NCBI GenBank assembly: GCA_963749145.1
Contig: CAVVLN010000002.1
Span: 272,952 to 336,951 of the forward strand
Source: an uncultured Actinomycetota bacterium
GTDB taxonomy: Bacteria > Actinomycetota > Actinomycetes > Streptosporangiales > Streptosporangiaceae
DNA: 64,000 nucleotides
Reading direction: 5' to 3'
A program made the translations under genes and the position numbers. The notes under the pieces were generated by a model. It saw nothing but the letters and a program-made list of their open reading frames with translations. It ran no database searches and was not told where the DNA came from. The first letter of the stretch is position 1; every line of letters begins with the position of its first letter. Shown in pieces: positions 1 through 64,000 of the stretch.

Positions 1-1953
1 GCTGTGGCCGGCCACGTCGCCGATCACCAGCCCGGCCCGGCCGGCGCCGAGCGGGAAGATGTCATACCAGTCGCCGCCGACGTGGACGCCGTCGCTGGCC
101 GGCAGGTATCTCACCGCGAGGTCCAGCCTGGGAACGCCAGGCCCGGTGCCGGGCAGCAGGGAACGTTGCAGGGTCTCGGCGATGGTGTGCTCGCGCGCTG
201 AGGTCTCGGCGTGGGTCATCGCGTCGGCGAGGCGCCGGGCGAACTCCTCGGCCACCTTCACGTCGGTCTCGGCGAAGGGGGGCCGGTCGGCGTCGCGGGC
301 CAGGGTGAGCACCCCGACCTGCCGGGGCCCGGCGGTCAGCGGCACGGCCAGCACGCACTCGAGACGCAGGCGGGCGAGGATTCCGCCCAGGTCGGGCGGC
401 AGTCCGCGCCAGTGGGACAGCCGGGCGGCGGCGCCGCGCAGAACCTGGGTGGTCCCGGTGGCAAACGCCACCTGGGTCGCCATCGGGCCGACCGTGGGGA
501 GCCCGAAGGCGCGGAATGCCTCGAGCACCGGAGCCCGCTGCGGATCCCGGTGCGCCAGCGAGGCGGCGTACAGGGTGTCCTGCGTGGTCGGCAGGTACAC
601 GACGCAGTGATCGGCCAGGCCGGGCACCACCAGCTGCGCGGCGTGCTCGAGCAGTTCGTGCCGGTTGCGGGTGGCGGCCGCGAACGCGCCGGCCCGCAGC
701 AGGAACGTGAGCTGCTCCCGGGCGCTGTCCGCCTCGGCACGCGCGGCCTGCTCCCGGGCCAGCAGCTCGGCGCGTTCCTGCTCGGCGCGCTGCCGGGCGG
801 TCAGGTCGACGACGAAGGTCACCCAGCGGAGCGGGTCGCTGTCCACCGCCGCGCCCCCGACCAGCACCGGCACCCGGTGCCCGTCCCGGTGCAGGTACTC
901 CTTCTCGTACGGCTGGAACGCGCCCTTGGCCAGCAGCTGCTCCAACGCGTCCCGGTCGCGGGCGGCCGACTCCGGGGCGGTGATCGACGTGTAGGAGATC
1001 CGCCCGGCCGCCAGGTCCTCCCGGGTGCAGCCGATGATGCCCAGGAACGCGTCGTTGGCGTCATAGGCCCCCTCCTCGGAGGAGACCACCACGCCCAGGA
1101 CGTTGGCCTCGCGCAGCCGGTCCAGCAGGCTGGCGCTCTCCTGCAGCGTCGCCTCCATCCGGCGCTGCCCGGTGAGGTCGGTGCAGATCGAGTAGGCCCG
1201 CTGCGGCCGGCCTTCGCGGTCGCGGGCGTCGGGGACCGCGGTCACCCGCAGCCAGCGCATCTCACCGGTCCGGGCGTGCGGCATCCCCATCACCACGTCG
1301 GCCACCACCTCACCGGTGCGCAGCGCCACTGCTACCGGCAGGTCCTCCGCGCGGTACGGCGAGCCGTCCTCGTGCACCGCCCGCCGGGCGGGCGGCATCG
1401 GCCAGGTGGTCATCGCGGCGTCGTCGAGGCCCATGATGTCGCGCACGGCCGGGTTCGCCCCGATGACCGACCCGTCGGCGCCGTAGTGGATGACGCCCTG
1501 GGGCATCGTCTCGAACAGGGTCCGGTACCGCTCCTCGGTTGCGGCCATCTGCCCGGTCAGCGTCTCCAGCCGGCGCCGGTCGTGAACGTGGGCGGTGACG
1601 TCGGCGGCGTACAGCAGCACCCCGGCCACCGCGCCGCTGGCCTCGCGCACCGGCCGGAACTCGAGGTCGGCGAAGAGCTGCTCGGGGCGCTCGCCTTCCC
1701 CGCGGCGGACCCGGACCTCGTTCTCGCGGCCGCTCATCGGCCGTCCGGTCTGCCAGACCTGGCGGAGAATCTCCAGGCTGGCACCGCCGGATAGCTCGGG
1801 CAGAGCCTCCTGCGGCGGCAGGCCGACGACATCACGGCCGCCGACCAGCCGGCGGTAGGCCTCGTTGGCGAACTCGACGGCCAGATCGGGGCCGGACAGG
1901 TATGCCACGGCCGCGGGCAGGCAGGACAGTAGCTCCCGCGTCAAAGCGGGCAT
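1..1953 (-). CDS. PAS/PAS/GAF sensor-coupled PP2C (SpoIIE-type) serine phosphatase; 3' end runs off the window
   Basis: The reverse frame is open from ATG (complement of 1951-1953) to the window edge. It is absent from the ORF track because there is no stop inside the window. Translation starts MPALTRELLSCLPAAVAYLSGPDLAVEFANEAYRRL. It has PAS-like blocks (RYRTLFETMPQGVIHYGADGSV) and ends at bases 1-80 with the PP2C motif VGGDWYDIFPLGAGRAGLVIGDVAGHS. Confidence 0.85.
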   Translation of the reverse strand, partial: MPALTRELLSCLPAAVAYLSGPDLAVEFANEAYRRLVGGRDVVGLPPQEALPELSGGASLEILRQVWQTGRPMSGRENEVRVRRGEGERPEQLFADLEFRPVREASGAVAGVLLYAADVTAHVHDRRRLETLTGQMAATEERYRTLFETMPQGVIHYGADGSVIGANPAVRDIMGLDDAAMTTWPMPPARRAVHEDGSPYRAEDLPVAVALRTGEVVADVVMGMPHARTGEMRWLRVTAVPDARDREGRPQRAYSICTDLTGQRRMEATLQESASLLDRLREANVLGVVVSSEEGAYDANDAFLGIIGCTREDLAAGRISYTSITAPESAARDRDALEQLLAKGAFQPYEKEYLHRDGHRVPVLVGGAAVDSDPLRWVTFVVDLTARQRAEQERAELLAREQAARAEADSAREQLTFLLRAGAFAAATRNRHELLEHAAQLVVPGLADHCVVYLPTTQDTLYAASLAHRDPQRAPVLEAFRAFGLPTVGPMATQVAFATGTTQVLRGAAARLSHWRGLPPDLGGILARLRLECVLAVPLTAGPRQVGVLTLARDADRPPFAETDVKVAEEFARRLADAMTHAETSAREHTIAETLQRSLLPGTGPGVPRLDLAVRYLPASDGVHVGGDWYDIFPLGAGRAGLVIGDVAGHS

Positions 1954-2369
1954 GCTCGCTGTGCCGCCCCCTCGTGGGACCGGAACCGAGATCTCGTGCA
2001 CCCCCGTGCTGCCCGGTATGGCCACCTGACTTCATGGTAACTTGCCCGGTCCGCCAGCAATAAGCCTCAAGGCGGTATTCGGGGATCGCCCCGGGGACCG
2101 AGCCGGCCTGGACCGAGGTGATCCCGATGCCAGCCATGGCCGCGCCGCCCGCCGCCGCGTCGGCAGGTGCGTTCTGTAAGCAAGTTGACACGGCGCGTAG
2201 ACAGGAAAGAAGGGGGAGGCGCCGTGCCAGTCGGGGGATTTGTCACTCACTAGACCGAGATGACGCGCATTGCGGCGCTTGCGGCTGAGCTTAAGGAGGG
2301 GCCCATGGGGACACCGGAACAGCCGCCGCCGGCACCAGCGCAGCCGGAGCAGCGGCCGCCGAAGCGGGC

Positions 2370-3482
2370 GTGGAACTGGATCGCGATCACCGTCATCGCC
2401 AGCGTGCTCATCCTGGCGGGCGCGGGCCTCGGGGCCGCAGCGCTGGTCAGCAGCCACACCAGCGACTCGCCATCGCCGTCGGCGACACGCAGCCACTCAC
2501 GATCAACAACAACAACTCCAACACGAACAAGAACAGCCATGGCCAGTCGCAGGGGAGCCAGGGCCAGCCGCAGGGGAGCCAGGGCCAGTCGCAGGGCCAG
2601 GGCCAGCCGCAGAGCCAGAGCCAGTCGCAGCAGGGCGGCCAGGGCCAGGCGGTGATCATGCCGTTCGGGCCGGCCTGGAACCAGGGCCCGAACCTGCAGC
2701 AGCACGTCAGGATCGAGATCAACAACCGGATCACGATCGGCGTCAAGGTCTTCTACCAAGGCGGCTGGTACGTACTCACGGGACCGTGCCGCTACAGCCC
2801 GGTCGCGCTGGGCTGCACCGGGCCGTATGTCGGTACCATCCGGCCGCCCGGTTACAGCGGGGGCGAGCCGAAGGCGCCGATGGGATATCGGGGGCACCGG
2901 GGACACCGGGGGTATCCGGTCCACCAGTCGCACCCGGTGCCGCCGCCGCACCAGCCGCCAGGGCCGCCGACGAACCGGCCGTCAGGGCCGCCGACGAACC
3001 GGCCGTCAGGGCCGCCGACGAACCGGCCGTCAGGGCCGCCGACGAACCGGCCGTCAGGGCCGCCGACGAACCGGCCGTCAGGGCCGCCGACGAACCGGCC
3101 GTCAGGGCCGCCGACGCATCAGCCGTCAGGGCCGCCGACGCATCAGCCGTCAGCGCCGCTGGCGCAGCAGCCGCCAACGGGCTTCCTGGTGCCGTCGGTG
3201 CTCGCTCAGTCTGTCGCGAGTGAGCAGACGAGCGAGCTGGCCAGAGCCCCGACCAGTGCTTACAACTCGCCGGACGGCGCCACGGTCACGGTGACCTGCA
3301 CGAGCATCGGCAACAACCAGTTCTCGTGCACCGCCAGCGACTCGGACGGCGACACGGGCGCGGCCGACACCGTGACCGTTGCGGCGGACGGGTCCTCGTG
3401 GAGTGACACCGGGATGACCTGGACCGGGCCGGACGTCACCGGTTCCTACACGACTCCCGCCGTGAGCGGCTACAGCAGCTAA
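2370..3482 (+). CDS. Repetitive Gln/Gly- and Pro-rich surface-type hypothetical protein; the true N-terminus is probably at 2305 in another frame
   Basis: G/C third-position bias is strong in this frame from about 2470 onward. The ORF encodes a GQSQGSQGQPQ tract, eight tandem GPPT(N/H)(R/Q)PS octapeptides and a C-terminal domain (TVTCTSIGNNQFSCTASDSDGD). The upstream frame starts at ATG 2305, preceded by AAGGAGG, and encodes the TM helix WNWIAITVIASVLILAGAGLGAAALV. Confidence 0.6.
   Translation: MELDRDHRHRQRAHPGGRGPRGRSAGQQPHQRLAIAVGDTQPLTINNNNSNTNKNSHGQSQGSQGQPQGSQGQSQGQGQPQSQSQSQQGGQGQAVIMPFGPAWNQGPNLQQHVRIEINNRITIGVKVFYQGGWYVLTGPCRYSPVALGCTGPYVGTIRPPGYSGGEPKAPMGYRGHRGHRGYPVHQSHPVPPPHQPPGPPTNRPSGPPTNRPSGPPTNRPSGPPTNRPSGPPTNRPSGPPTNRPSGPPTHQPSGPPTHQPSAPLAQQPPTGFLVPSVLAQSVASEQTSELARAPTSAYNSPDGATVTVTCTSIGNNQFSCTASDSDGDTGAADTVTVAADGSSWSDTGMTWTGPDVTGSYTTPAVSGYSS
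2541..2649 (+). repeat. Imperfect short GGCCAG-based coding repeat (G-Q-S/P-Q tract)
   Basis: The sequence ggccagtcgcaggggagccagggccagccgcaggggagccagggccagtcgcagggccagggccagccgcag... is read directly and translates to GQSQGSQGQPQGSQGQSQGQGQPQSQSQSQQGGQGQ. Confidence 0.7.
2961..3152 (+). repeat. Eight tandem 24-bp coding repeats
   Basis: There are six identical copies of gggccgccgacgaaccggccgtca (GPPTNRPS). Two copies of gggccgccgacgcatcagccgtca (GPPTHQPS) follow. All copies are head to tail and in frame. Confidence 0.95.
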
Positions 3483-3497
3483 CGAGCGCCATGCTGC

Positions 3498-3728
3498 TTA
3501 TAGCGGGTCACGTAGTTCGTCAGGAATAGGTCCGTCACCGAGAGCGGCCCGGACACCTTGGCTGAGATCCTCAAGCGCCATGTCGAGGGTGTCTCCCACT
3601 CCGTAGGCGCTGACGTTTCCCGGAAGCCCGACCGCCCGGACTCCCCACGGGTACGCGTCCGCCGCGGAGTCAGGATGCGGACGGCTGGGATCGTCGAGAA
3701 TCTCGTACCGGACGTGGATGGTGGTCAT
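3498..3728 (-). CDS. Small hypothetical protein, possibly HicB/UPF0150-like antitoxin fold
   Basis: The inner ATG (complement of 3726-3728) is preceded by GGGAGG. The product MTTIHVRYEILDD...WGVRAVGLPGNVSAYGVGDTLDMALEDLSQGVRAAL fits the HicB-type pattern (PG..G.GDTLEEA...). No HicA partner is seen. Confidence 0.45.
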   Translation of the reverse strand: MTTIHVRYEILDDPSRPHPDSAADAYPWGVRAVGLPGNVSAYGVGDTLDMALEDLSQGVRAALGDGPIPDELRDPL

Positions 3729-3902
3729 CGGCGAGGGCCTCCCTTCGCTTCCCATGATGCCAGACCGCCGCCGGATCGCCCGCTAGCCCGCCAGCGCGCA
3801 GGAGGCGCGCAGGAGATCGTTATGGCTAGAATGCCCGATTCACGCTGCTGGTGAGAGGATGCCGGCGCCCGCCCGGAGCATGCCCCGAAGGGAGAACAGA
3901 GC

Positions 3903-4217
3903 ATGGCTGACTCCTGGATGCTCGACGAGCTCGCCCATGCCGGGGCGGAGCATCTCGATGAAGGCTTCGTCACCGGATACGACCGCAAGCAGGGACACCC
4001 CGACTTCTCGGCCGACGTCGTCGGCCGCTGGCTGGACGGCGCGGCGGAGAACCCCGCGGACGGCTACACCCGCGAGGATTTCGCCGAGCACCTGCGCACC
4101 GAGTTCAGCACCTTCCGCTGGCTGCTCGAGCCCATGCTGGCCGCGACCGGGTTCGACGTCGTGACCAGCGACTTCCGCGGCTCGGTCTACGGCGCGTACA
4201 CCTGCGTCAGGCGCTGA
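3903..4217 (+). CDS. Remnant of a SAM-dependent methyltransferase family protein lacking the Rossmann core (in-frame internal deletion)
   Basis: The 104-aa ORF keeps the family N-terminus (LDELAHAGAEHLDEGFVTGYDRKQGHPD). This is fused directly to the family C-terminus (GRWLDGAAENPADGYTREDFAEHLRTEFSTFRWLLEPMLAATGF...YGAYTCVRR). No GxGxG SAM-binding core lies between them. Confidence 0.55.
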   Translation: MADSWMLDELAHAGAEHLDEGFVTGYDRKQGHPDFSADVVGRWLDGAAENPADGYTREDFAEHLRTEFSTFRWLLEPMLAATGFDVVTSDFRGSVYGAYTCVRR

Positions 4218-4242
4218 CCCCCCCGCCAGGCAGAATGAGCCG

Positions 4243-5502
4243 ATGAGCGAGACAGCGGGCCGCGACAAGATCGTGATCATCGGGGGCGGCCTCGCCGGGG
4301 GCAACGCCGCCGTGACCCTGCGGCAGGAGGGCCACCAGGGCCCGGTAGCGCTGATCAGCCGGGAACCGGGCGTCCCCTTCGGCCGGCCTCCGCTGTCCAA
4401 GACGTACCTGCGGTCGGAGGAGGATCTCGACGGCTGGTACGTCAGGCCGCCCGGCTGGTATGCCGAGCACGATGTCGACCGCCCCGGCCAGGCCAGTGCG
4501 GTCGGCGTTGACACCGCCGGGCGCACGGTGCGGCTGGACTCGGGCCAGGACCTGCGCTACGACAAGCTCCTGATCGCCACCGGAGGACAGAACCACCGGC
4601 TCCAGGTCCCCGGAGCCGGGCTGCCCGGCCTGCACTACCTGCGCACGAAGGCCGACTGCGACGCGATCAAGCGCGAGGCCCGGCCGGGCCGGCGCGCGGT
4701 CGTGGTGGGCATGGGCTTCATCGGCTGCGAGGTGGCGGCCTCCCTGACCCAGCTCGGGGTTCAGGTGACCACCATCTTCCCGGGGAAGGTTCCGCTCCAG
4801 AACGTGCTGGGTGAGCAGGTTGGCACGGTGATCGGCGCCTTCCACCGCGCGAAAGGCGTCACGCTGCTGGCCGGGGAGCAGCTGGCCGCGTTCGAGGGAA
4901 CCGGGCGGCTCGATACGGCCGTGACCGCCAGCGGCGTCCGGGTGGCCTGCGATTTCGCGGTCGCGGGCATCGGGATTGCCCCGGACGTGCCGGCCATGGC
5001 GGGCAGCCCGGCCGCGCAGGACAACGGCCTGCTGGTGGACGAACGGTGCCAGACCACCGCGCCGGACGTCTACGCGGCCGGCGACGTCGCCAACCACCTG
5101 CACCCGCTGTTCGGCCGGGTCCGGGTCGAGCACTACAACAACGCCGAGAAAATGGGCGCCGCGGTGGCCAGGTCCATGCTCGGTTCCACCGCGCCGTACG
5201 ACTACATCCACACCTTCTGGTCCGATCAGTACGAGCACAAGCTGGAGTACGTCGGCCACGCCGCCACCTGGGACGACTTCGTCGTCCGGGGCAGCCTCGA
5301 CGAAGGCAGGCTGATCGGGTTCTACCTGGCCGGCGGGCTGGTGCAGGCCGCCGTCGGGCTCGACCGCGGCGGCGACCCGGAACTGGACCATGACGGGGAG
5401 ATGGCGGCCTGTTCCCGCCTGGTCGCCCGGCGAGCCCGCCCGCCTCGCGGCCAGCTCACCGACGAGCGGACGGACCTGTGGTCGCTGGCGACGGACGCTT
5501 AA
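4243..5502 (+). CDS. FAD-dependent NAD(P)H:ferredoxin (ferredoxin/rubredoxin-type) reductase
   Basis: 419 aa. FAD site KIVIIGGGLAGGNAA, NAD site RAVVVGMGFIGCEVAAS, and the motif YAAGDVA. The C-terminal reductase domain contains FWSDQYEHKLEYVG. Confidence 0.9.
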   Translation: MSETAGRDKIVIIGGGLAGGNAAVTLRQEGHQGPVALISREPGVPFGRPPLSKTYLRSEEDLDGWYVRPPGWYAEHDVDRPGQASAVGVDTAGRTVRLDSGQDLRYDKLLIATGGQNHRLQVPGAGLPGLHYLRTKADCDAIKREARPGRRAVVVGMGFIGCEVAASLTQLGVQVTTIFPGKVPLQNVLGEQVGTVIGAFHRAKGVTLLAGEQLAAFEGTGRLDTAVTASGVRVACDFAVAGIGIAPDVPAMAGSPAAQDNGLLVDERCQTTAPDVYAAGDVANHLHPLFGRVRVEHYNNAEKMGAAVARSMLGSTAPYDYIHTFWSDQYEHKLEYVGHAATWDDFVVRGSLDEGRLIGFYLAGGLVQAAVGLDRGGDPELDHDGEMAACSRLVARRARPPRGQLTDERTDLWSLATDA

Positions 5503-5555
5503 CCCAGCCGGCCGGCCGGACCCGGCCGGATGAGCCTGAAGATCCTGGATGCCGC

Positions 5556-6134
5556 CTAACTGTCGTAGAGCGGTATGCCGGCGCCAGCCGTGATGACGCT
5601 GACCCTGAGCACACCGCCGCCTGGCTTGCCGGGGCACGCCAAGGCCGACAGGAACGTGTCCTGCCCCGTCTTGTGACCGGACAGGTACAAGTCCACCTCC
5701 GCGGTCACCGGGTGCGCGCAGAACGACCCCGCATCCTCCACCGTCAGGCTGACGTGCGCCGTGGCGCGCGGCTGGAGCGTGATCAGCGGGCCGCGGGACG
5801 AGCCGGGCAGGCGGGTACCGACGATGCGGCCGTTGCGCACCGCGGCCACGCCGGGAACGCCCTTGAGCGTGCACGGGTGATGGCCGACGTTGGTGATCTC
5901 CACCTGGTACCCGGCGCCGCCAGCGAAATTGTCGCCGATGCTGGACGACCAGACGAAGGCGCCGCCAGGGAGATTCGGGTGGGCGATACGGCACCGTGCC
6001 GCGACCGATGATGGCGCGCCAGTGGCCTGGCGGGGCGCGTGCGTGGCCGCGAGGGCCGCTGTCACCGGAAGCGAGATCGCCGCGCAGGCCACGGCGGCTA
6101 AGACCCAGCGGCCAGATGAGGTGAACGAAGTCAT
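5556..6134 (-). CDS. Secreted DUF4232-like protein
   Basis: Signal peptide MTSFTSSGRWVLAAVACAAISLPVTAALAA. The Cys-framed beta domain includes GAGYQVEITNVGHHPCTLKGVPGV, typical of DUF4232. Confidence 0.75.
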   Translation of the reverse strand: MTSFTSSGRWVLAAVACAAISLPVTAALAATHAPRQATGAPSSVAARCRIAHPNLPGGAFVWSSSIGDNFAGGAGYQVEITNVGHHPCTLKGVPGVAAVRNGRIVGTRLPGSSRGPLITLQPRATAHVSLTVEDAGSFCAHPVTAEVDLYLSGHKTGQDTFLSALACPGKPGGGVLRVSVITAGAGIPLYDS

Positions 6135-6500
6135 CGGTAGCTCCTCTAGGCAATGGCTGGATTACGACATGTTTTGGGTGTCATGCGGCGCGGCCACCGA
6201 GCCCGGCCCGGCGGCCAGCGAGATCAGCACGACGGGCATGACCAGCCATCGCAGCGCCGCCCACCGCGCCGTCATCGTCCCGGCTGGCATGGCTTCACGC
6301 CCTCTTGTCGCAGGGACCAGCGACCGCGTACGACGCTACTACTCTCAGTAATGTCTCGCTACGTATTGTGAGAGGCTTGCCCGAACGGTGCCCGACTGCT
6401 AGCCCCTCTCCCCTTGTGGCGCCTGACCTGCGGGTGTAGACACATCGGAAGGGTTGCCTTCATAGGGGGGTAAGTCATCAGAGGCATCCTTAGGTCCGCT

Positions 6501-7544
6501 GTGGCCGCTGTCGCCGTCCTTGTCACCGCCTCGGCGTGCACCAGCAGCCACTCCACCACGGGAACCACCCGGGCCCAGGCGGCGCGGGCGGCAGCGGCGC
6601 TGAGCACCGCAGCGAAGGTCCACAAGATCCTGGAAGCCCAAGGCAGCCTGCCCCCGTATAAGGTAGCGGCCAACTTCTGCGTGGCCGGGATCAATAAGGA
6701 CCTCACGGATCAGGCCAAGGACGCGACGATCGACGCGGCCCTGGAGAAGATGGACCCCAAGGGGGGCGCTGCCATCGCCTGGACGCTCTACGGCCTGGCA
6801 GGTGACACGGTGCAAGTAAAAAAGGAATACGCCCACGGCCAGGCGTTCGCCGCCACGTTCGACCTCGGCCAGATCATCTACGCCCTCCTGGCCGAGCTAG
6901 GGGACGTGGCGGGCAAGTACACCAACGACAAGGAGCTGCAGGTCCAGTGGAACCTGTTCGGCCTGATCGGTGAGGGCGCGATCTACTGCACCGAGGCAGC
7001 CTTCTGGCTGGACGGGACCGTGGGCGGCGAGCTGGGCACGGCGATCCGGAACTGGTGGCTGAACAGCCATCCCGCCTACCCCACGCCGTCCGGCCCGCTG
7101 CCGCCGGCCCCGACCCCGCAGCCCCCGCCGACCCCGCAGCAGCCGAACCCGACCTCGCACCCCCCGGCCCCGCCACCGACGCAGCCCACCAGCCCGCCGC
7201 CCACGACGCCCCCGGTGTCCAGCGCCCAGTGCGTGTTCCTAGAGCCAAGTCAAACCTTCTGCTCAAGCTCTGACCCCACGGTAGTCCTTGAGATCAACAA
7301 CGTTGGCGATGATTCAGACTGCACGTTCAGCGACCAGATCGAATGGAGCGATGGATCACCCTTGCAGACCGTTCAGTTCCAAGGTGCCGATAACGTGCCG
7401 GAAGCCATAGCCACACACACTTACGAGAACCCAGGCGGGTACGGGATCAGTGGTAATTTGACCGTAGTGGATGGTGACTGCGCTACACAGCCGGGGGAGT
7501 ACACCTTTGACTATGTGACGGGCGGGGGCGGCGGGGTGGGCTGA
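6501..7544 (+). CDS. Lipoprotein with Pro-rich linker and C-terminal PKD-like beta domain
   Basis: GTG start immediately after a stop. Lipobox-like LVTASAC. Linker PTPQPPPTPQQPNPTSHPPAPPPTQPTSPPPTTPP. The C-terminus (IEWSDGS...THTYENPGGYGISGNLTVVDGD) resembles PKD. Confidence 0.7.
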   Translation: MAAVAVLVTASACTSSHSTTGTTRAQAARAAAALSTAAKVHKILEAQGSLPPYKVAANFCVAGINKDLTDQAKDATIDAALEKMDPKGGAAIAWTLYGLAGDTVQVKKEYAHGQAFAATFDLGQIIYALLAELGDVAGKYTNDKELQVQWNLFGLIGEGAIYCTEAAFWLDGTVGGELGTAIRNWWLNSHPAYPTPSGPLPPAPTPQPPPTPQQPNPTSHPPAPPPTQPTSPPPTTPPVSSAQCVFLEPSQTFCSSSDPTVVLEINNVGDDSDCTFSDQIEWSDGSPLQTVQFQGADNVPEAIATHTYENPGGYGISGNLTVVDGDCATQPGEYTFDYVTGGGGGVG

Positions 7545-7593
7545 TGAGCGACCGGCAGCAGGTAGGCCAGCGTTAGGCGCTGACCTGGTCCGG

Positions 7594-8316
7594 TCAGGCG
7601 TTCGAGAACAGGGGGATGTTCGCCCCGCTGGCCGGGGCGAGCGGGCTGTCCAGCAGCGCGAGGATCAGCGTCGCGACGTCGGCCGGGGTCAGGCCGGGGC
7701 GAAGGTCGGGATTGGCCCGGCGCAGCATCTCGGTGTCGACCGCGCCCGGGCTCACGCAGATCGCGCTGATGCCGTGCGGCCGGCCCTCCACGGCGATCGC
7801 CTCGGTGAGCCCGATCACCCCGTACTTGGACACGTTGTACGCGGCCAGCCCGGGGAACTTCTCGGTGGCGTAGACGCCGGACAGCGAGCCGATGTTCACG
7901 ATCCGTCCCTCGCCCGCCGGGCGCATGGCGGTGAAGGCCGCGCGGCAGCACAGGAACGAGCCGGTCAGGTTGACCCGCAGCGTCTCGTCCCAGACCTGCG
8001 GCGTGGTCTCGGCGAACGGCACCGACGTCAGCACGGCGGCCGCGCAGACCAGCGCGGCCACGACGCCCGCCTCCGCGGCGGCGGCAAACAGGCGCTCGAC
8101 ATCGCCGGCCTGGCTCACGTCCGCCGGCACCGGCGTGGCCTGGCCGCCCGCGTCCCGGATGCGCCCGGCGACGGCGGCCAGAGCGCCGCGGTCACGCGCC
8201 GCGAGCACGACGTGCGCACCGGCCGCGGCCAGGGCCTGCGCGGTGGCGGCTCCGATGCCGCGGCTGGCGCCGGTGACCACCGCCACCCGCCCGCGCCAGC
8301 CAGTGCCCCCGGTCAC
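7594..8316 (-). CDS. Classical short-chain dehydrogenase/reductase (SDR)
   Basis: Cofactor motif VTGASRGIG and catalytic motif YNVSK. 240 aa. The ATGA overlap with the upstream GT gene is at 8313-8316. Confidence 0.9.
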   Translation of the reverse strand: MTGGTGWRGRVAVVTGASRGIGAATAQALAAAGAHVVLAARDRGALAAVAGRIRDAGGQATPVPADVSQAGDVERLFAAAAEAGVVAALVCAAAVLTSVPFAETTPQVWDETLRVNLTGSFLCCRAAFTAMRPAGEGRIVNIGSLSGVYATEKFPGLAAYNVSKYGVIGLTEAIAVEGRPHGISAICVSPGAVDTEMLRRANPDLRPGLTPADVATLILALLDSPLAPASGANIPLFSNA

Positions 8317-9437
8317 CGGCCGGCGGCGGTCCCGCCGGCGGTCCCGGCGGCGGGACTGATGACCCGCCGGTAGAGCTGCTCATGAGCGTCCAGGCTCCGT
8401 TCCAGGTCGAGATGGCGTTCGGCGTGGCCGCGGCAGGCCGCCCGCGAGACGCCGGTGGCCTTCCGGACGCTATCAGCGGCGGCCGCCGCGTCGTCAGGCG
8501 CAACCAGGAAGCCGGTCACGCCATCGGTGACGATCTCGCCGAGCCCGCCGCGGCGGAACGCGACCACCGGAGTCCCGCAGGCCAGCGCCTCGGCGGCGGC
8601 CATGCCGAACGGCTCGTCCCAGCGCGCCGGGCAGAGCACCACCGCCGCGCGGGACATCGCCGCCCACAGCGAGGTCCGGGCCACGGCCCGGTGCACCCGC
8701 ACGCCGGGCCACCCGCGCCGCGGGCCGATCTGCTCGCGGGCGTAGTCCGCGTCGTAGGCGTCGCCGTACACGTCGATCGCGATCCCGGCCGCCCGGGCGA
8801 TGTCGATGGCCTCGGCGGCTCCCTTCTCGGGGCTCAGCCGGCCGGCGAAGACGGCGCCAGCCCCGGCGGCCGCCGACCAGGGGATGACCCGCGTCGGCAC
8901 GTAGGGCGGCAGGATCGCGTCCACCGGGACGACCCGGCTCCAGGCCCTGGCCTGGAAGGCGGACACGCCGGCCACGGCCAGCGGCCGGCCCCCGCCGCCC
9001 TCCCCGTCACCCTTCATCGCGGCGCGGAGCGCGGCCGCGATGGCCGGCTCCGGCGGCAGGTGCAGCGTGTGCACCACGGGCACGTCCAGCGAGCCGGCCA
9101 GTTCGATGGCCGGGGCGTCGAAGGCGTGATTGTGGACCACGTCGTACCGGGTTTCGCCGACCCTGGCGTAGGCGCCGGCGAAGGCGCGCGCGGCGGCGGA
9201 CGGGTCGGGGGCCGCCGGGCCGGAAGCCCGGTACAGCGTGGCCAGCAGGGACCGGGGGTCGACCCCGGTGTCGATCACCGTGACCCCGGGTATCTGGGAT
9301 CCGGTGGCCGCGTAGACGTGGACCTCGTGACCCCGCCCGGCCAGCCCGCGCGCGAGATCCGAGACGAACGCCTGCGACCCGCCGCCCTGCGGCTCACGGA
9401 TGGCCGACACCAGCGGAGCGACGAGCGCGACCTTCAT
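8313..9437 (-). CDS. Glycosyltransferase family 4 (GT-B, group 1)
   Basis: N-terminus MKVALVAPLVSAIREPQGGGSQAFVSDLARGLAGRGHEV. The C-terminal E-x7-E region reads DEPFGMAAAEALACGTPVVA. It overlaps both neighbouring genes by ATGA. Confidence 0.9.
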   Translation of the reverse strand: MKVALVAPLVSAIREPQGGGSQAFVSDLARGLAGRGHEVHVYAATGSQIPGVTVIDTGVDPRSLLATLYRASGPAAPDPSAAARAFAGAYARVGETRYDVVHNHAFDAPAIELAGSLDVPVVHTLHLPPEPAIAAALRAAMKGDGEGGGGRPLAVAGVSAFQARAWSRVVPVDAILPPYVPTRVIPWSAAAGAGAVFAGRLSPEKGAAEAIDIARAAGIAIDVYGDAYDADYAREQIGPRRGWPGVRVHRAVARTSLWAAMSRAAVVLCPARWDEPFGMAAAEALACGTPVVAFRRGGLGEIVTDGVTGFLVAPDDAAAAADSVRKATGVSRAACRGHAERHLDLERSLDAHEQLYRRVISPAAGTAGGTAAGR

Positions 9438-10219
9438 CCGGCCATTTTCTTGAACGCTACGTCTCGGGGCGGGTTGATCCCCAGTAGCTCATACGGGACC
9501 CGGGGACTGCCCCGGCGCCGGATCTGGCGGACCGCGTGCGGATAGAAGATCTCGGCCAGCTCGACCGCCTCGCCCGGGCTCGCGAAGTCGACCGTCATCG
9601 GCCCGGCGAAGCTCAGGTACTCGTAGCCGTGGGCGGCGAGCCAGCCGATGTGGTTCGGCCAGATGATGGCGACGCAGCCGCCGGGCCGGCAGGCCCGCTC
9701 CATCTCCGCCAGGCCGGCCTCGCCGCCATGTCCCGCGGCGGGCGTGAGTACCGAGCACGCGACGACCAGGTCGGCCCGACCGCTGGCGACGGGCAGGTCA
9801 TCGAAGAACCCGGGAACCACTCGCACGCGGTCGGCCCGGCCGGCCCGGGCGAGCTTGCGTTGCAGAATCTGCCGGAATGGCGCTACCGGCTCGATCGCCA
9901 CGACCTCCCGGCCCCGGCCGGCGAGCTCCAGCGTCAGCCGTCCCGTGCCGGCCCCCACCTCGACGATCCGGTCCGCGGCGGCGGGCAGCCAGCGCAGGAT
10001 GCCGGGATGGAGGTGCTCGGCGGTGACCAGCCGGTCATAGAGCCCGGGCTCCAGCCGGTACAGCAGCTCCCAGGCCAGGGGGATGTCGGCCCGCGGATCG
10101 CCGCCCCCCTCGGGCAGGAAGCGGCTGGCCTCGTCCCGGGTGAGCACGGCCAGGTCCGCGGGCGTGTAGCGCCGGCGCAGGTCCCGGCCCGGCCGGGCCG
10201 CACGCTCAGACGTGATCAC
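9434..10219 (-). CDS. Class I SAM-dependent methyltransferase
   Basis: Motif I is IVEVGAGTGRLTLELA, with a later LRPGG-like CRPGGCVAI. The longest ORF (to 10360) overlaps the upstream gene. A GTG at 10219 overlapping the upstream stop is the more plausible start. Confidence 0.8.
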   Translation of the reverse strand: MITSERAARPGRDLRRRYTPADLAVLTRDEASRFLPEGGGDPRADIPLAWELLYRLEPGLYDRLVTAEHLHPGILRWLPAAADRIVEVGAGTGRLTLELAGRGREVVAIEPVAPFRQILQRKLARAGRADRVRVVPGFFDDLPVASGRADLVVACSVLTPAAGHGGEAGLAEMERACRPGGCVAIIWPNHIGWLAAHGYEYLSFAGPMTVDFASPGEAVELAEIFYPHAVRQIRRRGSPRVPYELLGINPPRDVAFKKMAG

Positions 10220-10625
10220 CGACCTCGGCCCAGTTCTTGTCGGTCTCGCAGACCCGGACTGACCGCAGCAGGCCCGCGGGCAGCTCGGGCTGGAGCCTTT
10301 CCCAGAAGGCCAGGGCGAGGTTCTCGGCCGTCGGGATGCGCCCGGCCAGCCACGGCACATCGGTATTCAGATTGCGATGATCGACATCCTGGATGATCTG
10401 CTGGCACATGACCGTCGACAGGCGCTTCAGGTCCCAGACATAGCCGGTGGCCTTATCGATCTTGCCGGCCACGACGACGTCCACGGCGTAGTTGTGGCCA
10501 TGCAGGTTCACGCATTTCCCGAACAACCGCCGGTTCTCGTCGTCGGACAGGGCGGGGTCACGCAGCTGGTGCGCGGCATTGAACGATTCGCGGCGGCTGA
10601 CCAGCACGGTCAGCGGGCTGCTCAT
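10206..10625 (-). CDS. 6-pyruvoyl-tetrahydropterin synthase family (PTPS/QueD superfamily; closest in look to true PTPS)
   Basis: 139 aa. Blocks SFNAAHQL, LSDDENRRLFGKCVNLHGHNY, DHRNLNTDVPW, TAENLALAFWERL and VRVCETDKNWAEV match the animal/cyanobacterial PTPS pattern block for block. Confidence 0.9.
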   Translation of the reverse strand: MSSPLTVLVSRRESFNAAHQLRDPALSDDENRRLFGKCVNLHGHNYAVDVVVAGKIDKATGYVWDLKRLSTVMCQQIIQDVDHRNLNTDVPWLAGRIPTAENLALAFWERLQPELPAGLLRSVRVCETDKNWAEVGDHV

Positions 10626-10711
10626 GGCCTGCTCCCCTCCTCGGCTACCACTCTACGACCCGGCGATCTCCAGCACCGGGGACGGACAGCCGCCGCGCGG
10701 CGTCCTACGCT

Positions 10712-13504
10712 TTGCTCGTGGAGACCCTCACGTTCCTGTTTACCGACATCGAGGGCTCGACCATCCTGCTGCGGCGCCTGGGCCAGGACACCTACGCCCG
10801 CGCCCTCGCCGACCACAACTCGATCATCCGGTCGGCTCTCGCCGCCCACGACGGTGAGGAACTGAACGTCGTGGGCGACGGGTTCTTCGCCGTGTTCCCC
10901 TCGCCCAGGGTCTGCGTGAGCGCGGTGCTGGAGATGCAGCGCGCCCTGGAGACGTACGCCTGGCCCGCCGGGGAGCAGGTCCGGGTGCGGATGGGGGTGC
11001 ATACCGGCGAGGCCGCGGAGACGGACGCCGGCCTGGTGGGCCTGGACGTCAATCGCGCCGCCCGGGTGGCGGAGGTCGCGCACGGCGGCCAGATCCTGCT
11101 CTCGGAGGCGGCGGCCGCCCTGGTGGTTGACTCGCTTCCGCCCGGCGCGGCGCTCACCGACCTGGGCATCCACCGGCTGAAGGACCTGGGGCGGCCGGAA
11201 CGGATCTTCCAGCTGCAGGCCCCGGGCCTGCAGGCCGATTTCCCCCCGCTGCGCTCGCTGGCCAACCCGGCGCTGCCGAACAACCTCCCGGCCCAGCTGG
11301 CCACGTTCGTCGGCCGTGAGCAGGAGCTGTCCGACGTCCGGGCACTGGTCGACTCCAACCGCCTGGTCACCCTGACCGGGGCCGGGGGAGCAGGCAAGAC
11401 CCGGCTGAGCCTGCAGGTGGCCGCCGGGCTGCTCGACCGGTGCGGTGACGGGGTATGGCTGGTGGAGCTGGCCGCGGTCACCGACGAGGACGCGGTGGCG
11501 CCGGCCATGGCCGCGGCCCTGGGGATCGCCGGGCAGCCGGGCCGGCCGGTGCTGGACGTGCTGCTCGATGCCCTCGCGCCCCAGGATGCCGTGATCGTGC
11601 TCGACAACTGCGAGCACCTGATCGGCGCCTGCGCCAAGACGGCCGATGCCATCCTGCGGCGCTGCCCGCGGGTGCGCCTCATCGCCACCAGCCGGGAGCC
11701 GCTCGGCATCGGCGGAGAGATCATTTACCGGGTGCCGTCGCTGTCGCTGCCCGGACCCGGCGACTCCGGCACCCCGGGCGTGCTCGAGTCGTCGGACGCG
11801 GTGGCGCTGCTGCTGGAGCGGGCCCGGCAGCAGGGCGTCGAGCTGGCCCTGGACGAGCAGACCGCCCCGCTGGTGGTGTCGATCTGCCGGCAGCTGGACG
11901 GGATGCCGCTGGCCATCGAGCTCGCCGCCGCCCGGCTGCGCACGCTGTCGCTCAGCAGTCTGCGCGACCGCCTCGACCAGCGCTTCCGCCTGCTCACCGG
12001 GGGAAGCCGCACGGTCCTGGAGCGGCAGCAGACCCTGCAGGCGACGGTCGACTGGTCGTATTCGCTGCTCAACGGGGCCGAGCGGCTGCTGCTCCGGCGG
12101 CTGTCGGTGTTCGCCGAGAGCTTCGACCTGGACGCCGCCGAGGCGGTGTGCGGCTTCGGCGAGATCGAGCCGGACGAGGTCACCGGCCTGCTCGGCTCGC
12201 TGGTGGACAAGAGCCTCGTCCAGTCGGAGCCGGCCGGGGGAGCCGTCCGTTACCGGCTGCTCGAGACCATCCGCGAGTTCGCCGCGGACCGGCTCACCGG
12301 GGCCGGTGACGGTGCGGCCGGCGACGGTGCCGCCGGCGACGGTGAGGCCGCCGCCCTGGCCGCGGCGCACGGCGAGCATTTTCTCCGGGTGGCCGAGGCC
12401 GCGGCCCCTCATCTGACCGCGCCGGACCAGGGCAGCTGGTTCGCCCGGCTGGACGCCGATCAGCCGAACCTGCGGCGCGCGGCCGACCACGCGGCCGGCC
12501 AACCGGACGGGACGGCGCGGGTGCTGCGCTTCGGCGTCGCCCTGCTGCGCCACTGGTCGGCGCGCTCCCGCGACGCCGAGGCCCTCGCGCTGCTCGGGCC
12601 GGCGCTGCGCCGGCCCGACGCTCGCGCCGATCCCCGGCTGCTGGCCGCGGCGCTGGTCGCCGCCACCTTCGTCGCCCACTCGATCGACAATGAGACCGCG
12701 CGGCAACTCGGGGAACAGGCCGTGGCGCTCGCTCGCCAGCTCGGCGACGACCGGCTGCTCGTCGAATCCCTCACGGCGCACGGCGCCACCTATTACCTCG
12801 CCGGCCAGCTCGAGACAGCACTTGCGCTCGGGCAGGAGGCCGTCGAGCGCGCCCGGCAGCTTGACGACGACGTCCTGCTGGGCGGCAGCCTCATGGTGTT
12901 CCTGATGTCCTGCTATCGCGTCGACCCCGCCCGGTCCGGGCCGCTGTTCACCGAGGCCGTCGCCTGCACCAGGCGGTCCGGCGACCAGTTCATCGCCTAT
13001 CACCTGTACAACAACGAGGGCGTGCACGCGCTGTACGCGGGGGACATCCCGGCCGCGCGGGCGCACCTGGAGGCGGCCGTGCGAGCCGGTCAGGCGATCG
13101 GCGGGAAAGGCCACCCGGTATTGTCGGTCAACCTGGGCTGGGTGCTGCGCCAGGAGAGCGATCAGGCCGCGGCGCGGTCGACGTTCGAGTCGGCCCTGCG
13201 GATAAGCCGCCGGACCGGGCAGCGCATGGGCATCGCCTACGCCAACCTCGGCCTGGCGTGCCTCGCCGCCGATCTGGGCGACTGGCACCGGGCCGCCATG
13301 CTTCACGGCGTCGCGCAGGCCTCGATCGACCGGATCGGGGAACCGTGGCAGGAACCCGAGGCGCACTACCGCCGCGACAGCCTCCGCCAGGTGCGCGCAC
13401 AGCTCGGGGATGAGCAGTTCGAGCCCGCCTACGCCCAGGGCATGGCGCTCAGCCCCGACGACGCCCTCGACCTGGCCCTCGGACGGGTCGGCCTCAGCTC
13501 GTGA
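10712..13504 (+). CDS. Class III adenylate/guanylate cyclase fused to AAA/NB-ARC-type ATPase and TPR-like repeats
   Basis: Cyclase domain: LTFLFTDIEGST, GDGFFAVF, RVRMGVHTGE, VNRAARV. Walker A: LTGAGGAGKTRL. A long helical-repeat C-terminus follows. TTG/GTG start at 10712/10718. Confidence 0.9.
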   Translation: MLVETLTFLFTDIEGSTILLRRLGQDTYARALADHNSIIRSALAAHDGEELNVVGDGFFAVFPSPRVCVSAVLEMQRALETYAWPAGEQVRVRMGVHTGEAAETDAGLVGLDVNRAARVAEVAHGGQILLSEAAAALVVDSLPPGAALTDLGIHRLKDLGRPERIFQLQAPGLQADFPPLRSLANPALPNNLPAQLATFVGREQELSDVRALVDSNRLVTLTGAGGAGKTRLSLQVAAGLLDRCGDGVWLVELAAVTDEDAVAPAMAAALGIAGQPGRPVLDVLLDALAPQDAVIVLDNCEHLIGACAKTADAILRRCPRVRLIATSREPLGIGGEIIYRVPSLSLPGPGDSGTPGVLESSDAVALLLERARQQGVELALDEQTAPLVVSICRQLDGMPLAIELAAARLRTLSLSSLRDRLDQRFRLLTGGSRTVLERQQTLQATVDWSYSLLNGAERLLLRRLSVFAESFDLDAAEAVCGFGEIEPDEVTGLLGSLVDKSLVQSEPAGGAVRYRLLETIREFAADRLTGAGDGAAGDGAAGDGEAAALAAAHGEHFLRVAEAAAPHLTAPDQGSWFARLDADQPNLRRAADHAAGQPDGTARVLRFGVALLRHWSARSRDAEALALLGPALRRPDARADPRLLAAALVAATFVAHSIDNETARQLGEQAVALARQLGDDRLLVESLTAHGATYYLAGQLETALALGQEAVERARQLDDDVLLGGSLMVFLMSCYRVDPARSGPLFTEAVACTRRSGDQFIAYHLYNNEGVHALYAGDIPAARAHLEAAVRAGQAIGGKGHPVLSVNLGWVLRQESDQAAARSTFESALRISRRTGQRMGIAYANLGLACLAADLGDWHRAAMLHGVAQASIDRIGEPWQEPEAHYRRDSLRQVRAQLGDEQFEPAYAQGMALSPDDALDLALGRVGLSS

Positions 13505-14091
13505 CGGCGACGTGAGCTGGCGCGGCTCCACGGTCTCGACCACCACACGCCCCTCCTTGTCGAGCGGAAGCGTCCGCGTCAGGCAGAGGACACTCCACTG
13601 GCCAGGCCCGCTCATTACCGGGTGAAGAAGGGACGGATCTCCCGCGCGACGATCTCGGGCCTGCCGCCGCCGGGTTGGTGCCGCTGGGTCGCTGGAGCCG
13701 CCGTGGTCCAGGCCCGGGAACTCAGCGCGCCGGCTGTCTTCTGTCACAACCTGTGACGTTACTGGAGCCTCAAGTGTCGGCAGAGCTGATCCGACTGGTC
13801 ACAGTCGGCTTCGACTCGACCCGCGGATCAGAGGCCAGCAAGACCCACCCGACAGCGGTCCTCTGGATGTCCGCTCGGACAGCATTCGGGAAAGACTGAC
13901 ACTAACTTACAGTGGCTGTGTACTCTCTACGAGTGACTGTTACAGATGCTCGCACTGCGTCGCGGAGTCGCCTGTGTGGGCAAGGATTCCAGAATGCAGA
14001 TCTGGGCTCCGCTTGGGTCACAGGCCTTAGGGCCGCCCGCGGCATTCGTCCCGTATCGGCACCGCACTACGCTGGATCGGACGCCGGATAG

Positions 14092-15191
14092 ATGCTCGAA
14101 ACCGGCAACAAGGCGTTCCTGGCGGGGTGCGTGGCGCACGACGCCACTGAACGAGTGCTTCTGCTCACCCCTTCTCGGGGGCTTGGCGGCGGGATCGAGC
14201 GCTACGCGGGGACTCTTCAGTCGGCGTTCGCCACGCAAGGAATCGAGTGTCGCCGTATTGACCTTCAAGGCTCGGGCGTTGCGGCCCATTCGCGGCTGTT
14301 AGGCCAATCCCGTGCCGCGCTGCGGGGGACTCGAGAGTAGTCCGCCTGGTTGTGCTGCACGTGGCCCTTCTGCCGACGGCCTGGCTGGTCGCCAGAGAGC
14401 GAGTTGTGTCAGGCGTTTCGGTGCTTTGCCATGGAGCGGACGTATGGTCCACTCGGCGTCCCGTGCGTCGGCGAGCCGAGCACTATTTCCTGCGGAGACC
14501 TGGTGTGCGGGTACTTGCCATGAGTAGCTTTACGGCGGGCGCCCTCTGCGGAACCAGCCCGGCGTCCGTCCTGCCGTCGGGCATGTCCAAAGAGTGGTTT
14601 GACACGCTTGTCAGAGCCTCCGCCACCGGTCGGGACCGGCGGCCGGGAGTCAACATCGTCACCGCGTTTCGTCTGAACGCGTGGCGGGAGAAGGGACTGC
14701 CCGAGCTGATGGGTGCCGTTGCCGCGCTGCGCCGGTCCGATATCCACCTGACCGTCTGCGGCACGGGAGAGGCGCCATCGGAGTTGCATCGGGCGGCGCA
14801 GAAACACTCATGGTGTACCTTGCGGCCTGGACTCACCGACTGCGAACTCGCCGGCGAACTGGCGGCGGCGAATCTATTCGTGCTAGCCACCAGGACCAGG
14901 GCTGGCCGGCGAGCGTCGGGCGAAGGTTTCGGTGTTTCCCTCTTGGAAGCTCAGGTGGCCGGGATCCCGGTCGTAGGACCCGCATATGGCGGCTCGCCTG
15001 ACGCGTACATCGACAGAGTCACGGGAGTCGCGCCGCTGGACGAGAGCGTCGCCGCCCTAGCGAAGACCCTCGACAGCCTGCTGAGCGAGCCCCATCGTTT
15101 GGAGCGGATGGGCAGGCGCGCCGCCGAGTGGGCTCGTGAATGCTTCGCCCCTGAGCGCTATGCGCAGCTTGTGGTCGCGAAATTCCTCTGA
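14092..15191 (+). pseudogene. GT4 glycosyltransferase disrupted by a frameshift (or by a sequencing indel)
   Basis: The N-terminal part (14092-14337, VLLLTPSRGLGGGIERYAGTLQSAF) and the C-terminal part (14352-15191, EGFGVSLLEAQVAGIPVVG) are in different frames. The C-terminal frame is open back to about 14283 (SRVVRLVVLHVALLP). The switch coincides with the GGGGG run at 14324-14328. Confidence 0.75.
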
Positions 15192-15265
15192 CTCCAAATC
15201 AGAGCGTGTGCTAGGCAACATGAGCGGCTGTTCGCGTTCATGCTAGTGGTACGCCGATAGCGGCC

Positions 15266-15820
15266 TCACCCTGTGGCAGTGACGGTCCACAGGATGAGAC
15301 CGACGGCGGCAAGGAGATCGTCGACCACGGCGTCAGCATCAACACCTGCTTTGCCGTCGGCCCGGATTAGGACGGTCGCAGTGCCCGCCGAGCGGCCTGC
15401 CATGATGTCATCCTCGCTGTCACCAACGATGATTGCCGTCTCCAGTTCGAATCCATGCTCACGCGCCGCGCGCCGCAGCATGCCGGAGCCGGGCTTGCGG
15501 CAGTCACAGGTGGCTAACGCATGGGGGCAGTGGTAGGCCGCGTCGAGCCAGGCGCCTTCAACTGCCAGGAGCTGCGTGAGGCGGGCGTGGACGGCGTTAT
15601 AGCGCGCAGCATTCCCTGGTGACCTGGATAACCAGCGTTGGTTGGTAACCAGGACAGTCCGCAGGCGGGCCGCATTGAGCGCGGCCACTGCCTGGGCCGC
15701 GCCTGGCAAGAGCACCAGGTCAGCGGGTGAGGTAACGTAATCGCCTTCGGCGGCCTTGACATTAATCGTTCCGTCTCGGTCGAGGAATATGGTGCTTATG
15801 CCAGGCTGGAGCGCGGACAC
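15266..15820 (-). CDS. gmhB: D-glycero-D-manno-heptose 1,7-bisphosphate phosphatase (HAD-IIIA)
   Basis: HAD motif I is FLDRDGTIN. The family-specific motif CDCRKPGSGML and motif IVGDSEDD are present. 184 aa. Confidence 0.85.
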   Translation of the reverse strand: MSALQPGISTIFLDRDGTINVKAAEGDYVTSPADLVLLPGAAQAVAALNAARLRTVLVTNQRWLSRSPGNAARYNAVHARLTQLLAVEGAWLDAAYHCPHALATCDCRKPGSGMLRRAAREHGFELETAIIVGDSEDDIMAGRSAGTATVLIRADGKAGVDADAVVDDLLAAVGLILWTVTATG

Positions 15821-15824
15821 GGGT

Positions 15825-16442
15825 TCAGGACTCTTTCACGAACAGCGCTGCCTCCACCATCTCGCAAATCGTGTGGCCTAAGTGCATACACGCCTCCTGA
15901 ACCCGGCCGGTGTCGTCGCTGGGAACCCGGATACAGATCTGGGCAACGGTCGCTGCCTTCCCGCCACATGCACCCGTCAGCGCGACTGTGGTGATCCCGG
16001 CCCGTCTTGCCGCTTCAAGCCCGCGGACAACGTTGACTGAGTTGCCTGACGTGGTAAGCCCGATCACGAGGTCTCCTGGCCGACCAGCGGCGAGTACCTG
16101 GCGGGCGAATACGTCATCGTAGGAGTAGTCGTTGCCGATCGCGGTCATCGCGGCTGTGGCGTCCGGAAGGCTGATTGCGGCTAGCCCGGGACGATCGAAA
16201 GCGAACCGGCCCATAAGCTCAGCGGCTAGGTGTCCGGCGTCCTGCGCGGACCCGCCGTTGCCGAAAAAGATCACCTTTCCGCCAGTGCGGAGGCACCTGA
16301 TCGTCAGTCGCGCGACCTCGACAACTAACACCGAGAACGGGCCTTCCACCATCTGCTGCTTGACAGCGATCGCCTCTGCCAGCCGCGCCCGCGCCAGCTC
16401 CGGACTTGGCGTCACCACGTCCGACTCGCTCACACCGGCCAT
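15825..16442 (-). CDS. gmhA: Phosphoheptose (sedoheptulose-7-phosphate) isomerase, SIS domain
   Basis: The inner ATG (complement of 16440-16442, MAGVSESD) overlaps the hddA stop by 13 nt. Motifs FFGNGGSAQDAGHLAAEL and TTSGNSVNV are present. The longer ORF to 16673 would overlap hddA. Confidence 0.85.
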   Translation of the reverse strand: MAGVSESDVVTPSPELARARLAEAIAVKQQMVEGPFSVLVVEVARLTIRCLRTGGKVIFFGNGGSAQDAGHLAAELMGRFAFDRPGLAAISLPDATAAMTAIGNDYSYDDVFARQVLAAGRPGDLVIGLTTSGNSVNVVRGLEAARRAGITTVALTGACGGKAATVAQICIRVPSDDTGRVQEACMHLGHTICEMVEAALFVKES

Positions 16443-17446
16443 GTCGTTAATCCCTTGGTGTCGAAGGCGATCTCCATGACGTCGGCGCCCGCGAATTCGA
16501 GGGCTTCTATTACGCGATGCTTCTTCGTAAAGTCGCAGAACAGCAAGATATAGCCGCCGCCACCGGCTCCAGTGACTTTGCCGCCCAGTGCGCCTTTGCT
16601 CAGAGCGAGCTCGTACAGTTCGTCGATGCGCGCGTTTGAAATCAGGGGCGACAAGCGTTTTTTCTGGCTCCACGCCTCGCCAAGCAGGGCGCCGAAGTCC
16701 TTTAATTCACCGGTTAGGAGCGCGGCCTTCATAGCGACTGCCAGCTCCTTCTGAGCCCGCAGTCCGGAGAGCGTGTCGTCCGTGGACGCGGTGGCCCGCC
16801 GGGTCTGGTCCTCGATCACTCGTGCAGAATCCCGCGTGATGCCGGTGAAGCAGAGCAGCAGACTGAGCTCGAGCTCAAGCATGATCTCATCGCGGATGCG
16901 GAGCGGGTTAACGATCACCCGGTCGGTGAACTCGATGAAATTGAAACCGCCAAACGTGGCCGCGTACAGATCCTGAAGACCGCCAGCGATGCCAAGGTCC
17001 TGACGCTCGATGGCGTGCGCCAGCTGAGCGGTCTGGTAGTCACCTAATGCCATCTTGTAGTGCCTGGCAAGCAGTCCCGTGAGAGCAACCATCATGGTCG
17101 ATGATGAGCCAAGCCCTGAGCCTGGCTGGACACTGGAACGCAGAACCAAGTCGTATCCGTCTGTGCCTTCGCTCCCGAACCTCCTCACAGCAGCCTTGAT
17201 GAGGTCCAGGCTGCCATCGCAGAGGATCTCGTTGTCGAGCGTCATCTGCGCAGTGGTCTTGAAGTCCACCGACTCAATCGTGACGACGCGATCGGTCCGA
17301 GGGACAAGGGAGCCGTATGCATAGCGGTCGATGGTCGCACATAGGACGCAGCCACCTTCGAGCGTGGGAAATGGTGGTACATCCGTGCCGCCTCCGGCAA
17401 ACGAAACTCGAAGCGGTGCTCGGGCTCGGATCGGTGGACGCGTCAT
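16430..17446 (-). CDS. hddA: GHMP-family D-glycero-alpha-D-manno-heptose 7-phosphate kinase
   Basis: N-terminus RAPLRVSFAGGGTD, GHMP motif PGSGLGSSS, and C-terminal GGKVTGAGGGG. 338 aa. It sits directly upstream of gmhA and gmhB. Confidence 0.8.
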   Translation of the reverse strand: MTRPPIRARAPLRVSFAGGGTDVPPFPTLEGGCVLCATIDRYAYGSLVPRTDRVVTIESVDFKTTAQMTLDNEILCDGSLDLIKAAVRRFGSEGTDGYDLVLRSSVQPGSGLGSSSTMMVALTGLLARHYKMALGDYQTAQLAHAIERQDLGIAGGLQDLYAATFGGFNFIEFTDRVIVNPLRIRDEIMLELELSLLLCFTGITRDSARVIEDQTRRATASTDDTLSGLRAQKELAVAMKAALLTGELKDFGALLGEAWSQKKRLSPLISNARIDELYELALSKGALGGKVTGAGGGGYILLFCDFTKKHRVIEALEFAGADVMEIAFDTKGLTTWPV

Positions 17447-17879
17447 TAGGATTCTACTCCGAAAGGTTAGACCACAAATGAGTGGTTCCGGAAGCGATCA
17501 TGACCGAGGGTACTTGTCGCTTTTAGCATCAGACTCAGCCAAAGAGACTTTGCGCACGGTCGAGCGCGCGCCAGCGTGCAGTCGCCGACCACCTATTCCC
17601 GGCCGTCACCTCTGTCGCCTTCCTTGGACGTATCTGGACGTACATCTAAAGCGCGCCTAGTGGATAGAGCAGGAATCACGTCCTGGAGATATATGACAAA
17701 GTCTCTCAACATGCGAATATGGGCGTCTCATCGAAAGCGATCTGCTGTTAAGGCTAGATCACTAGCCGGTTCTTAGACAAAATGACCACATTCGTATCCC
17801 AGTGCCTGGCCAGCGACGGTTCGCCTGGTCCTGGTCCTGACTCCCCGAGCGATGTGCCTTGACTGCCCCTCCTCGTAAT

Positions 17880-18782
17880 CTAAGTGCCATTGCTTATAAG
17901 TGGACTTATCCGCGATAGCATCGTTCGTGAGATCGCCAGTATATTCGTAAATTCCTCTGGTAGTTCATGTACTGATCTCAGCGCCAGATGAACTCTGCCC
18001 GTTACACGATTGCGCATTGCGCGAATCTCGAAGAGGCAGTATCCGCATTCCTTGAGGTGCTCGAAAGGGCTCTCGGACGCGCTGTCCAGCAAGTGTGGCG
18101 CGTATTCAAAAATTACTGAGGGAGAATGCTCATCGATCACTCGTGATGCACCTCTGATAACAGGCATCTCGTAACCTTCAACGTCGATCTTCATTAGATT
18201 CACAGGAGAGTCAGCTATATCGTCGATGGCTACCGTGTCAACCATTACGCTTGACCCTGTCAAAGTCGAATGAGGGATTACACTCCCACTAAGTTTCCTC
18301 GTGTCCAGGTCACCGGGCCGATGCAGGACCACGCTGTCCCCACTCCGATCGGAGGCAGCAGCCTGAATTAACCTTAGATTTCCCAAACAGTTCAGGGCGA
18401 TGTTCTTGCGAGTTCGGTTCGCCAGCTCTTCGTCGGCTTCAATAGCGATTACGTTCCCCCTTGTGCCGACCAATTTGGCGAGGCGGATTGCGTGAATCCC
18501 AACATTTGCGCCCACGTCTATACAATTATCGCCTGGCCGGACTAGGTATTCAAACAGCTCAGCGATATGACCCTCAAAGGCGCCGAAGACCCACACATAC
18601 CACTCTAGGAAGCTGGATAGGTCGACTTCGAAGTCATCGCCGAACCTGTTCGTCGATCGTTTAATTGATTTCCCAGGTTGACAGGTTAACTTGTCATATG
18701 ACCTATTTAGTAGCCTAGCGAAGCCGCGAAGTGCTACGCGTTGGCCAAGAGCGGGCGCTAGGGGGGCCGTGGCGAGGCGCAT
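17880..18782 (-). CDS. FkbM-family methyltransferase
   Basis: Motifs CIDVGANVGIHAIRLA and LMKIDVEGYEMPVIRGA. Codon usage is markedly AT-rich relative to the flanks. Confidence 0.85.
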   Translation of the reverse strand: MRLATAPLAPALGQRVALRGFARLLNRSYDKLTCQPGKSIKRSTNRFGDDFEVDLSSFLEWYVWVFGAFEGHIAELFEYLVRPGDNCIDVGANVGIHAIRLAKLVGTRGNVIAIEADEELANRTRKNIALNCLGNLRLIQAAASDRSGDSVVLHRPGDLDTRKLSGSVIPHSTLTGSSVMVDTVAIDDIADSPVNLMKIDVEGYEMPVIRGASRVIDEHSPSVIFEYAPHLLDSASESPFEHLKECGYCLFEIRAMRNRVTGRVHLALRSVHELPEEFTNILAISRTMLSRISPLISNGT

Positions 18783-19084
18783 GCCTCGTACGGTACTCGC
18801 CCTAGACTCAATCCACCGCGTAAATGCGGATGATCGTTTCCGGAGCTTGCTGAAATATGGTCCTGATCTTGACCGAGGCTAACTGGTTAGGCCGGATGTG
18901 CGGTGAGCTCCAGACGGATTCGTAGAGTCTCATCCATTCCTGCTTGTGGCGCCAGCTTTCGGGGCAAACGCAGGTAATGCGGCCGCAGGCGATGCGGTAA
19001 GCGATCGCGTATCCAGCCCACCCAAGCCAGTGTACTCAGTGAGAGATTTCGTATTCACCCACGAGGCTGTTCGGTGTGGCGAGC

Positions 19085-19300
19085 CCGAAGCTTGGGTCAC
19101 TGATGCTGAGCGGCCAGGAGCGGCAGGTCCTGCAGGGATGGGTGCGGCGGCGCAAGACGTCGCTGGCGCTGCGCTCGCGGATCGCGCTGGCCTGCGCCAA
19201 CAGTGGTGGCCCGGTCGCGGCGGTGGCCACTGGCCTGGGGTGTCGCGGGATACGGTGCGCAAATGGCCGTCGCGGTTCCTGGCGGTCCGGCTGGAGGCAA
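19085..19300 (+). mobile_element. IS630-family transposase N-terminal (HTH) fragment, frameshifted
   Basis: LSGQERQVLQGWVRRRKTSLALRSRIALACANSGGPVAAVATGLG continues in another frame as VSRDTVRKWPSRFLAVRLEA. This is the typical IS630 N-terminal helix-turn-helix region. No catalytic domain follows. Confidence 0.55.
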
Positions 19301-19584
19301 CATGCCGTGGATGATTGCAGCATGATTGCTGACGTTTCGTCACCATCTGAGTCTTGGTTGGCGGCCGTTCTTCTAGCTTTAGCCGCCACAGCGTACAGTC
19401 TCAAGCTAAGCTGTACACGTGCCAATCACGGATACAACGTTTGCGATGAAAGGTGTACCAGGTCTTTCTCAGCCTGTGGCGTTCGGCTCGAGCTATCTCG
19501 GCGCCTCGCATGTCGCGTTTCTGGCCAGAGTTGGCTTTGACATTCTTGGCCTTGGCACCACCGCCCGGCGGATCAGTTACTGAC

Positions 19585-20397
19585 ATGGAAGTGCATGACT
19601 TGAAGGCTGATGTCCGCAAGTTTTGGGACGCGGGGTCGTGTGGCGAGGTGTACGCGGAGGGGCTCACCATTGAGGAGCGTTTCCGCAGGCACGCGGAGGC
19701 GCGTTACCGCCTTGAGCCCTACATCCGAGGCTTCGCCCGGTTTGAAGAGGGCACAGGCCGGGATGTCCTTGAGATCGGCGTCGGCATGGGTGCCGATCAT
19801 TTGGAGTGGGCAAAGAGCGGACCGAGCCGCCTGGCCGGCGTTGACCTCACCCCTCGTGCCGTGGCCTGGACCACTCAACGGCTCGCCACCTACGGGTTCG
19901 CGTCCGAGGTAAAGGAGGCGGATGCCGAGCGCCTTCCCTTCCCTGACGACTCGTTCGGCATAGTCTACTCTTGGGGTGTACTTCACCATGTTCCTGATAC
20001 GCCTCGGGCTTTCCGTGAGGCCTACCGTGTACTTCGACCGGGTGGGACAATCCGCGCGATGATTTACCACCGTCCATCCATCGTCGGGCTGATGCTTTGG
20101 GCCCGCTACGGGCTCGCCACAGGGCACCCGGCCCGTAGCCTTACCGATATCTACGCCCGCCACCTGGAGTCCAACGGAACCAAGGGTTACACTGTTGCTG
20201 AGGCCCGGCGTCTGGTTACACCATTCGGCGCCAGCGAGATTCGCAGTGCGGTTAGCTTCGGCGACCTGCTTCAGGGCGAGGTAGGCCAGCAGCACTCCAG
20301 CCGTGGACTCACGATCGCCAAGCGGCTCTGGCCTCGACCGCTGATCCGCCGGTTGTCGGCGCTCGGGTTGTACCTCCTGATCGAGGCCAAGAAATAG
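19585..20397 (+). CDS. Class I SAM-dependent methyltransferase (type 11)
   Basis: The inner ATG at 19585 begins MEVHDLKADVRKFWD. Motifs are VLEIGVGMGAD, PFPDDSFGIVYSWGVLHHV and LRPGG. Confidence 0.85.
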   Translation: MEVHDLKADVRKFWDAGSCGEVYAEGLTIEERFRRHAEARYRLEPYIRGFARFEEGTGRDVLEIGVGMGADHLEWAKSGPSRLAGVDLTPRAVAWTTQRLATYGFASEVKEADAERLPFPDDSFGIVYSWGVLHHVPDTPRAFREAYRVLRPGGTIRAMIYHRPSIVGLMLWARYGLATGHPARSLTDIYARHLESNGTKGYTVAEARRLVTPFGASEIRSAVSFGDLLQGEVGQQHSSRGLTIAKRLWPRPLIRRLSALGLYLLIEAKK

Positions 20398-20510
20398 TGC
20401 CCAGATTGTGCGTCTCTAATACGGCCGCGGTGGCGCCGTGAGCGCGGCGAGCCAGGTCGGCCGCGTAAACATTCATCCCGCTTGCGCTGGGTGACGCTCG
20501 CTGGTTGTGA

Positions 20511-22145
20511 TCAGGTGGGCGCCGGAAGCGGAGGCCGCCACGGCGCCCCGGTCATGGCGCTGCGCAGGACGTCCATGACGTTTTGGCCGTGCTTGCGGGC
20601 GGTGTCGATGTAGCTGCGGATGTCGAGGCGGTCCTGGGTGGTGTCCTCGCTGGTGAGCCGCCCGGAGATCTTCTGCTGGGTCTTGGCGGGGCGGACGGCG
20701 CGCTCGCTGATGTTATTCGATCCCGCTGTCGACTACGCGTGATGCGGGTGCTGAGAAGCATCGGGTCCGTCAACTTAACGGACGGACGGGCCGGCTTCAC
20801 CCTGCTGCGCCACCGCATCCTCCTCGGATTACGTCACATACTGTCACCACCGAAAGTGCGACAGAGCCGTTAAAATTACAGTCCCGCGCCAGATCGTTGG
20901 TCGGCCAGATCCTGGTGTCGCGGGTGAACCGCAGGACGTCATCTTGGTGGCTGGAGCAGAATTCCAGCAGGTCCCGGCCGGGGTGCTGGGCGGTGGAGGA
21001 TTTGGGGCCGGAGACGCGGGGCACGTCAGAGAGCCCGGCCAGCACGGCGTGGCGGAACTCGTGGATGAGCGGGCCGGCAATGTGCGGGGGGATTTCGGCT
21101 GGCCGTCGTCACGGGCAGCGCGCCAGGCGCAGATCAGGGCGCGCAGCGCTCGCTGCGCTTGCACCGGCCAGATGGCGTTCGGGTAGCACTCGGCCGCGTC
21201 CTCATAGTCCCTGATCAAGTGGGCCAGACAGGCCTGATTTCCGGCAATGTGCTCCCAGCCGTGGTGGAAGTAGTTCGCATACCGGTCAGAGACCACGATG
21301 CCGGTGAACGCGGGCAGGACCCCGAACTCGCGGAAGGATTCCAGGGTGCGCCGTCCCAGGAAGAACACCGAATGCCGCTCGGTGACGGCGGCCAGCACGT
21401 ACTTCTTGGTCCCGGCGGGCCCGCACCGCAGCGTGGTCTCATCGAATCCGGCCACATGGGCGGCGGTGATCAGCGTCTTGATCAGTTTGACCACATCCGC
21501 GATCACGGCGGCTGCCCTGGCCAGGCAGGAGTGGACGAAGCCCACCGAGACCCGGGCGCCGGTGACGTCGGCGATCAGCTGGACGCATCGCCCGGCGGGC
21601 ACGTGCTGGAACACCGTGAGATACACCGCCAGGGCGCGGGTCGGGCCGGTGCTCACCGCCGATCCGCCTGCCCCTTCCGGGCAGGCCGCCGCATGCAACT
21701 CGCCGCACCGGCAGCGGGCCTGGTGAAGGTCATGCTGGACGCGGCGTGCTGTCATCAGCGGCACCTCCAGCTGCTGGAACGACCGGACGACACCCAGGTC
21801 CGCCGCGCCGGCCAGGTCCGCCCCGCACCCGCACGCGCCAGCAGGGCGGTGATCGATCACCTCATCGGGTTCCGCCCACGCCATCGACGCGCCCGGCGCC
21901 CCCGGTTGCTTCCCGCGTCCGCGCTTGCTGCCCCCGCCGCGCCGCTCCCGCTTGGGCGGCACCCTTCCCGGCAGGTCATCGGCCGACGGCGGCATCGAGC
22001 AGTTGCCGCTGTTACGGCCCAGCCGGCGCCTCAGCTCCGCGACCTCGGCCCGTAGCTCCCCGACCGACCGCGCTAGCTCACCGATCAGCTCATCCCGCGC
22101 CGCGCATGAGTCGCACCCAGCAGCAGGCGGCGGCAGGCCGGTCAC
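20511..22145 (-). mobile_element. IS66-family transposase, decayed (frameshift plus C-terminal disruption)
   Basis: The main ORF (20844-22145) has the IS66 leucine-zipper/zinc-finger N-terminus and core. The frame changes near 21050-21100, where LAGLSDVPRVS...RFTRDTRIWPTNDLARD continues in another frame. A separate C-terminal piece (20511-20712) reads SNNISERAVRPAKTQQKISGRLTSEDTTQDRLDIRSYIDTARKHGQNVMDVLRSAMTG. The two pieces are separated by about 150 bp of unrelated sequence. Confidence 0.8.
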
Positions 22146-22293
22146 AGGCCACCATGATCAGGACATCCAGCAGTGATCAAGCCGACACGCTGAGCCGATT
22201 CCAGAAGATCCCCGCACCGACGCCGGCGGACCGTGGAACCGGCCCAGTGGCGGGAGACACCAGCCTGGCCGGCGGGGCTGATACGAATAGGGC

Positions 22294-22986
22294 ATGACTG
22301 CCCGGCTGCTGCTCGTTCATAGCCCGCTGGTCGGGTGCGCAACCTGGGATCTGGTCGCGGCTGACCTGGCCGGGCGTGGCTACCAGGTGGGCATCCCCGA
22401 CCTTACCGGCACTATTACCGCAGGGCCGCCGTATTGCCTGCGCCAGGCCCAGGTGATAACCCGCAGCGCATCCGGCCGGCCCGCGATCCTCATCGGTCAT
22501 AGCGGGGCCGGGCCGCTGCTGGCCGCGGCGGGCGCCATCATCGGTCAGGTCCGGGGTTACATCTTCGTCGACGCTGGCCTGCCGACGCCGGGGCAGACCT
22601 GGATGGAAACCGTGCCGGCCGATCTGGCGGCCCAACTGCGGGAGATGGCTGATGCCCGGGGCTGGCTGCCGCCCTGGCCGCAATGGTGGGGCGATGAGGC
22701 CCTGGCCGAGCTCATTCCCGATCCAGATACCCGCCAGCACTTCGCGGCTGGCTGCCCCCGGCTGCCGCTGGCCATGTTCGAGGAAATCCACCCGCCCGCC
22801 CCGCAGTGGCCCGATGCCCCCGCCGGTTACCTGCAGCTGAGCGAGGCATACCAGGACCAGGCGGCCAACGCGCGGGAACTTGGCTGGCCCGTGACAGAAC
22901 AGATGAGCCACCACCTCGCGCTGCTGACACAGCCCGGCCAGGTCGCCGAATCGCTGCGCGGACTGATCGGCCAGCTTCGCCAGTAG
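22294..22986 (+). CDS. Alpha/beta-fold hydrolase family protein
   Basis: 230 aa. N-terminus LLLVHSPLVG and nucleophile-elbow-like LIGHSGAG. It lies directly next to the IS66 relic. Confidence 0.75.
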   Translation: MTARLLLVHSPLVGCATWDLVAADLAGRGYQVGIPDLTGTITAGPPYCLRQAQVITRSASGRPAILIGHSGAGPLLAAAGAIIGQVRGYIFVDAGLPTPGQTWMETVPADLAAQLREMADARGWLPPWPQWWGDEALAELIPDPDTRQHFAAGCPRLPLAMFEEIHPPAPQWPDAPAGYLQLSEAYQDQAANARELGWPVTEQMSHHLALLTQPGQVAESLRGLIGQLRQ

Positions 22987-23449
22987 CGGGCTACCCGAAG
23001 TAAAAGCCAGGGTATAAGCGCAGGCACCACGAAACGGACCTGGCCGCCAGTCACCCAGAGCCAGCAAAGGACTCAGCGCAGCGACCAGGGAGCCCGTCCG
23101 CTCACTGGTAATGAGCGCCATGCCATCTTCGTGACCGCCAGCAGGGGGAAACCCGATAGCCACCCACACTCGAAGCCGTCACGCAGAGCGCGCGACGTGA
23201 ATACTTACGTCGGCCGCCTAGCGAGCCTTGGTCGCTAACGACGCTCGCTAGGGGACGGAGTTCTTCGAAGATCTGTTGGCTGCGCGAGTGACTTCCACGC
23301 TTGAAGCCGATCTGCCCCAGTCGATTCTGGACACCGATAAATCGTCCGAGCCAATACCAGCAGACGCCTACCGGGATCATCTCGAAGGCTGCAAGGCGTC
23401 AGCAGTTGGGCAAGCTGGTGCAAGCGGAGATCGATCGAAGGACTGGCGT

Positions 23450-25264
23450 TCAATCCTGCTCTGCCGGATGCATTGCAGAATGGCAACTGGCTGATACCGC
23501 GCCATGCTGCTCAAGGATGGAAGTGGCCAGTGCGAAGTACCGCCCCTGGCGGAAGCCCCTGCTGCCCGGTGTCAGTCCTGGTGCCACATGTTGGGCTGGG
23601 GCAGCAAAGCCACGCTTTGCCCGCCACGCCACCTGTGGCGAGACGACGCGTGCCACGAGTTCCTTGGGAAGCCACTTTGCGCGCTGTCTTCGTATGAGTA
23701 CGGAGTCGGGGAGCGTCAGTGACCAGCGCACCAGCTCGAGATCCAGCCAGGGAACCCGAACTTCGACGCCGTGTTCCATCGATGCCCGGTCGTTGTAGGC
23801 GAGGCCGAGACCGGGCAGGTATACCGCCAAGTCCAGCGCCATCGCCTTACGGAGGAAAGACGCGCCTGCCGGCAGCACGTCGAACACGGCGCGGTGTCGC
23901 TGCCAGACGGTATCGTTGCTCACCTCCGCCTCGCTGCAGCCAAGCACCCTTGCCCGGTCAACCGCAGTACTGTAGGTACACAGTTGCATGTACGCAGAGA
24001 AGGGGTCACGCTCCGATGCTGCACGGGCGATCCTCGTCATATACTCGGTACGGAGCCCTCTGCCGCGGCGTGAGATCGCCTGTTCCGTCGCCTTGCCCAC
24101 TACGCCGAGGCGGAGCTGCCGCAGGAACGGGGCAACGCGGTGGCGCGCATAGCCTGCGAACAGCTCGTCGCCGCCCTGGCCGGACAAGAGCACCTTAAAA
24201 CCGTCGCCTGACGCACAGTGCGAGATGGTCCGGGCGAGATCGTGCGCCGGGTCGGCAAATAGGTCGCCAGCGCGGGGCAGGCCATCAGAAGCTTGCTCCC
24301 CCGCCACATACGTCACCGGCGTGTCGAGTAGGTCGCTTAGGGCCCGCACCGTCGCCGCATCCTCCGACAGCCGCTCGTCGCCGGTGGTTCCGGCCCATTC
24401 GATCGTATAGGCGCGCTCAACACCCCCACCTGCAGCCCACCAGATGAGGCTGCTGTCCACGCCGCCGGATGCCATGAGTGCGATCGGGACGTCGCTAAGC
24501 AGTTGGCGATGCACCGCATCAACGAACCGGCAGTGCAATTCCTCTACCGCGTGCTCAGGGCGAATTGCTGGTGGCGATTCGATGGGATGCAGTGGCTTGC
24601 AATAGCGCGAGACTGTCGAGCCGCCCAGCGTCCACCGGAGCACAGTTCCCGGTTCGATGCTGCGCACTCCAGAATATGGGGTACGCGGATCTGGAATCCA
24701 GAGAAACGACAGGAACTGCGCTAAGGCGACCAGATCGGCGCTGCCAGTCGGAGCCCCCATGGCGAGCAGCGCACGCAGCTCGGAGGCGAACCACAACTTA
24801 CCACCGGCCTCAGCGCAAACGAGGGGCTTCACGCCAAGCGGATCACGCGCCAGGAACAGTTCTCCAGTCACTGAGTCAAGTACGGCTACGGCGAAGATAC
24901 CGTTGAGGCGCGCGAGGGTGGAAGGTCCTTCCGTTTCCCACATATGGAGAATGACCTCACCGTCCATTGATGAGCGGAATCGGTGACCGGCGCGCTCGCA
25001 TTCGCGCCGGAGCGCGGGGGAGTTGTAAATCTCGCCATTGAACACCATCGTGAACCGGCCGTCTTCGTTGCTCATCGGCTGATGGCCGGCGTTGGACAGG
25101 TCGACGATCGCCAGCCGCGCGAACGCGAAATCGGCGACTACGTTACCTGTCGTGCAGTGCTCAGTACGCTGTGCGTCAGGGCCGCGATGCCGGAGCGCGT
25201 CCAGCACGTTGTCGCCAAGGGCCTCAACCGCCCGACCTCCAACGTGTCCCGCGAAGCCACACAT
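23450..25264 (-). CDS. asnB: Asparagine synthase (glutamine-hydrolysing)-type amidotransferase
   Basis: The start is chosen at MCGFAG (N-terminal Cys nucleophile). The PP-loop is ALMASGGVDSSLI. About 604 aa. Confidence 0.9.
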   Translation of the reverse strand: MCGFAGHVGGRAVEALGDNVLDALRHRGPDAQRTEHCTTGNVVADFAFARLAIVDLSNAGHQPMSNEDGRFTMVFNGEIYNSPALRRECERAGHRFRSSMDGEVILHMWETEGPSTLARLNGIFAVAVLDSVTGELFLARDPLGVKPLVCAEAGGKLWFASELRALLAMGAPTGSADLVALAQFLSFLWIPDPRTPYSGVRSIEPGTVLRWTLGGSTVSRYCKPLHPIESPPAIRPEHAVEELHCRFVDAVHRQLLSDVPIALMASGGVDSSLIWWAAGGGVERAYTIEWAGTTGDERLSEDAATVRALSDLLDTPVTYVAGEQASDGLPRAGDLFADPAHDLARTISHCASGDGFKVLLSGQGGDELFAGYARHRVAPFLRQLRLGVVGKATEQAISRRGRGLRTEYMTRIARAASERDPFSAYMQLCTYSTAVDRARVLGCSEAEVSNDTVWQRHRAVFDVLPAGASFLRKAMALDLAVYLPGLGLAYNDRASMEHGVEVRVPWLDLELVRWSLTLPDSVLIRRQRAKWLPKELVARVVSPQVAWRAKRGFAAPAQHVAPGLTPGSRGFRQGRYFALATSILEQHGAVSASCHSAMHPAEQD

Positions 25265-25614
25265 TTCCATGCCCCCCATCACCGGTATGCCGACGCTACT
25301 CTAGGTATCCCCATGATCACATCCAGTCTTCTACGAACTCATGAACATTAGCGGGACCCGACGGCGACGGGGCAACTTGGCCGGGAATCACACTGCAGGT
25401 CAGAGTTCCTTTTCGGGGCTCCATGATCCTCTGGACCGCCAGGTCGCAGCTAGCGCTCGCCCGGAGGCAGCGAAGGTGCCTTCATCGCGAGCGGCACAGC
25501 ACGTCCGGTGTTGGCGGCGTGGCGGTTCCCCGCCAATGCCCGACGCGGTACGAGGGGGACTGTCAAATTTCCGGTTACCTGCGGTGACGTCTCGGTGACG
25601 CGTAGCATCTCCGC

Positions 25615-27228
25615 ATGACTGCGGACCGCGTGTTAACCAGGGGACTGACCGCAGCCGTCCTGGCCGTCGGCGCCATCATCCTCGCCGCGGTGGCGCTATC
25701 CGCCCCGATTCCCGGCGCGGCGGCGGCATGGGGTGCCGTGGCGCTCGCCGCCTGGTGCGCCGCACTCCTGGTGACATGCAGCGCGGTAGCGGGCCGCGAA
25801 GGCCTGGGCCTCGCGCAGTGGAAGCTCGGCTCGTGGTTTCTGCTGTGGTACGCGGTCGCTGACGGGCTTGCCAGCGCCGCGCCCCGCGACGGCCTCGCCG
25901 CAATGATCACGCCATCCAGCGTCGTCCGTGCCGAGTGGCTCACCGCCGCGGCCGTGACTGCCTGGGCCGCCGCGTACGCCGCCGGTCTGCGCAAACTGCC
26001 GGCGGCTGCAGGGGCGCGGTTCCTGCGGCACCTCGCCTGCCGACGGCCCGGTACTGTCCGCGGGCCGCTCACCCCGTGGCTGCTGTACGCTGCGGGAACC
26101 GTCGCCCGCTTCGCCGGCTACGCGCTGACCGGGCACCTCGGCTACATCGGCAACCCGGCCGTCGGCACCGTCGGCTGGTACCAGCAGCCGCTCGCGGACG
26201 CCGCCATGGCCTGCCCGCTCGCCGTCCTCGTGGCGGCACTGCGGGCATTCCGCCAGCGGGCACCCAAGGCGAAGGCCGCGCTCGCCGTCCTACTCCCCGC
26301 CGAGGTCGCGGCGTCCGCGTTCATGGGCGGCAAGGAACAGGTCCTTACCGCGCTCGCCGCCGCGGCCATCGGCGCCGCCTCGGCCGGGCGCAGGGTTCCG
26401 GTGAAACTCGTCCTTCCCGCGGCGGCGTTCTTCCTGCTGATCGTCATCCCGTTCACCGCCGCCTACCGCGGCGCGCTGCGCGGCGGCCCCGCCGACCTCA
26501 GCGCCGGGCAGGCCGCCGCGGCCGCGCCCGCCTTCGGGCGCTCCGCGGTCGCCGCTGCGTCCCCGGACATCCTCCCGGAGTCCGCCGCTTACCTCGGGCA
26601 GCGCCTCCAGGACATTGACGGCGCCGCGATCATCGTCCAGGAAACCCCGGCCCAGGTGCCATACGCTTTTGCCGCGCAGCTTCCCCTGGGCCTCGCCGGG
26701 GAGGTGATCCCCCGCGCGTTGTGGCCCGGCAAGCCGGTCACAGACCCCTTCCAGGTCACGCAGGACTACTACGGCAGCAGCTTGGCGACCGCCTCGGCCG
26801 TAACACCGCAGGGTGACCTGTGGCGGTACGGCGGCTGGGTGCCGGTCATCGCGGGCATGGCCTTCCTCGGGTGCCTGATGCGCGCCGCCGATGATGTGCT
26901 GGACGTGCGCGCGTACCCGCAGGCCGCGCTGCTGCTCCTGCTGCTGTGGCCGTTGCTGGGCGTCCCCGAGCGCGGCTTCACGACCATGCTGGCGACGCTG
27001 CCCGGCCTCATCGTCACCTGGCTCGCGGTCACGGCCGCGGTGTTCCGCAATCCGGCGGGGGCAGCGGCAGTATCACCGCGCGCGTTCAGCGCCGCCGACC
27101 CGCCTACCAGCGTGACCTGCTCCGTGGGCGCGGAGGCAAACGGCGGAGCGGCGGTCACCGGCACCAGCGCCACCGCCGACAATCCGGGAAGCAAGGGAAA
27201 TGGCACCACATTCGGTGCTTACTGCTGA
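25615..27228 (+). CDS. Polytopic membrane protein, candidate O-antigen/oligosaccharide-repeat polymerase (Wzy-like)
   Basis: 537 aa with at least 10 hydrophobic segments and a loop between them. Third-position G/C bias is very high. I recognise no diagnostic motif; the function is inferred from topology and context. Confidence 0.55.
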   Translation: MTADRVLTRGLTAAVLAVGAIILAAVALSAPIPGAAAAWGAVALAAWCAALLVTCSAVAGREGLGLAQWKLGSWFLLWYAVADGLASAAPRDGLAAMITPSSVVRAEWLTAAAVTAWAAAYAAGLRKLPAAAGARFLRHLACRRPGTVRGPLTPWLLYAAGTVARFAGYALTGHLGYIGNPAVGTVGWYQQPLADAAMACPLAVLVAALRAFRQRAPKAKAALAVLLPAEVAASAFMGGKEQVLTALAAAAIGAASAGRRVPVKLVLPAAAFFLLIVIPFTAAYRGALRGGPADLSAGQAAAAAPAFGRSAVAAASPDILPESAAYLGQRLQDIDGAAIIVQETPAQVPYAFAAQLPLGLAGEVIPRALWPGKPVTDPFQVTQDYYGSSLATASAVTPQGDLWRYGGWVPVIAGMAFLGCLMRAADDVLDVRAYPQAALLLLLLWPLLGVPERGFTTMLATLPGLIVTWLAVTAAVFRNPAGAAAVSPRAFSAADPPTSVTCSVGAEANGGAAVTGTSATADNPGSKGNGTTFGAYC

Positions 27229-27484
27229 GCACGGCACGGCAACGTGGGCCGGCCGACATCATGTCCGGCGGCACCGCGGGTGTCGGCAGATCGGAACCAG
27301 TCCCGGCGGCACCAGGAGGTCATCGCCTCCCCGGTCGTCGGCCCGGCGTGTTGTGAGGCATACGCTTCATAGAGGCGGTTCCTGAATGTGCGCGATCCGG
27401 CTACTGTCGTCATCCCGCGGATGCCACTCGCCATCGTGAGGTCACGTCGGTGATCATAGGGGCATGGGCCAGCTTGTCACCCCG

Positions 27485-27695
27485 GCACCTGCACGAGGAA
27501 TTCCTCAAGTTTCCTCAAGAAGGCCGCGAAGGCCCACTACTGGGTGCGACTGAACATCGCTTCGACAAGTATTCCACCTATAAACACCCGACGTGCAGGA
27601 CCTGGCTGACCAGTTAACCTCCAGGATCATGCTGCACTTCACGCCGACCTCCGGGTCCCTCGCGACCCGGCTGGTCCGTTCACCTGTGGCCTAGC
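27485..27695 (+). mobile_element. IS630-family transposase C-terminal fragment, decayed
   Basis: HEEFLKF...RFDKYSTYKHPTCRTWL followed by a stop, then RIMLHFTPTSGS in another frame. This corresponds to the conserved IS630 DNYSTHKHP...HFTPTSGSW region. Confidence 0.5.
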
Positions 27696-27784
27696 ATCCG
27701 ACAGGGTACAGCTGGGGGAACCACCGCTTTCAACTTCTACGAAAGCCGGGGAAACCTCCAGGCCATCGTCTAGTCTTGAAAGCT

Positions 27785-28543
27785 ATGAGTACCTTGCAAA
27801 ATACCCCGATCCGATTGGCAGGTCCGCGTTCGCTACTTCTTCTCGGAGATACGCTAGTCCTAGACCGTTGGAGATGGCTTAAATCCCGTCTTCCATCTGC
27901 GCCCGCATCGCTCGTTGACGTCGGATGCGGGAACGGTTGGCTTGCTATCAATTGTGCTAGTTTGGGCCACCATGCCCTTGGACTCGGATGGGATGGGCCT
28001 GATATCAAAAAGGCAAAGAAGCGAGCCGCAGCATTTGGTTACGATATACGTTTCGAAGTGCAGGATATTCGTATGCTGTCAACCAGGTATGACTTGAAGG
28101 AGCGTTTTGACGTCGCGACGTGCTTCGAGGCCATCGAACACGTTATAGATGATGCGGCGGTCATGCGATCCTTGGCAAGCATGCTTCGACCTGGCGGTCG
28201 GCTTGTTCTCACTACACCGAACCAAGAATACATTCCAATGGATTCTGGTGACGCTGGACCATTTAGTGTGGTCGAAGACGGACAACATGTACGCAAAGGC
28301 TATACACCTGAGAGACTCAGCTATCTTACTGAACAGGCGGACCTCGAGGTGACAGAAATTGGATTCTGTTCTGGCTGGTCAAGCCAAAAAGTAACCACTC
28401 TCTTGCGTGGTCTGACTCGTCGAATTGGTTATGGGCCAGCTTGGGCTCTTACGCTTCCCCTTCGCGTAGTTCCTCCACTATTGGATAATCAGGATCAGGC
28501 ATATCCGCCGTACTCGATCTGTATGGTGGCGACAAAGGTTTAG
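27785..28543 (+). CDS. Class I SAM-dependent methyltransferase
   Basis: ATG at 27785 (MSTLQNT). Motifs LVDVGCGNGWLA, CFEAIEHV and LRPGGRLVLTTPN. Codons are AT-rich. Confidence 0.8.
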   Translation: MSTLQNTPIRLAGPRSLLLLGDTLVLDRWRWLKSRLPSAPASLVDVGCGNGWLAINCASLGHHALGLGWDGPDIKKAKKRAAAFGYDIRFEVQDIRMLSTRYDLKERFDVATCFEAIEHVIDDAAVMRSLASMLRPGGRLVLTTPNQEYIPMDSGDAGPFSVVEDGQHVRKGYTPERLSYLTEQADLEVTEIGFCSGWSSQKVTTLLRGLTRRIGYGPAWALTLPLRVVPPLLDNQDQAYPPYSICMVATKV

Positions 28544-29716
28544 TTTCGATCCAGTTGCGCTGTTATGTGCTGACCCCTGTAGTGACAGGTGGCGAAACTG
28601 GGGCAAGCTGACCCTGGGAGGCGCCCGGGAAGGGGGAGTGGCATCAAGATGGACTTGGTGGCGTCGTCCATCGCAACCAAGTCCGTCCGGGCAATAATCG
28701 AGGCACTGATCTACGGGCCGCCGCCCGAAGGTGCTGGTCGGCTCTGACCAAGCCATAATGCAGTGGAAGATCCCGGACCTGACCTGGCTCCGGAAGGCGA
28801 TTCGGCGACCAGATCCGCCACCGTTTGTCTCGGCCATCGGAACCCTCGAGCAGGCTCGGCGTCTTGCCTGGCGACTAGGGCCAGCAGCGCCAGCGCGGAG
28901 GCGGCCCGCTTGTCAAGGTTACGCTTTTCCCAGTGCGGCCACCATCGCGCTCGCGGGGCTGACCGGCGCCTCCTCAGCGCCGGATCGTCCTAGACGATTC
29001 TCGACTTGCCAGGCGGGCGTAGTCATGCCCGGTACACACCATGGCGGCCTGCTCAACCGCGCCGACACCACCAGCGTCACCTTGCAGATCACCGACACCA
29101 GCTGAATGACGGTGTCAGGCTAGCCACCCATCAGCCACGACCGTGGAGGCCACCGCCCGCCGGCCAGCACACCGGTCTGCCGACCAAGTGGTCAAACCTG
29201 ACTGGAAGAACGCCAGCCTTCTCGGCCGTCAATCTCTGCATGTCGAGAAAGATGCCGTATAGAAGGCGCTGACGGGGAAGATCGTTACAGCCAGGGCGCC
29301 ATCGAGCTAGATGTCGAGACATTGTTGTCAAAGGTCCGAGTCGTTTCGCCAGTGCCGACAAAGGGACAGAATCCCGACCGTGGGGAAGAGTCTGGCCGCG
29401 CCGCTGGTTGCGAGCGGGGCTATGTTGTCGAAACTTATCAGTAACTGAGCGCAGTCACATATGCTCTCTGTGTGATGGTGCATCTACGACTTGCGGCGCC
29501 AGGGGCCGGCCACCTTGGCGTGTCGCACGTCGCTTGCACGGCCGAGTTCGGCTTTGACGTCTCGCTTGTTAGCACCGATGCTGCCGGAACGGCATCCTAT
29601 ATGCAAGCGACCTCCGTTCCATGAGCCACGCTCGTTCAATCGAGTCGGTCGTCGGCTTGAAATACGGGGATTGATGTGTGTTGCACAGACGGGCGCGTCA
29701 CATGACGAGGAGATGA

Positions 29717-31147
29717 ATGAGCGCAACGCGGGTGAGCGGGGCAGTTCGTCCGGTGACGCAACCGCGAAGGACACCAGATCGGGCACTCAGGAGTACGTTT
29801 ACCGCGAACATAGCCCTGGCAGTCTTGGCGGCCGCAACGGGAGTTATTTCCGCTCGGCTCCTGCACCCTGCGGGCGAAGGCGAGTTGGCGGCGATCCAGA
29901 CCTGGCCGCTTCTCCTGGGAGCGCTGACCATGCTTGGTCTCGACACGGCGCTCGTCTACTTCATCGCGCGCCAGCCTGAGAGAGGCAGACAGCTTACGTC
30001 AACAGCCGTCCTCATCGGTCTCCTGTCTTCTTTGCTCGTGGGTGCCGTGGCATGGTTCGCATTGCCACTTGCTCTCCGTGCGCAACCGCCGCAAGTAGTA
30101 TCGGCAGCGCGTGTGTTCCTTTTGATCGGAGGGATTTACGCGGTGGTTGGCATTCCCCACGGATCATTGCGAGGTGCCCAGTCGTTCACCGCGTGGAACC
30201 TCTTTCGTATTGCTCCCGGCCTTGCATGGCTGTGCATGCTTCTTACTTCCGGGCTCCTAGGACACCCCAACGCTATCCCACTTTCCCGATGGTTCCTAAT
30301 GGGGAATCTCGTCTGTGGTCTTCCCTTCCTCGTTGTCGTCAATCGGAAACTACAGGGGCCGTTGAAGCCTGACGCTAGGTTCGCGCCTGAAATGCTGCGA
30401 TACGGTCTTCCCTCAGCGATAACGTCGATTCCGCTGACAATAAACCTTCGATTGGATCAGCTGCTAATCATTGCATTTCTTCCATCTCGGTTACTGGGTC
30501 TTTACGTTGTGGCGGTATCTTGGAGTGCTGGGGTCGCGCCGTTGCTGCAAGCCCTGGGGGTTGTCTTGTTCCCCCACGTGTCGGCTGAACGGGATACGGG
30601 CCGTCAGGGGCACTTGCTAGCCATGGCGTTGCAGAGCGGGGCGCTCCTCGCAGCGGCGACGTCGGTGCCGTTCATGCTGCTCGCGCCATTCGCCCTGCCG
30701 TTGGTCTTCGGCTCAAGCTTCGCTCCGTCTATCCCTTGCGCACTCGTGCTGGTCCCGGCTGGTGCCATCCTTGCATGGGCAAGAATCGCTGAGGCGGGAT
30801 TGCAAGGCCTCGGACGTCCGACCATCGTCCTGATCGCCGAAGCGGTGGCAGCCGGGGTCACTCTCGCAGCATTGCCGGTACTTCTCCACGCTTATGGCAT
30901 CTTTGGTGCCGCTGTAGCCTCCCTGCTCGGCTATTCAACGATTGCGGTATTTACTCTCGTCACCATTAGACGCTCGACCCACCAGCGAGTCCGCTCGCTA
31001 GTGATACCAACCTGGCCGGTCACGAAATCGCTATTTGCCCGGAGCGTCTCCCTTCTTCCGGGACGCCACCGTTCTCCGGGTCGCCATCGCTGTCCGAGAG
31101 GTCCGCATCATTTTTCAGGTCGGCACAGTCTGCGAGGTTTGGGTTGA
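29717..31147 (+). CDS. Wzx-type oligosaccharide flippase (MOP/polysaccharide biosynthesis protein family)
   Basis: 476 aa with about 12-14 TM segments. The layout is typical of the family, including the block LRYGLPSAITSIPLTINLRLDQLLI. Confidence 0.8.
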   Translation: MSATRVSGAVRPVTQPRRTPDRALRSTFTANIALAVLAAATGVISARLLHPAGEGELAAIQTWPLLLGALTMLGLDTALVYFIARQPERGRQLTSTAVLIGLLSSLLVGAVAWFALPLALRAQPPQVVSAARVFLLIGGIYAVVGIPHGSLRGAQSFTAWNLFRIAPGLAWLCMLLTSGLLGHPNAIPLSRWFLMGNLVCGLPFLVVVNRKLQGPLKPDARFAPEMLRYGLPSAITSIPLTINLRLDQLLIIAFLPSRLLGLYVVAVSWSAGVAPLLQALGVVLFPHVSAERDTGRQGHLLAMALQSGALLAAATSVPFMLLAPFALPLVFGSSFAPSIPCALVLVPAGAILAWARIAEAGLQGLGRPTIVLIAEAVAAGVTLAALPVLLHAYGIFGAAVASLLGYSTIAVFTLVTIRRSTHQRVRSLVIPTWPVTKSLFARSVSLLPGRHRSPGRHRCPRGPHHFSGRHSLRGLG

Positions 31148-32295
31148 GTGAAGATCTGAGGGTCACAGTCCTCAGCCCGTACCCGTTCCATATGGTGGAT
31201 CAGGCTCGTCAGCTGCACCAGGCAAGGGTTCTCGAGCGCATGGTCACGGCCGTTCCGCGCAGTCGCGTCGGCCTGCCCAGAGAACTGGTAAGAACCCGGC
31301 TCCGCTGGAGTGGCTTCCGGCGGATGCTCCGTCATGCAGTGCCGTGTGCCGACCCGATGCTCAGCCGAGAGGTAATCCGCGATTTCGATCAGTGGGCCGC
31401 TTCCCACCTCGGTGAGCCCTCGGTGGTTAATGGTCTATCGGGGTTCGCTACGGGGACTCTCTCTCGAGCAGCAGCTCGCGGTGTTACCGTCTTCTGCGAT
31501 CGTGGCTCGTGGCACATACTTGAACAGCAGCGTGTCTTGGACGAGGAAGCGGACCGGATAGGTGCTCCTCGAGCGCATTTCGATTCGTTTATCGTCGAAA
31601 GAGAGCTGCGCGAGTATCAGCTGGCTAACCGAATTCTGGTTCCGTCTGAGCAAGCTAGACAGTCGTTCATCCGCCGGGGCGTCGACGCGGGACATCTGAT
31701 GAAGGTCCCCTACGGTGTCGATATCTCAGCGTTCTCGCTGCCTAACGAAGGGCGATGCCGCGGTGCTGTTGTTTCGGTCGCTTCGATTGGTCTTCGGAAG
31801 GGCCATCACCATCTGATCCAGGCGTTCCGCATGTTGAACACGCGGAATGCCAGCCTTACGCTGGTCGGGCCCGTCACCCCGGGGTGGGACAAGCGCCTTC
31901 ACTTGGATCAGGCCGGGGTGCGAACGACGGGCCCGGTCGGCCGCGGTCGCGTAATCGAAGAACTCCAACGGGCGTCAGTCTTCGTACTTGCATCAATTGA
32001 AGAAGGCCTAGCGCTGGTCATCGCTCAAGCGATGGCGTGTGGCCTGCCGATCATTGCGACGGAGGCCACTGGGATCCGAGAGCTCATTACTGACGGGGTG
32101 GAAGGAATCGCGGTGCCGACCCCCCCGGATGCTCAGGCTCTAGCCGAAGCGATGGACTGCTTGTTGTCGGATACCGATAGAGCCGAAGCGATGGGCATGG
32201 CCGCCCGGCGCAAAGTCGAGTCGTTCGGAGGATGGGACCGTTATGGTCGCCAACTGGTGGCAGCTCTCCGCGAAGGGCGGTCTGGACCGTCATGA
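31144..32295 (+). CDS. Glycosyltransferase family 4
   Basis: The C-terminal E-x7-E region is EEGLALVIAQAMACGLPIIATEATGIRELI. 383 aa. TTG start overlapping the wzx stop. Confidence 0.85.
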   Translation: MSEDLRVTVLSPYPFHMVDQARQLHQARVLERMVTAVPRSRVGLPRELVRTRLRWSGFRRMLRHAVPCADPMLSREVIRDFDQWAASHLGEPSVVNGLSGFATGTLSRAAARGVTVFCDRGSWHILEQQRVLDEEADRIGAPRAHFDSFIVERELREYQLANRILVPSEQARQSFIRRGVDAGHLMKVPYGVDISAFSLPNEGRCRGAVVSVASIGLRKGHHHLIQAFRMLNTRNASLTLVGPVTPGWDKRLHLDQAGVRTTGPVGRGRVIEELQRASVFVLASIEEGLALVIAQAMACGLPIIATEATGIRELITDGVEGIAVPTPPDAQALAEAMDCLLSDTDRAEAMGMAARRKVESFGGWDRYGRQLVAALREGRSGPS

Positions 32296-32677
32296 GTCGC
32301 GCACAGTCGAGGATCGTGATAGTCTACGTCTATTTAGTAGCAAGTTCAGTTTTTGCCAACTGGCCGGCCGGTCATCAGTCGAAGCGCCCAAATTCTTCCT
32401 ATACGAGTACTGCCTCGCCAAAGCGTTCGATCAGAGGTTCGGGGCCATCGGCATGTCCCAGTAGCTGCTATATTTGTTATTTCCGAGGCTCATCCGACGA
32501 GACGCAAGTTAGATGCTACGCAAAAGGTGAAATCGGTGTGTTTGCCGATGCTACTGCAGAATGTCCACTGAGTGCCGTAGCCGACTGCCGAGATGCAGCG
32601 CGGCAACTCTTGGTAGAGAACGAAATCGCTGTAACGGCCTACATTATCGGAACGGCGGTCGTCGCCGTGAGTTATCA

Positions 32678-33652
32678 ATGAAGCGCATGGCTCGAATAGT
32701 TGTCGTCGGGAGATGGGAGAAAGCCGGGTTACGCGATTCCCTAGTCAACGCCTTTAGGCATTCTGGATGCGCCATAGATGTACTCGATTTGGGCCCGTGG
32801 AGTCCAGCCTGGCTTGCATCAGCCGCGATTAGACAACCGATACTCGCTGTCGGATTCCGCCGCGAGTTCCGCCGACGAGCCGACGTCTTGGCAGAGAATG
32901 GACCCACTGACTTCGTCTTGGTCTTCAAGGGTACACTGCTCAACGCGCGTTCGATAGACTACCTCCGTTCTCGATTCGACAGTCCGGTCGTGTGCTGGAA
33001 TCCCGATAGCCCGTTCGATTTTGCAATCTCGAATTGCGGAGCAGGGATTCCTCAAACGATCGGAGCCTACGACGCGTATATCACATGGGCCGATGATGTG
33101 GCGGAGCGTCTGAGCGCATTTGCCTCCCGAGTGTTTGTGATTCCTTTCGCTTGGGACCCCGAGATCATGCGACCAACACCAGGCCATGGAGTGGCTGCGG
33201 GCCGTATTGTTTTCATCGGCACTGGAACTAGGGAGCGGAGCGCTTTGCTGCAAAGGCTGACGCACCTGCGCCCTATGGCCTTTGGCGCTTGTTGGCCAAA
33301 GATTGAGGGAGTTGACATTCGGCCCCCTGTCCGTGGATTGGAATTCTGTAAAATCGTGGGTGAAGCCAAATGGAATCTTAATCTGCTGCGTCCTCAGAAT
33401 GCACTGTCACACAATATGCGGACCTTCGAATTGGTCGGCGCCGGAGGAACCCAGGTGGCTCCGCAGACGGACGACTACCGAAAATTTCTTGGCGATGACA
33501 GCCGAACGGTCCTCTTCCACGGCATGGAGGAACTCGATTCCATCCTCCGGTCGGATCCAGATGAACGAGCTCCTCGGCTGCCAGCCTTGCTTGATGGTCA
33601 CACCTATACCGATCGGGCGCGCCAATTCTTGGCCGACCTCACGGGTTTGTAA
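32678..33652 (+). CDS. CgeB-family / DUF3880-type glycosyltransferase-like protein
   Basis: The inner ATG at 32678 begins MKRMARIVVVG. The C-terminal region HNMRTFELVGAGGTQV...LLDGHTYTDRARQFL matches the CgeB/Glyco_trans_1_2 pattern. Confidence 0.7.
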   Translation: MKRMARIVVVGRWEKAGLRDSLVNAFRHSGCAIDVLDLGPWSPAWLASAAIRQPILAVGFRREFRRRADVLAENGPTDFVLVFKGTLLNARSIDYLRSRFDSPVVCWNPDSPFDFAISNCGAGIPQTIGAYDAYITWADDVAERLSAFASRVFVIPFAWDPEIMRPTPGHGVAAGRIVFIGTGTRERSALLQRLTHLRPMAFGACWPKIEGVDIRPPVRGLEFCKIVGEAKWNLNLLRPQNALSHNMRTFELVGAGGTQVAPQTDDYRKFLGDDSRTVLFHGMEELDSILRSDPDERAPRLPALLDGHTYTDRARQFLADLTGL

Positions 33653-33736
33653 TGTGCTCCCAAATCTGATCACCCACTAAGCGCTGTCTGCCAAAGGTCA
33701 CGATAAGGGCAACATCGGCGATAGAGCGGTATTTAC

Positions 33737-34564
33737 GTGATCTGTCTGACTCGGACAGTGCAGCCGATCAAGGTGTTTGCAGAATGCGCAAGCACTGGTA
33801 TCTTACGCAAACGGCCAGGCGCGGATGAGCTCGGCCCACGGCGGGTCGGTCTGATAACATGGGGCCTCATGGAAACCGCGCGCTGGGAGGAAGCCCAGAA
33901 GAACGAATTGACCATTTGGCAACATACCGTGAATGATGTTGCTGACGTTTTTGCCGAGATTGCGGAGGCTGCCACCCTGGTCCGCTTTGGCAAGAAACAC
34001 GGCCTAGCGGCCGACGCAGCTGTCGTGGAGCTGGGTATCGGACCTATGGGGGTTGGATGGGCGGCGTTTGCCTCAGCTACGAGGGCCATAGGCGTTGACC
34101 CTTTGCCACGGCTCACGATTGCTACGGGTGATGACAGTGTTGACCGATTCGTCGTCGATATCCAGCGGCGGACCGAGTTCCTTCAGGCTGATGCGACCCA
34201 GCGGCTCCCGCTCGATGACGGTAGTTTCGATTTGATCGTTTGCGACAATGTCGTTGATCATACCCAGGATCCTAAGGCGATCTTGGCCGAAGGCCGACGC
34301 ATTATTCGATCCGATGGCCGTTTGCTCTTCGGTGTGAACGTGTTCTCAACCGTTGGACGTCTGAAGTGGCGCCAAGTGACCTGCCGCCTGCATCCTCGGA
34401 GCGCCAATGTCCTGTGCCACCCGCACTCGTTCGTTGAGAGCGACCTTGGCGGGCTCCTATCGAGTGCCGGCTGGGAGATACTCGTGAGGGATGATCACCC
34501 AGGTGCCCGGCAGCGTCTCACGGGGCGTGCCTACCGTGTCCGGGTGGTTGCACGACCCATCTGA
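33737..34564 (+). CDS. Class I SAM-dependent methyltransferase
   Basis: Motifs VVELGIGPMGVG, LPLDDGSFDLIVCDNVVDH and IRSDGRLLF. An alternative ATG start is at 33869 (METARWEE). Confidence 0.75.
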   Translation: MICLTRTVQPIKVFAECASTGILRKRPGADELGPRRVGLITWGLMETARWEEAQKNELTIWQHTVNDVADVFAEIAEAATLVRFGKKHGLAADAAVVELGIGPMGVGWAAFASATRAIGVDPLPRLTIATGDDSVDRFVVDIQRRTEFLQADATQRLPLDDGSFDLIVCDNVVDHTQDPKAILAEGRRIIRSDGRLLFGVNVFSTVGRLKWRQVTCRLHPRSANVLCHPHSFVESDLGGLLSSAGWEILVRDDHPGARQRLTGRAYRVRVVARPI

Positions 34565-35018
34565 CTGTAATTCTTAACTTAACGGTCGATGCGGAGTACT
34601 GATCATGGGCGTAGGCCGTGTCGGCTACGCATCGTCTAATGTCACCTGCCTGCAGGTAGCTAAAGGCGGTTGCACCTGATCAGCGAGCTGCATGTTGGCA
34701 TGTCGGTGATGGCCATGCTCATCACCGCGAGCTGGAAGCTAGGGGTGTGTTGACTGTGAAGCACGTGGAGACCATCGCCGTGGCGGACCGGAACACGCAG
34801 CTCAAGCGCGGACTGTGACACCACTCCTCCAGGTCGCTGGAGCCGCCGTTGGACTGCCTGTTCGCCAGGAGCAGAAGGCGGTCGTGAAGAGTGAAGGCGG
34901 TCGGCGTCAAGGAACCAACTCAGCGTGTCGGAGAGGACGTTAGGGCTATCCGACGGCCCAAACGAGACCGTCGAGCGCACGCACGCGGAGTGCAGCAGGT
35001 GCAGGCGGGGCCTGGCCA

Positions 35019-35864
35019 GTACTACAGTCCCGTTTCGTGACCTGATCATGGCTCACGCTGGGGAGGCCCGGAGCCGGGTCTGGTAGTGGTGGTAGCGGGC
35101 GCGGGCCTGGTGCCGGCGCCGCCATCTGGGCCAGGCGTAGCCGAGTTGGCGGGCGGCATGGCTGATGGGCGCGGTGGCCCAGGTGCAGCAGGCGGCGGGC
35201 CTCGGGCACGCTGACCTTGACCATGCCGGGGTCTTCGGGTGGGGGCTCGTCCGCGCTGGCGGGAAGGATCCCGGTGTTGGCCCAGCCGGCGGGCTGGGTG
35301 GCCGTGCCGGGCATGGCAGGGTCTGCGGCCTGTGCTAACGGGGCGGGCGGCGGCGGCGGCGAGCAGGGCGAGCGCGCACATGGACAGCACGGTGTGCCGG
35401 TGTAAGGACGGCCAGAGCCGGACCTGGTGGCCGTCGAAGCCTGCCCGCCCTTTTGCCTGCTGGTGACACTCTTCCATTGGCCATCTGCGCCCGGACGGGG
35501 GACCTGCGCCCGCTCCCGGCGCCTGCCGTCCTGGCACCAGGCTTTCGGCAGGTAAAGCCGGAAGTCATACAGCGAGCTGCCAGCACGACCGGCGATCCCC
35601 GCGCTCAGCGAGCAGCGCGCCGAGGTAAGCGAACGCGGTGAAACGTGACCTGGCCTGCGCGAATACCGGCGCGAGCAGGGTGCGCAACTCGTCTTGGAGC
35701 ACTCCCAGCCGACGGCCATCCTCTACGATGACCGCAGCGGCCACCTGCTGATCTTGTCTTCTCACAGAGCACGATCATCCAGGTGGCCGTCCCGCGCTCA
35801 CGCCCAACCCGCCGCTCAGATCATGATCACCCAGACGCCGGCTCACAAACTGGGACTGTAGTAC
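35019..35864 (-). mobile_element. IS701-family insertion sequence, internally deleted, with imperfect terminal inverted repeats
   Basis: Transposase pieces lie in several frames: an N-terminal piece RSRFTAFAYLGALLAERGDRRSCWQLA, then LYDFRLYLPKAWCQDGRRRERAQVP, then MEECHQQAKGRAGFDGHQVRLWPSLHRHTVLSMCALALL, and the C-terminal signature WRRRHQARA. The ends are GTACTACAGTCCCGTTT (35019...) and its inverted copy AAACTGGGACTGTAGTAC (...35864). Confidence 0.7.
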
Positions 35865-35960
35865 CGGGGGGGTCGGCAGTGCGCACGGAGCGTCTTCAGC
35901 GATGGGATGTTACCCGGTCCTAGCAGTACTCGCCTAAATTAGCTACAGGGCACACCAGAA

Positions 35961-36926
35961 TCAGTGCGGTCTCCCCAGCAGCCAGTTGAAATAGTCATCG
36001 GGGTCGAATGGCGCGGGATCGGGTGCGAGGTTCACAGTCAGGGCTCGTTCGGTAGCATCTCGGAGTGAGTCAGCGTCGCCGACGGTGAATCCGCATAGCG
36101 CCGGACCGGCGATCTCCTGGTTCTGGGCGGTGTTGCGGGCGATGACTGGCTGGCCGTTTACTCGTGCCTCGGCGAGCGGAAAGCCGAACGACTCGAGACC
36201 AGGGGGAAAGTAGATTGCTCGGCTTCGGCCCCACAATAGGCGCAGGTCCGCTTGGGACAGCTTTCCTACAAGTTCGATCCGTGGATGATTCGCGAGATCA
36301 TCTGGTAGCTCCCCCTTGTCGGCTGTCACGAGCATACGCACCGACGGATCGATGTGCTCGTCGACGGCCGTAATCCAGTCCGCAGTGCGTTCGATCATAT
36401 GCTTATAAGGAGAGAATATTACAGGACACAGGATCAAGGGCTCGCGAGGCATCTTAGGGATTGAGTCAGGCGAGACAGGGTTTAGGCGTGGAATGATGCG
36501 GCGCCGCAAGCTCGGCAGGATGTGGCCGACGCGTTCGGCCATGGCCGTAGAGGGCGTGACGATCACGTCTGATCGGCGAGCCGCCATACGTACTATCGGT
36601 GCCCTATACCTGGTCTCGGGTCGAAGCGAGGGGTGGAGATTGGCCCACTCCTTGTCTGTCAGGAAGTCCAGGGGGTTACCCAGTCGGGTCCATCGCTCTC
36701 CACCAGGCATGAGGAAGCTGAGATTGTTGAGGGCGACCCGTCTGCCTCTCGTGGGAATGTTCATCTCTCGACGGAGGAGCCATGCAGGCTCAATCCGCCG
36801 GAACGCACCTATGAGACGGACGTCCTCACGCCCGCTGCGTGCCAGGTACCGATAAAGCTCCTCCCTAAAGCGCCCGGCGCCTCCAGTGGTGCCACCTGCC
36901 GCGTCGACGAATACGGTCGCTGTCAC
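35961..36926 (-). CDS. Glycosyltransferase (GT-B, group 1-like)
   Basis: 321 aa. The C-terminal donor-binding region is PPGLESFGFPLAEARVNGQPVIARNTAQNQEI. Confidence 0.75.
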   Translation of the reverse strand: MTATVFVDAAGGTTGGAGRFREELYRYLARSGREDVRLIGAFRRIEPAWLLRREMNIPTRGRRVALNNLSFLMPGGERWTRLGNPLDFLTDKEWANLHPSLRPETRYRAPIVRMAARRSDVIVTPSTAMAERVGHILPSLRRRIIPRLNPVSPDSIPKMPREPLILCPVIFSPYKHMIERTADWITAVDEHIDPSVRMLVTADKGELPDDLANHPRIELVGKLSQADLRLLWGRSRAIYFPPGLESFGFPLAEARVNGQPVIARNTAQNQEIAGPALCGFTVGDADSLRDATERALTVNLAPDPAPFDPDDYFNWLLGRPH

Positions 36927-37063
36927 GTGCCATCCCTCATCTCATTGATACGCTGGAACTGAACAGACATGGCGGCGAAGGACTCTCCAGGTCCGCTGAC
37001 AGAAATTCATTAGTAGGTGCAAACTGGACACGCAACCACTCAGGCGTGGCAGCCATCTGCATC

Positions 37064-39198
37064 TCAGGCATGGCGGTCGCCCCCCGCCGCGGCCTGGATG
37101 GTGGCATGGGTGGTGGCCAGCATCGCCCTGGTCGGCAGGACGGCGCTGCCCATGATCGCCCGCCGGAACGCATAGGCGCAGCTGCGGTGGCCCTTGTCCT
37201 GGCGGCCGCGCCAGAGGGTCTTGCCATCCAGCTTCGCGGACCGGAAGTCGTTGATGACCAGCCGCTGGGACCCGGACGTGACCTCGATCCACTCCTTGCC
37301 CGCCGATGGCAGGGCGCTCGCGTAGCAGATCGTGGCCAGCGAGCCGTCGGCGAAGCGCAGGGATACGACAGCGTCGTTGCCGGGCACCACGCGCCCGTCG
37401 CCGCCGCGGCGGCCGTGGCTGTCGCCGGCCAGCACCGAAACGGTCTCCTCGATGTCGGTGCCAATCAGCGCCTGGGCGGTGTCGATGAAGTGGCACACCT
37501 CGCCGAGCACCCGGCCTCCCTGGCGCCGGTCGGTGTACCAGTGGCCGTCCGGGACCGGCCCGGCCGCGACCCGGTACACCAGGAACTTGGGCTCGGTCAC
37601 CTCGGCGAGCATAGTTTGCGCAACCTTCACGGCCGGAGACCAGCGGCGGTTGAACCCGATCATGAGCTGTCGCTCGGAGGCCTCCCAGGCGGCCTCGATC
37701 TCGCCAAGCTCGTCCATGGTCAGTGCGAGCGGCTTCTCGCACCACACGTGCCGCCCGTCTTTCAGGGCCAGTTTCGTGAGCTCGGCGTGGGTGTCGTGCG
37801 GGGTGGCGATCACCACGACGCTGACGTCCGGGTCGTCGATGACCGGGAAGGCCCCGGAGACCGCCTTCTCGAAGCGGTACCGTTCTGCGGCCCGGCGGGC
37901 CGTGATCCCGCTCGCCGAGGTCACCGCGACGAGGCGCTTGAAGCCCGCGCGGCGGAACGCGGGCAGCAGCGTTCCGGTCGAGAACGCCCCGGCGCCGATC
38001 CAGCCGACACCCGGCGGCGAGCCGACGAACTGCGCCGCACCCGACGCCGAGCCGGCGTACGCCGGGTCGGCGGCCGAGGCGCGCGGCCTGATCAGGACCG
38101 GGGCATCTTCGGCGGGCGCCTTCGGGTAGGTCAGCTGGACCGCCAGATACGGCTCGGGACGCTTCTCGATCAGCTCGTAGGCCGCGGGGGCGTCGCCGAT
38201 GTCGAAGCGGTGGGTCACCAGGTCGGAGACCTGGAGCCGGCCGGCGGCCAGCAGGTCGAGCACCGCCTCGAAGTTCCGGCCCTCGGTCCAGCGCACCTGC
38301 CCCGCCGGGTAGTCCACCCCCCAGGCCTCGTACGACGGGTCGTAGCGGCCCGGGCCGTAGGACCGGGCGAACCGCAGCGAGAGCTCCCGCTCGTAGAACG
38401 GGGTGCGGTCCAGGTTGAGACCGACATCCCCGACGATGACGATGGCGGCGCGGTCGCGGCACAGTGCGGGCGCCCGGGTTACCGGCGCGGACGACGAACT
38501 GGCCGCGCACACCAGCACCGCGTCCGCGCCCCGCCCGCGCGACCAGGCGAGGACCCGGTTCGTGGTCGGGTCGCCGAGTTCGTCAAGGGCCAGGATCCCG
38601 GATTGTGCCGCGACGATGCGCGCGTGATTCGACGGATCGACGCCGGCCACGTCGCAGCCCGCGGCCATGGCCAGCCGGCCGGCCAGCTGCCCGACCAGGC
38701 CCAGGCCGATCACGACCACCTTCGCCCCCGGGCCCACCTCGGCTTGGCGCAGGCCGTGCAGCGCGATCGATGCCACGGTCGTGAACGCGGCGTCCGCGGC
38801 GGGCACGCCGCCCGGTACCGCGGCGCAGAGCAGGCCGGGAACCGCCTGGAACTCGGCGTGGTTCGCCTTGCCCGCCCCGCCGGTCGCCACCACCTGGCCG
38901 ACCCGCAGGCCGCTGACCGCGGGCCCGACCTCGACCACCTGGCCCGCGGCGGAATAGCCGAGCGGCAGGTCCTCGGCCAGGCGGCTACGGACGGCCTGCG
39001 CCGATGGCGGCGATGCCCTCGGACTCTGGCCTTGCGCACTACCTGGCGGACCAGGTCCGGCCGAGCCCGCGCCTTGGCCAGCAGGTTGGACTGGGCGAGC
39101 GAGGTGATGGCCCGTTCGGTCCCCGGCGAGATCACCGACGCAAGGGTGCGCACCAGTACCTCGGTCGATGCTATTGATGGGCGCGGTACGTCGAGCAC
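37064..39198 (-). pseudogene. Bi-domain oxidoreductase (Zn-ADH/MDR domain fused to Gfo/Idh/MocA domain) with apparent frameshifts near the 5' end
   Basis: The main ORF is 37064-38938. It contains VVVIGLGLVGQLAGRLA in the MDR domain and VGWIGAGAFSTGTLLPAF...CEKPLALT in the Gfo/Idh/MocA domain. The N-terminal 58 codons (39198 downward: MLDVPRPSIASTEVLVRTLASVISPGTERA...VRQVVRKAR) are in another frame. SEGIAAIGA is readable in the third frame around 38995-39025. Confidence 0.8.
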
Positions 39199-39237
39199 GT
39201 CAACGGCTCCGCCTGCTCAACGGCTGAACGAACTGTT

Positions 39238-40975
39238 TCACACTGCCTCCCCGACTCGGCTGCCACATCCGTCCGGGGCCCGACGCCAGCATGTGGTGAG
39301 CCGTACCGGCAGGACAGCATCGATCCGGCAGGTCAGTACTGGCGAGACGGTCGTCGCCTGGAACCCCGTGGCGACTTCCCCCGACTCGACGCTTAGCCCC
39401 AGCGGGCAAGACGCGTCGACGCTGACTATGACGTCGCCGGATGCTGTGGTGACGATTGCCTCTCCAGCCTTGAACTGGACAGCCGAGGCAAGTGCGAGGT
39501 GCCAGCGGACAGTGACGGTATGGCGACCGTTGCCGGTTACCTCGTCATCTACCTGCAGCCCGGCACGAGTGAGAGACCAGCGGCGGCAGTGCATCGGGTC
39601 GGCCGGCTAGCCGCCGGAACCCGTCATGCGCTGCATCGATGGTCACCGCGCCGTTCGCCGCACTTGCCGTGACGCCCTGCACCCGAGCGCGGCGGCCGGC
39701 ACGGAATGCTCCCCACACCTCGGTGGAGTCGGCGCCGTCGAGTTCCGCGGTGTTGTGGGCCGCCGTTGACCGTTCGTAGTTGCGCACCGAGCCCGCCGTA
39801 TATGTCGAGGTCCCAGTGTCGACGAGTAGCGGCGTCCCATCGACGTAGACCAGGCAGCCGAGCGTGTCGGCGTGCGCGTGCCCGGGCAGCTCGTCGGGGC
39901 ATGGTGCGCCGACGTCGGCGATCAGGTGCCAGCCGCCAGCAGTGGCCCGGATCAGCCCGGTGTCGGGAAGCGTCAGCAGCGGCGCGGTCGGCGCCGGGTC
40001 CGGCCGCAGTGCGGCGACCAGCGCGCGGGGAACCGGGTAGCCGTCATTGAGCAGCGGCACCGTCCCGTCCGGGGCGAGCACGACGCCGAGCCAGCGGCGC
40101 ATCCTGGCGATCGCCTGGCTAAGTTCCTTGCTAGGCGTTCGCCCGCATGCGGTGAGCAGGTCGGCCACGTCGATGAGGTCCCCGAGCACCTGGCAGTGGT
40201 AGGCCGGAGCGCGCTCATAGTGACCGCCGTCGGGCAGCACCTGGACGGCGAGTTGCCGGGTCAGCCGCCGCAGTGCCCACTCAAGTAGCTGATCGTGGGC
40301 GAGGAAGATGCCCAGCCCCGCAAGCGCTTTGAGGTCCTTGATCAGATGATTGCCGCCCAGGTCGGATTCCAGATTCTGACGCAGGAACCCGGCATGGTTG
40401 GCGAGCCCGCGCAGGAATTCGGCCTCTATATCGCTGCCAGCGACCAGGTCGCGGTACAGGCCGCACCACGACCAGGCGCGGAGCGCAACAGGGTAAGGAA
40501 GCCACGCGTCGCCGCGACCGAATACGCAGGACGCTTGCCAGGATCGCCACAGCCAGGCGAAGACAGATCGGGCGGTACGCCGATCAGTCTCGGCCGCCAA
40601 GGCCCATGCCCAGTCCCAGTAGTGAAGGTGGAAGCGCCACAGCTGCGGTGCGTCGGCGTGATGCCACTGCATCGGCTCACCGAGGTCCCTGGTCATCCCG
40701 AGCAGGCTGATCCGGCCGGACACCAGCTCGGCCAGGCCGGGCCAGCGCTGCGGCGCGATTGCGTCCAACGGGGTGAAACTGGTAGGCCAGCCGCGCGCGG
40801 CCGCCGGGTTAGGGCCGGCCAGCAGCCGCTGGCCCAGCTGCGGCCAGCGCCGCAGCGCGGCTCGCTGCGTGCGCAGCCGCGCCCGGTGCGCGACCTGGGC
40901 TGGCTGCAGGTGCACGGCGGTGCGGCCGAACAACGCAAGCTCTTCGCCGGTCACGCTGTCTGCCCCTTCATGCAA
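39238..40975 (-). pseudogene. Heparinase II/III-family protein with apparent frameshift near the 3' end
   Basis: ORF 39545-40975 (LWRFHLHYWDW, GGNHLIKDLKAL, DGGHYERAPAYH, PGHAHADTL) ends abnormally after HDGFRRLAGRPD. The expected continuation is MHCRRWSLTRAGLQVDDEVTGNGRHTVTVRWHL. It lies in ORF 39238-39594, one frame off. Confidence 0.8.
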
Positions 40976-41084
40976 GCCCCATCGTCAGAGTCCAGGAAGC
41001 CACTGCCCCCAGTGGCCAGCGCAGTCCGGCGCCGGGCGGAGGAGCGGTCTCCCAGGCCCCCTCCACCTCGGCTGGCCCCTCGGG

Positions 41085-42330
41085 TCACCGGGGGACCTCG
41101 AGGATCTTGCGGTACTCGCGGGCGAGTTCGGCGCGGTCGAAGAAGGGCTCACGTACGCCCGGCCCTGCCGCCCCATCGCCGCGCGGCGGGCCGGGTCGGC
41201 CGCTAGCTCGCCGATCGCGAACGCGAGCGCCGCGCTGTCCTCCGGGGGCACGACGACGGCGCCTGCCTCACGCAGGATCTGGGCTGTCTCGCCGGCCACC
41301 GAGCCGATGACCGGCTTGGCTGCGGCCAGGTACTCGAACATCTTCGACGGGATGAAGGTCGCGAAAAGCGGCACGTCGCGCAGCGGCACCAGGCAGATGT
41401 CGGCTGCTGCCAGCAGGCCGGGAACCTGGTCAGGGGACACCGCCGGAGCCAGTGTGACTTTGGTCAGGCCAAGCTCGGCGACCCGGCGCTCCAGTCGTGG
41501 CTTGTCTGCCCCGCCGCCGACGAACGCGACATGAACCGGCTGCCCGGCCAGCCGGGCGGCGGCGTCGGCGACGGCAGGCAGCGCATGCGAGATCCCGTGC
41601 GTGCCGGCGTACAGGACCAGGCAGTCGCCCGGCCGGGCGCCGAGGCGAGTGCGCGGTTTCGTCACCGCCCGTCGGCGTGCAAGCCGGGCCGGAACCGGGC
41701 GAGCGAGACGCCGTTGCGGATCGTGTGCACCTTGGCCGCCGGCACGCCACGGTCGATGAGATTCGCGCGGAACCCGTCGCTCACCACGACCACTTGGTCG
41801 GCCGCCGCGTAGGCGGCGAGTTCGAGCCGCTCCAGCACCCCGATGATCCGGCGGTTGGTCAGCACGCCGAGCTCGACGAAGATCGCGGGCCACAGGTCGC
41901 GGACCTCGACGACCAGCCGGGCCCGCTTCAGCCGGGCGAGCAGCCAGGCCGAGCCGATGGAGAAGAACGTCGGCGAGGAGACCACCACGGTGTCGGCCCG
42001 CCCGCAGGTCAGGCCGCCGAGCAGGACGCTGCTGATCATGAAGCTGAGGTGGGAGAGGGTCTTGCGGGCCACGCCCTCGTTGGGCGTGGCGTACAGCCAG
42101 GTGCGCACCACCCGGTAGCCGTCCCGCCGCTCGCGGCGCAGGACCGCGCGGCGGTACTGCGGCGGCAGCACCCCGGTCGGGTGGTTTGGCATCCCGGTCA
42201 GCACAGTCACCTCGTCCCCGCCCGCGGCCCAGGCGGCCGCGAGAGCGGACAGCCGCGCCTGCGGGGCCCCGGCCTCAGGCGGGAAGTAGTGGCTGACGAT
42301 GAGGATGCGCTGCGGGCGATTGCCGCTCAT
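41085..42330 (-). pseudogene. WbuB-like GT4 glycosyltransferase with two apparent frameshifts
   Basis: The N-terminal half starts at ATG 42330 (MSGNRPQRILIVSHYFPPEAGAPQARL) and stops at 41662. The C-terminal half (VLYAGTHGISHAL...IPSKMFEYLAAAKPVIG) is in another frame. The expected tail EPFFDRAELAREYRKILEVPR-stop (stop at 41085-41087) is in a third frame from about 41155. Confidence 0.8.
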
Positions 42331-43361
42331 CAGGCCTCCACTAGCACGCGGGCCCGCCCCAGCAGCACCGGGGAGCGCAGGTAGGCCGCGAGTAAGCCGA
42401 GCGCGACCAGGTCGGCGGCGGCCCGCAGCGCCGGGTGGCCGGTGAGGCTGCACGCCCCGAGCAGGCAGAGCGCTGCGGTTATAGCGGCCGTGGCAATCGT
42501 CACCCGCTGATGGGACCAGCCCACATCGCACAACTGCTGGTAGGTGTGCGTCCGGTGGGCTTCGAAGATGCGCTCACCGGCGCGGATTCGCCGCTGCAGC
42601 GTCCACGCGGTATCCGCCAGGTACAGGCCGAGCGGGGCGAGCGCTGCCTCGGCCGGGATGCCGCGGATCACGGAGTAGGCCGCTAGCACCGCCAGGGCAA
42701 CCCCGAGCCCGTAGCTGCCCGCGTCCCCGAGGAAGACCCGGGCTCGCACTGCATTCCAGGGCAGGAACGCGAGCGCGCCCGCAGCGACCGCGGCGCCCGC
42801 TGCGGCCAGGAACGGGTCCGGGTGCAGCCAGCCTAGGCAGGCGTAAAAGGCGCCGCCGATCAGTGCGTGCGCCCCCGAGATCCCGTTCACGCCATCCATG
42901 AAGTTGAATGCGTTGACGAACCCGATGATCCACAGTGCGACGAGCGCCACGCCGGCGACCAGGATCGCGACCGGCGGGTGAGCTAGGTCGACGAGCACCC
43001 CGGCGATCGCGACACTGGCCAGGCCCTGCAGTACGAGGCGCTGCCCGGCGGGCAGCCCACCCAGGTCGTCGGCGAAGCCGATGACGCCGAACACCGCGAC
43101 GGCGACGGCGAACGTTATCGCGACGGTGCCGTGCATCAGCAGCAGAGCAGCCAGCACCAGGCCGGCAGCGATCGGCGCGCCGCCGCCACGTGGGGTGGGA
43201 ACACTGTGCGACGACCGCCCGTTCGGCACGTCGATAGCCGCCCGGCGGAGCAGCGGAATCAGCACCGGCTCGGCTGCGGTGACGAAAGCAGCGCATATCA
43301 GCGCAGCAAGCACGCTGGTCAGGTCCCCTGGCACGTCGCAAGATACTAGCGGCGGAAACAA
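42330..43361 (-). CDS. MraY/WecA-family (glycosyltransferase family 4) polyprenyl-phosphate N-acetylhexosamine-1-phosphate transferase
   Basis: 343 aa, multi-TM. Motifs FADDLGGLPAGQRL, NAFNFMDGVNGISG and VFLGDAGSYGLG. The stop overlaps the downstream GT start (ATGA). TTG start at 43361; an alternative GTG is at 43334. Confidence 0.85.
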   Translation of the reverse strand: MFPPLVSCDVPGDLTSVLAALICAAFVTAAEPVLIPLLRRAAIDVPNGRSSHSVPTPRGGGAPIAAGLVLAALLLMHGTVAITFAVAVAVFGVIGFADDLGGLPAGQRLVLQGLASVAIAGVLVDLAHPPVAILVAGVALVALWIIGFVNAFNFMDGVNGISGAHALIGGAFYACLGWLHPDPFLAAAGAAVAAGALAFLPWNAVRARVFLGDAGSYGLGVALAVLAAYSVIRGIPAEAALAPLGLYLADTAWTLQRRIRAGERIFEAHRTHTYQQLCDVGWSHQRVTIATAAITAALCLLGACSLTGHPALRAAADLVALGLLAAYLRSPVLLGRARVLVEA

Positions 43362-43424
43362 CAGTGCGTAGCGTTTTGCTTACGGTAAGTTGCTTCGCAT
43401 GTCGTACTGCCCCGGATACCGGAC

Positions 43425-44675
43425 GTGACCACCTTATCGAGCGCCGCAGTCGTCGGCCTCGGCTACATCGGCCTGCCGACCGCGGTCTCGCTCGCCACCG
43501 GTGGCCTGGAAGTCACCGGGGTCGACGTGAACCCCGACATCGTCGAGCGGGTCAACGGGGGCGAGACCCCGTTCGCCGAGCCGGACCTGTCGGTCGTGGT
43601 CAGCGGCGCGGTAGCGATGGGGCGACTGCGGGCCCAGCAGGAGATGCCGTCCGCCGATGCCTACGTCATCGCCGTGCCCACCCCCTTCACCGGTGACCAC
43701 ACGGCCGACCTCAGCTACATCTCTGCGGCGGCCGAGGCGATTGCGGATGTGCTGCACGGCGGCGAGGTCATCGTGCTGGAATCGACCGCGCCGCCGGGTA
43801 CCACCCGCAAGGTCAGCGAGCTGATCGCGGCCCGCCGCCCGGACCTGCACCTTCCCCACGTTCCCGACATCCCCCCGGACGTACATGTCGCCCATTGTCC
43901 CGAGCGGGTGCTGCCCGGTCGGATCATGATCGAGATCGCGACCAACGACCGGGTGATAGGCGGCATGACGCCCGCCTGCGCCACGCGCGCCGTCGAGCTC
44001 TACCGGACGTTCTGCCACGGTGAGCTGATCGTCACCGACGCCGCCAGCGCCGAGATGGCGAAGCTGGCCGAGAATGCCTACCGCGACGTGAACATCGCCT
44101 TTGCCAACGAGCTGTCGCTGATCTGCCAGCGTCTCGGCCTTGACGTCTGGGAGATCCGCGAGATGGCCAACCACCACCCGCGGGTCGAGATCCTCCGCCC
44201 GGGGCCGGGCGTCGGCGGGCACTGCATCGCGGTGGACCCCTGGTTCATCGTCGAGTCAGCCCCGGACCTAGCCCGGCTGACCCGCACCGCCCGTGCAGTC
44301 AACGACCACATGCCCGAGCACACCGCCGAGCAGATCGTCGCCACCTCCCGCCGGTTCCGCGACCCACGCATCGCCTGCCTCGGGCTGTCCTTCAAAGCCG
44401 ACGTCGGCGACCTGCGGGAGAGCCCGGCCGTCGACATCACCGCCCGGGTCGCCGCGGCCCTGCCCGACGTCAAGATCCTCACGGTCGAGCCGCACGTGCC
44501 ATCGTTGCCCGGCCAGCTCGGCGAGCTCGGCAACGTGGTGCTAACCGACGCCGAGCACGCCATCGCCGAGGCCGACGTGATCGCGCTGCTGGTCGACCAC
44601 GGCTGCTTCCGCGCGATCAAGAAGTCCCAGCTGGCCGGCAAGGTCGTCTACGACACCCGCGGTATGTGGGCGTAA
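43425..44675 (+). CDS. wecC: UDP-N-acetyl-D-mannosamine dehydrogenase-type nucleotide-sugar dehydrogenase
   Basis: NAD-binding N-terminus AAVVGLGYIGLPTAV. Motifs VPTPF, PERVLPG, KLAENAYRDVNIAFANE and the catalytic-Cys region GPGVGGHCIAVDPWF. 416 aa. Confidence 0.9.
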   Translation: MTTLSSAAVVGLGYIGLPTAVSLATGGLEVTGVDVNPDIVERVNGGETPFAEPDLSVVVSGAVAMGRLRAQQEMPSADAYVIAVPTPFTGDHTADLSYISAAAEAIADVLHGGEVIVLESTAPPGTTRKVSELIAARRPDLHLPHVPDIPPDVHVAHCPERVLPGRIMIEIATNDRVIGGMTPACATRAVELYRTFCHGELIVTDAASAEMAKLAENAYRDVNIAFANELSLICQRLGLDVWEIREMANHHPRVEILRPGPGVGGHCIAVDPWFIVESAPDLARLTRTARAVNDHMPEHTAEQIVATSRRFRDPRIACLGLSFKADVGDLRESPAVDITARVAAALPDVKILTVEPHVPSLPGQLGELGNVVLTDAEHAIAEADVIALLVDHGCFRAIKKSQLAGKVVYDTRGMWA

Positions 44676-44731
44676 CGGGCCATTCTGCGAAAAGTGATTT
44701 CACTGGATGCAGGCATCGTCCGCGGAGGCAG

Positions 44732-45991
44732 TCACATACCCGTCGGAGGAGAGGTTGATTGCAGGGGCGCACCGGGGAAGCTCGGGGCGGTCGGCACGGG
44801 CAGAGACTGTCTGAGGCTGGTCATCGTAACCGTGGCTGCCTCCGGTTGCGCGAGTCGTGGCGGGCTTGCCGGGCCAGCGCTGGCCGGGGCGGGGCGGATG
44901 AGCGCAGGTGCGTGCCGCCATACCAGGAAAGCGGCCGCGCCGAGCGGAATGGGCGGCAGGTAGGTGACAGCCCGGTACAACAGCACGGCGGCGGTCACCT
45001 GCGCGCTCGCCCGGGGGCCGGCCCCGGCGGCCAGGACGCCGACCAGGCCGAGCTCGGTGATCCCGAGACCGCCGGGGGTCAGCGGCAGCACGGTCAGCAG
45101 CCGGACGAACGCGTACGCCGCCAGGGAGGTCTGCCATGACACCTGGGCCTGGGACAGCCCGGTGCCGCGCAGGCACGCCAGCAGCACCAGCCACAAGATG
45201 ATCTGGGCCGCCGCCGTGGTGACCGTGATCCGCCAGCCGCGCGCGGCCAGCAGCCCGGCCGCGCGGCCCCGGAAGCCGGTCAGCGACCCGGCGAGACGAG
45301 TGGGCGCCCGGCGGCGTGCCAGCCGGCAGGCGACGCCGGCCACACGCTGCAGCGCATGGTCGGCGCTGAGCGCGAAGCGCTCGCTGCGCAGCAGCAGGCC
45401 GAGCCCGGCCGCCGCGGCGGCGAGCAGGCCCAGGCCCACGGCCGCCGAGGTGATCAGGACGGCATCGGGCCTGCTGACGGTCAGCAAGGCCAGCAGCGCG
45501 AGGACCGGCAGGCCCAGCCGGGCGAAGACGTTCCAGATGCCCGACAGCAGCGTGTACAGCACGTACTCTTCGGTGCCGACACCCCAGCTGGACAGCATCG
45601 CCCAGCTGACTCCCATGCCGAGGGCGCCCCCGGCGGGCAGGGCGTTGGCCGCGGCATTGGAGCTGAGATTGACCGCCGCCGCCTCGCGCAGCCGCAGCGA
45701 TGGCAGCACCGCGCAGATTCCGAACCAGTACGAGGCCAGGCTGGCGGCGGCCGCGACGCCGATGAGCAGGGCATAGGGCCAGGTCATCGCCTGCAGGCTG
45801 GCCCACACGCTGTGGTAGGACGCAAAATGGGGGAGCGCGAACCCGAAGGCGGCGGCGACGAGCGCGGCCGACACCGCGCCCCGGAGGACCTTCCGGCCGC
45901 GCCGCAGCCAGCGCCCGCCGGTCACCGGCTGGCACGGTCCGCCATGCTGCGGGCCGGCTCCGGCAGGAGCCTGCCACTCCGGTGGCATCAT
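44732..45991 (-). CDS. Flippase-like / lysylphosphatidylglycerol-synthase TM-region (UPF0104) membrane protein
   Basis: Multi-TM protein with the conserved tail LPLTPGGLGITELGLVGVLAAGA. ATG start at 45991 (MMPPEW); the longer TTG ORF runs to 46030. Confidence 0.7.
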   Translation of the reverse strand: MMPPEWQAPAGAGPQHGGPCQPVTGGRWLRRGRKVLRGAVSAALVAAAFGFALPHFASYHSVWASLQAMTWPYALLIGVAAAASLASYWFGICAVLPSLRLREAAAVNLSSNAAANALPAGGALGMGVSWAMLSSWGVGTEEYVLYTLLSGIWNVFARLGLPVLALLALLTVSRPDAVLITSAAVGLGLLAAAAAGLGLLLRSERFALSADHALQRVAGVACRLARRRAPTRLAGSLTGFRGRAAGLLAARGWRITVTTAAAQIILWLVLLACLRGTGLSQAQVSWQTSLAAYAFVRLLTVLPLTPGGLGITELGLVGVLAAGAGPRASAQVTAAVLLYRAVTYLPPIPLGAAAFLVWRHAPALIRPAPASAGPASPPRLAQPEAATVTMTSLRQSLPVPTAPSFPGAPLQSTSPPTGM

Positions 45992-46224
45992 GGTGGCCGC
46001 TGCGCCTTGCCGACGCGGGTCGTTACGCAAAAGAAAACTCCGGATCCTGCGCCGCTCCTGCTATTTCGTGCATGCGGCTGCCGGGGTCCGGAGCAACGCT
46101 CACACTTTACGCCGGGGCGATCGTCGTGTAAATGGTGCCGCCGGGCAAGCAGCAGAAACGACGATACCTAGCATTCTGAATGCGATAAGTTGTGTCACAT
46201 GTTGTATCTATGTGAGCACCGATC

Positions 46225-46286
46225 GTTACCGCCTTAGCGAGCGCCGCGGTGGTCGGGCCCGGGTATATCGGGCTGCCGAAGGTGTA
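46225..46286 (+). pseudogene. 5' stub (about 20 codons) of a second UDP-sugar dehydrogenase gene
   Basis: gttaccgccttagcgagcgccgcggtggtcgggcccgggtatatcgggctgccgaag aligns to the 5' end of the gene at 43425 (45 of 57 nt by my count). It translates to VTALASAAVVGPGYIGLPK, compared with VTTLSSAAVVGLGYIGLPT. Homology stops abruptly. Confidence 0.6.
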
Positions 46287-46343
46287 TAAACACTTAGTAG
46301 TTTCATATTCCTGCTTACGGGGCTCGGGACGGTTTCGCGCCGG

Positions 46344-47959
46344 TTACCTGGCGCGGCGGGAGCCTCCCCGGTGCGACGACGGGGCCGACCCGTTGCCGTT
46401 GAGCTGCGCGGGCACGGCGGGCAGCGACCGGTCGGATACGTAGGTGCCGCCGTAGCCGTACTGGTAGCCGTAACCGTAGCCGCTGGCCTGCCTGGACGTC
46501 TCGTTCAGGACCAGGCCCACTACCTGCGCGTTCACCTGGGCCAGCTTCTCCGCGGCCCGCTGCAGGTCACCCCGGCTGGTCTGGCCCGCGGCCACGATCA
46601 GCAGCGTCGCGTCCGCGTCCTTGGCCAGCACCACCGCGTCGGTGACCGGCAGTACCGGCGGGCTGTCGATGAGCACCAGGTCGAACATGTCGCGCAACCT
46701 CTTGAAGACGTCCTGGATCCGCCGGCCGTTCAGCAGTTCCGCCGGGTTGGGCGGCATCTGCCCGCTGCCGAGCAGCCACAGGTTGTCGTCGCCGGGCACC
46801 GGCTGGATCAGCTCCTCCACCGGCTGCTCGCCCAGGATCGCGGTGGTCAGGCCCAGGCGCTCGTCGATGCCGAAGAACTCGCCCAGCCGGGGCTTGCGCA
46901 GGTCGCAGGAGACCAGCACCACCCGCTGGCCGGCCTGGGCGAACATCGCGCCCAGGTTCGACAGCGTGGACGTCTTGCCCTCGGCGGCGGCCGGGCTGGT
47001 GACCAGGATCGTGTGCAGGTCACGCTCCTGCCGGGCGAACTGCAGCGAGGTGCGCAGCGACCGGTACGCCTCGGCGGCTGGTGCCATCGGCCGGGCCAGC
47101 GACACCACCAGCGGCCGGTCGCGCTTCTTCCAGGAGTTCACCATCGGGACCGCGGCCAGCACGGTGGCGCCCCCGTACTCCTCGGCCGCTTCCTTAGTCG
47201 ACACCGCGTCGTCGAGGCTCTCCCGCAGGAACGCCGCCGCCAGGCCCAGGATCAGCCCGGCCACCAGGCCGAGCAGGCCGTCCTCGGTCGGCTTCGGCGA
47301 GCTCGGCGACGACGGTGCCTGGGCGGGCGTGACCAGCGTCAGGCCGCCAGTCTCGCCCGAGCTGTTGACCTGCATCTGAGTGAGCTGCTCGCTGAGCACG
47401 GCCTGCTGGTTGATCAGCGCGGCCTGCTGGGAGCCGGTGCCTGGCGTCCCATGTAGCTGCTTGATCTGCCTGGCGATCGACTTGATCTGTCCGCGGAGCT
47501 GAGCCTCGGACTGGGTGAGGCTGTTGATCGCGGTGGTGCGCTGGTCGGTGACGAACGCCCGGGCGTAGGAGTTGGCGACGGTCGCGGCGCGGGCCGGGCT
47601 ACTCGCGACCGCGGTAATGGAGATCACGTTGGTCTGCGCGACCTCGGCCGCCGTGACCGAGGGCGCGCTGCCGAGCTGGCGCCGCACCGCGCGGTGACCG
47701 GGGCGCTGGTCACCAGCTGCAGCATGGTCTGCACGTCGGTCGGCGTGACCGGCTGCTGGGTCGCGCCGAGCGCGCCGGCCTGGGTGGACGGCTGCACCAG
47801 GACCTGGGCGGAGGCCGCGTACTGCTTGGCCTCGGTGAACGAGATCGCCAGGCTGACCGCTAATCCCAGGAGCGCGAACGCTATGACCCACCACTTCCGC
47901 CTGCGGACAAGCTGCGCGTAGGAACGAAGAGTCGGGTCCGAGCCGAACTCGCTGGTCAT
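46344..47959 (-). pseudogene. Polysaccharide co-polymerase / BY-kinase (Wzz domain fused to CpsD-like tyrosine autokinase) with apparent frameshift
   Basis: The N-terminus starts at ATG 47959, preceded by GGAGGGG (MTSEFGSDPTLRSYAQLVRRRKWWVIAFALLGLAVSL). The frame changes near 47690. The remainder (to 46344) has Walker A SPAAAEGKTSTLSNLG, the motif LIDSPPVLPVTDA, and the Tyr-rich tail GYGYGYQYGYGGTY. Confidence 0.85.
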
Positions 47960-48028
47960 GCGTTCCCCTCCGTTACCGGGTGTGCCGTGAGTCACAACGA
48001 TGAGTGTAGTTATGACTACGCTGGGTAG

Positions 48029-48590
48029 GTGCTGATTTCCGCGGCAGAAGTACTAGTGGTCTGCACCGCGAACGTCTGCCGGTCGCCCATGGCCGCCGCG
48101 CTGCTCGACGCATAGCCTTTCTGAGCTGGGATTACCCGCGACGGTGCGTTCGGCGGGCATGCTCGCCGGCGGCGCGCCGCCGCCCCGCGAGGTGATCAGC
48201 GCCATGGCCGGCTACGGACTCGACGTATCGTCGCACCGCAGCCAGCCGATGACCCCCGAAATCCTGCAGGACGCCGACCTCACCCTCGCCATGGCCCGGG
48301 AGAACCTGCGTCATGCCGTCGTCACCGCGCCGCAGATATGGCCCCGGGCCTTCACGCTCCGTGAGCTCGTCCGCCGGGGTGAGGCGATCGGGCCCCGGTC
48401 ACCGGAGGAGAGCCTGGCCGGCTGGCTGGCCCGGGCCCACGAGGGGCGGGAGCGGGCGGCGCTGCTCGGCGACGGTCCCGACGACGACGTGGCCGACCCG
48501 ATCGGCGGGCCGCCGCACGCCTATGCCGAGACCGCAGCGATCCTCAGCGATCTGATCGACCGCCTGGTCGGCCTGTGCTGGGCCGCGTGA
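48029..48590 (+). pseudogene. Low-molecular-weight protein-tyrosine phosphatase with apparent frameshift after the P-loop
   Basis: GTG at 48029 gives VLISAAEVLVVCTANVCRSPMAAALLDA followed by a stop. The continuation HSLSELGLPATVRSAGMLAGG...DDDVADPIGG is one frame off (ORF 48144-48590). Confidence 0.8.
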
Positions 48591-48803
48591 GGGATTTTGC
48601 GCCTGGACGCTGCGCTGGCCGGAGACGACTCAGCCCGGCCTACGTGCTCCAGCGCGGCCACCCGGCACCGGTGAGCCTGCCCGCCGGTGATCGTGTGGCG
48701 CCTGTTAACCCAGCGATGACCTGGGGTTCCTGACGCCAGGTCCGCGGAGCGAGCGGTCATACAGCGGCAATGCGGGCGCGTCATACTAGGAGATGCGTAT
48801 GGC

Positions 48804-51630
48804 ATGCCTAGGGGTGGGGATTCCGGCATGGACCGTGATCGGCTGTCTGCGCGCCCGGCGGAGGTGTTCGTCGGTCGCCGGCCGGAATTGGCCGCGCTGG
48901 CCGCGGCCCTGGCCGCGGTGCGCGCGGGCGAGCCGCGGGTCGTGCTGATCCAGGGCGAGGCCGGGTTCGGCAAGTCGTCGCTCGTCGCCGAGTTCCTCGG
49001 CAGCGAGCACGGCGGGCCGGTCATCTCCGCCAGCGGCGATGAAGCCGAGGCATTACTGCCCTACGGCCTGGTGCAGCAACTCGCGGCCGGGGCGGCCGCG
49101 GTGTCGGCCGGGGCCCTGGCCGGCCTGGGGCTGCTCTCCGGCGGCCCGCGCCCGGACGCGGATCCGCTCGCGGTCGGCGTGGAACTGCTCGCGATGATCT
49201 CGGCCCTGCAGGAATGCGAGCCGGTCGCCGTGGTGGTCGAGGACCTGCAGTGGATTGACCTGGCGTCCGCGCGTGCCTTGCTCTTCGCCTGCCGTCGGCT
49301 CAGCGCCGATCGCGTGCTCGTGCTCCTCACCTGCCGGCCCGGCGGGATGTCGCAGCTCGGTGAGGGATGGGAACGCTTCGTGAGCGGCGATCGCCGCGCG
49401 TCCCGGCTCGTGCTCGGCGGACTCGACGCCGACGAGCTCGGCATGCTGTGCCGGGCCCTCGGGCGCACCGGGCTGTCCGAGCGGATCATCCGGAGGCTGA
49501 CGGAGCATACCGGCGGCAGTCCGCTGCTCGCCCGCGCGCTGCTCGCGGACCTGACCGACGAAGCAGCTGAGAGCCCCGGACAGCGCGGCGCGGGCGGGCA
49601 GGTCCGTGGCGGACGTGATTCAGCCGCGGCTGGCCGCGCTACCGCAGGCCGCTCGCGACTTCGTGGCGGCCGCGTCGGTGCTCGGGGACCACGGCAATCT
49701 CGCCGACGTCGCCGCGGTGGCCGGCACGGCCGCCCCGGCGGCGGCACTCGGCCAGGCCGAGCGGGCGGGACTGCTGCTCGAGCAGGAGATCCCGTCCGGC
49801 TGGCGGGTCTGCTTCGCGCATCCGCTGGTCCGCCAGGCCGTGTACGCCGGCCTCGGGGCGCAGCGGCGGCGGGCGCTGCATCTGCGCGCCGCCGCGGTCG
49901 TGGGGGGCGAGGAGGCGCTCGGTCATCGCGCCGCCGCGGCCGCCGGCGCCGACCGTGAGCTCGCATCCGACCTGGACCAGGCGGCCGACCGCGCGGCCGC
50001 CGCCGGGAAGCTGCGCCTGGCCGCGCGCTACCGGCAGCAGGCCGCCGCGGTGACCGGGGGCGGTCCCGAGCGGGACGAGCGCACGCTGTCGTCATTTGAG
50101 CTGCTGATCCGGGCCGCCGACGCGGTGCAGGCCGAGGCCGCGCGGTCGGCGGTCGAGCAGCTTCCCGCCAGCGCCCGCAGGGATGCGGCCCTGGGCCAGC
50201 TCGCGCTGCTGGGGGCGCGGCCGCTGGAAGCCCGGGCCCTGCTGCGGGCGGCCTGGGACGCTCACGACCCCGCGCGGGAGGCGGCCGGAGGCGCGGAGGC
50301 CGCGCTCGGGCTCGGCATTCTGTCCGGGATATCCGGGTCGTTCACCGAGTCCACCATGTGGCTGGATCGCGCCCTGGGCCGCGCCACCGGCAGCGAGCCC
50401 TGGTACGACGCCGCCTGCAGCATGCGGGCCATACCGTTCACGCTCAGCGGCGAAGGCGACAAGGCGCTCGGGCTGTTCCGCGACCTGCCCGAGCGGGCGG
50501 CGATGGTGCCCATCGCGCGAACCGATTCGGTCACCTACCGCGGCCTGGTCAAGCTGTGGACCGGTGACCTGCCGGGGGCGATCGACGACCTGGCCCTGGC
50601 GGTGAGCCGGATCAGGGCCGGGCTCCAGGTGCGGTTTCCCGGCCAGCCGCTGGCCTTTCTCGCCGAGGCCGAGTTCCGGCGCGGCCGCTGGGACGACTGC
50701 CAGGACCACGCCGAGCTGGCCGTGTCGCTGGCCCGCGACGCGGACCGCCACTACGACCTGCCCTTCGTGCACAGCGCGGCGGCCAGGGTGCCCGCCTGCC
50801 GCGGCGACTGGGCGGTCGCCGCCAGCCACGTCGAAGCCGCGGAAGAGGCGGCGCGCACCTTCGGCGGCTTCGCCGAGATCTTCGCCGCCTCCGCGCGCTG
50901 CATCCTGGGCCTCGCCCGGGATGATCCGGGCGAGGCGCTCCGCGGCGCGGATATGGCGCTGGCCGTGCCGGAGATCGACTACTACGACGACCCGGCGGCG
51001 TTCTGGTGGCGCCCGCTGCAGATCTGGGCCCTGATCCGCACCGGCCGGCTCGGCGATGCCGGGGCCGTCCTCGGCGCGTTCGAGTCCCGCGCGGCCGAGC
51101 GCAGCGAGGCTCTGGCTCTGCTCAACGCGGCGTGGCTGCGTGGCCTGCTGGCCATGGCGCACGGCGAACTGGAACACGCCGACCAGGCGCTCCGGGACGG
51201 CTGTCACGCCGCCGAAGCCGGGCTCTTCCCGTTCCACCGCGGGCTGCTGAGCCTCGAGCACGGCCGGTGCCTGGCCCGGCTGCAGCAGCGCCGGGCCGCG
51301 ATCGCCGCGGTCCGCGCCGCAGATGACGTTTTCACCGCCCTGGCCGCCCGCCCGTTCATGCAGGCCGCCGAGGCCGAGCTCGCCGCGCTGGGCGTCCCGC
51401 CGCATCGCGACCGCGATCCCGACCTGCCCGGGCTGACCGGGCAAGAACTCCGGGTGGCGCGGCTGGTGGCATCGGGGTTGTCCAACCGCGAGGCGGCGGC
51501 GCAGCTGTACCTGAGTCCCAGGACCGTCGAGTATCACCTGGCGAATGTCTTCACCAAGCTGGGGGTGGGCAGCCGTCACCAGCTGGCGGCCCGCATCCGC
51601 GGCCGTGGCGGGCTCGAGGCGCCTACCTAG
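48804..51630 (+). pseudogene. Large ATP-binding LuxR-family (LAL-type) regulator with apparent frameshift
   Basis: N-terminal AAA region FVGRRPELAAL...LIQGEAGFGKSSL is in ORF 48804-49958. The frame changes near 49560. The remainder (to 51630) has TPR-like helices and the LuxR HTH LTGQELRVARLVASGLSNREAAAQLYLSPRTVEYHLANVFTKLGV. Confidence 0.8.
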
Positions 51631-51872
51631 GGAAAAACCCAGTACCATCCCGGACGCCGGCCACGCGGGCGGGTCCGTAGCCTGCCGGCGTAGGGATAGG
51701 CCTGGGGAGGCCTGACCCGGAACTGACCGCAGGTGATGTGTCCGGGGATCAGGAAGGCGCCCGCTGGCGGTACGGGGGCTGGCATGTATCAAGCACCCAT
51801 GGGCCTGCTCTGTTCGTGTGAGCGTCCAGTACCGGGCGCTCATCGAGGCCGACAACCAAATGGGGGGTCATC

Positions 51873-52109
51873 ATGGCTTGGTTCTGGCTGAACGTTCCGC
51901 TCATGGCGCTGTGCCTGGGCGCCTGGGCAGGGATCCCGCTGTTGCTTACGCTCACCCGCTGGCACGCCGAGCTGAACGCCAAGAACGCCGCGCTCGCGGC
52001 GCAGGCCGCTGCTGTGCCGGTCATCGCGCAGCCGGCTCCGGCCATGGCGGCCGCGCGCGAAACCGCCGGCCCGGTCTACGCGGGAGTTGCTAACGGGCCG
52101 GGGCGCTGA
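51873..52109 (+). CDS. Small hypothetical membrane protein
   Basis: 78 aa with one clear TM segment (WFWLNVPLMALCLGAWAGIPLLLTL). A purine-rich stretch precedes the ATG. No homology is recognised. Confidence 0.4.
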   Translation: MAWFWLNVPLMALCLGAWAGIPLLLTLTRWHAELNAKNAALAAQAAAVPVIAQPAPAMAAARETAGPVYAGVANGPGR

Positions 52110-52138
52110 GGTCCGCCGCCGGGCCAGCCCGCCAGCTC

Positions 52139-52633
52139 ATGCCCGCGCCCGGGCCGCCGGGCCCTCTCGCTCGCCTGCAGGAGACCGCGAGGCGCCTCGG
52201 CATCACCATGCTCGACGGCGCGGCCGGTGCCAGCCCGTGGCCGGATGACGGCACCGCCGCGATCGTCGGCTTCGGCGAGCAGATCGCTATCAACCCGGGC
52301 CTCGGCGACGACGGCCTGCGCGCCGACGTCCTGGCCATGGCCCTGATCGCCGCGGCCGTTATGGGCGACTGCGACGCCGGTCACCCCTGCGCGATCACCG
52401 CGCCGGGCGGCCTGGTCCTGATCTCCCGGATCCGCGTCCCGCATCCCGCGCCAGGGCCCGGCAGGCTCGCCACCCTGCTGGCCCGCGCGTGCGGCCGCGA
52501 CACCGCTTCCGCCGCGTTCGAGTACACCATGCCGGCGGCGGAGCCAACGGCGGCTGCCTCGCCCTGCGCCTCGGCGCCGAAGAGACTGTCCGGCTTGACC
52601 GGTCAGACGACTGACCTAAGCCGGTCTGGGTGA
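52139..52633 (+). CDS. Hypothetical protein
   Basis: 164-aa ORF with consistently G/C-ending codons. No family is recognised. Confidence 0.5.
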   Translation: MPAPGPPGPLARLQETARRLGITMLDGAAGASPWPDDGTAAIVGFGEQIAINPGLGDDGLRADVLAMALIAAAVMGDCDAGHPCAITAPGGLVLISRIRVPHPAPGPGRLATLLARACGRDTASAAFEYTMPAAEPTAAASPCASAPKRLSGLTGQTTDLSRSG

Positions 52634-53119
52634 CGTCGGCCGAGACGATCCTGCCGCCACCACGGTGTCCGTGCGGGTGTGGTAGCGGACCACGCCAGCA
52701 CAGTCATCGGTCGCGGCCAGGTTGAAGCTGACCTGATCGCCGGACTCTCTCAGCTCGGTGAGCTGCTGGCTGCCGGCGCAGGCGTAGCCGGACACGAACT
52801 GCTGGTAGGTCTGGCCGGTGACCGCGCCCGAGCTGAGCAGCGCCCACGCCTCCGGGTAGTTGCCCGACTCGACGTCGCCGCAGTACGCCAACACCACGCC
52901 CCACGGGTCGGTGACGTTCGGCACCGGGCTGGGCGCAGGGGCCGACGTGGTGGCTGGCGGGGTTGTCGGCGACGGAGTGACCGGTACCACCTCCTTGATG
53001 ATCGTCTTGGTCACGGTCGGAGCGCGTGACGGCGCAGCGGCCGGATGCGGAGCCGACCCACCGCTCGCCGCCATGGCCATGGCGGCCGCGAAGATCAGGG
53101 CAATCAGAACAGATTTCAT
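52616..53119 (-). CDS. Secreted hypothetical protein
   Basis: The inner ATG (complement of 53117-53119) is preceded by AGGAGG. The signal peptide is MKSVLIALIFAAAMAMAASGG. A Pro/Thr linker and a Cys-containing globular domain follow. Confidence 0.65.
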   Translation of the reverse strand: MKSVLIALIFAAAMAMAASGGSAPHPAAAPSRAPTVTKTIIKEVVPVTPSPTTPPATTSAPAPSPVPNVTDPWGVVLAYCGDVESGNYPEAWALLSSGAVTGQTYQQFVSGYACAGSQQLTELRESGDQVSFNLAATDDCAGVVRYHTRTDTVVAAGSSRPTSPRPA

Positions 53120-53577
53120 CGCCCACCTCCTGAGAGCCGGCGACAGAAACGCTGCGACGCCGCGCCTGGCGCGCATGACGACCCCGGGCCGCACGGTGCT
53201 GCCCGCTGGTACCGGCTCCGGTACAGCCCGGCCAGCAGACCGCAGGCCGGAACCAGCACGCCGACGGCGAGCGTCACGCGCAGGGAAAAGGCCTGCATGA
53301 CGGCCGCGGGGGAAAGGTCGCGGGTGACCCACGCTGACGCCAGCATGCCGCAAATCCAGACGATAATGTCGTAACTGAGTTCCGCGGCCGTACGGCTAAT
53401 CCGCTGCCGAATACGGGCGATATCAGCCTGCCGCGGCTGCATACTGCCACACAGCGCACCGTTACTCACGAAATCCCCGTTCCCGTCGGCTTCCTGAATC
53501 AGCGCGGTTGCGCGGCGTGGCTTGAACTGGCATCCGGCCGCCGCGTCCGCTACATTACTCTGCGTGCTGCGGAACAT
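53116..53577 (-). CDS. Hypothetical membrane protein (two TM helices)
   Basis: 153 aa. The helices are YDIIVWICGMLASAWV and LAVGVLVPACGLLAGLY. It has an ATGA overlap with the downstream secreted-protein gene. The GLYRSRY segment resembles N-terminal regions of CapD/WbpM-type proteins, but no catalytic domain follows. Confidence 0.45.
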   Translation of the reverse strand: MFRSTQSNVADAAAGCQFKPRRATALIQEADGNGDFVSNGALCGSMQPRQADIARIRQRISRTAAELSYDIIVWICGMLASAWVTRDLSPAAVMQAFSLRVTLAVGVLVPACGLLAGLYRSRYQRAAPCGPGSSCAPGAASQRFCRRLSGGGR

Positions 53578-53636
53578 GCGTTAAGTAGTTAGAAGAAAAA
53601 ACGGCCCAAGAAAATCGGGCAGGGCCGGGCCAAAAA

Positions 53637-54689
53637 ATGGCTTTGAGGGGGAAACAGAGAATGTCCGACACTTCTACAGACTTCTACACGCGGCAGGCCG
53701 CCGAAGCGCGCGGGCCCGAGTCGCAGGGCCCGCCGAAGCGGAAGAAGCGGCTGAAGAAGATACTGATCGCGTCCGGCGTCAGCATCGTGCTGGTGATCGG
53801 CGCCGTGGTCGGCGCCGGCTTGTTGTACGTGAACAACCTGGCCAGCCGGGTGCACCGGATACCGGTGCTCGCGCTGGACGCGAAGGACCAGCCGGCCGAG
53901 CTGGCCGGAAGCATGACGATCCTGCTGACCGACACCCAGGTGATACCCGGCAACGACACCGACACCGGCCTGGTCGAACTGCTGCACCTCAACGCCAGCC
54001 AGAACCGTGGCGGCGTGGTGTCGATCCCAGCTAACGCCGAGGTCAGCGTGCCCGGCCACGGGAAGATGGAGATCGGCCAAACGCTGGATATCGGCGGGCC
54101 CTCGCTGATGGTGAAGACCATTGAGCAGCTCACCGGCGACCGGATCAACCACTACTCGGCGATCGACTTCGCCGCGCTACCCGACGTGATCGGTGCGCTG
54201 GGCGGGGTCAACGTGGACGTGCCGTACACCGTCACCAGCGTCGGCTTCACGTTCCACCGCGGGATCAACCACCTCAACGCCGCGGACGCGCTCGCCTACG
54301 CGCGCCAGCCGGGAGTCAGCGAGATCGGCCGCGAGGAACTCCAGGAGAACCTGCTCCGGGCGATCCTGGACAAGATCGGCCGCGACGACCTGTTCCGGCC
54401 GGGTCACGACATCGCTCTGCTGGACGCCGTGGTCAACGCGGTCAGCGTGGACAGCAATATGTCCAACTCGCAGATCGAATCGCTGGCCTTGCGCCTGGCC
54501 GACCTGCGCGGGCGGGACGGCACGTTCGTGGACGCCGCCACCCGGCACAGCACGCGCAACTTCGGGGACCAGCCGGTGCTGCTCAACAAGAGCATCGACC
54601 GGCAGCTGTGGCTGGCGATCAGGGATGACAACATCGCGGGCTTCGCGCAGCGGTTCCCGGGCACCGTCACGCCGGGCGCGCCAGGCTGA
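53637..54689 (+). CDS. LytR-CpsA-Psr (LCP) family cell-wall glycopolymer transferase
   Basis: The protein has an N-terminal TM anchor (ILIASGVSIVLVIGAVVGAGLLYV). LCP core blocks are MTILLTDTQ, RINHYSAIDFAALPDVIGALGGVNVDVP and LAYARQ. An alternative ATG is at 53661, with GGGGGA upstream. Confidence 0.9.
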   Translation: MALRGKQRMSDTSTDFYTRQAAEARGPESQGPPKRKKRLKKILIASGVSIVLVIGAVVGAGLLYVNNLASRVHRIPVLALDAKDQPAELAGSMTILLTDTQVIPGNDTDTGLVELLHLNASQNRGGVVSIPANAEVSVPGHGKMEIGQTLDIGGPSLMVKTIEQLTGDRINHYSAIDFAALPDVIGALGGVNVDVPYTVTSVGFTFHRGINHLNAADALAYARQPGVSEIGREELQENLLRAILDKIGRDDLFRPGHDIALLDAVVNAVSVDSNMSNSQIESLALRLADLRGRDGTFVDAATRHSTRNFGDQPVLLNKSIDRQLWLAIRDDNIAGFAQRFPGTVTPGAPG

Positions 54690-54711
54690 TCGGCACGCGG
54701 TAACGCCGCTG

Positions 54712-54735
54712 GGGCGGCCCCGAACGGGGCCGCCC
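54712..54735 (+). terminator. Perfect 10-bp GC stem / 4-nt loop hairpin downstream of the LCP gene
   Basis: gggcggcccc gaac ggggccgccc, read directly, 23 nt after the stop. There is no T-tract, which is common in high-GC actinomycetes. Confidence 0.5.
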
Positions 54736-54809
54736 GGCTGCGCCCGGGTTAGCCTTTCAGCGGGTAAGGCTGCCACCGGGGGCAGACAGCACAGCGGATA
54801 GGTGAGTTA

Positions 54810-55601
54810 ATGCGGGACATGAGGCCGGAAATCGGCTCCTTCGTCGCGCTGGGGGACAGCTTTACGGAGGGCCTCGGGGATCCATACCCGGATGGGACGG
54901 GTCACCGGGGCATGGGCTATCGCGGCTGGGCGGACCGGTTCGCCCAGCGGCTCGCGGCCGAGCGCCCGGGCCTGCGCTACGCGAACCTCGCGGTACGGGG
55001 AAGGGTCGTTGCCGACGTCGCGGCTGATCAGGTGCCCCTCGCCATTGCCATGGCGCCCGACCTGGTCAGCATCGCGGCCGGAGGCAACGACCTGCTCCGC
55101 CCCGGCGCGGACCCCGACGCGCTGGCCCTGGCCTTCGAGGCGATCATCGCGGACCTGCGCGCGACCTGCGGCCAGGTCATCGTGTTCACCGGGTTCGACC
55201 CGCGCACGTTCCCGCTGATCCGGCTGATCCGCGGCAAGGTGGCGGCCTACAACATGCACCTGCGCGCGATTGCCGACCGCTTGGAGTGCCACCTGGTGGA
55301 CCTGTGGTCGATGCGGGTGCTCGACGACCCGCGCGAGTGGAGCCCGGACCGGCTGCACCTGAGCTCGGACGGGCACCGCCGCGTGGCCCTGCGGGCCTGC
55401 GAGGTCATGGGCCTGAGCGTGGAAGAGGACTGGCGCGAGCCGCTGCCGCCCCGGCTCACCCCGGAAGCCTGGCTGGCGGCCCGGCGCCAGGACGCGCGCT
55501 GGGCCCGGCAGCACGCCGTGCCCTGGGCCAGCCGGCGGCTGCGCGGCGCCTCCTCCGGCGACGGCATCGCGCCCAAGCGCCCCGAACTGCTCCCCCTGTA
55601 G
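54810..55601 (+). CDS. SGNH/GDSL-family hydrolase
   Basis: Block I ALGDSFTEG, block III GGNDLL, block V DRLHLS. 263 aa. Confidence 0.9.
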   Translation: MRDMRPEIGSFVALGDSFTEGLGDPYPDGTGHRGMGYRGWADRFAQRLAAERPGLRYANLAVRGRVVADVAADQVPLAIAMAPDLVSIAAGGNDLLRPGADPDALALAFEAIIADLRATCGQVIVFTGFDPRTFPLIRLIRGKVAAYNMHLRAIADRLECHLVDLWSMRVLDDPREWSPDRLHLSSDGHRRVALRACEVMGLSVEEDWREPLPPRLTPEAWLAARRQDARWARQHAVPWASRRLRGASSGDGIAPKRPELLPL

Positions 55602-55636
55602 GGGCACGCCCGGCGCTGGCCGACAGCTACACGGAG

Positions 55637-56455
55637 CTACGCCCAGATGGTCATGCCGACCGGCATGTCCGCGTTCCAGTCGCCGGCGTCGATGTACTGG
55701 CTTTCCATCGCGCCGAAGCCCTGCGAGCGGTTCGTCGCGGTCAGCCAGATGACCTGGTCCACCGGCATGCTGTGCTGCTGCGCGAACGCCAGCAGCGAGG
55801 TGTTGGCCGGCGCGGCATAGGCCTGCGGCGTGGGCTGGGCGGCGACGGGCGCGTAGCTGGCGATCCAGGCCTGCAGGTCGGCCTCGGTGCCGTTGAACGC
55901 GTCGGTGTCCACGCCGTTACGCTGCCCCCACTGCCAGAATTTCCAGTTGGACCACGGCAGCGGCGGCTTGGGCGCCGACGAGTTGGGATAGGCGAGCCAC
56001 AGCGGCCACTTGTCCAGGCCGACGCAGTTGCCGGCCGTGGCGAAGCTGATGAACGTGTAGACCCCGCGGGGATTGTTCGGCATCAGCTTGTCGAGTTCGG
56101 TCATGAACGCCACCGCCTGGGCCGCCACTTGCGCGGCGGGCGGGCCGCCGGTCTCATGGTCGAGCCACAGCATGTCGGTGTCCGAGAGGCCGATTTTCGC
56201 GCGCTGGGTGACGAAGTACTGGGCCTGCGCCTCGCCGGACAATGTCGGGTCGAAGAAGTGGTAGGCCCCGCGGGCGAGCCCGTGCGCCTTGATCTGCTGG
56301 TTGTTCCACGGCGCGTCGGGATCTGGCGAGTTCACGTTGTTGCCGAGCCCCTGCGTCATGCGGAAGACGCCGAAGGACAACCCGGAAATGGAGGACCAGT
56401 TGAACTGTCCCTGGTAGTTGCTGACGTCAAGCCCTTGCGCGCTCTGCACACCCAT
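55637..56455 (-). CDS. Glycoside hydrolase family 25 muramidase (lysozyme) with an extra C-terminal domain; no signal peptide
   Basis: Starting at the inner ATG (MGVQSAQ), the motifs are GLDVSNYQG, GAYHF and LWLDHE. The longest ORF extends to 56521. Confidence 0.8.
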   Translation of the reverse strand: MGVQSAQGLDVSNYQGQFNWSSISGLSFGVFRMTQGLGNNVNSPDPDAPWNNQQIKAHGLARGAYHFFDPTLSGEAQAQYFVTQRAKIGLSDTDMLWLDHETGGPPAAQVAAQAVAFMTELDKLMPNNPRGVYTFISFATAGNCVGLDKWPLWLAYPNSSAPKPPLPWSNWKFWQWGQRNGVDTDAFNGTEADLQAWIASYAPVAAQPTPQAYAAPANTSLLAFAQQHSMPVDQVIWLTATNRSQGFGAMESQYIDAGDWNADMPVGMTIWA

Positions 56456-56917
56456 TCTGCCGCCCCTTTTCCATTGCACCGGCCTGTTGACCAGCATACC
56501 TTTTTGAGTCGGCGCGGGCAATGGACTTAATGGACCTTTAATAACCGCAGGAATGCTTATTCATCAATTGACTCGGCCATTAATGCGAGAAAGGCTGGCC
56601 GTAGTGCGGAATGCCGCAGGCATGAGCGGATTCGGCATGATGAGCGGTGACGCGGCGGGCATGCGCCGATGCGGCGGGGATGCGTCCGGACGTGATCGGA
56701 CTGGCTGCGCACATGGCGGACCCGGGGTGTCATGGAGGGAACCTCAACGCTGGGCCTGCGGCCCACCCAGGGTGGCCGACTCGCACCCTCGATCGCCGGC
56801 TCTTCGGCAGGACATCACCCGGGTCCAGTTCTCACGCTACGCCCGGCGGGCCGCCGAGTCACTGGGTGGGTTCAGGAGTTCGGGAACGCGTCACTGGCCT
56901 GGCCGAGGCTGGCCGGC

Positions 56918-57562
56918 TCAGGAGTTCAGGAACGCCAGCACCGCGAGCACCCGCCGGTTGTCGTCGTTCGACGGGGCCAGGTCCAGCTTGGCGAAGATGT
57001 TCGTGCTGTGCTTGCCCACGGCCTTCTCCGAGATGAACAGCCGCTGCGCGATCGCGCTGTTGGACCGGCCCTCGGCCATGAGCTCGAGCACCTCGCGCTC
57101 CCGCGCGGTCAGCCGGGTGATCGGCTCGTCCCGGGAGCGCCGGCCGAGCAGCTTGGAGACCACCTCGGGGTCCATGACCGTGCCGCCGCCGGCCACGGTG
57201 CGGATCGCGTCGACGAACTGGTCGTCGTTGAACACCCGGTCCTTGAGCAGGTAGCCCACCGCGCCGGCCTGGTCGGCCAGCAGCTCGCGGGCGTATAGCT
57301 GCTCGACGTACTGAGACAGCACCAGCACCGGCAGGCCGGGAATCTCGCGCCGGGCCTCCAGCGCGGCGCGCAGCCCGTCATCGGTGAACGTCGGTGGCAG
57401 CCGGACGTCGACCACCGCGACGTCCGGCTTGTGCTCGAGCAGCGCGCGCAGCAGGCCCGGCGCGTTGTCGACCGCGGCCGCGACCTCGAAGTCGTGGGCC
57501 TCCAGCAGCCGGATCAGTCCCTCCCTCAGGAGGAAGAGGTCCTCGGCGATGACAGCGCGCAC
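56918..57562 (-). CDS. NarL/FixJ-type response regulator (REC domain plus LuxR HTH)
   Basis: GTG start. The REC domain reads [13 protein letters not shown]...[12 protein letters not shown]. The HTH reads [43 protein letters not shown]. Confidence 0.9.
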
Positions 57563-57681
57563 GGTATCTCCACGATGATCATGGTCGGGCCGGCCGGCGG
57601 GGGCGGCTCACGGCAGGATGCCATCGAACGTACTCCGGCGGCGCCCGATGCCCCGCCGTCCGCCCCGCAGGCCGCCTCGCC

Positions 57682-58773
57682 TCACCGGGGCGGCGGCGCG
57701 CTGGTGCGACGCCCGGTCAGCGTGCACGGCACCTCCATGATGATCATGGTCGGGCCGCCGGGCGGGCTGCTGATGGCCAGGATGCCGTCGAAGCTGGCCA
57801 GGCGCCGCTCGACGCCGTGCAGCCCGGTGCCGCGGGCCGGGTCCGCACCGCCGGTGCCGTTGTCGGTGACCTCGATCCGCAGCACGCCCGGCACCGGCAG
57901 GCCCTCGGCCGGCCGCGGCCGCGGGTAGTCGGGGACGTGCCGCAGGCGGATCTGCACCAGCCGGGCGCCGGAGTGCTTGACGGCGTTGGCGAGGGCTTCA
58001 GCGATGGCGAAGTAGCAGGCGGACTCGACCGGGGCGTCGAGGCGGCCGGGCAGGTCGATGTCGGTCTCCGTGCGGACCGGGGTGTCCAGGGCCAGGGCCT
58101 GGACGGCGTCGGCCAGGCCGCGGTCGGCCAGCACCGGAGGATAGATCCCGCGGACCAGGTCGCGTAGCTCGATCAGGGCCTTGGACGAGGCTTCGCGGGC
58201 CTCGGCGACCAGCGCTATGGCGGCCTGGGGGCTGGTGGGGATGAGCCGCTCGGCGGCGCGCAGGTTCATGCCGAGCGCGACCAGGCGGGCCTGGGCGCCG
58301 TCGTGCAGGTCGCGTTCCACCCGGCGCAGCTCGGCGGCGGCGGTGTCCACCGCGTCGGCCCGGGTCCTGGTCAGCTGCTGCACCCGCCCGGCCAGCACGG
58401 GGTCCGTCCCCAGCACCGAGCGCGCGTGCGGCACCACCGTCCGCGGCACCAGCCACACCCCGAACGCCAGGATCGTGCCCGCCTCGAGGGCGGCCAGCAT
58501 GGTCAGCCGCCAGTCGCCGCTGAAGTTGACGACGACGTTGCCGCCGGGGCCAAGCAGCCACCCCGTCGGCGGTGCCTGGGCGAACGCGATCCCCCACAGC
58601 CCGACGGCGATCACCGCGATCGTGGCCAGGTCCGCCCCCACCCTCGGCACCGCCAGCAGCAGGATCAGCGCGAGTCCCGCCAAGGCGGCAACCACAGCGA
58701 GATGGCGTCCGTTCAGGTACCGGGGGACGTGGTCGACGAGCAGCACGAAGATGACCAGCGCCAGCGGGCACAA
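57682..58773 (-). CDS. Sensor histidine kinase (HisKA_3 / NarX-DesK type)
   Basis: H-box ERDLHDGAQARLVALGMNL and ATPase blocks IAEALANAVKHS and DNGTGGADP...GTGLHGVERRL. The N-terminus is uncertain. A further TM segment (WRDVLLLQSLAILAAGLWLLW) lies upstream in another frame (58790-58948). Confidence 0.85.
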   Translation of the reverse strand: MCPLALVIFVLLVDHVPRYLNGRHLAVVAALAGLALILLLAVPRVGADLATIAVIAVGLWGIAFAQAPPTGWLLGPGGNVVVNFSGDWRLTMLAALEAGTILAFGVWLVPRTVVPHARSVLGTDPVLAGRVQQLTRTRADAVDTAAAELRRVERDLHDGAQARLVALGMNLRAAERLIPTSPQAAIALVAEAREASSKALIELRDLVRGIYPPVLADRGLADAVQALALDTPVRTETDIDLPGRLDAPVESACYFAIAEALANAVKHSGARLVQIRLRHVPDYPRPRPAEGLPVPGVLRIEVTDNGTGGADPARGTGLHGVERRLASFDGILAISSPPGGPTMIIMEVPCTLTGRRTSAPPPR

Positions 58774-59032
58774 CAGGCCCCAGCCCCACGCCCGAGCCGA
58801 GGAAGCCCGGGGCCGGGCCAGAGCCGGACCCGCCCGAGCCGGCGCCGGCCCGGCGCTGGCTGCGGCGCCAGAGCAGCCACAGCCCGGCGGCCAGGATCGC
58901 CAGCGACTGCAGCAGCAGCACGTCCCGCCAGGCGTCGGCCCGGGCCACCTGCGGCCAGCCGGGGAAGCCGGCGATTCCCGGCGGCTTGACCGGCGTGGCG
59001 CTGAATGGCCTTGCCCGCGGGTGCGGCCTGTG

Positions 59033-59422
59033 TCACGGAGTGACCGCGGGTGCGGCCGATGCCGCGGGCTTGGCCGAACTCGGGACGGCTGCCTCGCTCG
59101 CGGTCTGGACCCCGTCCGCCAGCGTTATCACGATGCCGGCCGCGCCGAGGCAGGTCAGCGCGACCGGGGCCACCCGGCGGGCCGCCAGCGGCGCGCAGTA
59201 GGCCAGCGCCACGACGGCCAGCGCGATCAGCACGACCGGCCAGCCCCAGTTGCCGCGCCTCATCGCCACGGCGCACACCAGCACGGCGAACACGCTGAAC
59301 ACCCAGCCGGCCGTGCGCAGGCGTCTCGGGTCGAGTCGCCGCAGCCGCACGCTGGCCGCGGGCCAGCGCCACCACAGCACCACGACGCAGCCGATGGCCA
59401 GTGCCACCAGGTAGCTCCCCAT
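59033..59422 (-). CDS. Hypothetical membrane protein (about 4 TM segments)
   Basis: 129-aa ORF with hydrophobic segments YLVALAIGCVVVLWW, WVFSVFAVLVCAVAM, WPVVLIALAVVALAYC and VALTCLGAAGIVITL. It may belong to the sensor module of the kinase downstream. Confidence 0.5.
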   Translation of the reverse strand: MGSYLVALAIGCVVVLWWRWPAASVRLRRLDPRRLRTAGWVFSVFAVLVCAVAMRRGNWGWPVVLIALAVVALAYCAPLAARRVAPVALTCLGAAGIVITLADGVQTASEAAVPSSAKPAASAAPAVTP

Positions 59423-59567
59423 GACCGGCTCCTCGCCTCACCGCCGGCGCGGGTGCCGGCGGCCGCCTTCAGCTGCCTCCAGCGTGGTCCATGCTGCGAC
59501 TTCGCGCCAATGGGGCGGCGCCCCCGGGCGTGGTAGGCAAACGCCTACCACCTGCCGCGGCACCCGA

Positions 59568-60938
59568 TCAGGGGGCGAGGTCGGCCAGGATCTCCTCGAG
59601 CCGGTCCAGCTGCCCGGCGATCCACGGCAGCGCCAGCGGGTCGGCCGCGTCCAGCGCGGCCTCCTGCTCGTCGCCGGTGTCGCCGTACAGGGACCCGGTG
59701 GCCAGCCGCAGCCGCAACGCCCCGGCGCTCTCGCCGAAGGCACTGCCCGGGAGGGTCCCGGCGCCATACCGCTCGAGCAGCAGCCCGGCCAGGCCCGCGG
59801 CCGTGGTCACGCCGTGCCGGCGGGCCAGGTGGCCGCGCCACGGCTCGAAGTCGGGGTAGACGTAGAACGCGGCCTGCGGCGTCGGGACCTCCAGGCCGGC
59901 CCGGGCGCAGATCCCGGCCACGGCCCGGCTGACCGCGGCGTGCAGGGCGCGGCTGGCCACGATGCGCTTGGCCAGATCCTCGGGCTCGCTGAACGCCACC
60001 GCCGCCGCGCGCTGGATCGGGACGGCGGGCGCCGACCAGATCTCGCTGCCGATCCCGACCAGCTGGCCGCGCAGCCAGTCGCCGAGCCGGCCCTCAGGCA
60101 GCCGGGCCACGCCGATCCGCCAGCCGCCCAGGGCCAGGCTCTTGCTCAGCGAGGTAGTGACGATGGTCCGCTCCGGCGCCACCGCCGCCGGGCTGAGCAC
60201 CGGCGTCGTGGGGTCGTGCACCAGGTCGCGGTAGATCTCGTCGGAGATGATGATCAGGTCGAGCTCGGCGGCCGCCGCGCAGAACGCCCGCACCGTGGCC
60301 GGCCGGGGCACCCGCCCGGTCGGGTTGTCCGGCAGCGTGACCATCACCGACCGGATCTTCCGCCCGGCGGCCCGGGCCGCGGTGACCGACCGGCGGAGCG
60401 CGACCGGGTCGCAGATGCCGCCCTCACCGGGCGCGGCCGCCACGAAATGCGCCCGGGCCCCGATCAGGCTGGCCTGGGCGGCGTAGCTGACCCAGCTGGG
60501 CCGGGGGACGGCCACGTCCCCGTCGGCCGCGAGCAACAGGCCGAACAGCAGCGGCTTGCTGCCCGGCCCGCACACGACCGAGCCCGGGCTGGTCGGCAGC
60601 CCGCGCCGCTGCCAGTATCCGGCCGCGGCCGAGCGCAGCGCCTCAAGGCCGGCCACCGGGCCGTAACCGTTGCTGGCCGTGGCCGCCGCCAGCGCGTCGC
60701 GCAGCGCCGGATGGGCGGGCAGGCCGGCCTCGCCGAACGCCAGCGGCAGCACCGGCTGGCCGCGGCGGCGCCGGGCGGCGAGCGCCTCGTTCGCGGCCAG
60801 CGTGGCCGAGACCGGCAGGTGCTCCCCGGCGGGCGGCGAGGCCGGCGGGGCCGGCGGGGCCGGGGGAGCGGGGGCCAAGGCGGGGATGGACAGGGGCAGG
60901 GTAGGCGAGGCCGCGGTCGCGGTCCCGGCGAAAGGCAT
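59568..60938 (-). CDS. PLP-dependent aminotransferase, class I/II
   Basis: 456 aa with a Pro/Ala-rich N-terminal extension. The core has NGYGPVAGL, LPDNPTG and the PLP-lysine region TTSLSKSLALGGWRIG. Confidence 0.9.
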   Translation of the reverse strand: MPFAGTATAASPTLPLSIPALAPAPPAPPAPPASPPAGEHLPVSATLAANEALAARRRRGQPVLPLAFGEAGLPAHPALRDALAAATASNGYGPVAGLEALRSAAAGYWQRRGLPTSPGSVVCGPGSKPLLFGLLLAADGDVAVPRPSWVSYAAQASLIGARAHFVAAAPGEGGICDPVALRRSVTAARAAGRKIRSVMVTLPDNPTGRVPRPATVRAFCAAAAELDLIIISDEIYRDLVHDPTTPVLSPAAVAPERTIVTTSLSKSLALGGWRIGVARLPEGRLGDWLRGQLVGIGSEIWSAPAVPIQRAAAVAFSEPEDLAKRIVASRALHAAVSRAVAGICARAGLEVPTPQAAFYVYPDFEPWRGHLARRHGVTTAAGLAGLLLERYGAGTLPGSAFGESAGALRLRLATGSLYGDTGDEQEAALDAADPLALPWIAGQLDRLEEILADLAP

Positions 60939-61073
60939 GGGGGAACTCCAAGCTGCGGGGTGGGGTCTCGCGAAGACAGGTTCCTGGCACCTGGCATCTC
61001 AAAGTACAACAACTGCGTCACCAGGATGTATCCCGTTAAGCATAAGAGCAACCTCGCATCACTGTCGCAGAGG

Positions 61074-61088
61074 ATAAGCTTCTCTTAT
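61074..61088. promoter_or_regulatory. Candidate LysR-type T-N11-A box (ATAAG-N5-CTTAT) in the aminotransferase/lysR divergent region
   Basis: ataagcttctcttat is read directly and overlaps the lysR ATG (61087). It is nested in a longer perfect 9-bp inverted repeat, gcataagag (61040-61048) and ctcttatgc (61082-61090). Confidence 0.4.
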
Positions 61089-61992
61089 GCTAGACACGCA
61101 CCGGCTGCGGCTACTAAGGGAATTTGCCGAGCGCGGGACCATCGCGGCTACCGCCGCCGCTCTCGGCTACACGCCGTCGGCGGTGTCGCAACAGCTCGCC
61201 GCGCTGGAGCGGGAGGCCGGGGCGATCCTGCTCGACCGGACCGCTCGCGCCGCCGAGCTGACCGACGCCGGGCGCCGCCTGGCCGAGCACGCCGAGCGCA
61301 TCCTGGCCCAGATCGAGGCGGCCGAGGCCGACCTGTCCCAGGGCGGCCCGAGCGGCCGGGTAACCGTCGCCGCCTTCCCCACGGCCGCGGTCGCGTTCGG
61401 CCCGGCGCTGGTCCGGCGGGTGCGCGCGCACCCAGGCCTGACCCTGCTGCTGCGCGAGACGCAGCGCGAGGAGGGCCTGCGGCTGGTCCGCGGGGGCGAG
61501 GTGGACGTGGCCCTGGTGGCCGACTGGACCGGCCGGCTCGCTAGCGCGGATGCCGGGACGCTGCGGTTCTACCCGCTCATCCGCGACCCGGTGGTGCTGG
61601 TGCTGCCGCGCGGCCATCCCGCCGCCGACCCGTCCCGGCCGGTCGAGCTGGACCGGCTGCGGGACGAACCCTGGCTGGCCGCGCCGTCCGGGGAGCCGTC
61701 CCGGCGGGCGGTCGACCGGCTGCTGGCCGGCACGGTCGGGATACCGCCGGCGCCGTGGGAGTTCGAGGGCCTGTCCACGATCCTCAGCCTGGTCGCGCGG
61801 GGGATCGGGATCGCCGCGCTGCCCCGGCTCACGCTGGCCGTCGGGGACCGCCGGGTCACCGTCCGCGAGATACCCGGGCACGACCAGGCCCGCCAGGTGT
61901 TCGCGGTCGCCCGGGCGTCCAGCGTGCGGCGGCCATCGGTGGCCGTGATCCTCTCCGCGCTGGAGGCGGCCGCCGACCGGCTCGGCCGCTAG
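61087..61992 (+). CDS. LysR-family transcriptional regulator
   Basis: N-terminal HTH: LRLLREFAERGTIAATAAALGYTPSAVSQQLAALERE. A C-terminal substrate-binding domain follows. The gene is divergent from the aminotransferase gene. Confidence 0.9.
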   Translation: MLDTHRLRLLREFAERGTIAATAAALGYTPSAVSQQLAALEREAGAILLDRTARAAELTDAGRRLAEHAERILAQIEAAEADLSQGGPSGRVTVAAFPTAAVAFGPALVRRVRAHPGLTLLLRETQREEGLRLVRGGEVDVALVADWTGRLASADAGTLRFYPLIRDPVVLVLPRGHPAADPSRPVELDRLRDEPWLAAPSGEPSRRAVDRLLAGTVGIPPAPWEFEGLSTILSLVARGIGIAALPRLTLAVGDRRVTVREIPGHDQARQVFAVARASSVRRPSVAVILSALEAAADRLGR

Positions 61993-62078
61993 CCGGGGCG
62001 GCCGGAGATTCGCCGCCGGCCCGCTCGGGTAGGAGCACAAGGGGGAACGCGAGATGTCTAGCGGGGGGCGGTGCCGAC

Positions 62079-64000
62079 ATGGGGGCATCGCGGGCCAGGC
62101 CGGGCGCTGCCGCCGCGCGGGCGCGCCGGCCCTCGGCGGCCAAGCCGGAGGCGACCGGACCGGAGGCGACCGGACCAGAGGTAACCGGACCAGGGGCAAC
62201 CAGGCCGGAGGCGGCGCGGCTGGAGGCCGCCGGGCCGCCGCAGGTCGTGGAGTTCGCGGCCGAGCAGCTGCTCGGCGGGCAATCCGACGCCCTCCCGGCC
62301 GTGCTCGGGCGGCTGGCCGAGGAGCTCGGCGGCCAGGCCGCCCTGGCGGTACAGTTCACGGCCAGCCGGAGGCTGATCGTGCTGGCCGCCCATCCGGCGG
62401 GGGCCGCCAGCGATCCCGCGCTGCTCGCGACCATCGGCGTGCTGTGCAGTGAGCGCGCCCGCGGGGAGGGGGAACGGCCCCGCCAGCGGCTGGGCTCGGT
62501 CGGCCGGTCCGGGCCGGGGGTGCTGCTGGCCTGGCCGCCGCCGGACCGCGGCGAGCAGTCTGCCGGCTCGTCGCTGTGCACGCTGGCGCTGGTCGGGGAG
62601 GCCTCGGCCTGGACCCCGGCGACCGGCGCCACGCTGCGCGTGATCGCCGCGTTCGTGGCGGCGCAGATCCGGCACGCCGGCGACGCGGCCGGGCTCGCCG
62701 AGCGCGTGGCGGTCAGCTCGGGGCTGATCAGCGGATCGCCGGACCCGATCGTCGCGACCAACTCCGACCGCCGGGTCGTGGAGTTCAACCCGGCGGCCGA
62801 GGTACTCCTGGGCTGGCGCCGGGCCGACGTGCTCGGGAGGCTCGCCACCGACACCTACATACCCGAGCGCGACAAGGCCCAGTACGAGCAGGCCACCGAG
62901 GCCTTCCTGCGTCACGGCGACCGGGGTCAGTACGTGGGCCGGCTGCGCGTGCCGGTGCGCCGCGCCGACGGCAGCGAGCGGATGGTCGAGCTGACTCCGG
63001 TGCCGCTGACCATCGACGGCGAGGTGCACTTCTGCGGCTTCCTGCGCGACCTGACCGACCTGGAGCAGGCCCAGGCCGCGCTGGCCGAGAGCGATGCCCG
63101 CTTCGGCCTGCTGTGCCGGGTCGCCCCGGTCGGGATCGTGCAGACGGACGCCGAAGGCCGGTGCACGTTCGCCAACGACCGCTGGCACGCGCTGACCGGC
63201 ACCCCGGCCGGCGCGTCCCCCGGCGACTGGACGGCCGCCCTGCACCCCGACGATGTCGAGCGGGTCGCGCGGGAGTGGGCCCGCGCCGCGGCAAGCGGCG
63301 CCGAGCTGCGCACCGACTGCCGCCTGCGGCCCGCCGCCGGGGGGGAGCTCTGGGTCCACGTCGCGGCCATGCCGCTGCCGGGGCCGGGCGGCGACCCGGC
63401 CGGTTACCTGGCCGCCGTCATGAACATCACGGAGCGCAAGCGCGCCGAGGCCGAGCGGGAGCGGTTGCTGGCGGCCGAGCAGCGGGCCAACACCCGGCTC
63501 GCCGACCAGACCGAGCGGCTCAACAGCCTGATCGCGGTGGCGATCCCCGGGGTCCTGTTCGCTGACGAGACCGGCGTGGTCACCCAGGTCAACCAGAGCT
63601 TCTGCGACCTGTTCGGGCTCACCCGAGATCCCGCGGCCGTGACCGGCACCCCGGTGGCGGACCTGGTGTGGGAGGTCAAGGCGGTGTTCGCCGACCCCCC
63701 CGAGTTCATCCGCCGGACCAGCGAGGCGCTGGCCGCGCGGCGCCCCGCCTCCGGGGAGCAGATGACCTGCGCCGACGGCCGCACCCTGGAGTGCGACTAC
63801 TGGCCGGTGCTCGTCGGCGGCGACTACCGCGGCGACCTGTGGCTGGCGTGGGACATGTCGGAGCGCACGGCGCTGGAGCAGGAGCGCGAGCGGCTGCTCA
63901 CCGCCGAGCAGGCCGCGCGCGAGATGTCCGAGCTGGCCCAGCAGCAACTGGCCGAGCAGAACACCCGGCTGCGGGACATCGCCGAGGCGAAGACCCAGTT
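62079..64000 (+). CDS. Multi-PAS sensor histidine kinase, 3' end beyond the window
   Basis: The frame is open from ATG 62079 to the window edge, so it is not in the ORF track. It has a PEATG repeat N-terminus. PAS blocks are PDPIVATNSDRRVVEFNPAAEVLLGW and APVGIVQTDAEGRCTFANDRWHALTG. Coiled coils follow, ending ...RLRDIAEAKTQ, just where a HisKA H-box normally begins. Confidence 0.8.
   Translation, partial: MGASRARPGAAAARARRPSAAKPEATGPEATGPEVTGPGATRPEAARLEAAGPPQVVEFAAEQLLGGQSDALPAVLGRLAEELGGQAALAVQFTASRRLIVLAAHPAGAASDPALLATIGVLCSERARGEGERPRQRLGSVGRSGPGVLLAWPPPDRGEQSAGSSLCTLALVGEASAWTPATGATLRVIAAFVAAQIRHAGDAAGLAERVAVSSGLISGSPDPIVATNSDRRVVEFNPAAEVLLGWRRADVLGRLATDTYIPERDKAQYEQATEAFLRHGDRGQYVGRLRVPVRRADGSERMVELTPVPLTIDGEVHFCGFLRDLTDLEQAQAALAESDARFGLLCRVAPVGIVQTDAEGRCTFANDRWHALTGTPAGASPGDWTAALHPDDVERVAREWARAAASGAELRTDCRLRPAAGGELWVHVAAMPLPGPGGDPAGYLAAVMNITERKRAEAERERLLAAEQRANTRLADQTERLNSLIAVAIPGVLFADETGVVTQVNQSFCDLFGLTRDPAAVTGTPVADLVWEVKAVFADPPEFIRRTSEALAARRPASGEQMTCADGRTLECDYWPVLVGGDYRGDLWLAWDMSERTALEQERERLLTAEQAAREMSELAQQQLAEQNTRLRDIAEAKTQ
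62145..62234 (+). repeat. Six tandem 15-bp coding repeats (P-E-A-T-G-like pentapeptides)
   Basis: ccggaggcgaccgga occurs twice identically. Then come ccagaggtaaccgga, ccaggggcaaccagg, ccggaggcggcgcgg and ctggaggccgccggg, all head to tail. Confidence 0.85.

Follow-up and report, generated by a model that had tools for sequence, protein, structure and literature searches.

A low-GC interval in a Trebonia-like soil actinomycete as the probable type-specific arm, expanded by cassettes, of a Wzx/Wzy-dependent polysaccharide locus

Introduction

Does a long AT-richer stretch, rich in sugar-modifying genes and carrying transposase relics, represent a foreign island, or does it belong to the locus beside which it lies? 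The question is raised by a 64,000-nucleotide stretch of DNA (the window) from an uncultured Trebonia-like/Streptosporangiaceae soil actinomycete, in which an earlier note had read positions 13750-36960 as an inserted island, flanked by high-GC blocks on both sides and assembled stepwise from several donors. The analysis presented here indicates that the interval is very probably the type-specific variable arm, expanded by cassettes, of a single Wzx/Wzy-dependent cell-surface polysaccharide locus, which covers about 14.1-48.6 kb and to which the gene of an LCP ligase at 53.6 kb also belongs.

Results

GC content, codon positions and tetranucleotides all set the interval apart from the window's own flanks (41 kb), which stood in for the whole genome as reference. 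The GC fraction is 0.627 in 13750-36960, compared to 0.721 (1-13749) and 0.723 (36961-64000). In a 1-kb profile it falls from 0.73 to 0.65 across 13.0-14.0 kb and is back at 0.70 at 37-38 kb. Mean gene GC3 is 0.686 inside (n = 16 genes) versus 0.900 in the flanks (n = 24; Mann-Whitney p = 6e-7), and tetranucleotides, corrected for composition, correlate with those of the flanks at 0.60-0.83 inside versus 0.86-0.93 outside (p = 1e-5). Both the atypical composition and the patchiness that the earlier note had described are thereby borne out: AT-rich patches lie at 17.0-19.0 kb (GC 0.53-0.56), 27.5-28.5 kb (0.53) and 32-34.5 kb (0.555-0.58), and GC-rich ones at 21-23 kb (0.70-0.72) and 25.5-27 kb (0.74). 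Host-like GC3 values are found in the Wzy-like gene (0.875) and in an IS66 relic with its neighbouring hydrolase gene (0.82), while the other interval genes range from 0.46 to 0.74.

Since the window is of metagenomic origin, many indels separate the long-read assemblies and several window genes are split, low-GC DNA of another organism might have been misjoined into a high-GC contig. However, contigs from ERZ25039544, ERZ25039587 and ERZ25039458 contain both junctions and the interior in identical order, and relatives show the transition from high to lower GC at the same gene. The gene arrangement recurs in no fewer than three further long-read assemblies, and also in short-read contigs, one of which spans 14324-20646 at 99.97% with no indels. 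Because independent long-read and short-read assemblies agree in this way, the junctions are not assembly artefacts, and a chimera is practically out of the question. The low GC could also reflect local decay of a dead locus, by AT-biased mutation in pseudogenes rather than by foreign or cassette origin, a reading consistent with several IS relics, with the long non-coding gaps at 28.5-29.7 and 34.6-35.9 kb and with apparent frameshifts in the window. Yet the biosynthetic ORFs are intact and identical between assemblies, and their homologues outside the window share 73-92% identity and a comparably low GC, which makes decay extremely improbable. In this regard, the leftmost glycosyltransferase gene (14092-15191) is split in the window because a run of G at about 14329 has lost 1 bp; as its frame is unbroken in two sibling assemblies, this is probably an assembly error in a homopolymer.

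To the right of the interval, genes were assigned by Pfam and NCBIfam profiles. A fused ADH_zinc_N and Gfo/Idh/MocA oxidoreductase gene (37064-39241, minus strand; N-terminally broken in the window, 724 aa in a sibling contig) opens the conserved high-GC arm. It is accompanied on the same strand by genes for a heparinase II/III-like protein (39238-40975; split in the window, 571 aa in the sibling contig), a WcaI-family GT4 glycosyltransferase (40985-42531; present as two overlapping ORFs here and as one of 414 aa in the sibling contig) and a WecA/MraY-family polyprenyl-phosphate sugar-1-phosphate transferase (42330-43361), the putative initiating enzyme. Further on lie genes for a UDP-N-acetyl-D-mannosamine dehydrogenase (43425-44675, plus; NF008286, 547 bits against a cutoff of 459), a flippase-like membrane protein (LPG_synthase_TM; 44732-46030, minus), a Wzz/GNVR chain-length domain fused to a tyrosine autokinase (46344-47894, minus; TIGR01007, 169.5 bits, above cutoff), a low-molecular-weight phosphotyrosine phosphatase (48144-48590, plus) and an LCP (LytR-CpsA-Psr) glycopolymer-to-peptidoglycan transferase (53637-54689, plus; LCP domain above curated cutoff). 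The minus-strand string of WecA, GT4, heparinase-like and oxidoreductase genes continues directly into the low-GC arm, where a GT1/GT4-type glycosyltransferase gene (36926-35961, minus) is its last member. This gene content marks the right block (37-48.6 kb plus LCP at 53.6 kb) as the conserved machinery by which the polysaccharide of the same locus would be assembled and exported.

At the opposite end, the low-GC arm begins with the GT4 gene at 14092-15191 (plus; 366 aa), which has homologues of 50-69% identity in 21 relatives. The adjoining genes encode a GmhB-type heptose 1,7-bisphosphate 7-phosphatase of the HAD-IIIA type (15266-15820, minus; NF006506, E = 4e-37), the sedoheptulose-7-phosphate isomerase GmhA (15825-16442, minus; NF010546, E = 1e-51; TIGR00441, E = 4e-50) and the D-glycero-D-manno-heptose-7-phosphate kinase HddA (GHMP family; 16430-17446, minus; NF049969, E = 3e-85, full length). 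An FkbM-family methyltransferase (17880-18782, minus; GC3 0.55), a class I SAM methyltransferase (Methyltransf_11; 19453-20397, plus) and an AsnB-type glutamine amidotransferase (23450-25282, minus; TIGR01536, E = 2e-100, above cutoff) complete this cassette. The family profiles thus agree with the earlier note on the heptose genes and the amidotransferase; HddA, GmhA, GmhB and WecA score below the NCBIfam curated equivalog cutoffs, and all enzymatic roles in the locus are family-level readings. The nucleotidyltransferase HddC was not found among the ORFs scanned, which leaves the incorporation of heptose into the glycan putative.

The cassette has a counterpart on another contig at 74-80% DNA identity. 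In locus L072 it is contiguous, lacking the IS66 and hydrolase segment described below, likewise low in GC and in the same order, with amino-acid identities of 81% (AsnB), 80% (methyltransferase), 73% (FkbM), 92% (HddA), 81% (GmhA), 79% (GmhB) and 79% (GT4, intact there). HddA homologues range from 79 to 92% identity (82% in a Mycobacterium sp.), and a Mycobacterium sp. and another MAG also carry the HddA-GmhA-GmhB trio in glycan loci, beside transposases.

In the window, the otherwise collinear cassette is interrupted by a truncated IS66-family transposase relic (20844-22145, minus; E = 4e-34) and, within the same insertion, an alpha/beta hydrolase gene (Abhydrolase_6; 22294-22986, plus), both host-like in GC. 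An IS701-family element, internally deleted (35016-35867, minus), ends in 25-nt terminal inverted repeats (35016-35040 and 35843-35867) and holds frameshifted transposase pieces at 35340-35732 (stitched E = 5e-21). Relics of three IS families had been claimed; IS66 and IS701 stand, and the third is a frameshifted helix-turn-helix transposase relic (19106-19299, plus) of IS630, IS481 or IS66-TnpA type, with weak matches to the models of all three.

Between these ends, a 537-aa Wzy-like polymerase candidate (25615-27228, plus) has about 8-9 hydrophobic segments and a large loop at about residues 285-405; it matches NF046084 weakly (E = 3e-9) and no Pfam model. Homologues at 39-58% identity adjoin the GT4 homologue in 10 relatives. 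Next come a class I SAM methyltransferase gene (Methyltransf_23; 27776-28543, plus) with the lowest GC of the interval (0.51, GC3 0.46), a 1.2-kb stretch (28544-29716) in which neither a gene nor an RNA family is recognisable, and the Wzx flippase gene (Polysacc_synt; 29717-31147, plus), with 64-70% homologues beside the oxidoreductase gene in L022 and L044. A GT4 glycosyltransferase (31144-32295, plus; 78% aa identity in L022), a Glyco_trans_1_2 glycosyltransferase (32561-33652, plus) without a homologue among the 61 related loci described below, and a Methyltransf_11 class I SAM methyltransferase (33737-34564, plus; 77% aa identity in L059, ORF identical in sibling contigs) follow. Four methyltransferases, as the earlier note had counted, and Wzx are hence present, and a Wzy-like membrane protein exists whose assignment is weak; of the five glycosyltransferase-type genes proposed, we find the four at 14092-15191, 31144-32295, 32561-33652 and 35961-36926, and no fifth.

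The left junction (13505-14091) is non-coding, lies after a cyclase gene where the 1-kb profile falls, and gave no Pfam match in six frames. It carries one copy (13687-13704) of an 18-nt perfect direct repeat, GGTCGCTGGAGCCGCCGT, whose other copy (34832-34849, plus) lies 21,145 bp away, with 0.03 matches expected by chance for that word. As had been stated for the borders, no tRNA was found in the interval and none of the ORFs scanned contained an integrase domain; no Rfam family matched.

We compared by tblastn 61 related loci carrying the oxidoreductase, from Streptosporangiaceae/Trebonia-like MAGs. Phosphatase, Wzz-kinase, WecA, GT4, heparinase-like and oxidoreductase genes are kept in them; beyond the oxidoreductase, homologues of the glycosyltransferase at 35961 are found in 27 loci, directly after it, of Wzy in 10 and of the GT4 at 14092 in 21. 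The first and last of these homologues lie 0.9-6.7 kb apart in relatives, versus 20.8 kb here. The side beyond the oxidoreductase is hypervariable: between pairs of loci, the aligned fraction of its 10 kb averages 0.13 (median 0.03), against 0.55 for 10 kb of the machinery, and in 32 of 45 loci its GC lies more than 2 points below that of the machinery. The nearest loci by oxidoreductase identity (L050, 86%; L037, 80%) share no interval genes, and the sub-blocks of the interval are differently distributed among relatives. The cyclase gene was never found beside such a locus in species-level relatives, and the one syntenic relative, L068, ends inside it; the left border is therefore not definable by synteny.

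Discussion

The sharp contrast in GC, GC3 and tetranucleotides to both flanks, the IS relics and the direct repeat, which encloses 21.1 kb of low-GC DNA, would fit a classical genomic island, that is, a foreign unit of 21-23 kb inserted between the cyclase and oxidoreductase genes and later decayed. We consider this unlikely. Neither integrase nor tRNA accompanies the interval, the composition of Wzy is host-like, the sub-blocks are unequally distributed among relatives, and the repeat has no surrounding homology and is missing from all relatives. Moreover, the locus minus the interval would be without Wzx and Wzy. Since homologues of the glycosyltransferase at 35961, Wzy and the GT4 at 14092 keep equivalent positions in many relatives, and the right block is machinery of the same locus, the interval is better described as the replaceable arm of an ancestral locus than as an insertion between two high-GC blocks. 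The repeat pair could nonetheless mean that most of the variable arm moved as a single piece.

Comparison of the loci points firmly to an origin of the arm by cassette insertions into an ancestral frame, which would have consisted of oxidoreductase, glycosyltransferase, a short variable stretch, Wzy and GT4, and would have been enlarged about 3- to 20-fold by three events: the cassette GT4-GmhB-GmhA-HddA-FkbM-MT-AsnB, which circulates in other actinomycetes, would have arrived or been exchanged; the IS66 relic and hydrolase gene would have been inserted into it; and the block MT-Wzx-GT4-GT-MT would have been added, the adjoining IS701 element then decaying. The proposed stepwise assembly from several donors accordingly survives as a patchwork of sub-blocks of different history. 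The high-GC patch at 20.8-23.0 kb is the IS66 relic with the hydrolase gene, and that at 25.6-27.2 kb is the Wzy-like gene, host-like in composition and not a segment taken from a donor. Judging by homologous sequences, the traceable donors are other soil actinomycetes and not distant phyla.

Regarding the product, the heptose, methyltransferase and amidotransferase genes might serve to modify a glycolipid or a secreted natural product instead of a wall polysaccharide. The M. tuberculosis genes rv0112-rv0115 (gca, gmhA, gmhB, hddA) have been termed a lipid glycosylation locus and placed in a genomic island (PMC10906988), and the heptose trio here is likewise without hddC. Nevertheless, the trio sits between GT4 and Wzy/Wzx, near WecA, tyrosine kinase, phosphatase and LCP, and no PKS, NRPS or lipid-carrier genes were found among the scanned window genes; we regard such a role as very unlikely.

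For a wall polysaccharide, the conserved high-GC arm would supply the generic steps: the WecA-like enzyme would start the repeat unit on polyprenyl phosphate, the WcaI-like GT4 would extend it, the UDP-ManNAc dehydrogenase would provide uronic acid, the Wzz-tyrosine kinase and its phosphatase would control polymerisation and the LCP enzyme would attach the polymer to the wall. The low-GC arm would confer the features that set this glycan type apart. Activation must be supplied from elsewhere in the genome, as a dedicated guanylyltransferase is absent from the locus. The arm is completed by four further glycosyltransferases, four methyltransferases, Wzx, the Wzy-like polymerase and the AsnB-type amidotransferase, which probably turns a uronic acid into its amide. 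In line with this notion, the unusual heptose-containing, methylated and amidated surface glycan that had been proposed is a fair prediction from gene content. Conserved machinery joined to a swappable type-specific half is a familiar layout among the capsule and O-antigen loci of bacteria, and the region would thus be an ordinary mosaic glycan-type region of a kind already known.

A probable variable arm of one polysaccharide locus

The AT-richer interval at 13750-36960 had been read in the earlier note as an island inserted between two high-GC blocks. Our results indicate that the right-hand block is the machinery of the same locus and that the interval is half of one polysaccharide locus, since the gene string of the right flank continues into it and the conserved arm carries neither Wzx nor Wzy. 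By Pfam and NCBIfam content, the right flank comprises a 724-aa oxidoreductase of fused ADH_zinc_N and Gfo/Idh/MocA domains and a heparinase II/III-like protein matched by no NCBIfam model (together at 37064-40975), a WcaI-family GT4, and an initiating transferase of WecA/MraY type (42330-43361; PF00953, E = 2e-29; TIGR02380 wecA, E = 1e-17, below the equivalog cutoff). Also encoded are a UDP-ManNAc dehydrogenase that exceeds its curated threshold, a membrane protein resembling flippases, a Wzz-tyrosine autokinase (TIGR01007, 169.5 bits where 108 is required; GNVR/Wzz matches weak, E = 2e-5, under the Pfam gathering score) and a low-molecular-weight phosphatase (LMWPc, 28.7 bits against 23.2), with an LCP wall-ligase 5 kb on, beyond the core. 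On the minus strand, the row of genes that begins at WecA and reaches the oxidoreductase runs on, 137 bp later, into the low-GC glycosyltransferase gene at 36926-35961.

A scan based on the oxidoreductase, with one genome per species, returned 61 loci at 42-86% identity, nearly all from MAGs that carry the label Streptosporangiaceae, Trebonia or uncultured Actinomycetes/Actinomycetota, plus a few under Acidimicrobiia. Phosphatase, kinase, WecA, GT4, heparinase-like protein and oxidoreductase are conserved in these loci. On the other side of the oxidoreductase, a homologue of the glycosyltransferase at 35961 is found in 27 loci (40-73% identity), followed in the relatives by 1-7 kb of differing genes; the Wzy-like gene has homologues in 10 loci (39-58%) and the GT4 at 14092 in 21 (49-69%), often directly beside Wzy. 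These three frame genes span 20.8 kb in the window as compared with 1-7 kb in relatives. When loci are compared pairwise, the aligned share is 55% for the machinery and 13% (median 3%) for the opposite side, whose GC is below that of the machinery in 32 of 45 loci (means 0.666 and 0.712). A few groups of species have over 90% of the variable arm in common, five loci showing this degree of sharing, and the loci with the most similar oxidoreductases (L050 and L037) have zero island genes in common with the window. Taken together, the conserved machinery and the poorly aligning, lower-GC other side of the relatives point to the interval as the hypervariable, type-defining arm of a larger ancestral locus. 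The earlier picture of a mosaic of foreign-looking glycan genes thus holds, and that of an island between two high-GC blocks does not.

Two further observations were made among these loci. In all 61 of them, the conserved arm pairs the oxidoreductase with the heparinase II/III-like protein. Additionally, one MAG contig (CAWJGC010000004.1, 921582-961812) carries two oxidoreductase loci, L009 and L050, about 18 kb apart, whose copies are 71% and 86% identical to the query, which suggests duplication of the locus in some relatives.

Composition and gene content of the interval

The order of the genes is sound. The window derives from a soil or peat metagenome population, and contigs of three other ENA assemblies reproduce its DNA collinearly through both junctions (99.2-99.7% identity in ERZ25039544 and ERZ25039587, 95.7% in ERZ25039458). 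One contig built from short reads agrees with 14324-20646 at 99.97% and shows zero indels; these findings exclude an assembly chimera. Many 1-bp indels distinguish the long-read assemblies from one another, so that some broken genes of the window are probably errors. In this regard, a G missing from a G-run near 14329 interrupts the GT4 gene at 14092-15191. This gene is intact, with 366 aa, in both sibling contigs (the same DNA in other assemblies), which also carry complete versions of the oxidoreductase, heparinase-like and WcaI-like GT4 genes. The frameshifts at 14329 and within the ranges 38940-39600 and 41660-41900, which split genes intact in the siblings, are probably long-read assembly errors, and pseudogene calls from the window alone are consequently unsafe. 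A strain-level structural variant was also observed at 52540-53577 relative to 19117-21126 of the sibling contig L001: a CapD/WbpM-like gene (Polysacc_synt_2) is intact there (656 aa), whereas the window retains its first 125 aa (53203-53577, minus strand), the remainder being replaced by 658 bp of unrelated DNA with a small ORF whose hydrophobic N-terminus, judged by eye, may be a signal peptide.

The shift in composition after the cyclase gene and its return at the oxidoreductase, which the earlier note had described, are borne out by the numbers. With the window flanks taken as the host reference, GC is 0.721 in 1-13749, 0.627 in 13750-36960 and 0.723 in the remainder of the window, and the 1-kb profile drops at 13.0-14.0 kb and recovers at 36.5-38 kb. 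Mean GC3 is 0.686 in 16 island genes and 0.900 in 24 flank genes (Mann-Whitney p = 6e-7), and tetranucleotide signatures corrected for composition agree less well with those of the flanks inside the interval (correlation 0.60-0.83) than outside it (0.86-0.93). Every patch that had been named is found in the 1-kb profile, the AT-rich ones at 17-19, 27.5-28.5 and 32-34.5 kb (GC 0.53-0.58) and the GC-rich ones at 21-23 and 25.5-27 kb (0.70-0.74).

The left part of the interval holds a GT4 (14092-15191, plus strand) and, on the minus strand, GmhB (15266-15820, E = 4e-37), GmhA (15825-16442, E = 1e-51) and a GHMP-type HddA (16430-17446, E = 3e-85), all three with full-length alignments below the curated equivalog cutoffs, together with an FkbM methyltransferase (17880-18782). 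A frameshifted transposase HTH relic (19106-19299, plus), a methyltransferase (19453-20397, plus), a truncated IS66 transposase (20844-22145, minus), an alpha/beta hydrolase (22294-22986, plus) and an AsnB amidotransferase with glutamine amidotransferase and Asn-synthase domains (23450-25282, minus) follow. To the right, the plus strand encodes a Wzy-like membrane protein (25615-27228), a methyltransferase whose gene is the lowest in GC of the island (27776-28543) and, beyond 1.2 kb with nothing recognisable (28544-29716), Wzx (29717-31147; PF01943 and PF13440 above gathering scores, 10 hydrophobic segments), a GT4 (31144-32295), a glycosyltransferase (32561-33652) and a methyltransferase (33737-34564). 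An internally deleted IS701 element with 25-nt terminal inverted repeats (35016-35867) and a glycosyltransferase (35961-36926) close the interval on the minus strand. The IS701 and HTH relics were found by stitching frames by eye followed by an NCBIfam scan; six-frame translations of the island gaps, joined with X, gave zero Pfam matches.

The heptose genes, four methyltransferases, AsnB and Wzx are thus present as had been claimed; glycosyltransferases are present too, although they number four and not five, and of the supposed relics of three IS families those of IS66 and IS701 are well supported and the third was not assignable to any one family. The Wzy candidate (25615-27228) has about 8-9 hydrophobic segments and a large loop, zero Pfam matches, zero PDB relatives and a weak NF046084 Wzy-like match (E = 3e-9, far under the cutoff), and its homologues keep a conserved position in the related loci.

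The heptose cassette and mosaic assembly

A contig of the same project, L072, carries AsnB, methyltransferase, FkbM, HddA, GmhA, GmhB and GT4 in the window's order, uninterrupted, at 73-92% amino acid and 74-80% DNA identity and with low GC as well. Because they are contiguous there, the stretches at 14.1-20.4 and 23.45-25.3 kb of the window are one cassette, and the IS66 relic and hydrolase between them (20.4-23.4 kb, host-like GC) are a later insertion into it. The other high-GC patch, at 25.6-27.2 kb, is explained by the Wzy-like gene with its host-like GC3 of 0.875.

Other sub-blocks have relatives of their own. Wzx and the adjoining GT4 (29.7-32.3 kb) recur beside the oxidoreductase in L022 and L044 at 64-78% and in the opposite orientation, the methyltransferase at 33737 recurs in L059 at 77%, and none of the 61 loci contains a counterpart of the glycosyltransferase at 32561. 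The methyltransferase at 27776 has homologues at 65-82% in metagenome contigs only and at up to 57% in named taxa, namely Acidiferrimicrobium and then Magnetococcales, Burkholderiales and a cyanobacterium. As the sub-blocks recur separately among relatives, the stepwise assembly from several donors proposed in the earlier note is supported at the level of sequence comparison, and the traceable sources are other soil actinomycetes.

HddA has hundreds of homologues at 79-92%, including one at 82% in a Mycobacterium sp.; in this organism and in another MAG the HddA-GmhA-GmhB trio lies within glycan loci and beside transposases. The GDP-heptose pathway has four steps (PMC7705670), and GmhA, the GHMP-type HddA and GmhB of that pathway occur together here too. 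Neither HddC nor an NTP_transferase domain turned up among the ORFs scanned across the 64 kb of the window, and in L072, L076 and L078 the surroundings of the trio, up to 10 kb away, contain no NTP-transferase. In M. tuberculosis, rv0112-rv0115 correspond to gca, gmhA, gmhB and hddA and are described as part of a genomic island; as in the present locus, hddC is missing among the listed genes and the region is regarded as horizontally acquired (PMC10906988). Unlike rv0112-rv0115, the genes here are in the order hddA-gmhA-gmhB, lack gca (GDP-mannose dehydratase), and are linked to the FkbM methyltransferase, AsnB and GT4 inside a putatively Wzy-dependent locus.

Borders of the interval and alternative readings

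The left flank (SDR, GT4, methyltransferase, PTPS and cyclase) is unrelated in content to the right-hand machinery. It is syntenic in one Streptosporangiaceae MAG, L068 from GCA_035501515.1 (88-97% amino acid identity), whose contig ends inside the cyclase, before the junction, and the cyclase is never found within 10 kb in the relatives, so that synteny did not yield the left border of the interval, as the earlier note had expected it to. A cyclase match in L069 was rejected as left-border synteny, being a paralogue in unrelated context. The cyclase itself (10712-13504) is an adenylate/guanylate cyclase-STAND-TPR protein of a very large family, with at least 8000 candidates, of which all those scored reach E <= 1e-30, with an identity of about 70% for the best 120; most of its relatives stem from soil metagenomes and from MAGs of Streptosporangiaceae, some with an extra LuxR/GerE domain. 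Also in the left flank, a compact high-GC minus-strand cluster conserved in L068 (7594-10625; SDR, GT4, methyltransferase and a 6-pyruvoyl-tetrahydropterin synthase-like protein) may specify a pterin- or queuosine-precursor-derived glycoside pathway, and two proline/threonine/glutamine-rich repetitive proteins are encoded at 2370-3482 and 6501-7544 (PT repeat; low-complexity PPTNRPSG repeats).

Could the low-GC DNA have moved as one unit? We consider this of low probability. None of 45 relatives has an empty site, other glycan genes always occupying the position beside the oxidoreductase, and at the borders no integrase domain was detected in ORFs or six-frame gaps; the window likewise contains no tRNA or Rfam family, in agreement with the absence of integrase and tRNA previously remarked. 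What keeps unit transfer alive is a perfect 18-nt direct repeat, GGTCGCTGGAGCCGCCGT, at 13687-13704, exactly at the GC drop, and at 34832-34849, just before the IS701 relic. The copies lie 21,145 bp apart and bracket 21.1 kb of low-GC DNA; a second copy is expected 0.03 times in shuffles, and any exact 18-mer pair in 25 kb of this composition about 0.02 times by a rough estimate. There is no homology around the copies and the word is absent from all related loci; the repeat may be due to chance or be a recombination scar.

A broader and rather improbable scenario is that soil Treboniaceae/Streptosporangiaceae practise capsule-switching as pathogens do, with a fixed machinery arm and interchangeable low-GC cassettes, some types being shared across species. 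The hddC-less HddA-GmhA-GmhB(-FkbM-AsnB-GT4) group would then be a mobile serotype-conversion cassette that reaches mycobacteria and uses a housekeeping nucleotidyltransferase or an undescribed heptose activation, and the 18-nt repeats would have been left behind as scars when cassettes were exchanged in a site-directed manner. We favour the reading of the interval as the variable arm of an ancestral locus, assembled stepwise.

Likeness to known loci and proposed pathway

Conserved machinery joined to a variable arm is the textbook architecture of pneumococcal cps and enterobacterial O-antigen loci, and what we describe is this known architecture in a little-studied actinomycete lineage. Among Gram-positive Wzy-dependent capsule loci, the cps locus of S. 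pneumoniae reportedly has a conserved block of LCP, phosphotyrosine phosphatase, chain-length/tyrosine-kinase module and initiating transferase, followed by a low-GC type-specific block of glycosyltransferases, Wzy, Wzx, sugar-precursor genes and IS remnants that is said to be exchanged between lineages. The same layout, with a candidate Wzy, is found here; however, the locus belongs to a soil actinomycete of 72% GC, initiation would rely on a WecA/MraY-type enzyme and not on a WchA-type Bac_transf, the kinase is fused with the Wzz domain, the heparinase II/III-like protein and the ADH/Gfo-Idh-MocA oxidoreductase are additions to the conserved arm, LCP lies 5 kb outside the core, and fixed flanking genes equivalent to dexB/aliA could not be identified. 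Enterobacterial O-antigen (rfb) and group 1 capsule clusters are low-GC mosaics in a higher-GC chromosome, have no integrase, follow a Wzx/Wzy/Wzz logic and swap precursor cassettes (sugar-nucleotide operons) as modules. The present locus, with Wzy as a candidate, agrees with them in these respects but has no Wza export and no JUMPstart/ops element (zero Rfam matches), and attachment would presumably be to peptidoglycan via LCP, not to lipid A-core. As for WbpS-type O-antigen/EPS amidotransferases, AsnB lies inside a polysaccharide cluster predicted to make a uronic acid as well; its score for the XrtA/PEP-CTERM amidotransferase family TIGR03108 is far under the cutoff (286 bits against 817).

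Family membership at every step allows us to propose a pathway. Synthesis would be initiated by the WecA-type enzyme on polyprenyl phosphate, and the repeat unit would be extended by the conserved GT4 and the four arm-encoded glycosyltransferases. The cassette would make heptose as far as heptose-1-phosphate, the activating enzyme being encoded elsewhere, and up to four methylations and one amidation, the latter most plausibly of the uronic acid, would come next. The unit would then be flipped by Wzx and polymerised by the Wzy-like protein, with chain length and export controlled by the tyrosine kinase/phosphatase pair, and the polymer would be moved to peptidoglycan by the LCP enzyme.

Our findings change no principle, but extend the design of conserved machinery and low-GC variable cassette to abundant, almost uncultured actinomycetes of acid soil and peat. 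A widely shared actinobacterial heptose cassette without a nucleotidyltransferase of its own bears on the role of rv0112-rv0115 in M. tuberculosis, and the locus map with 61 comparable loci offers a resource for surface-glycan diversification in these organisms, for example under phage pressure.
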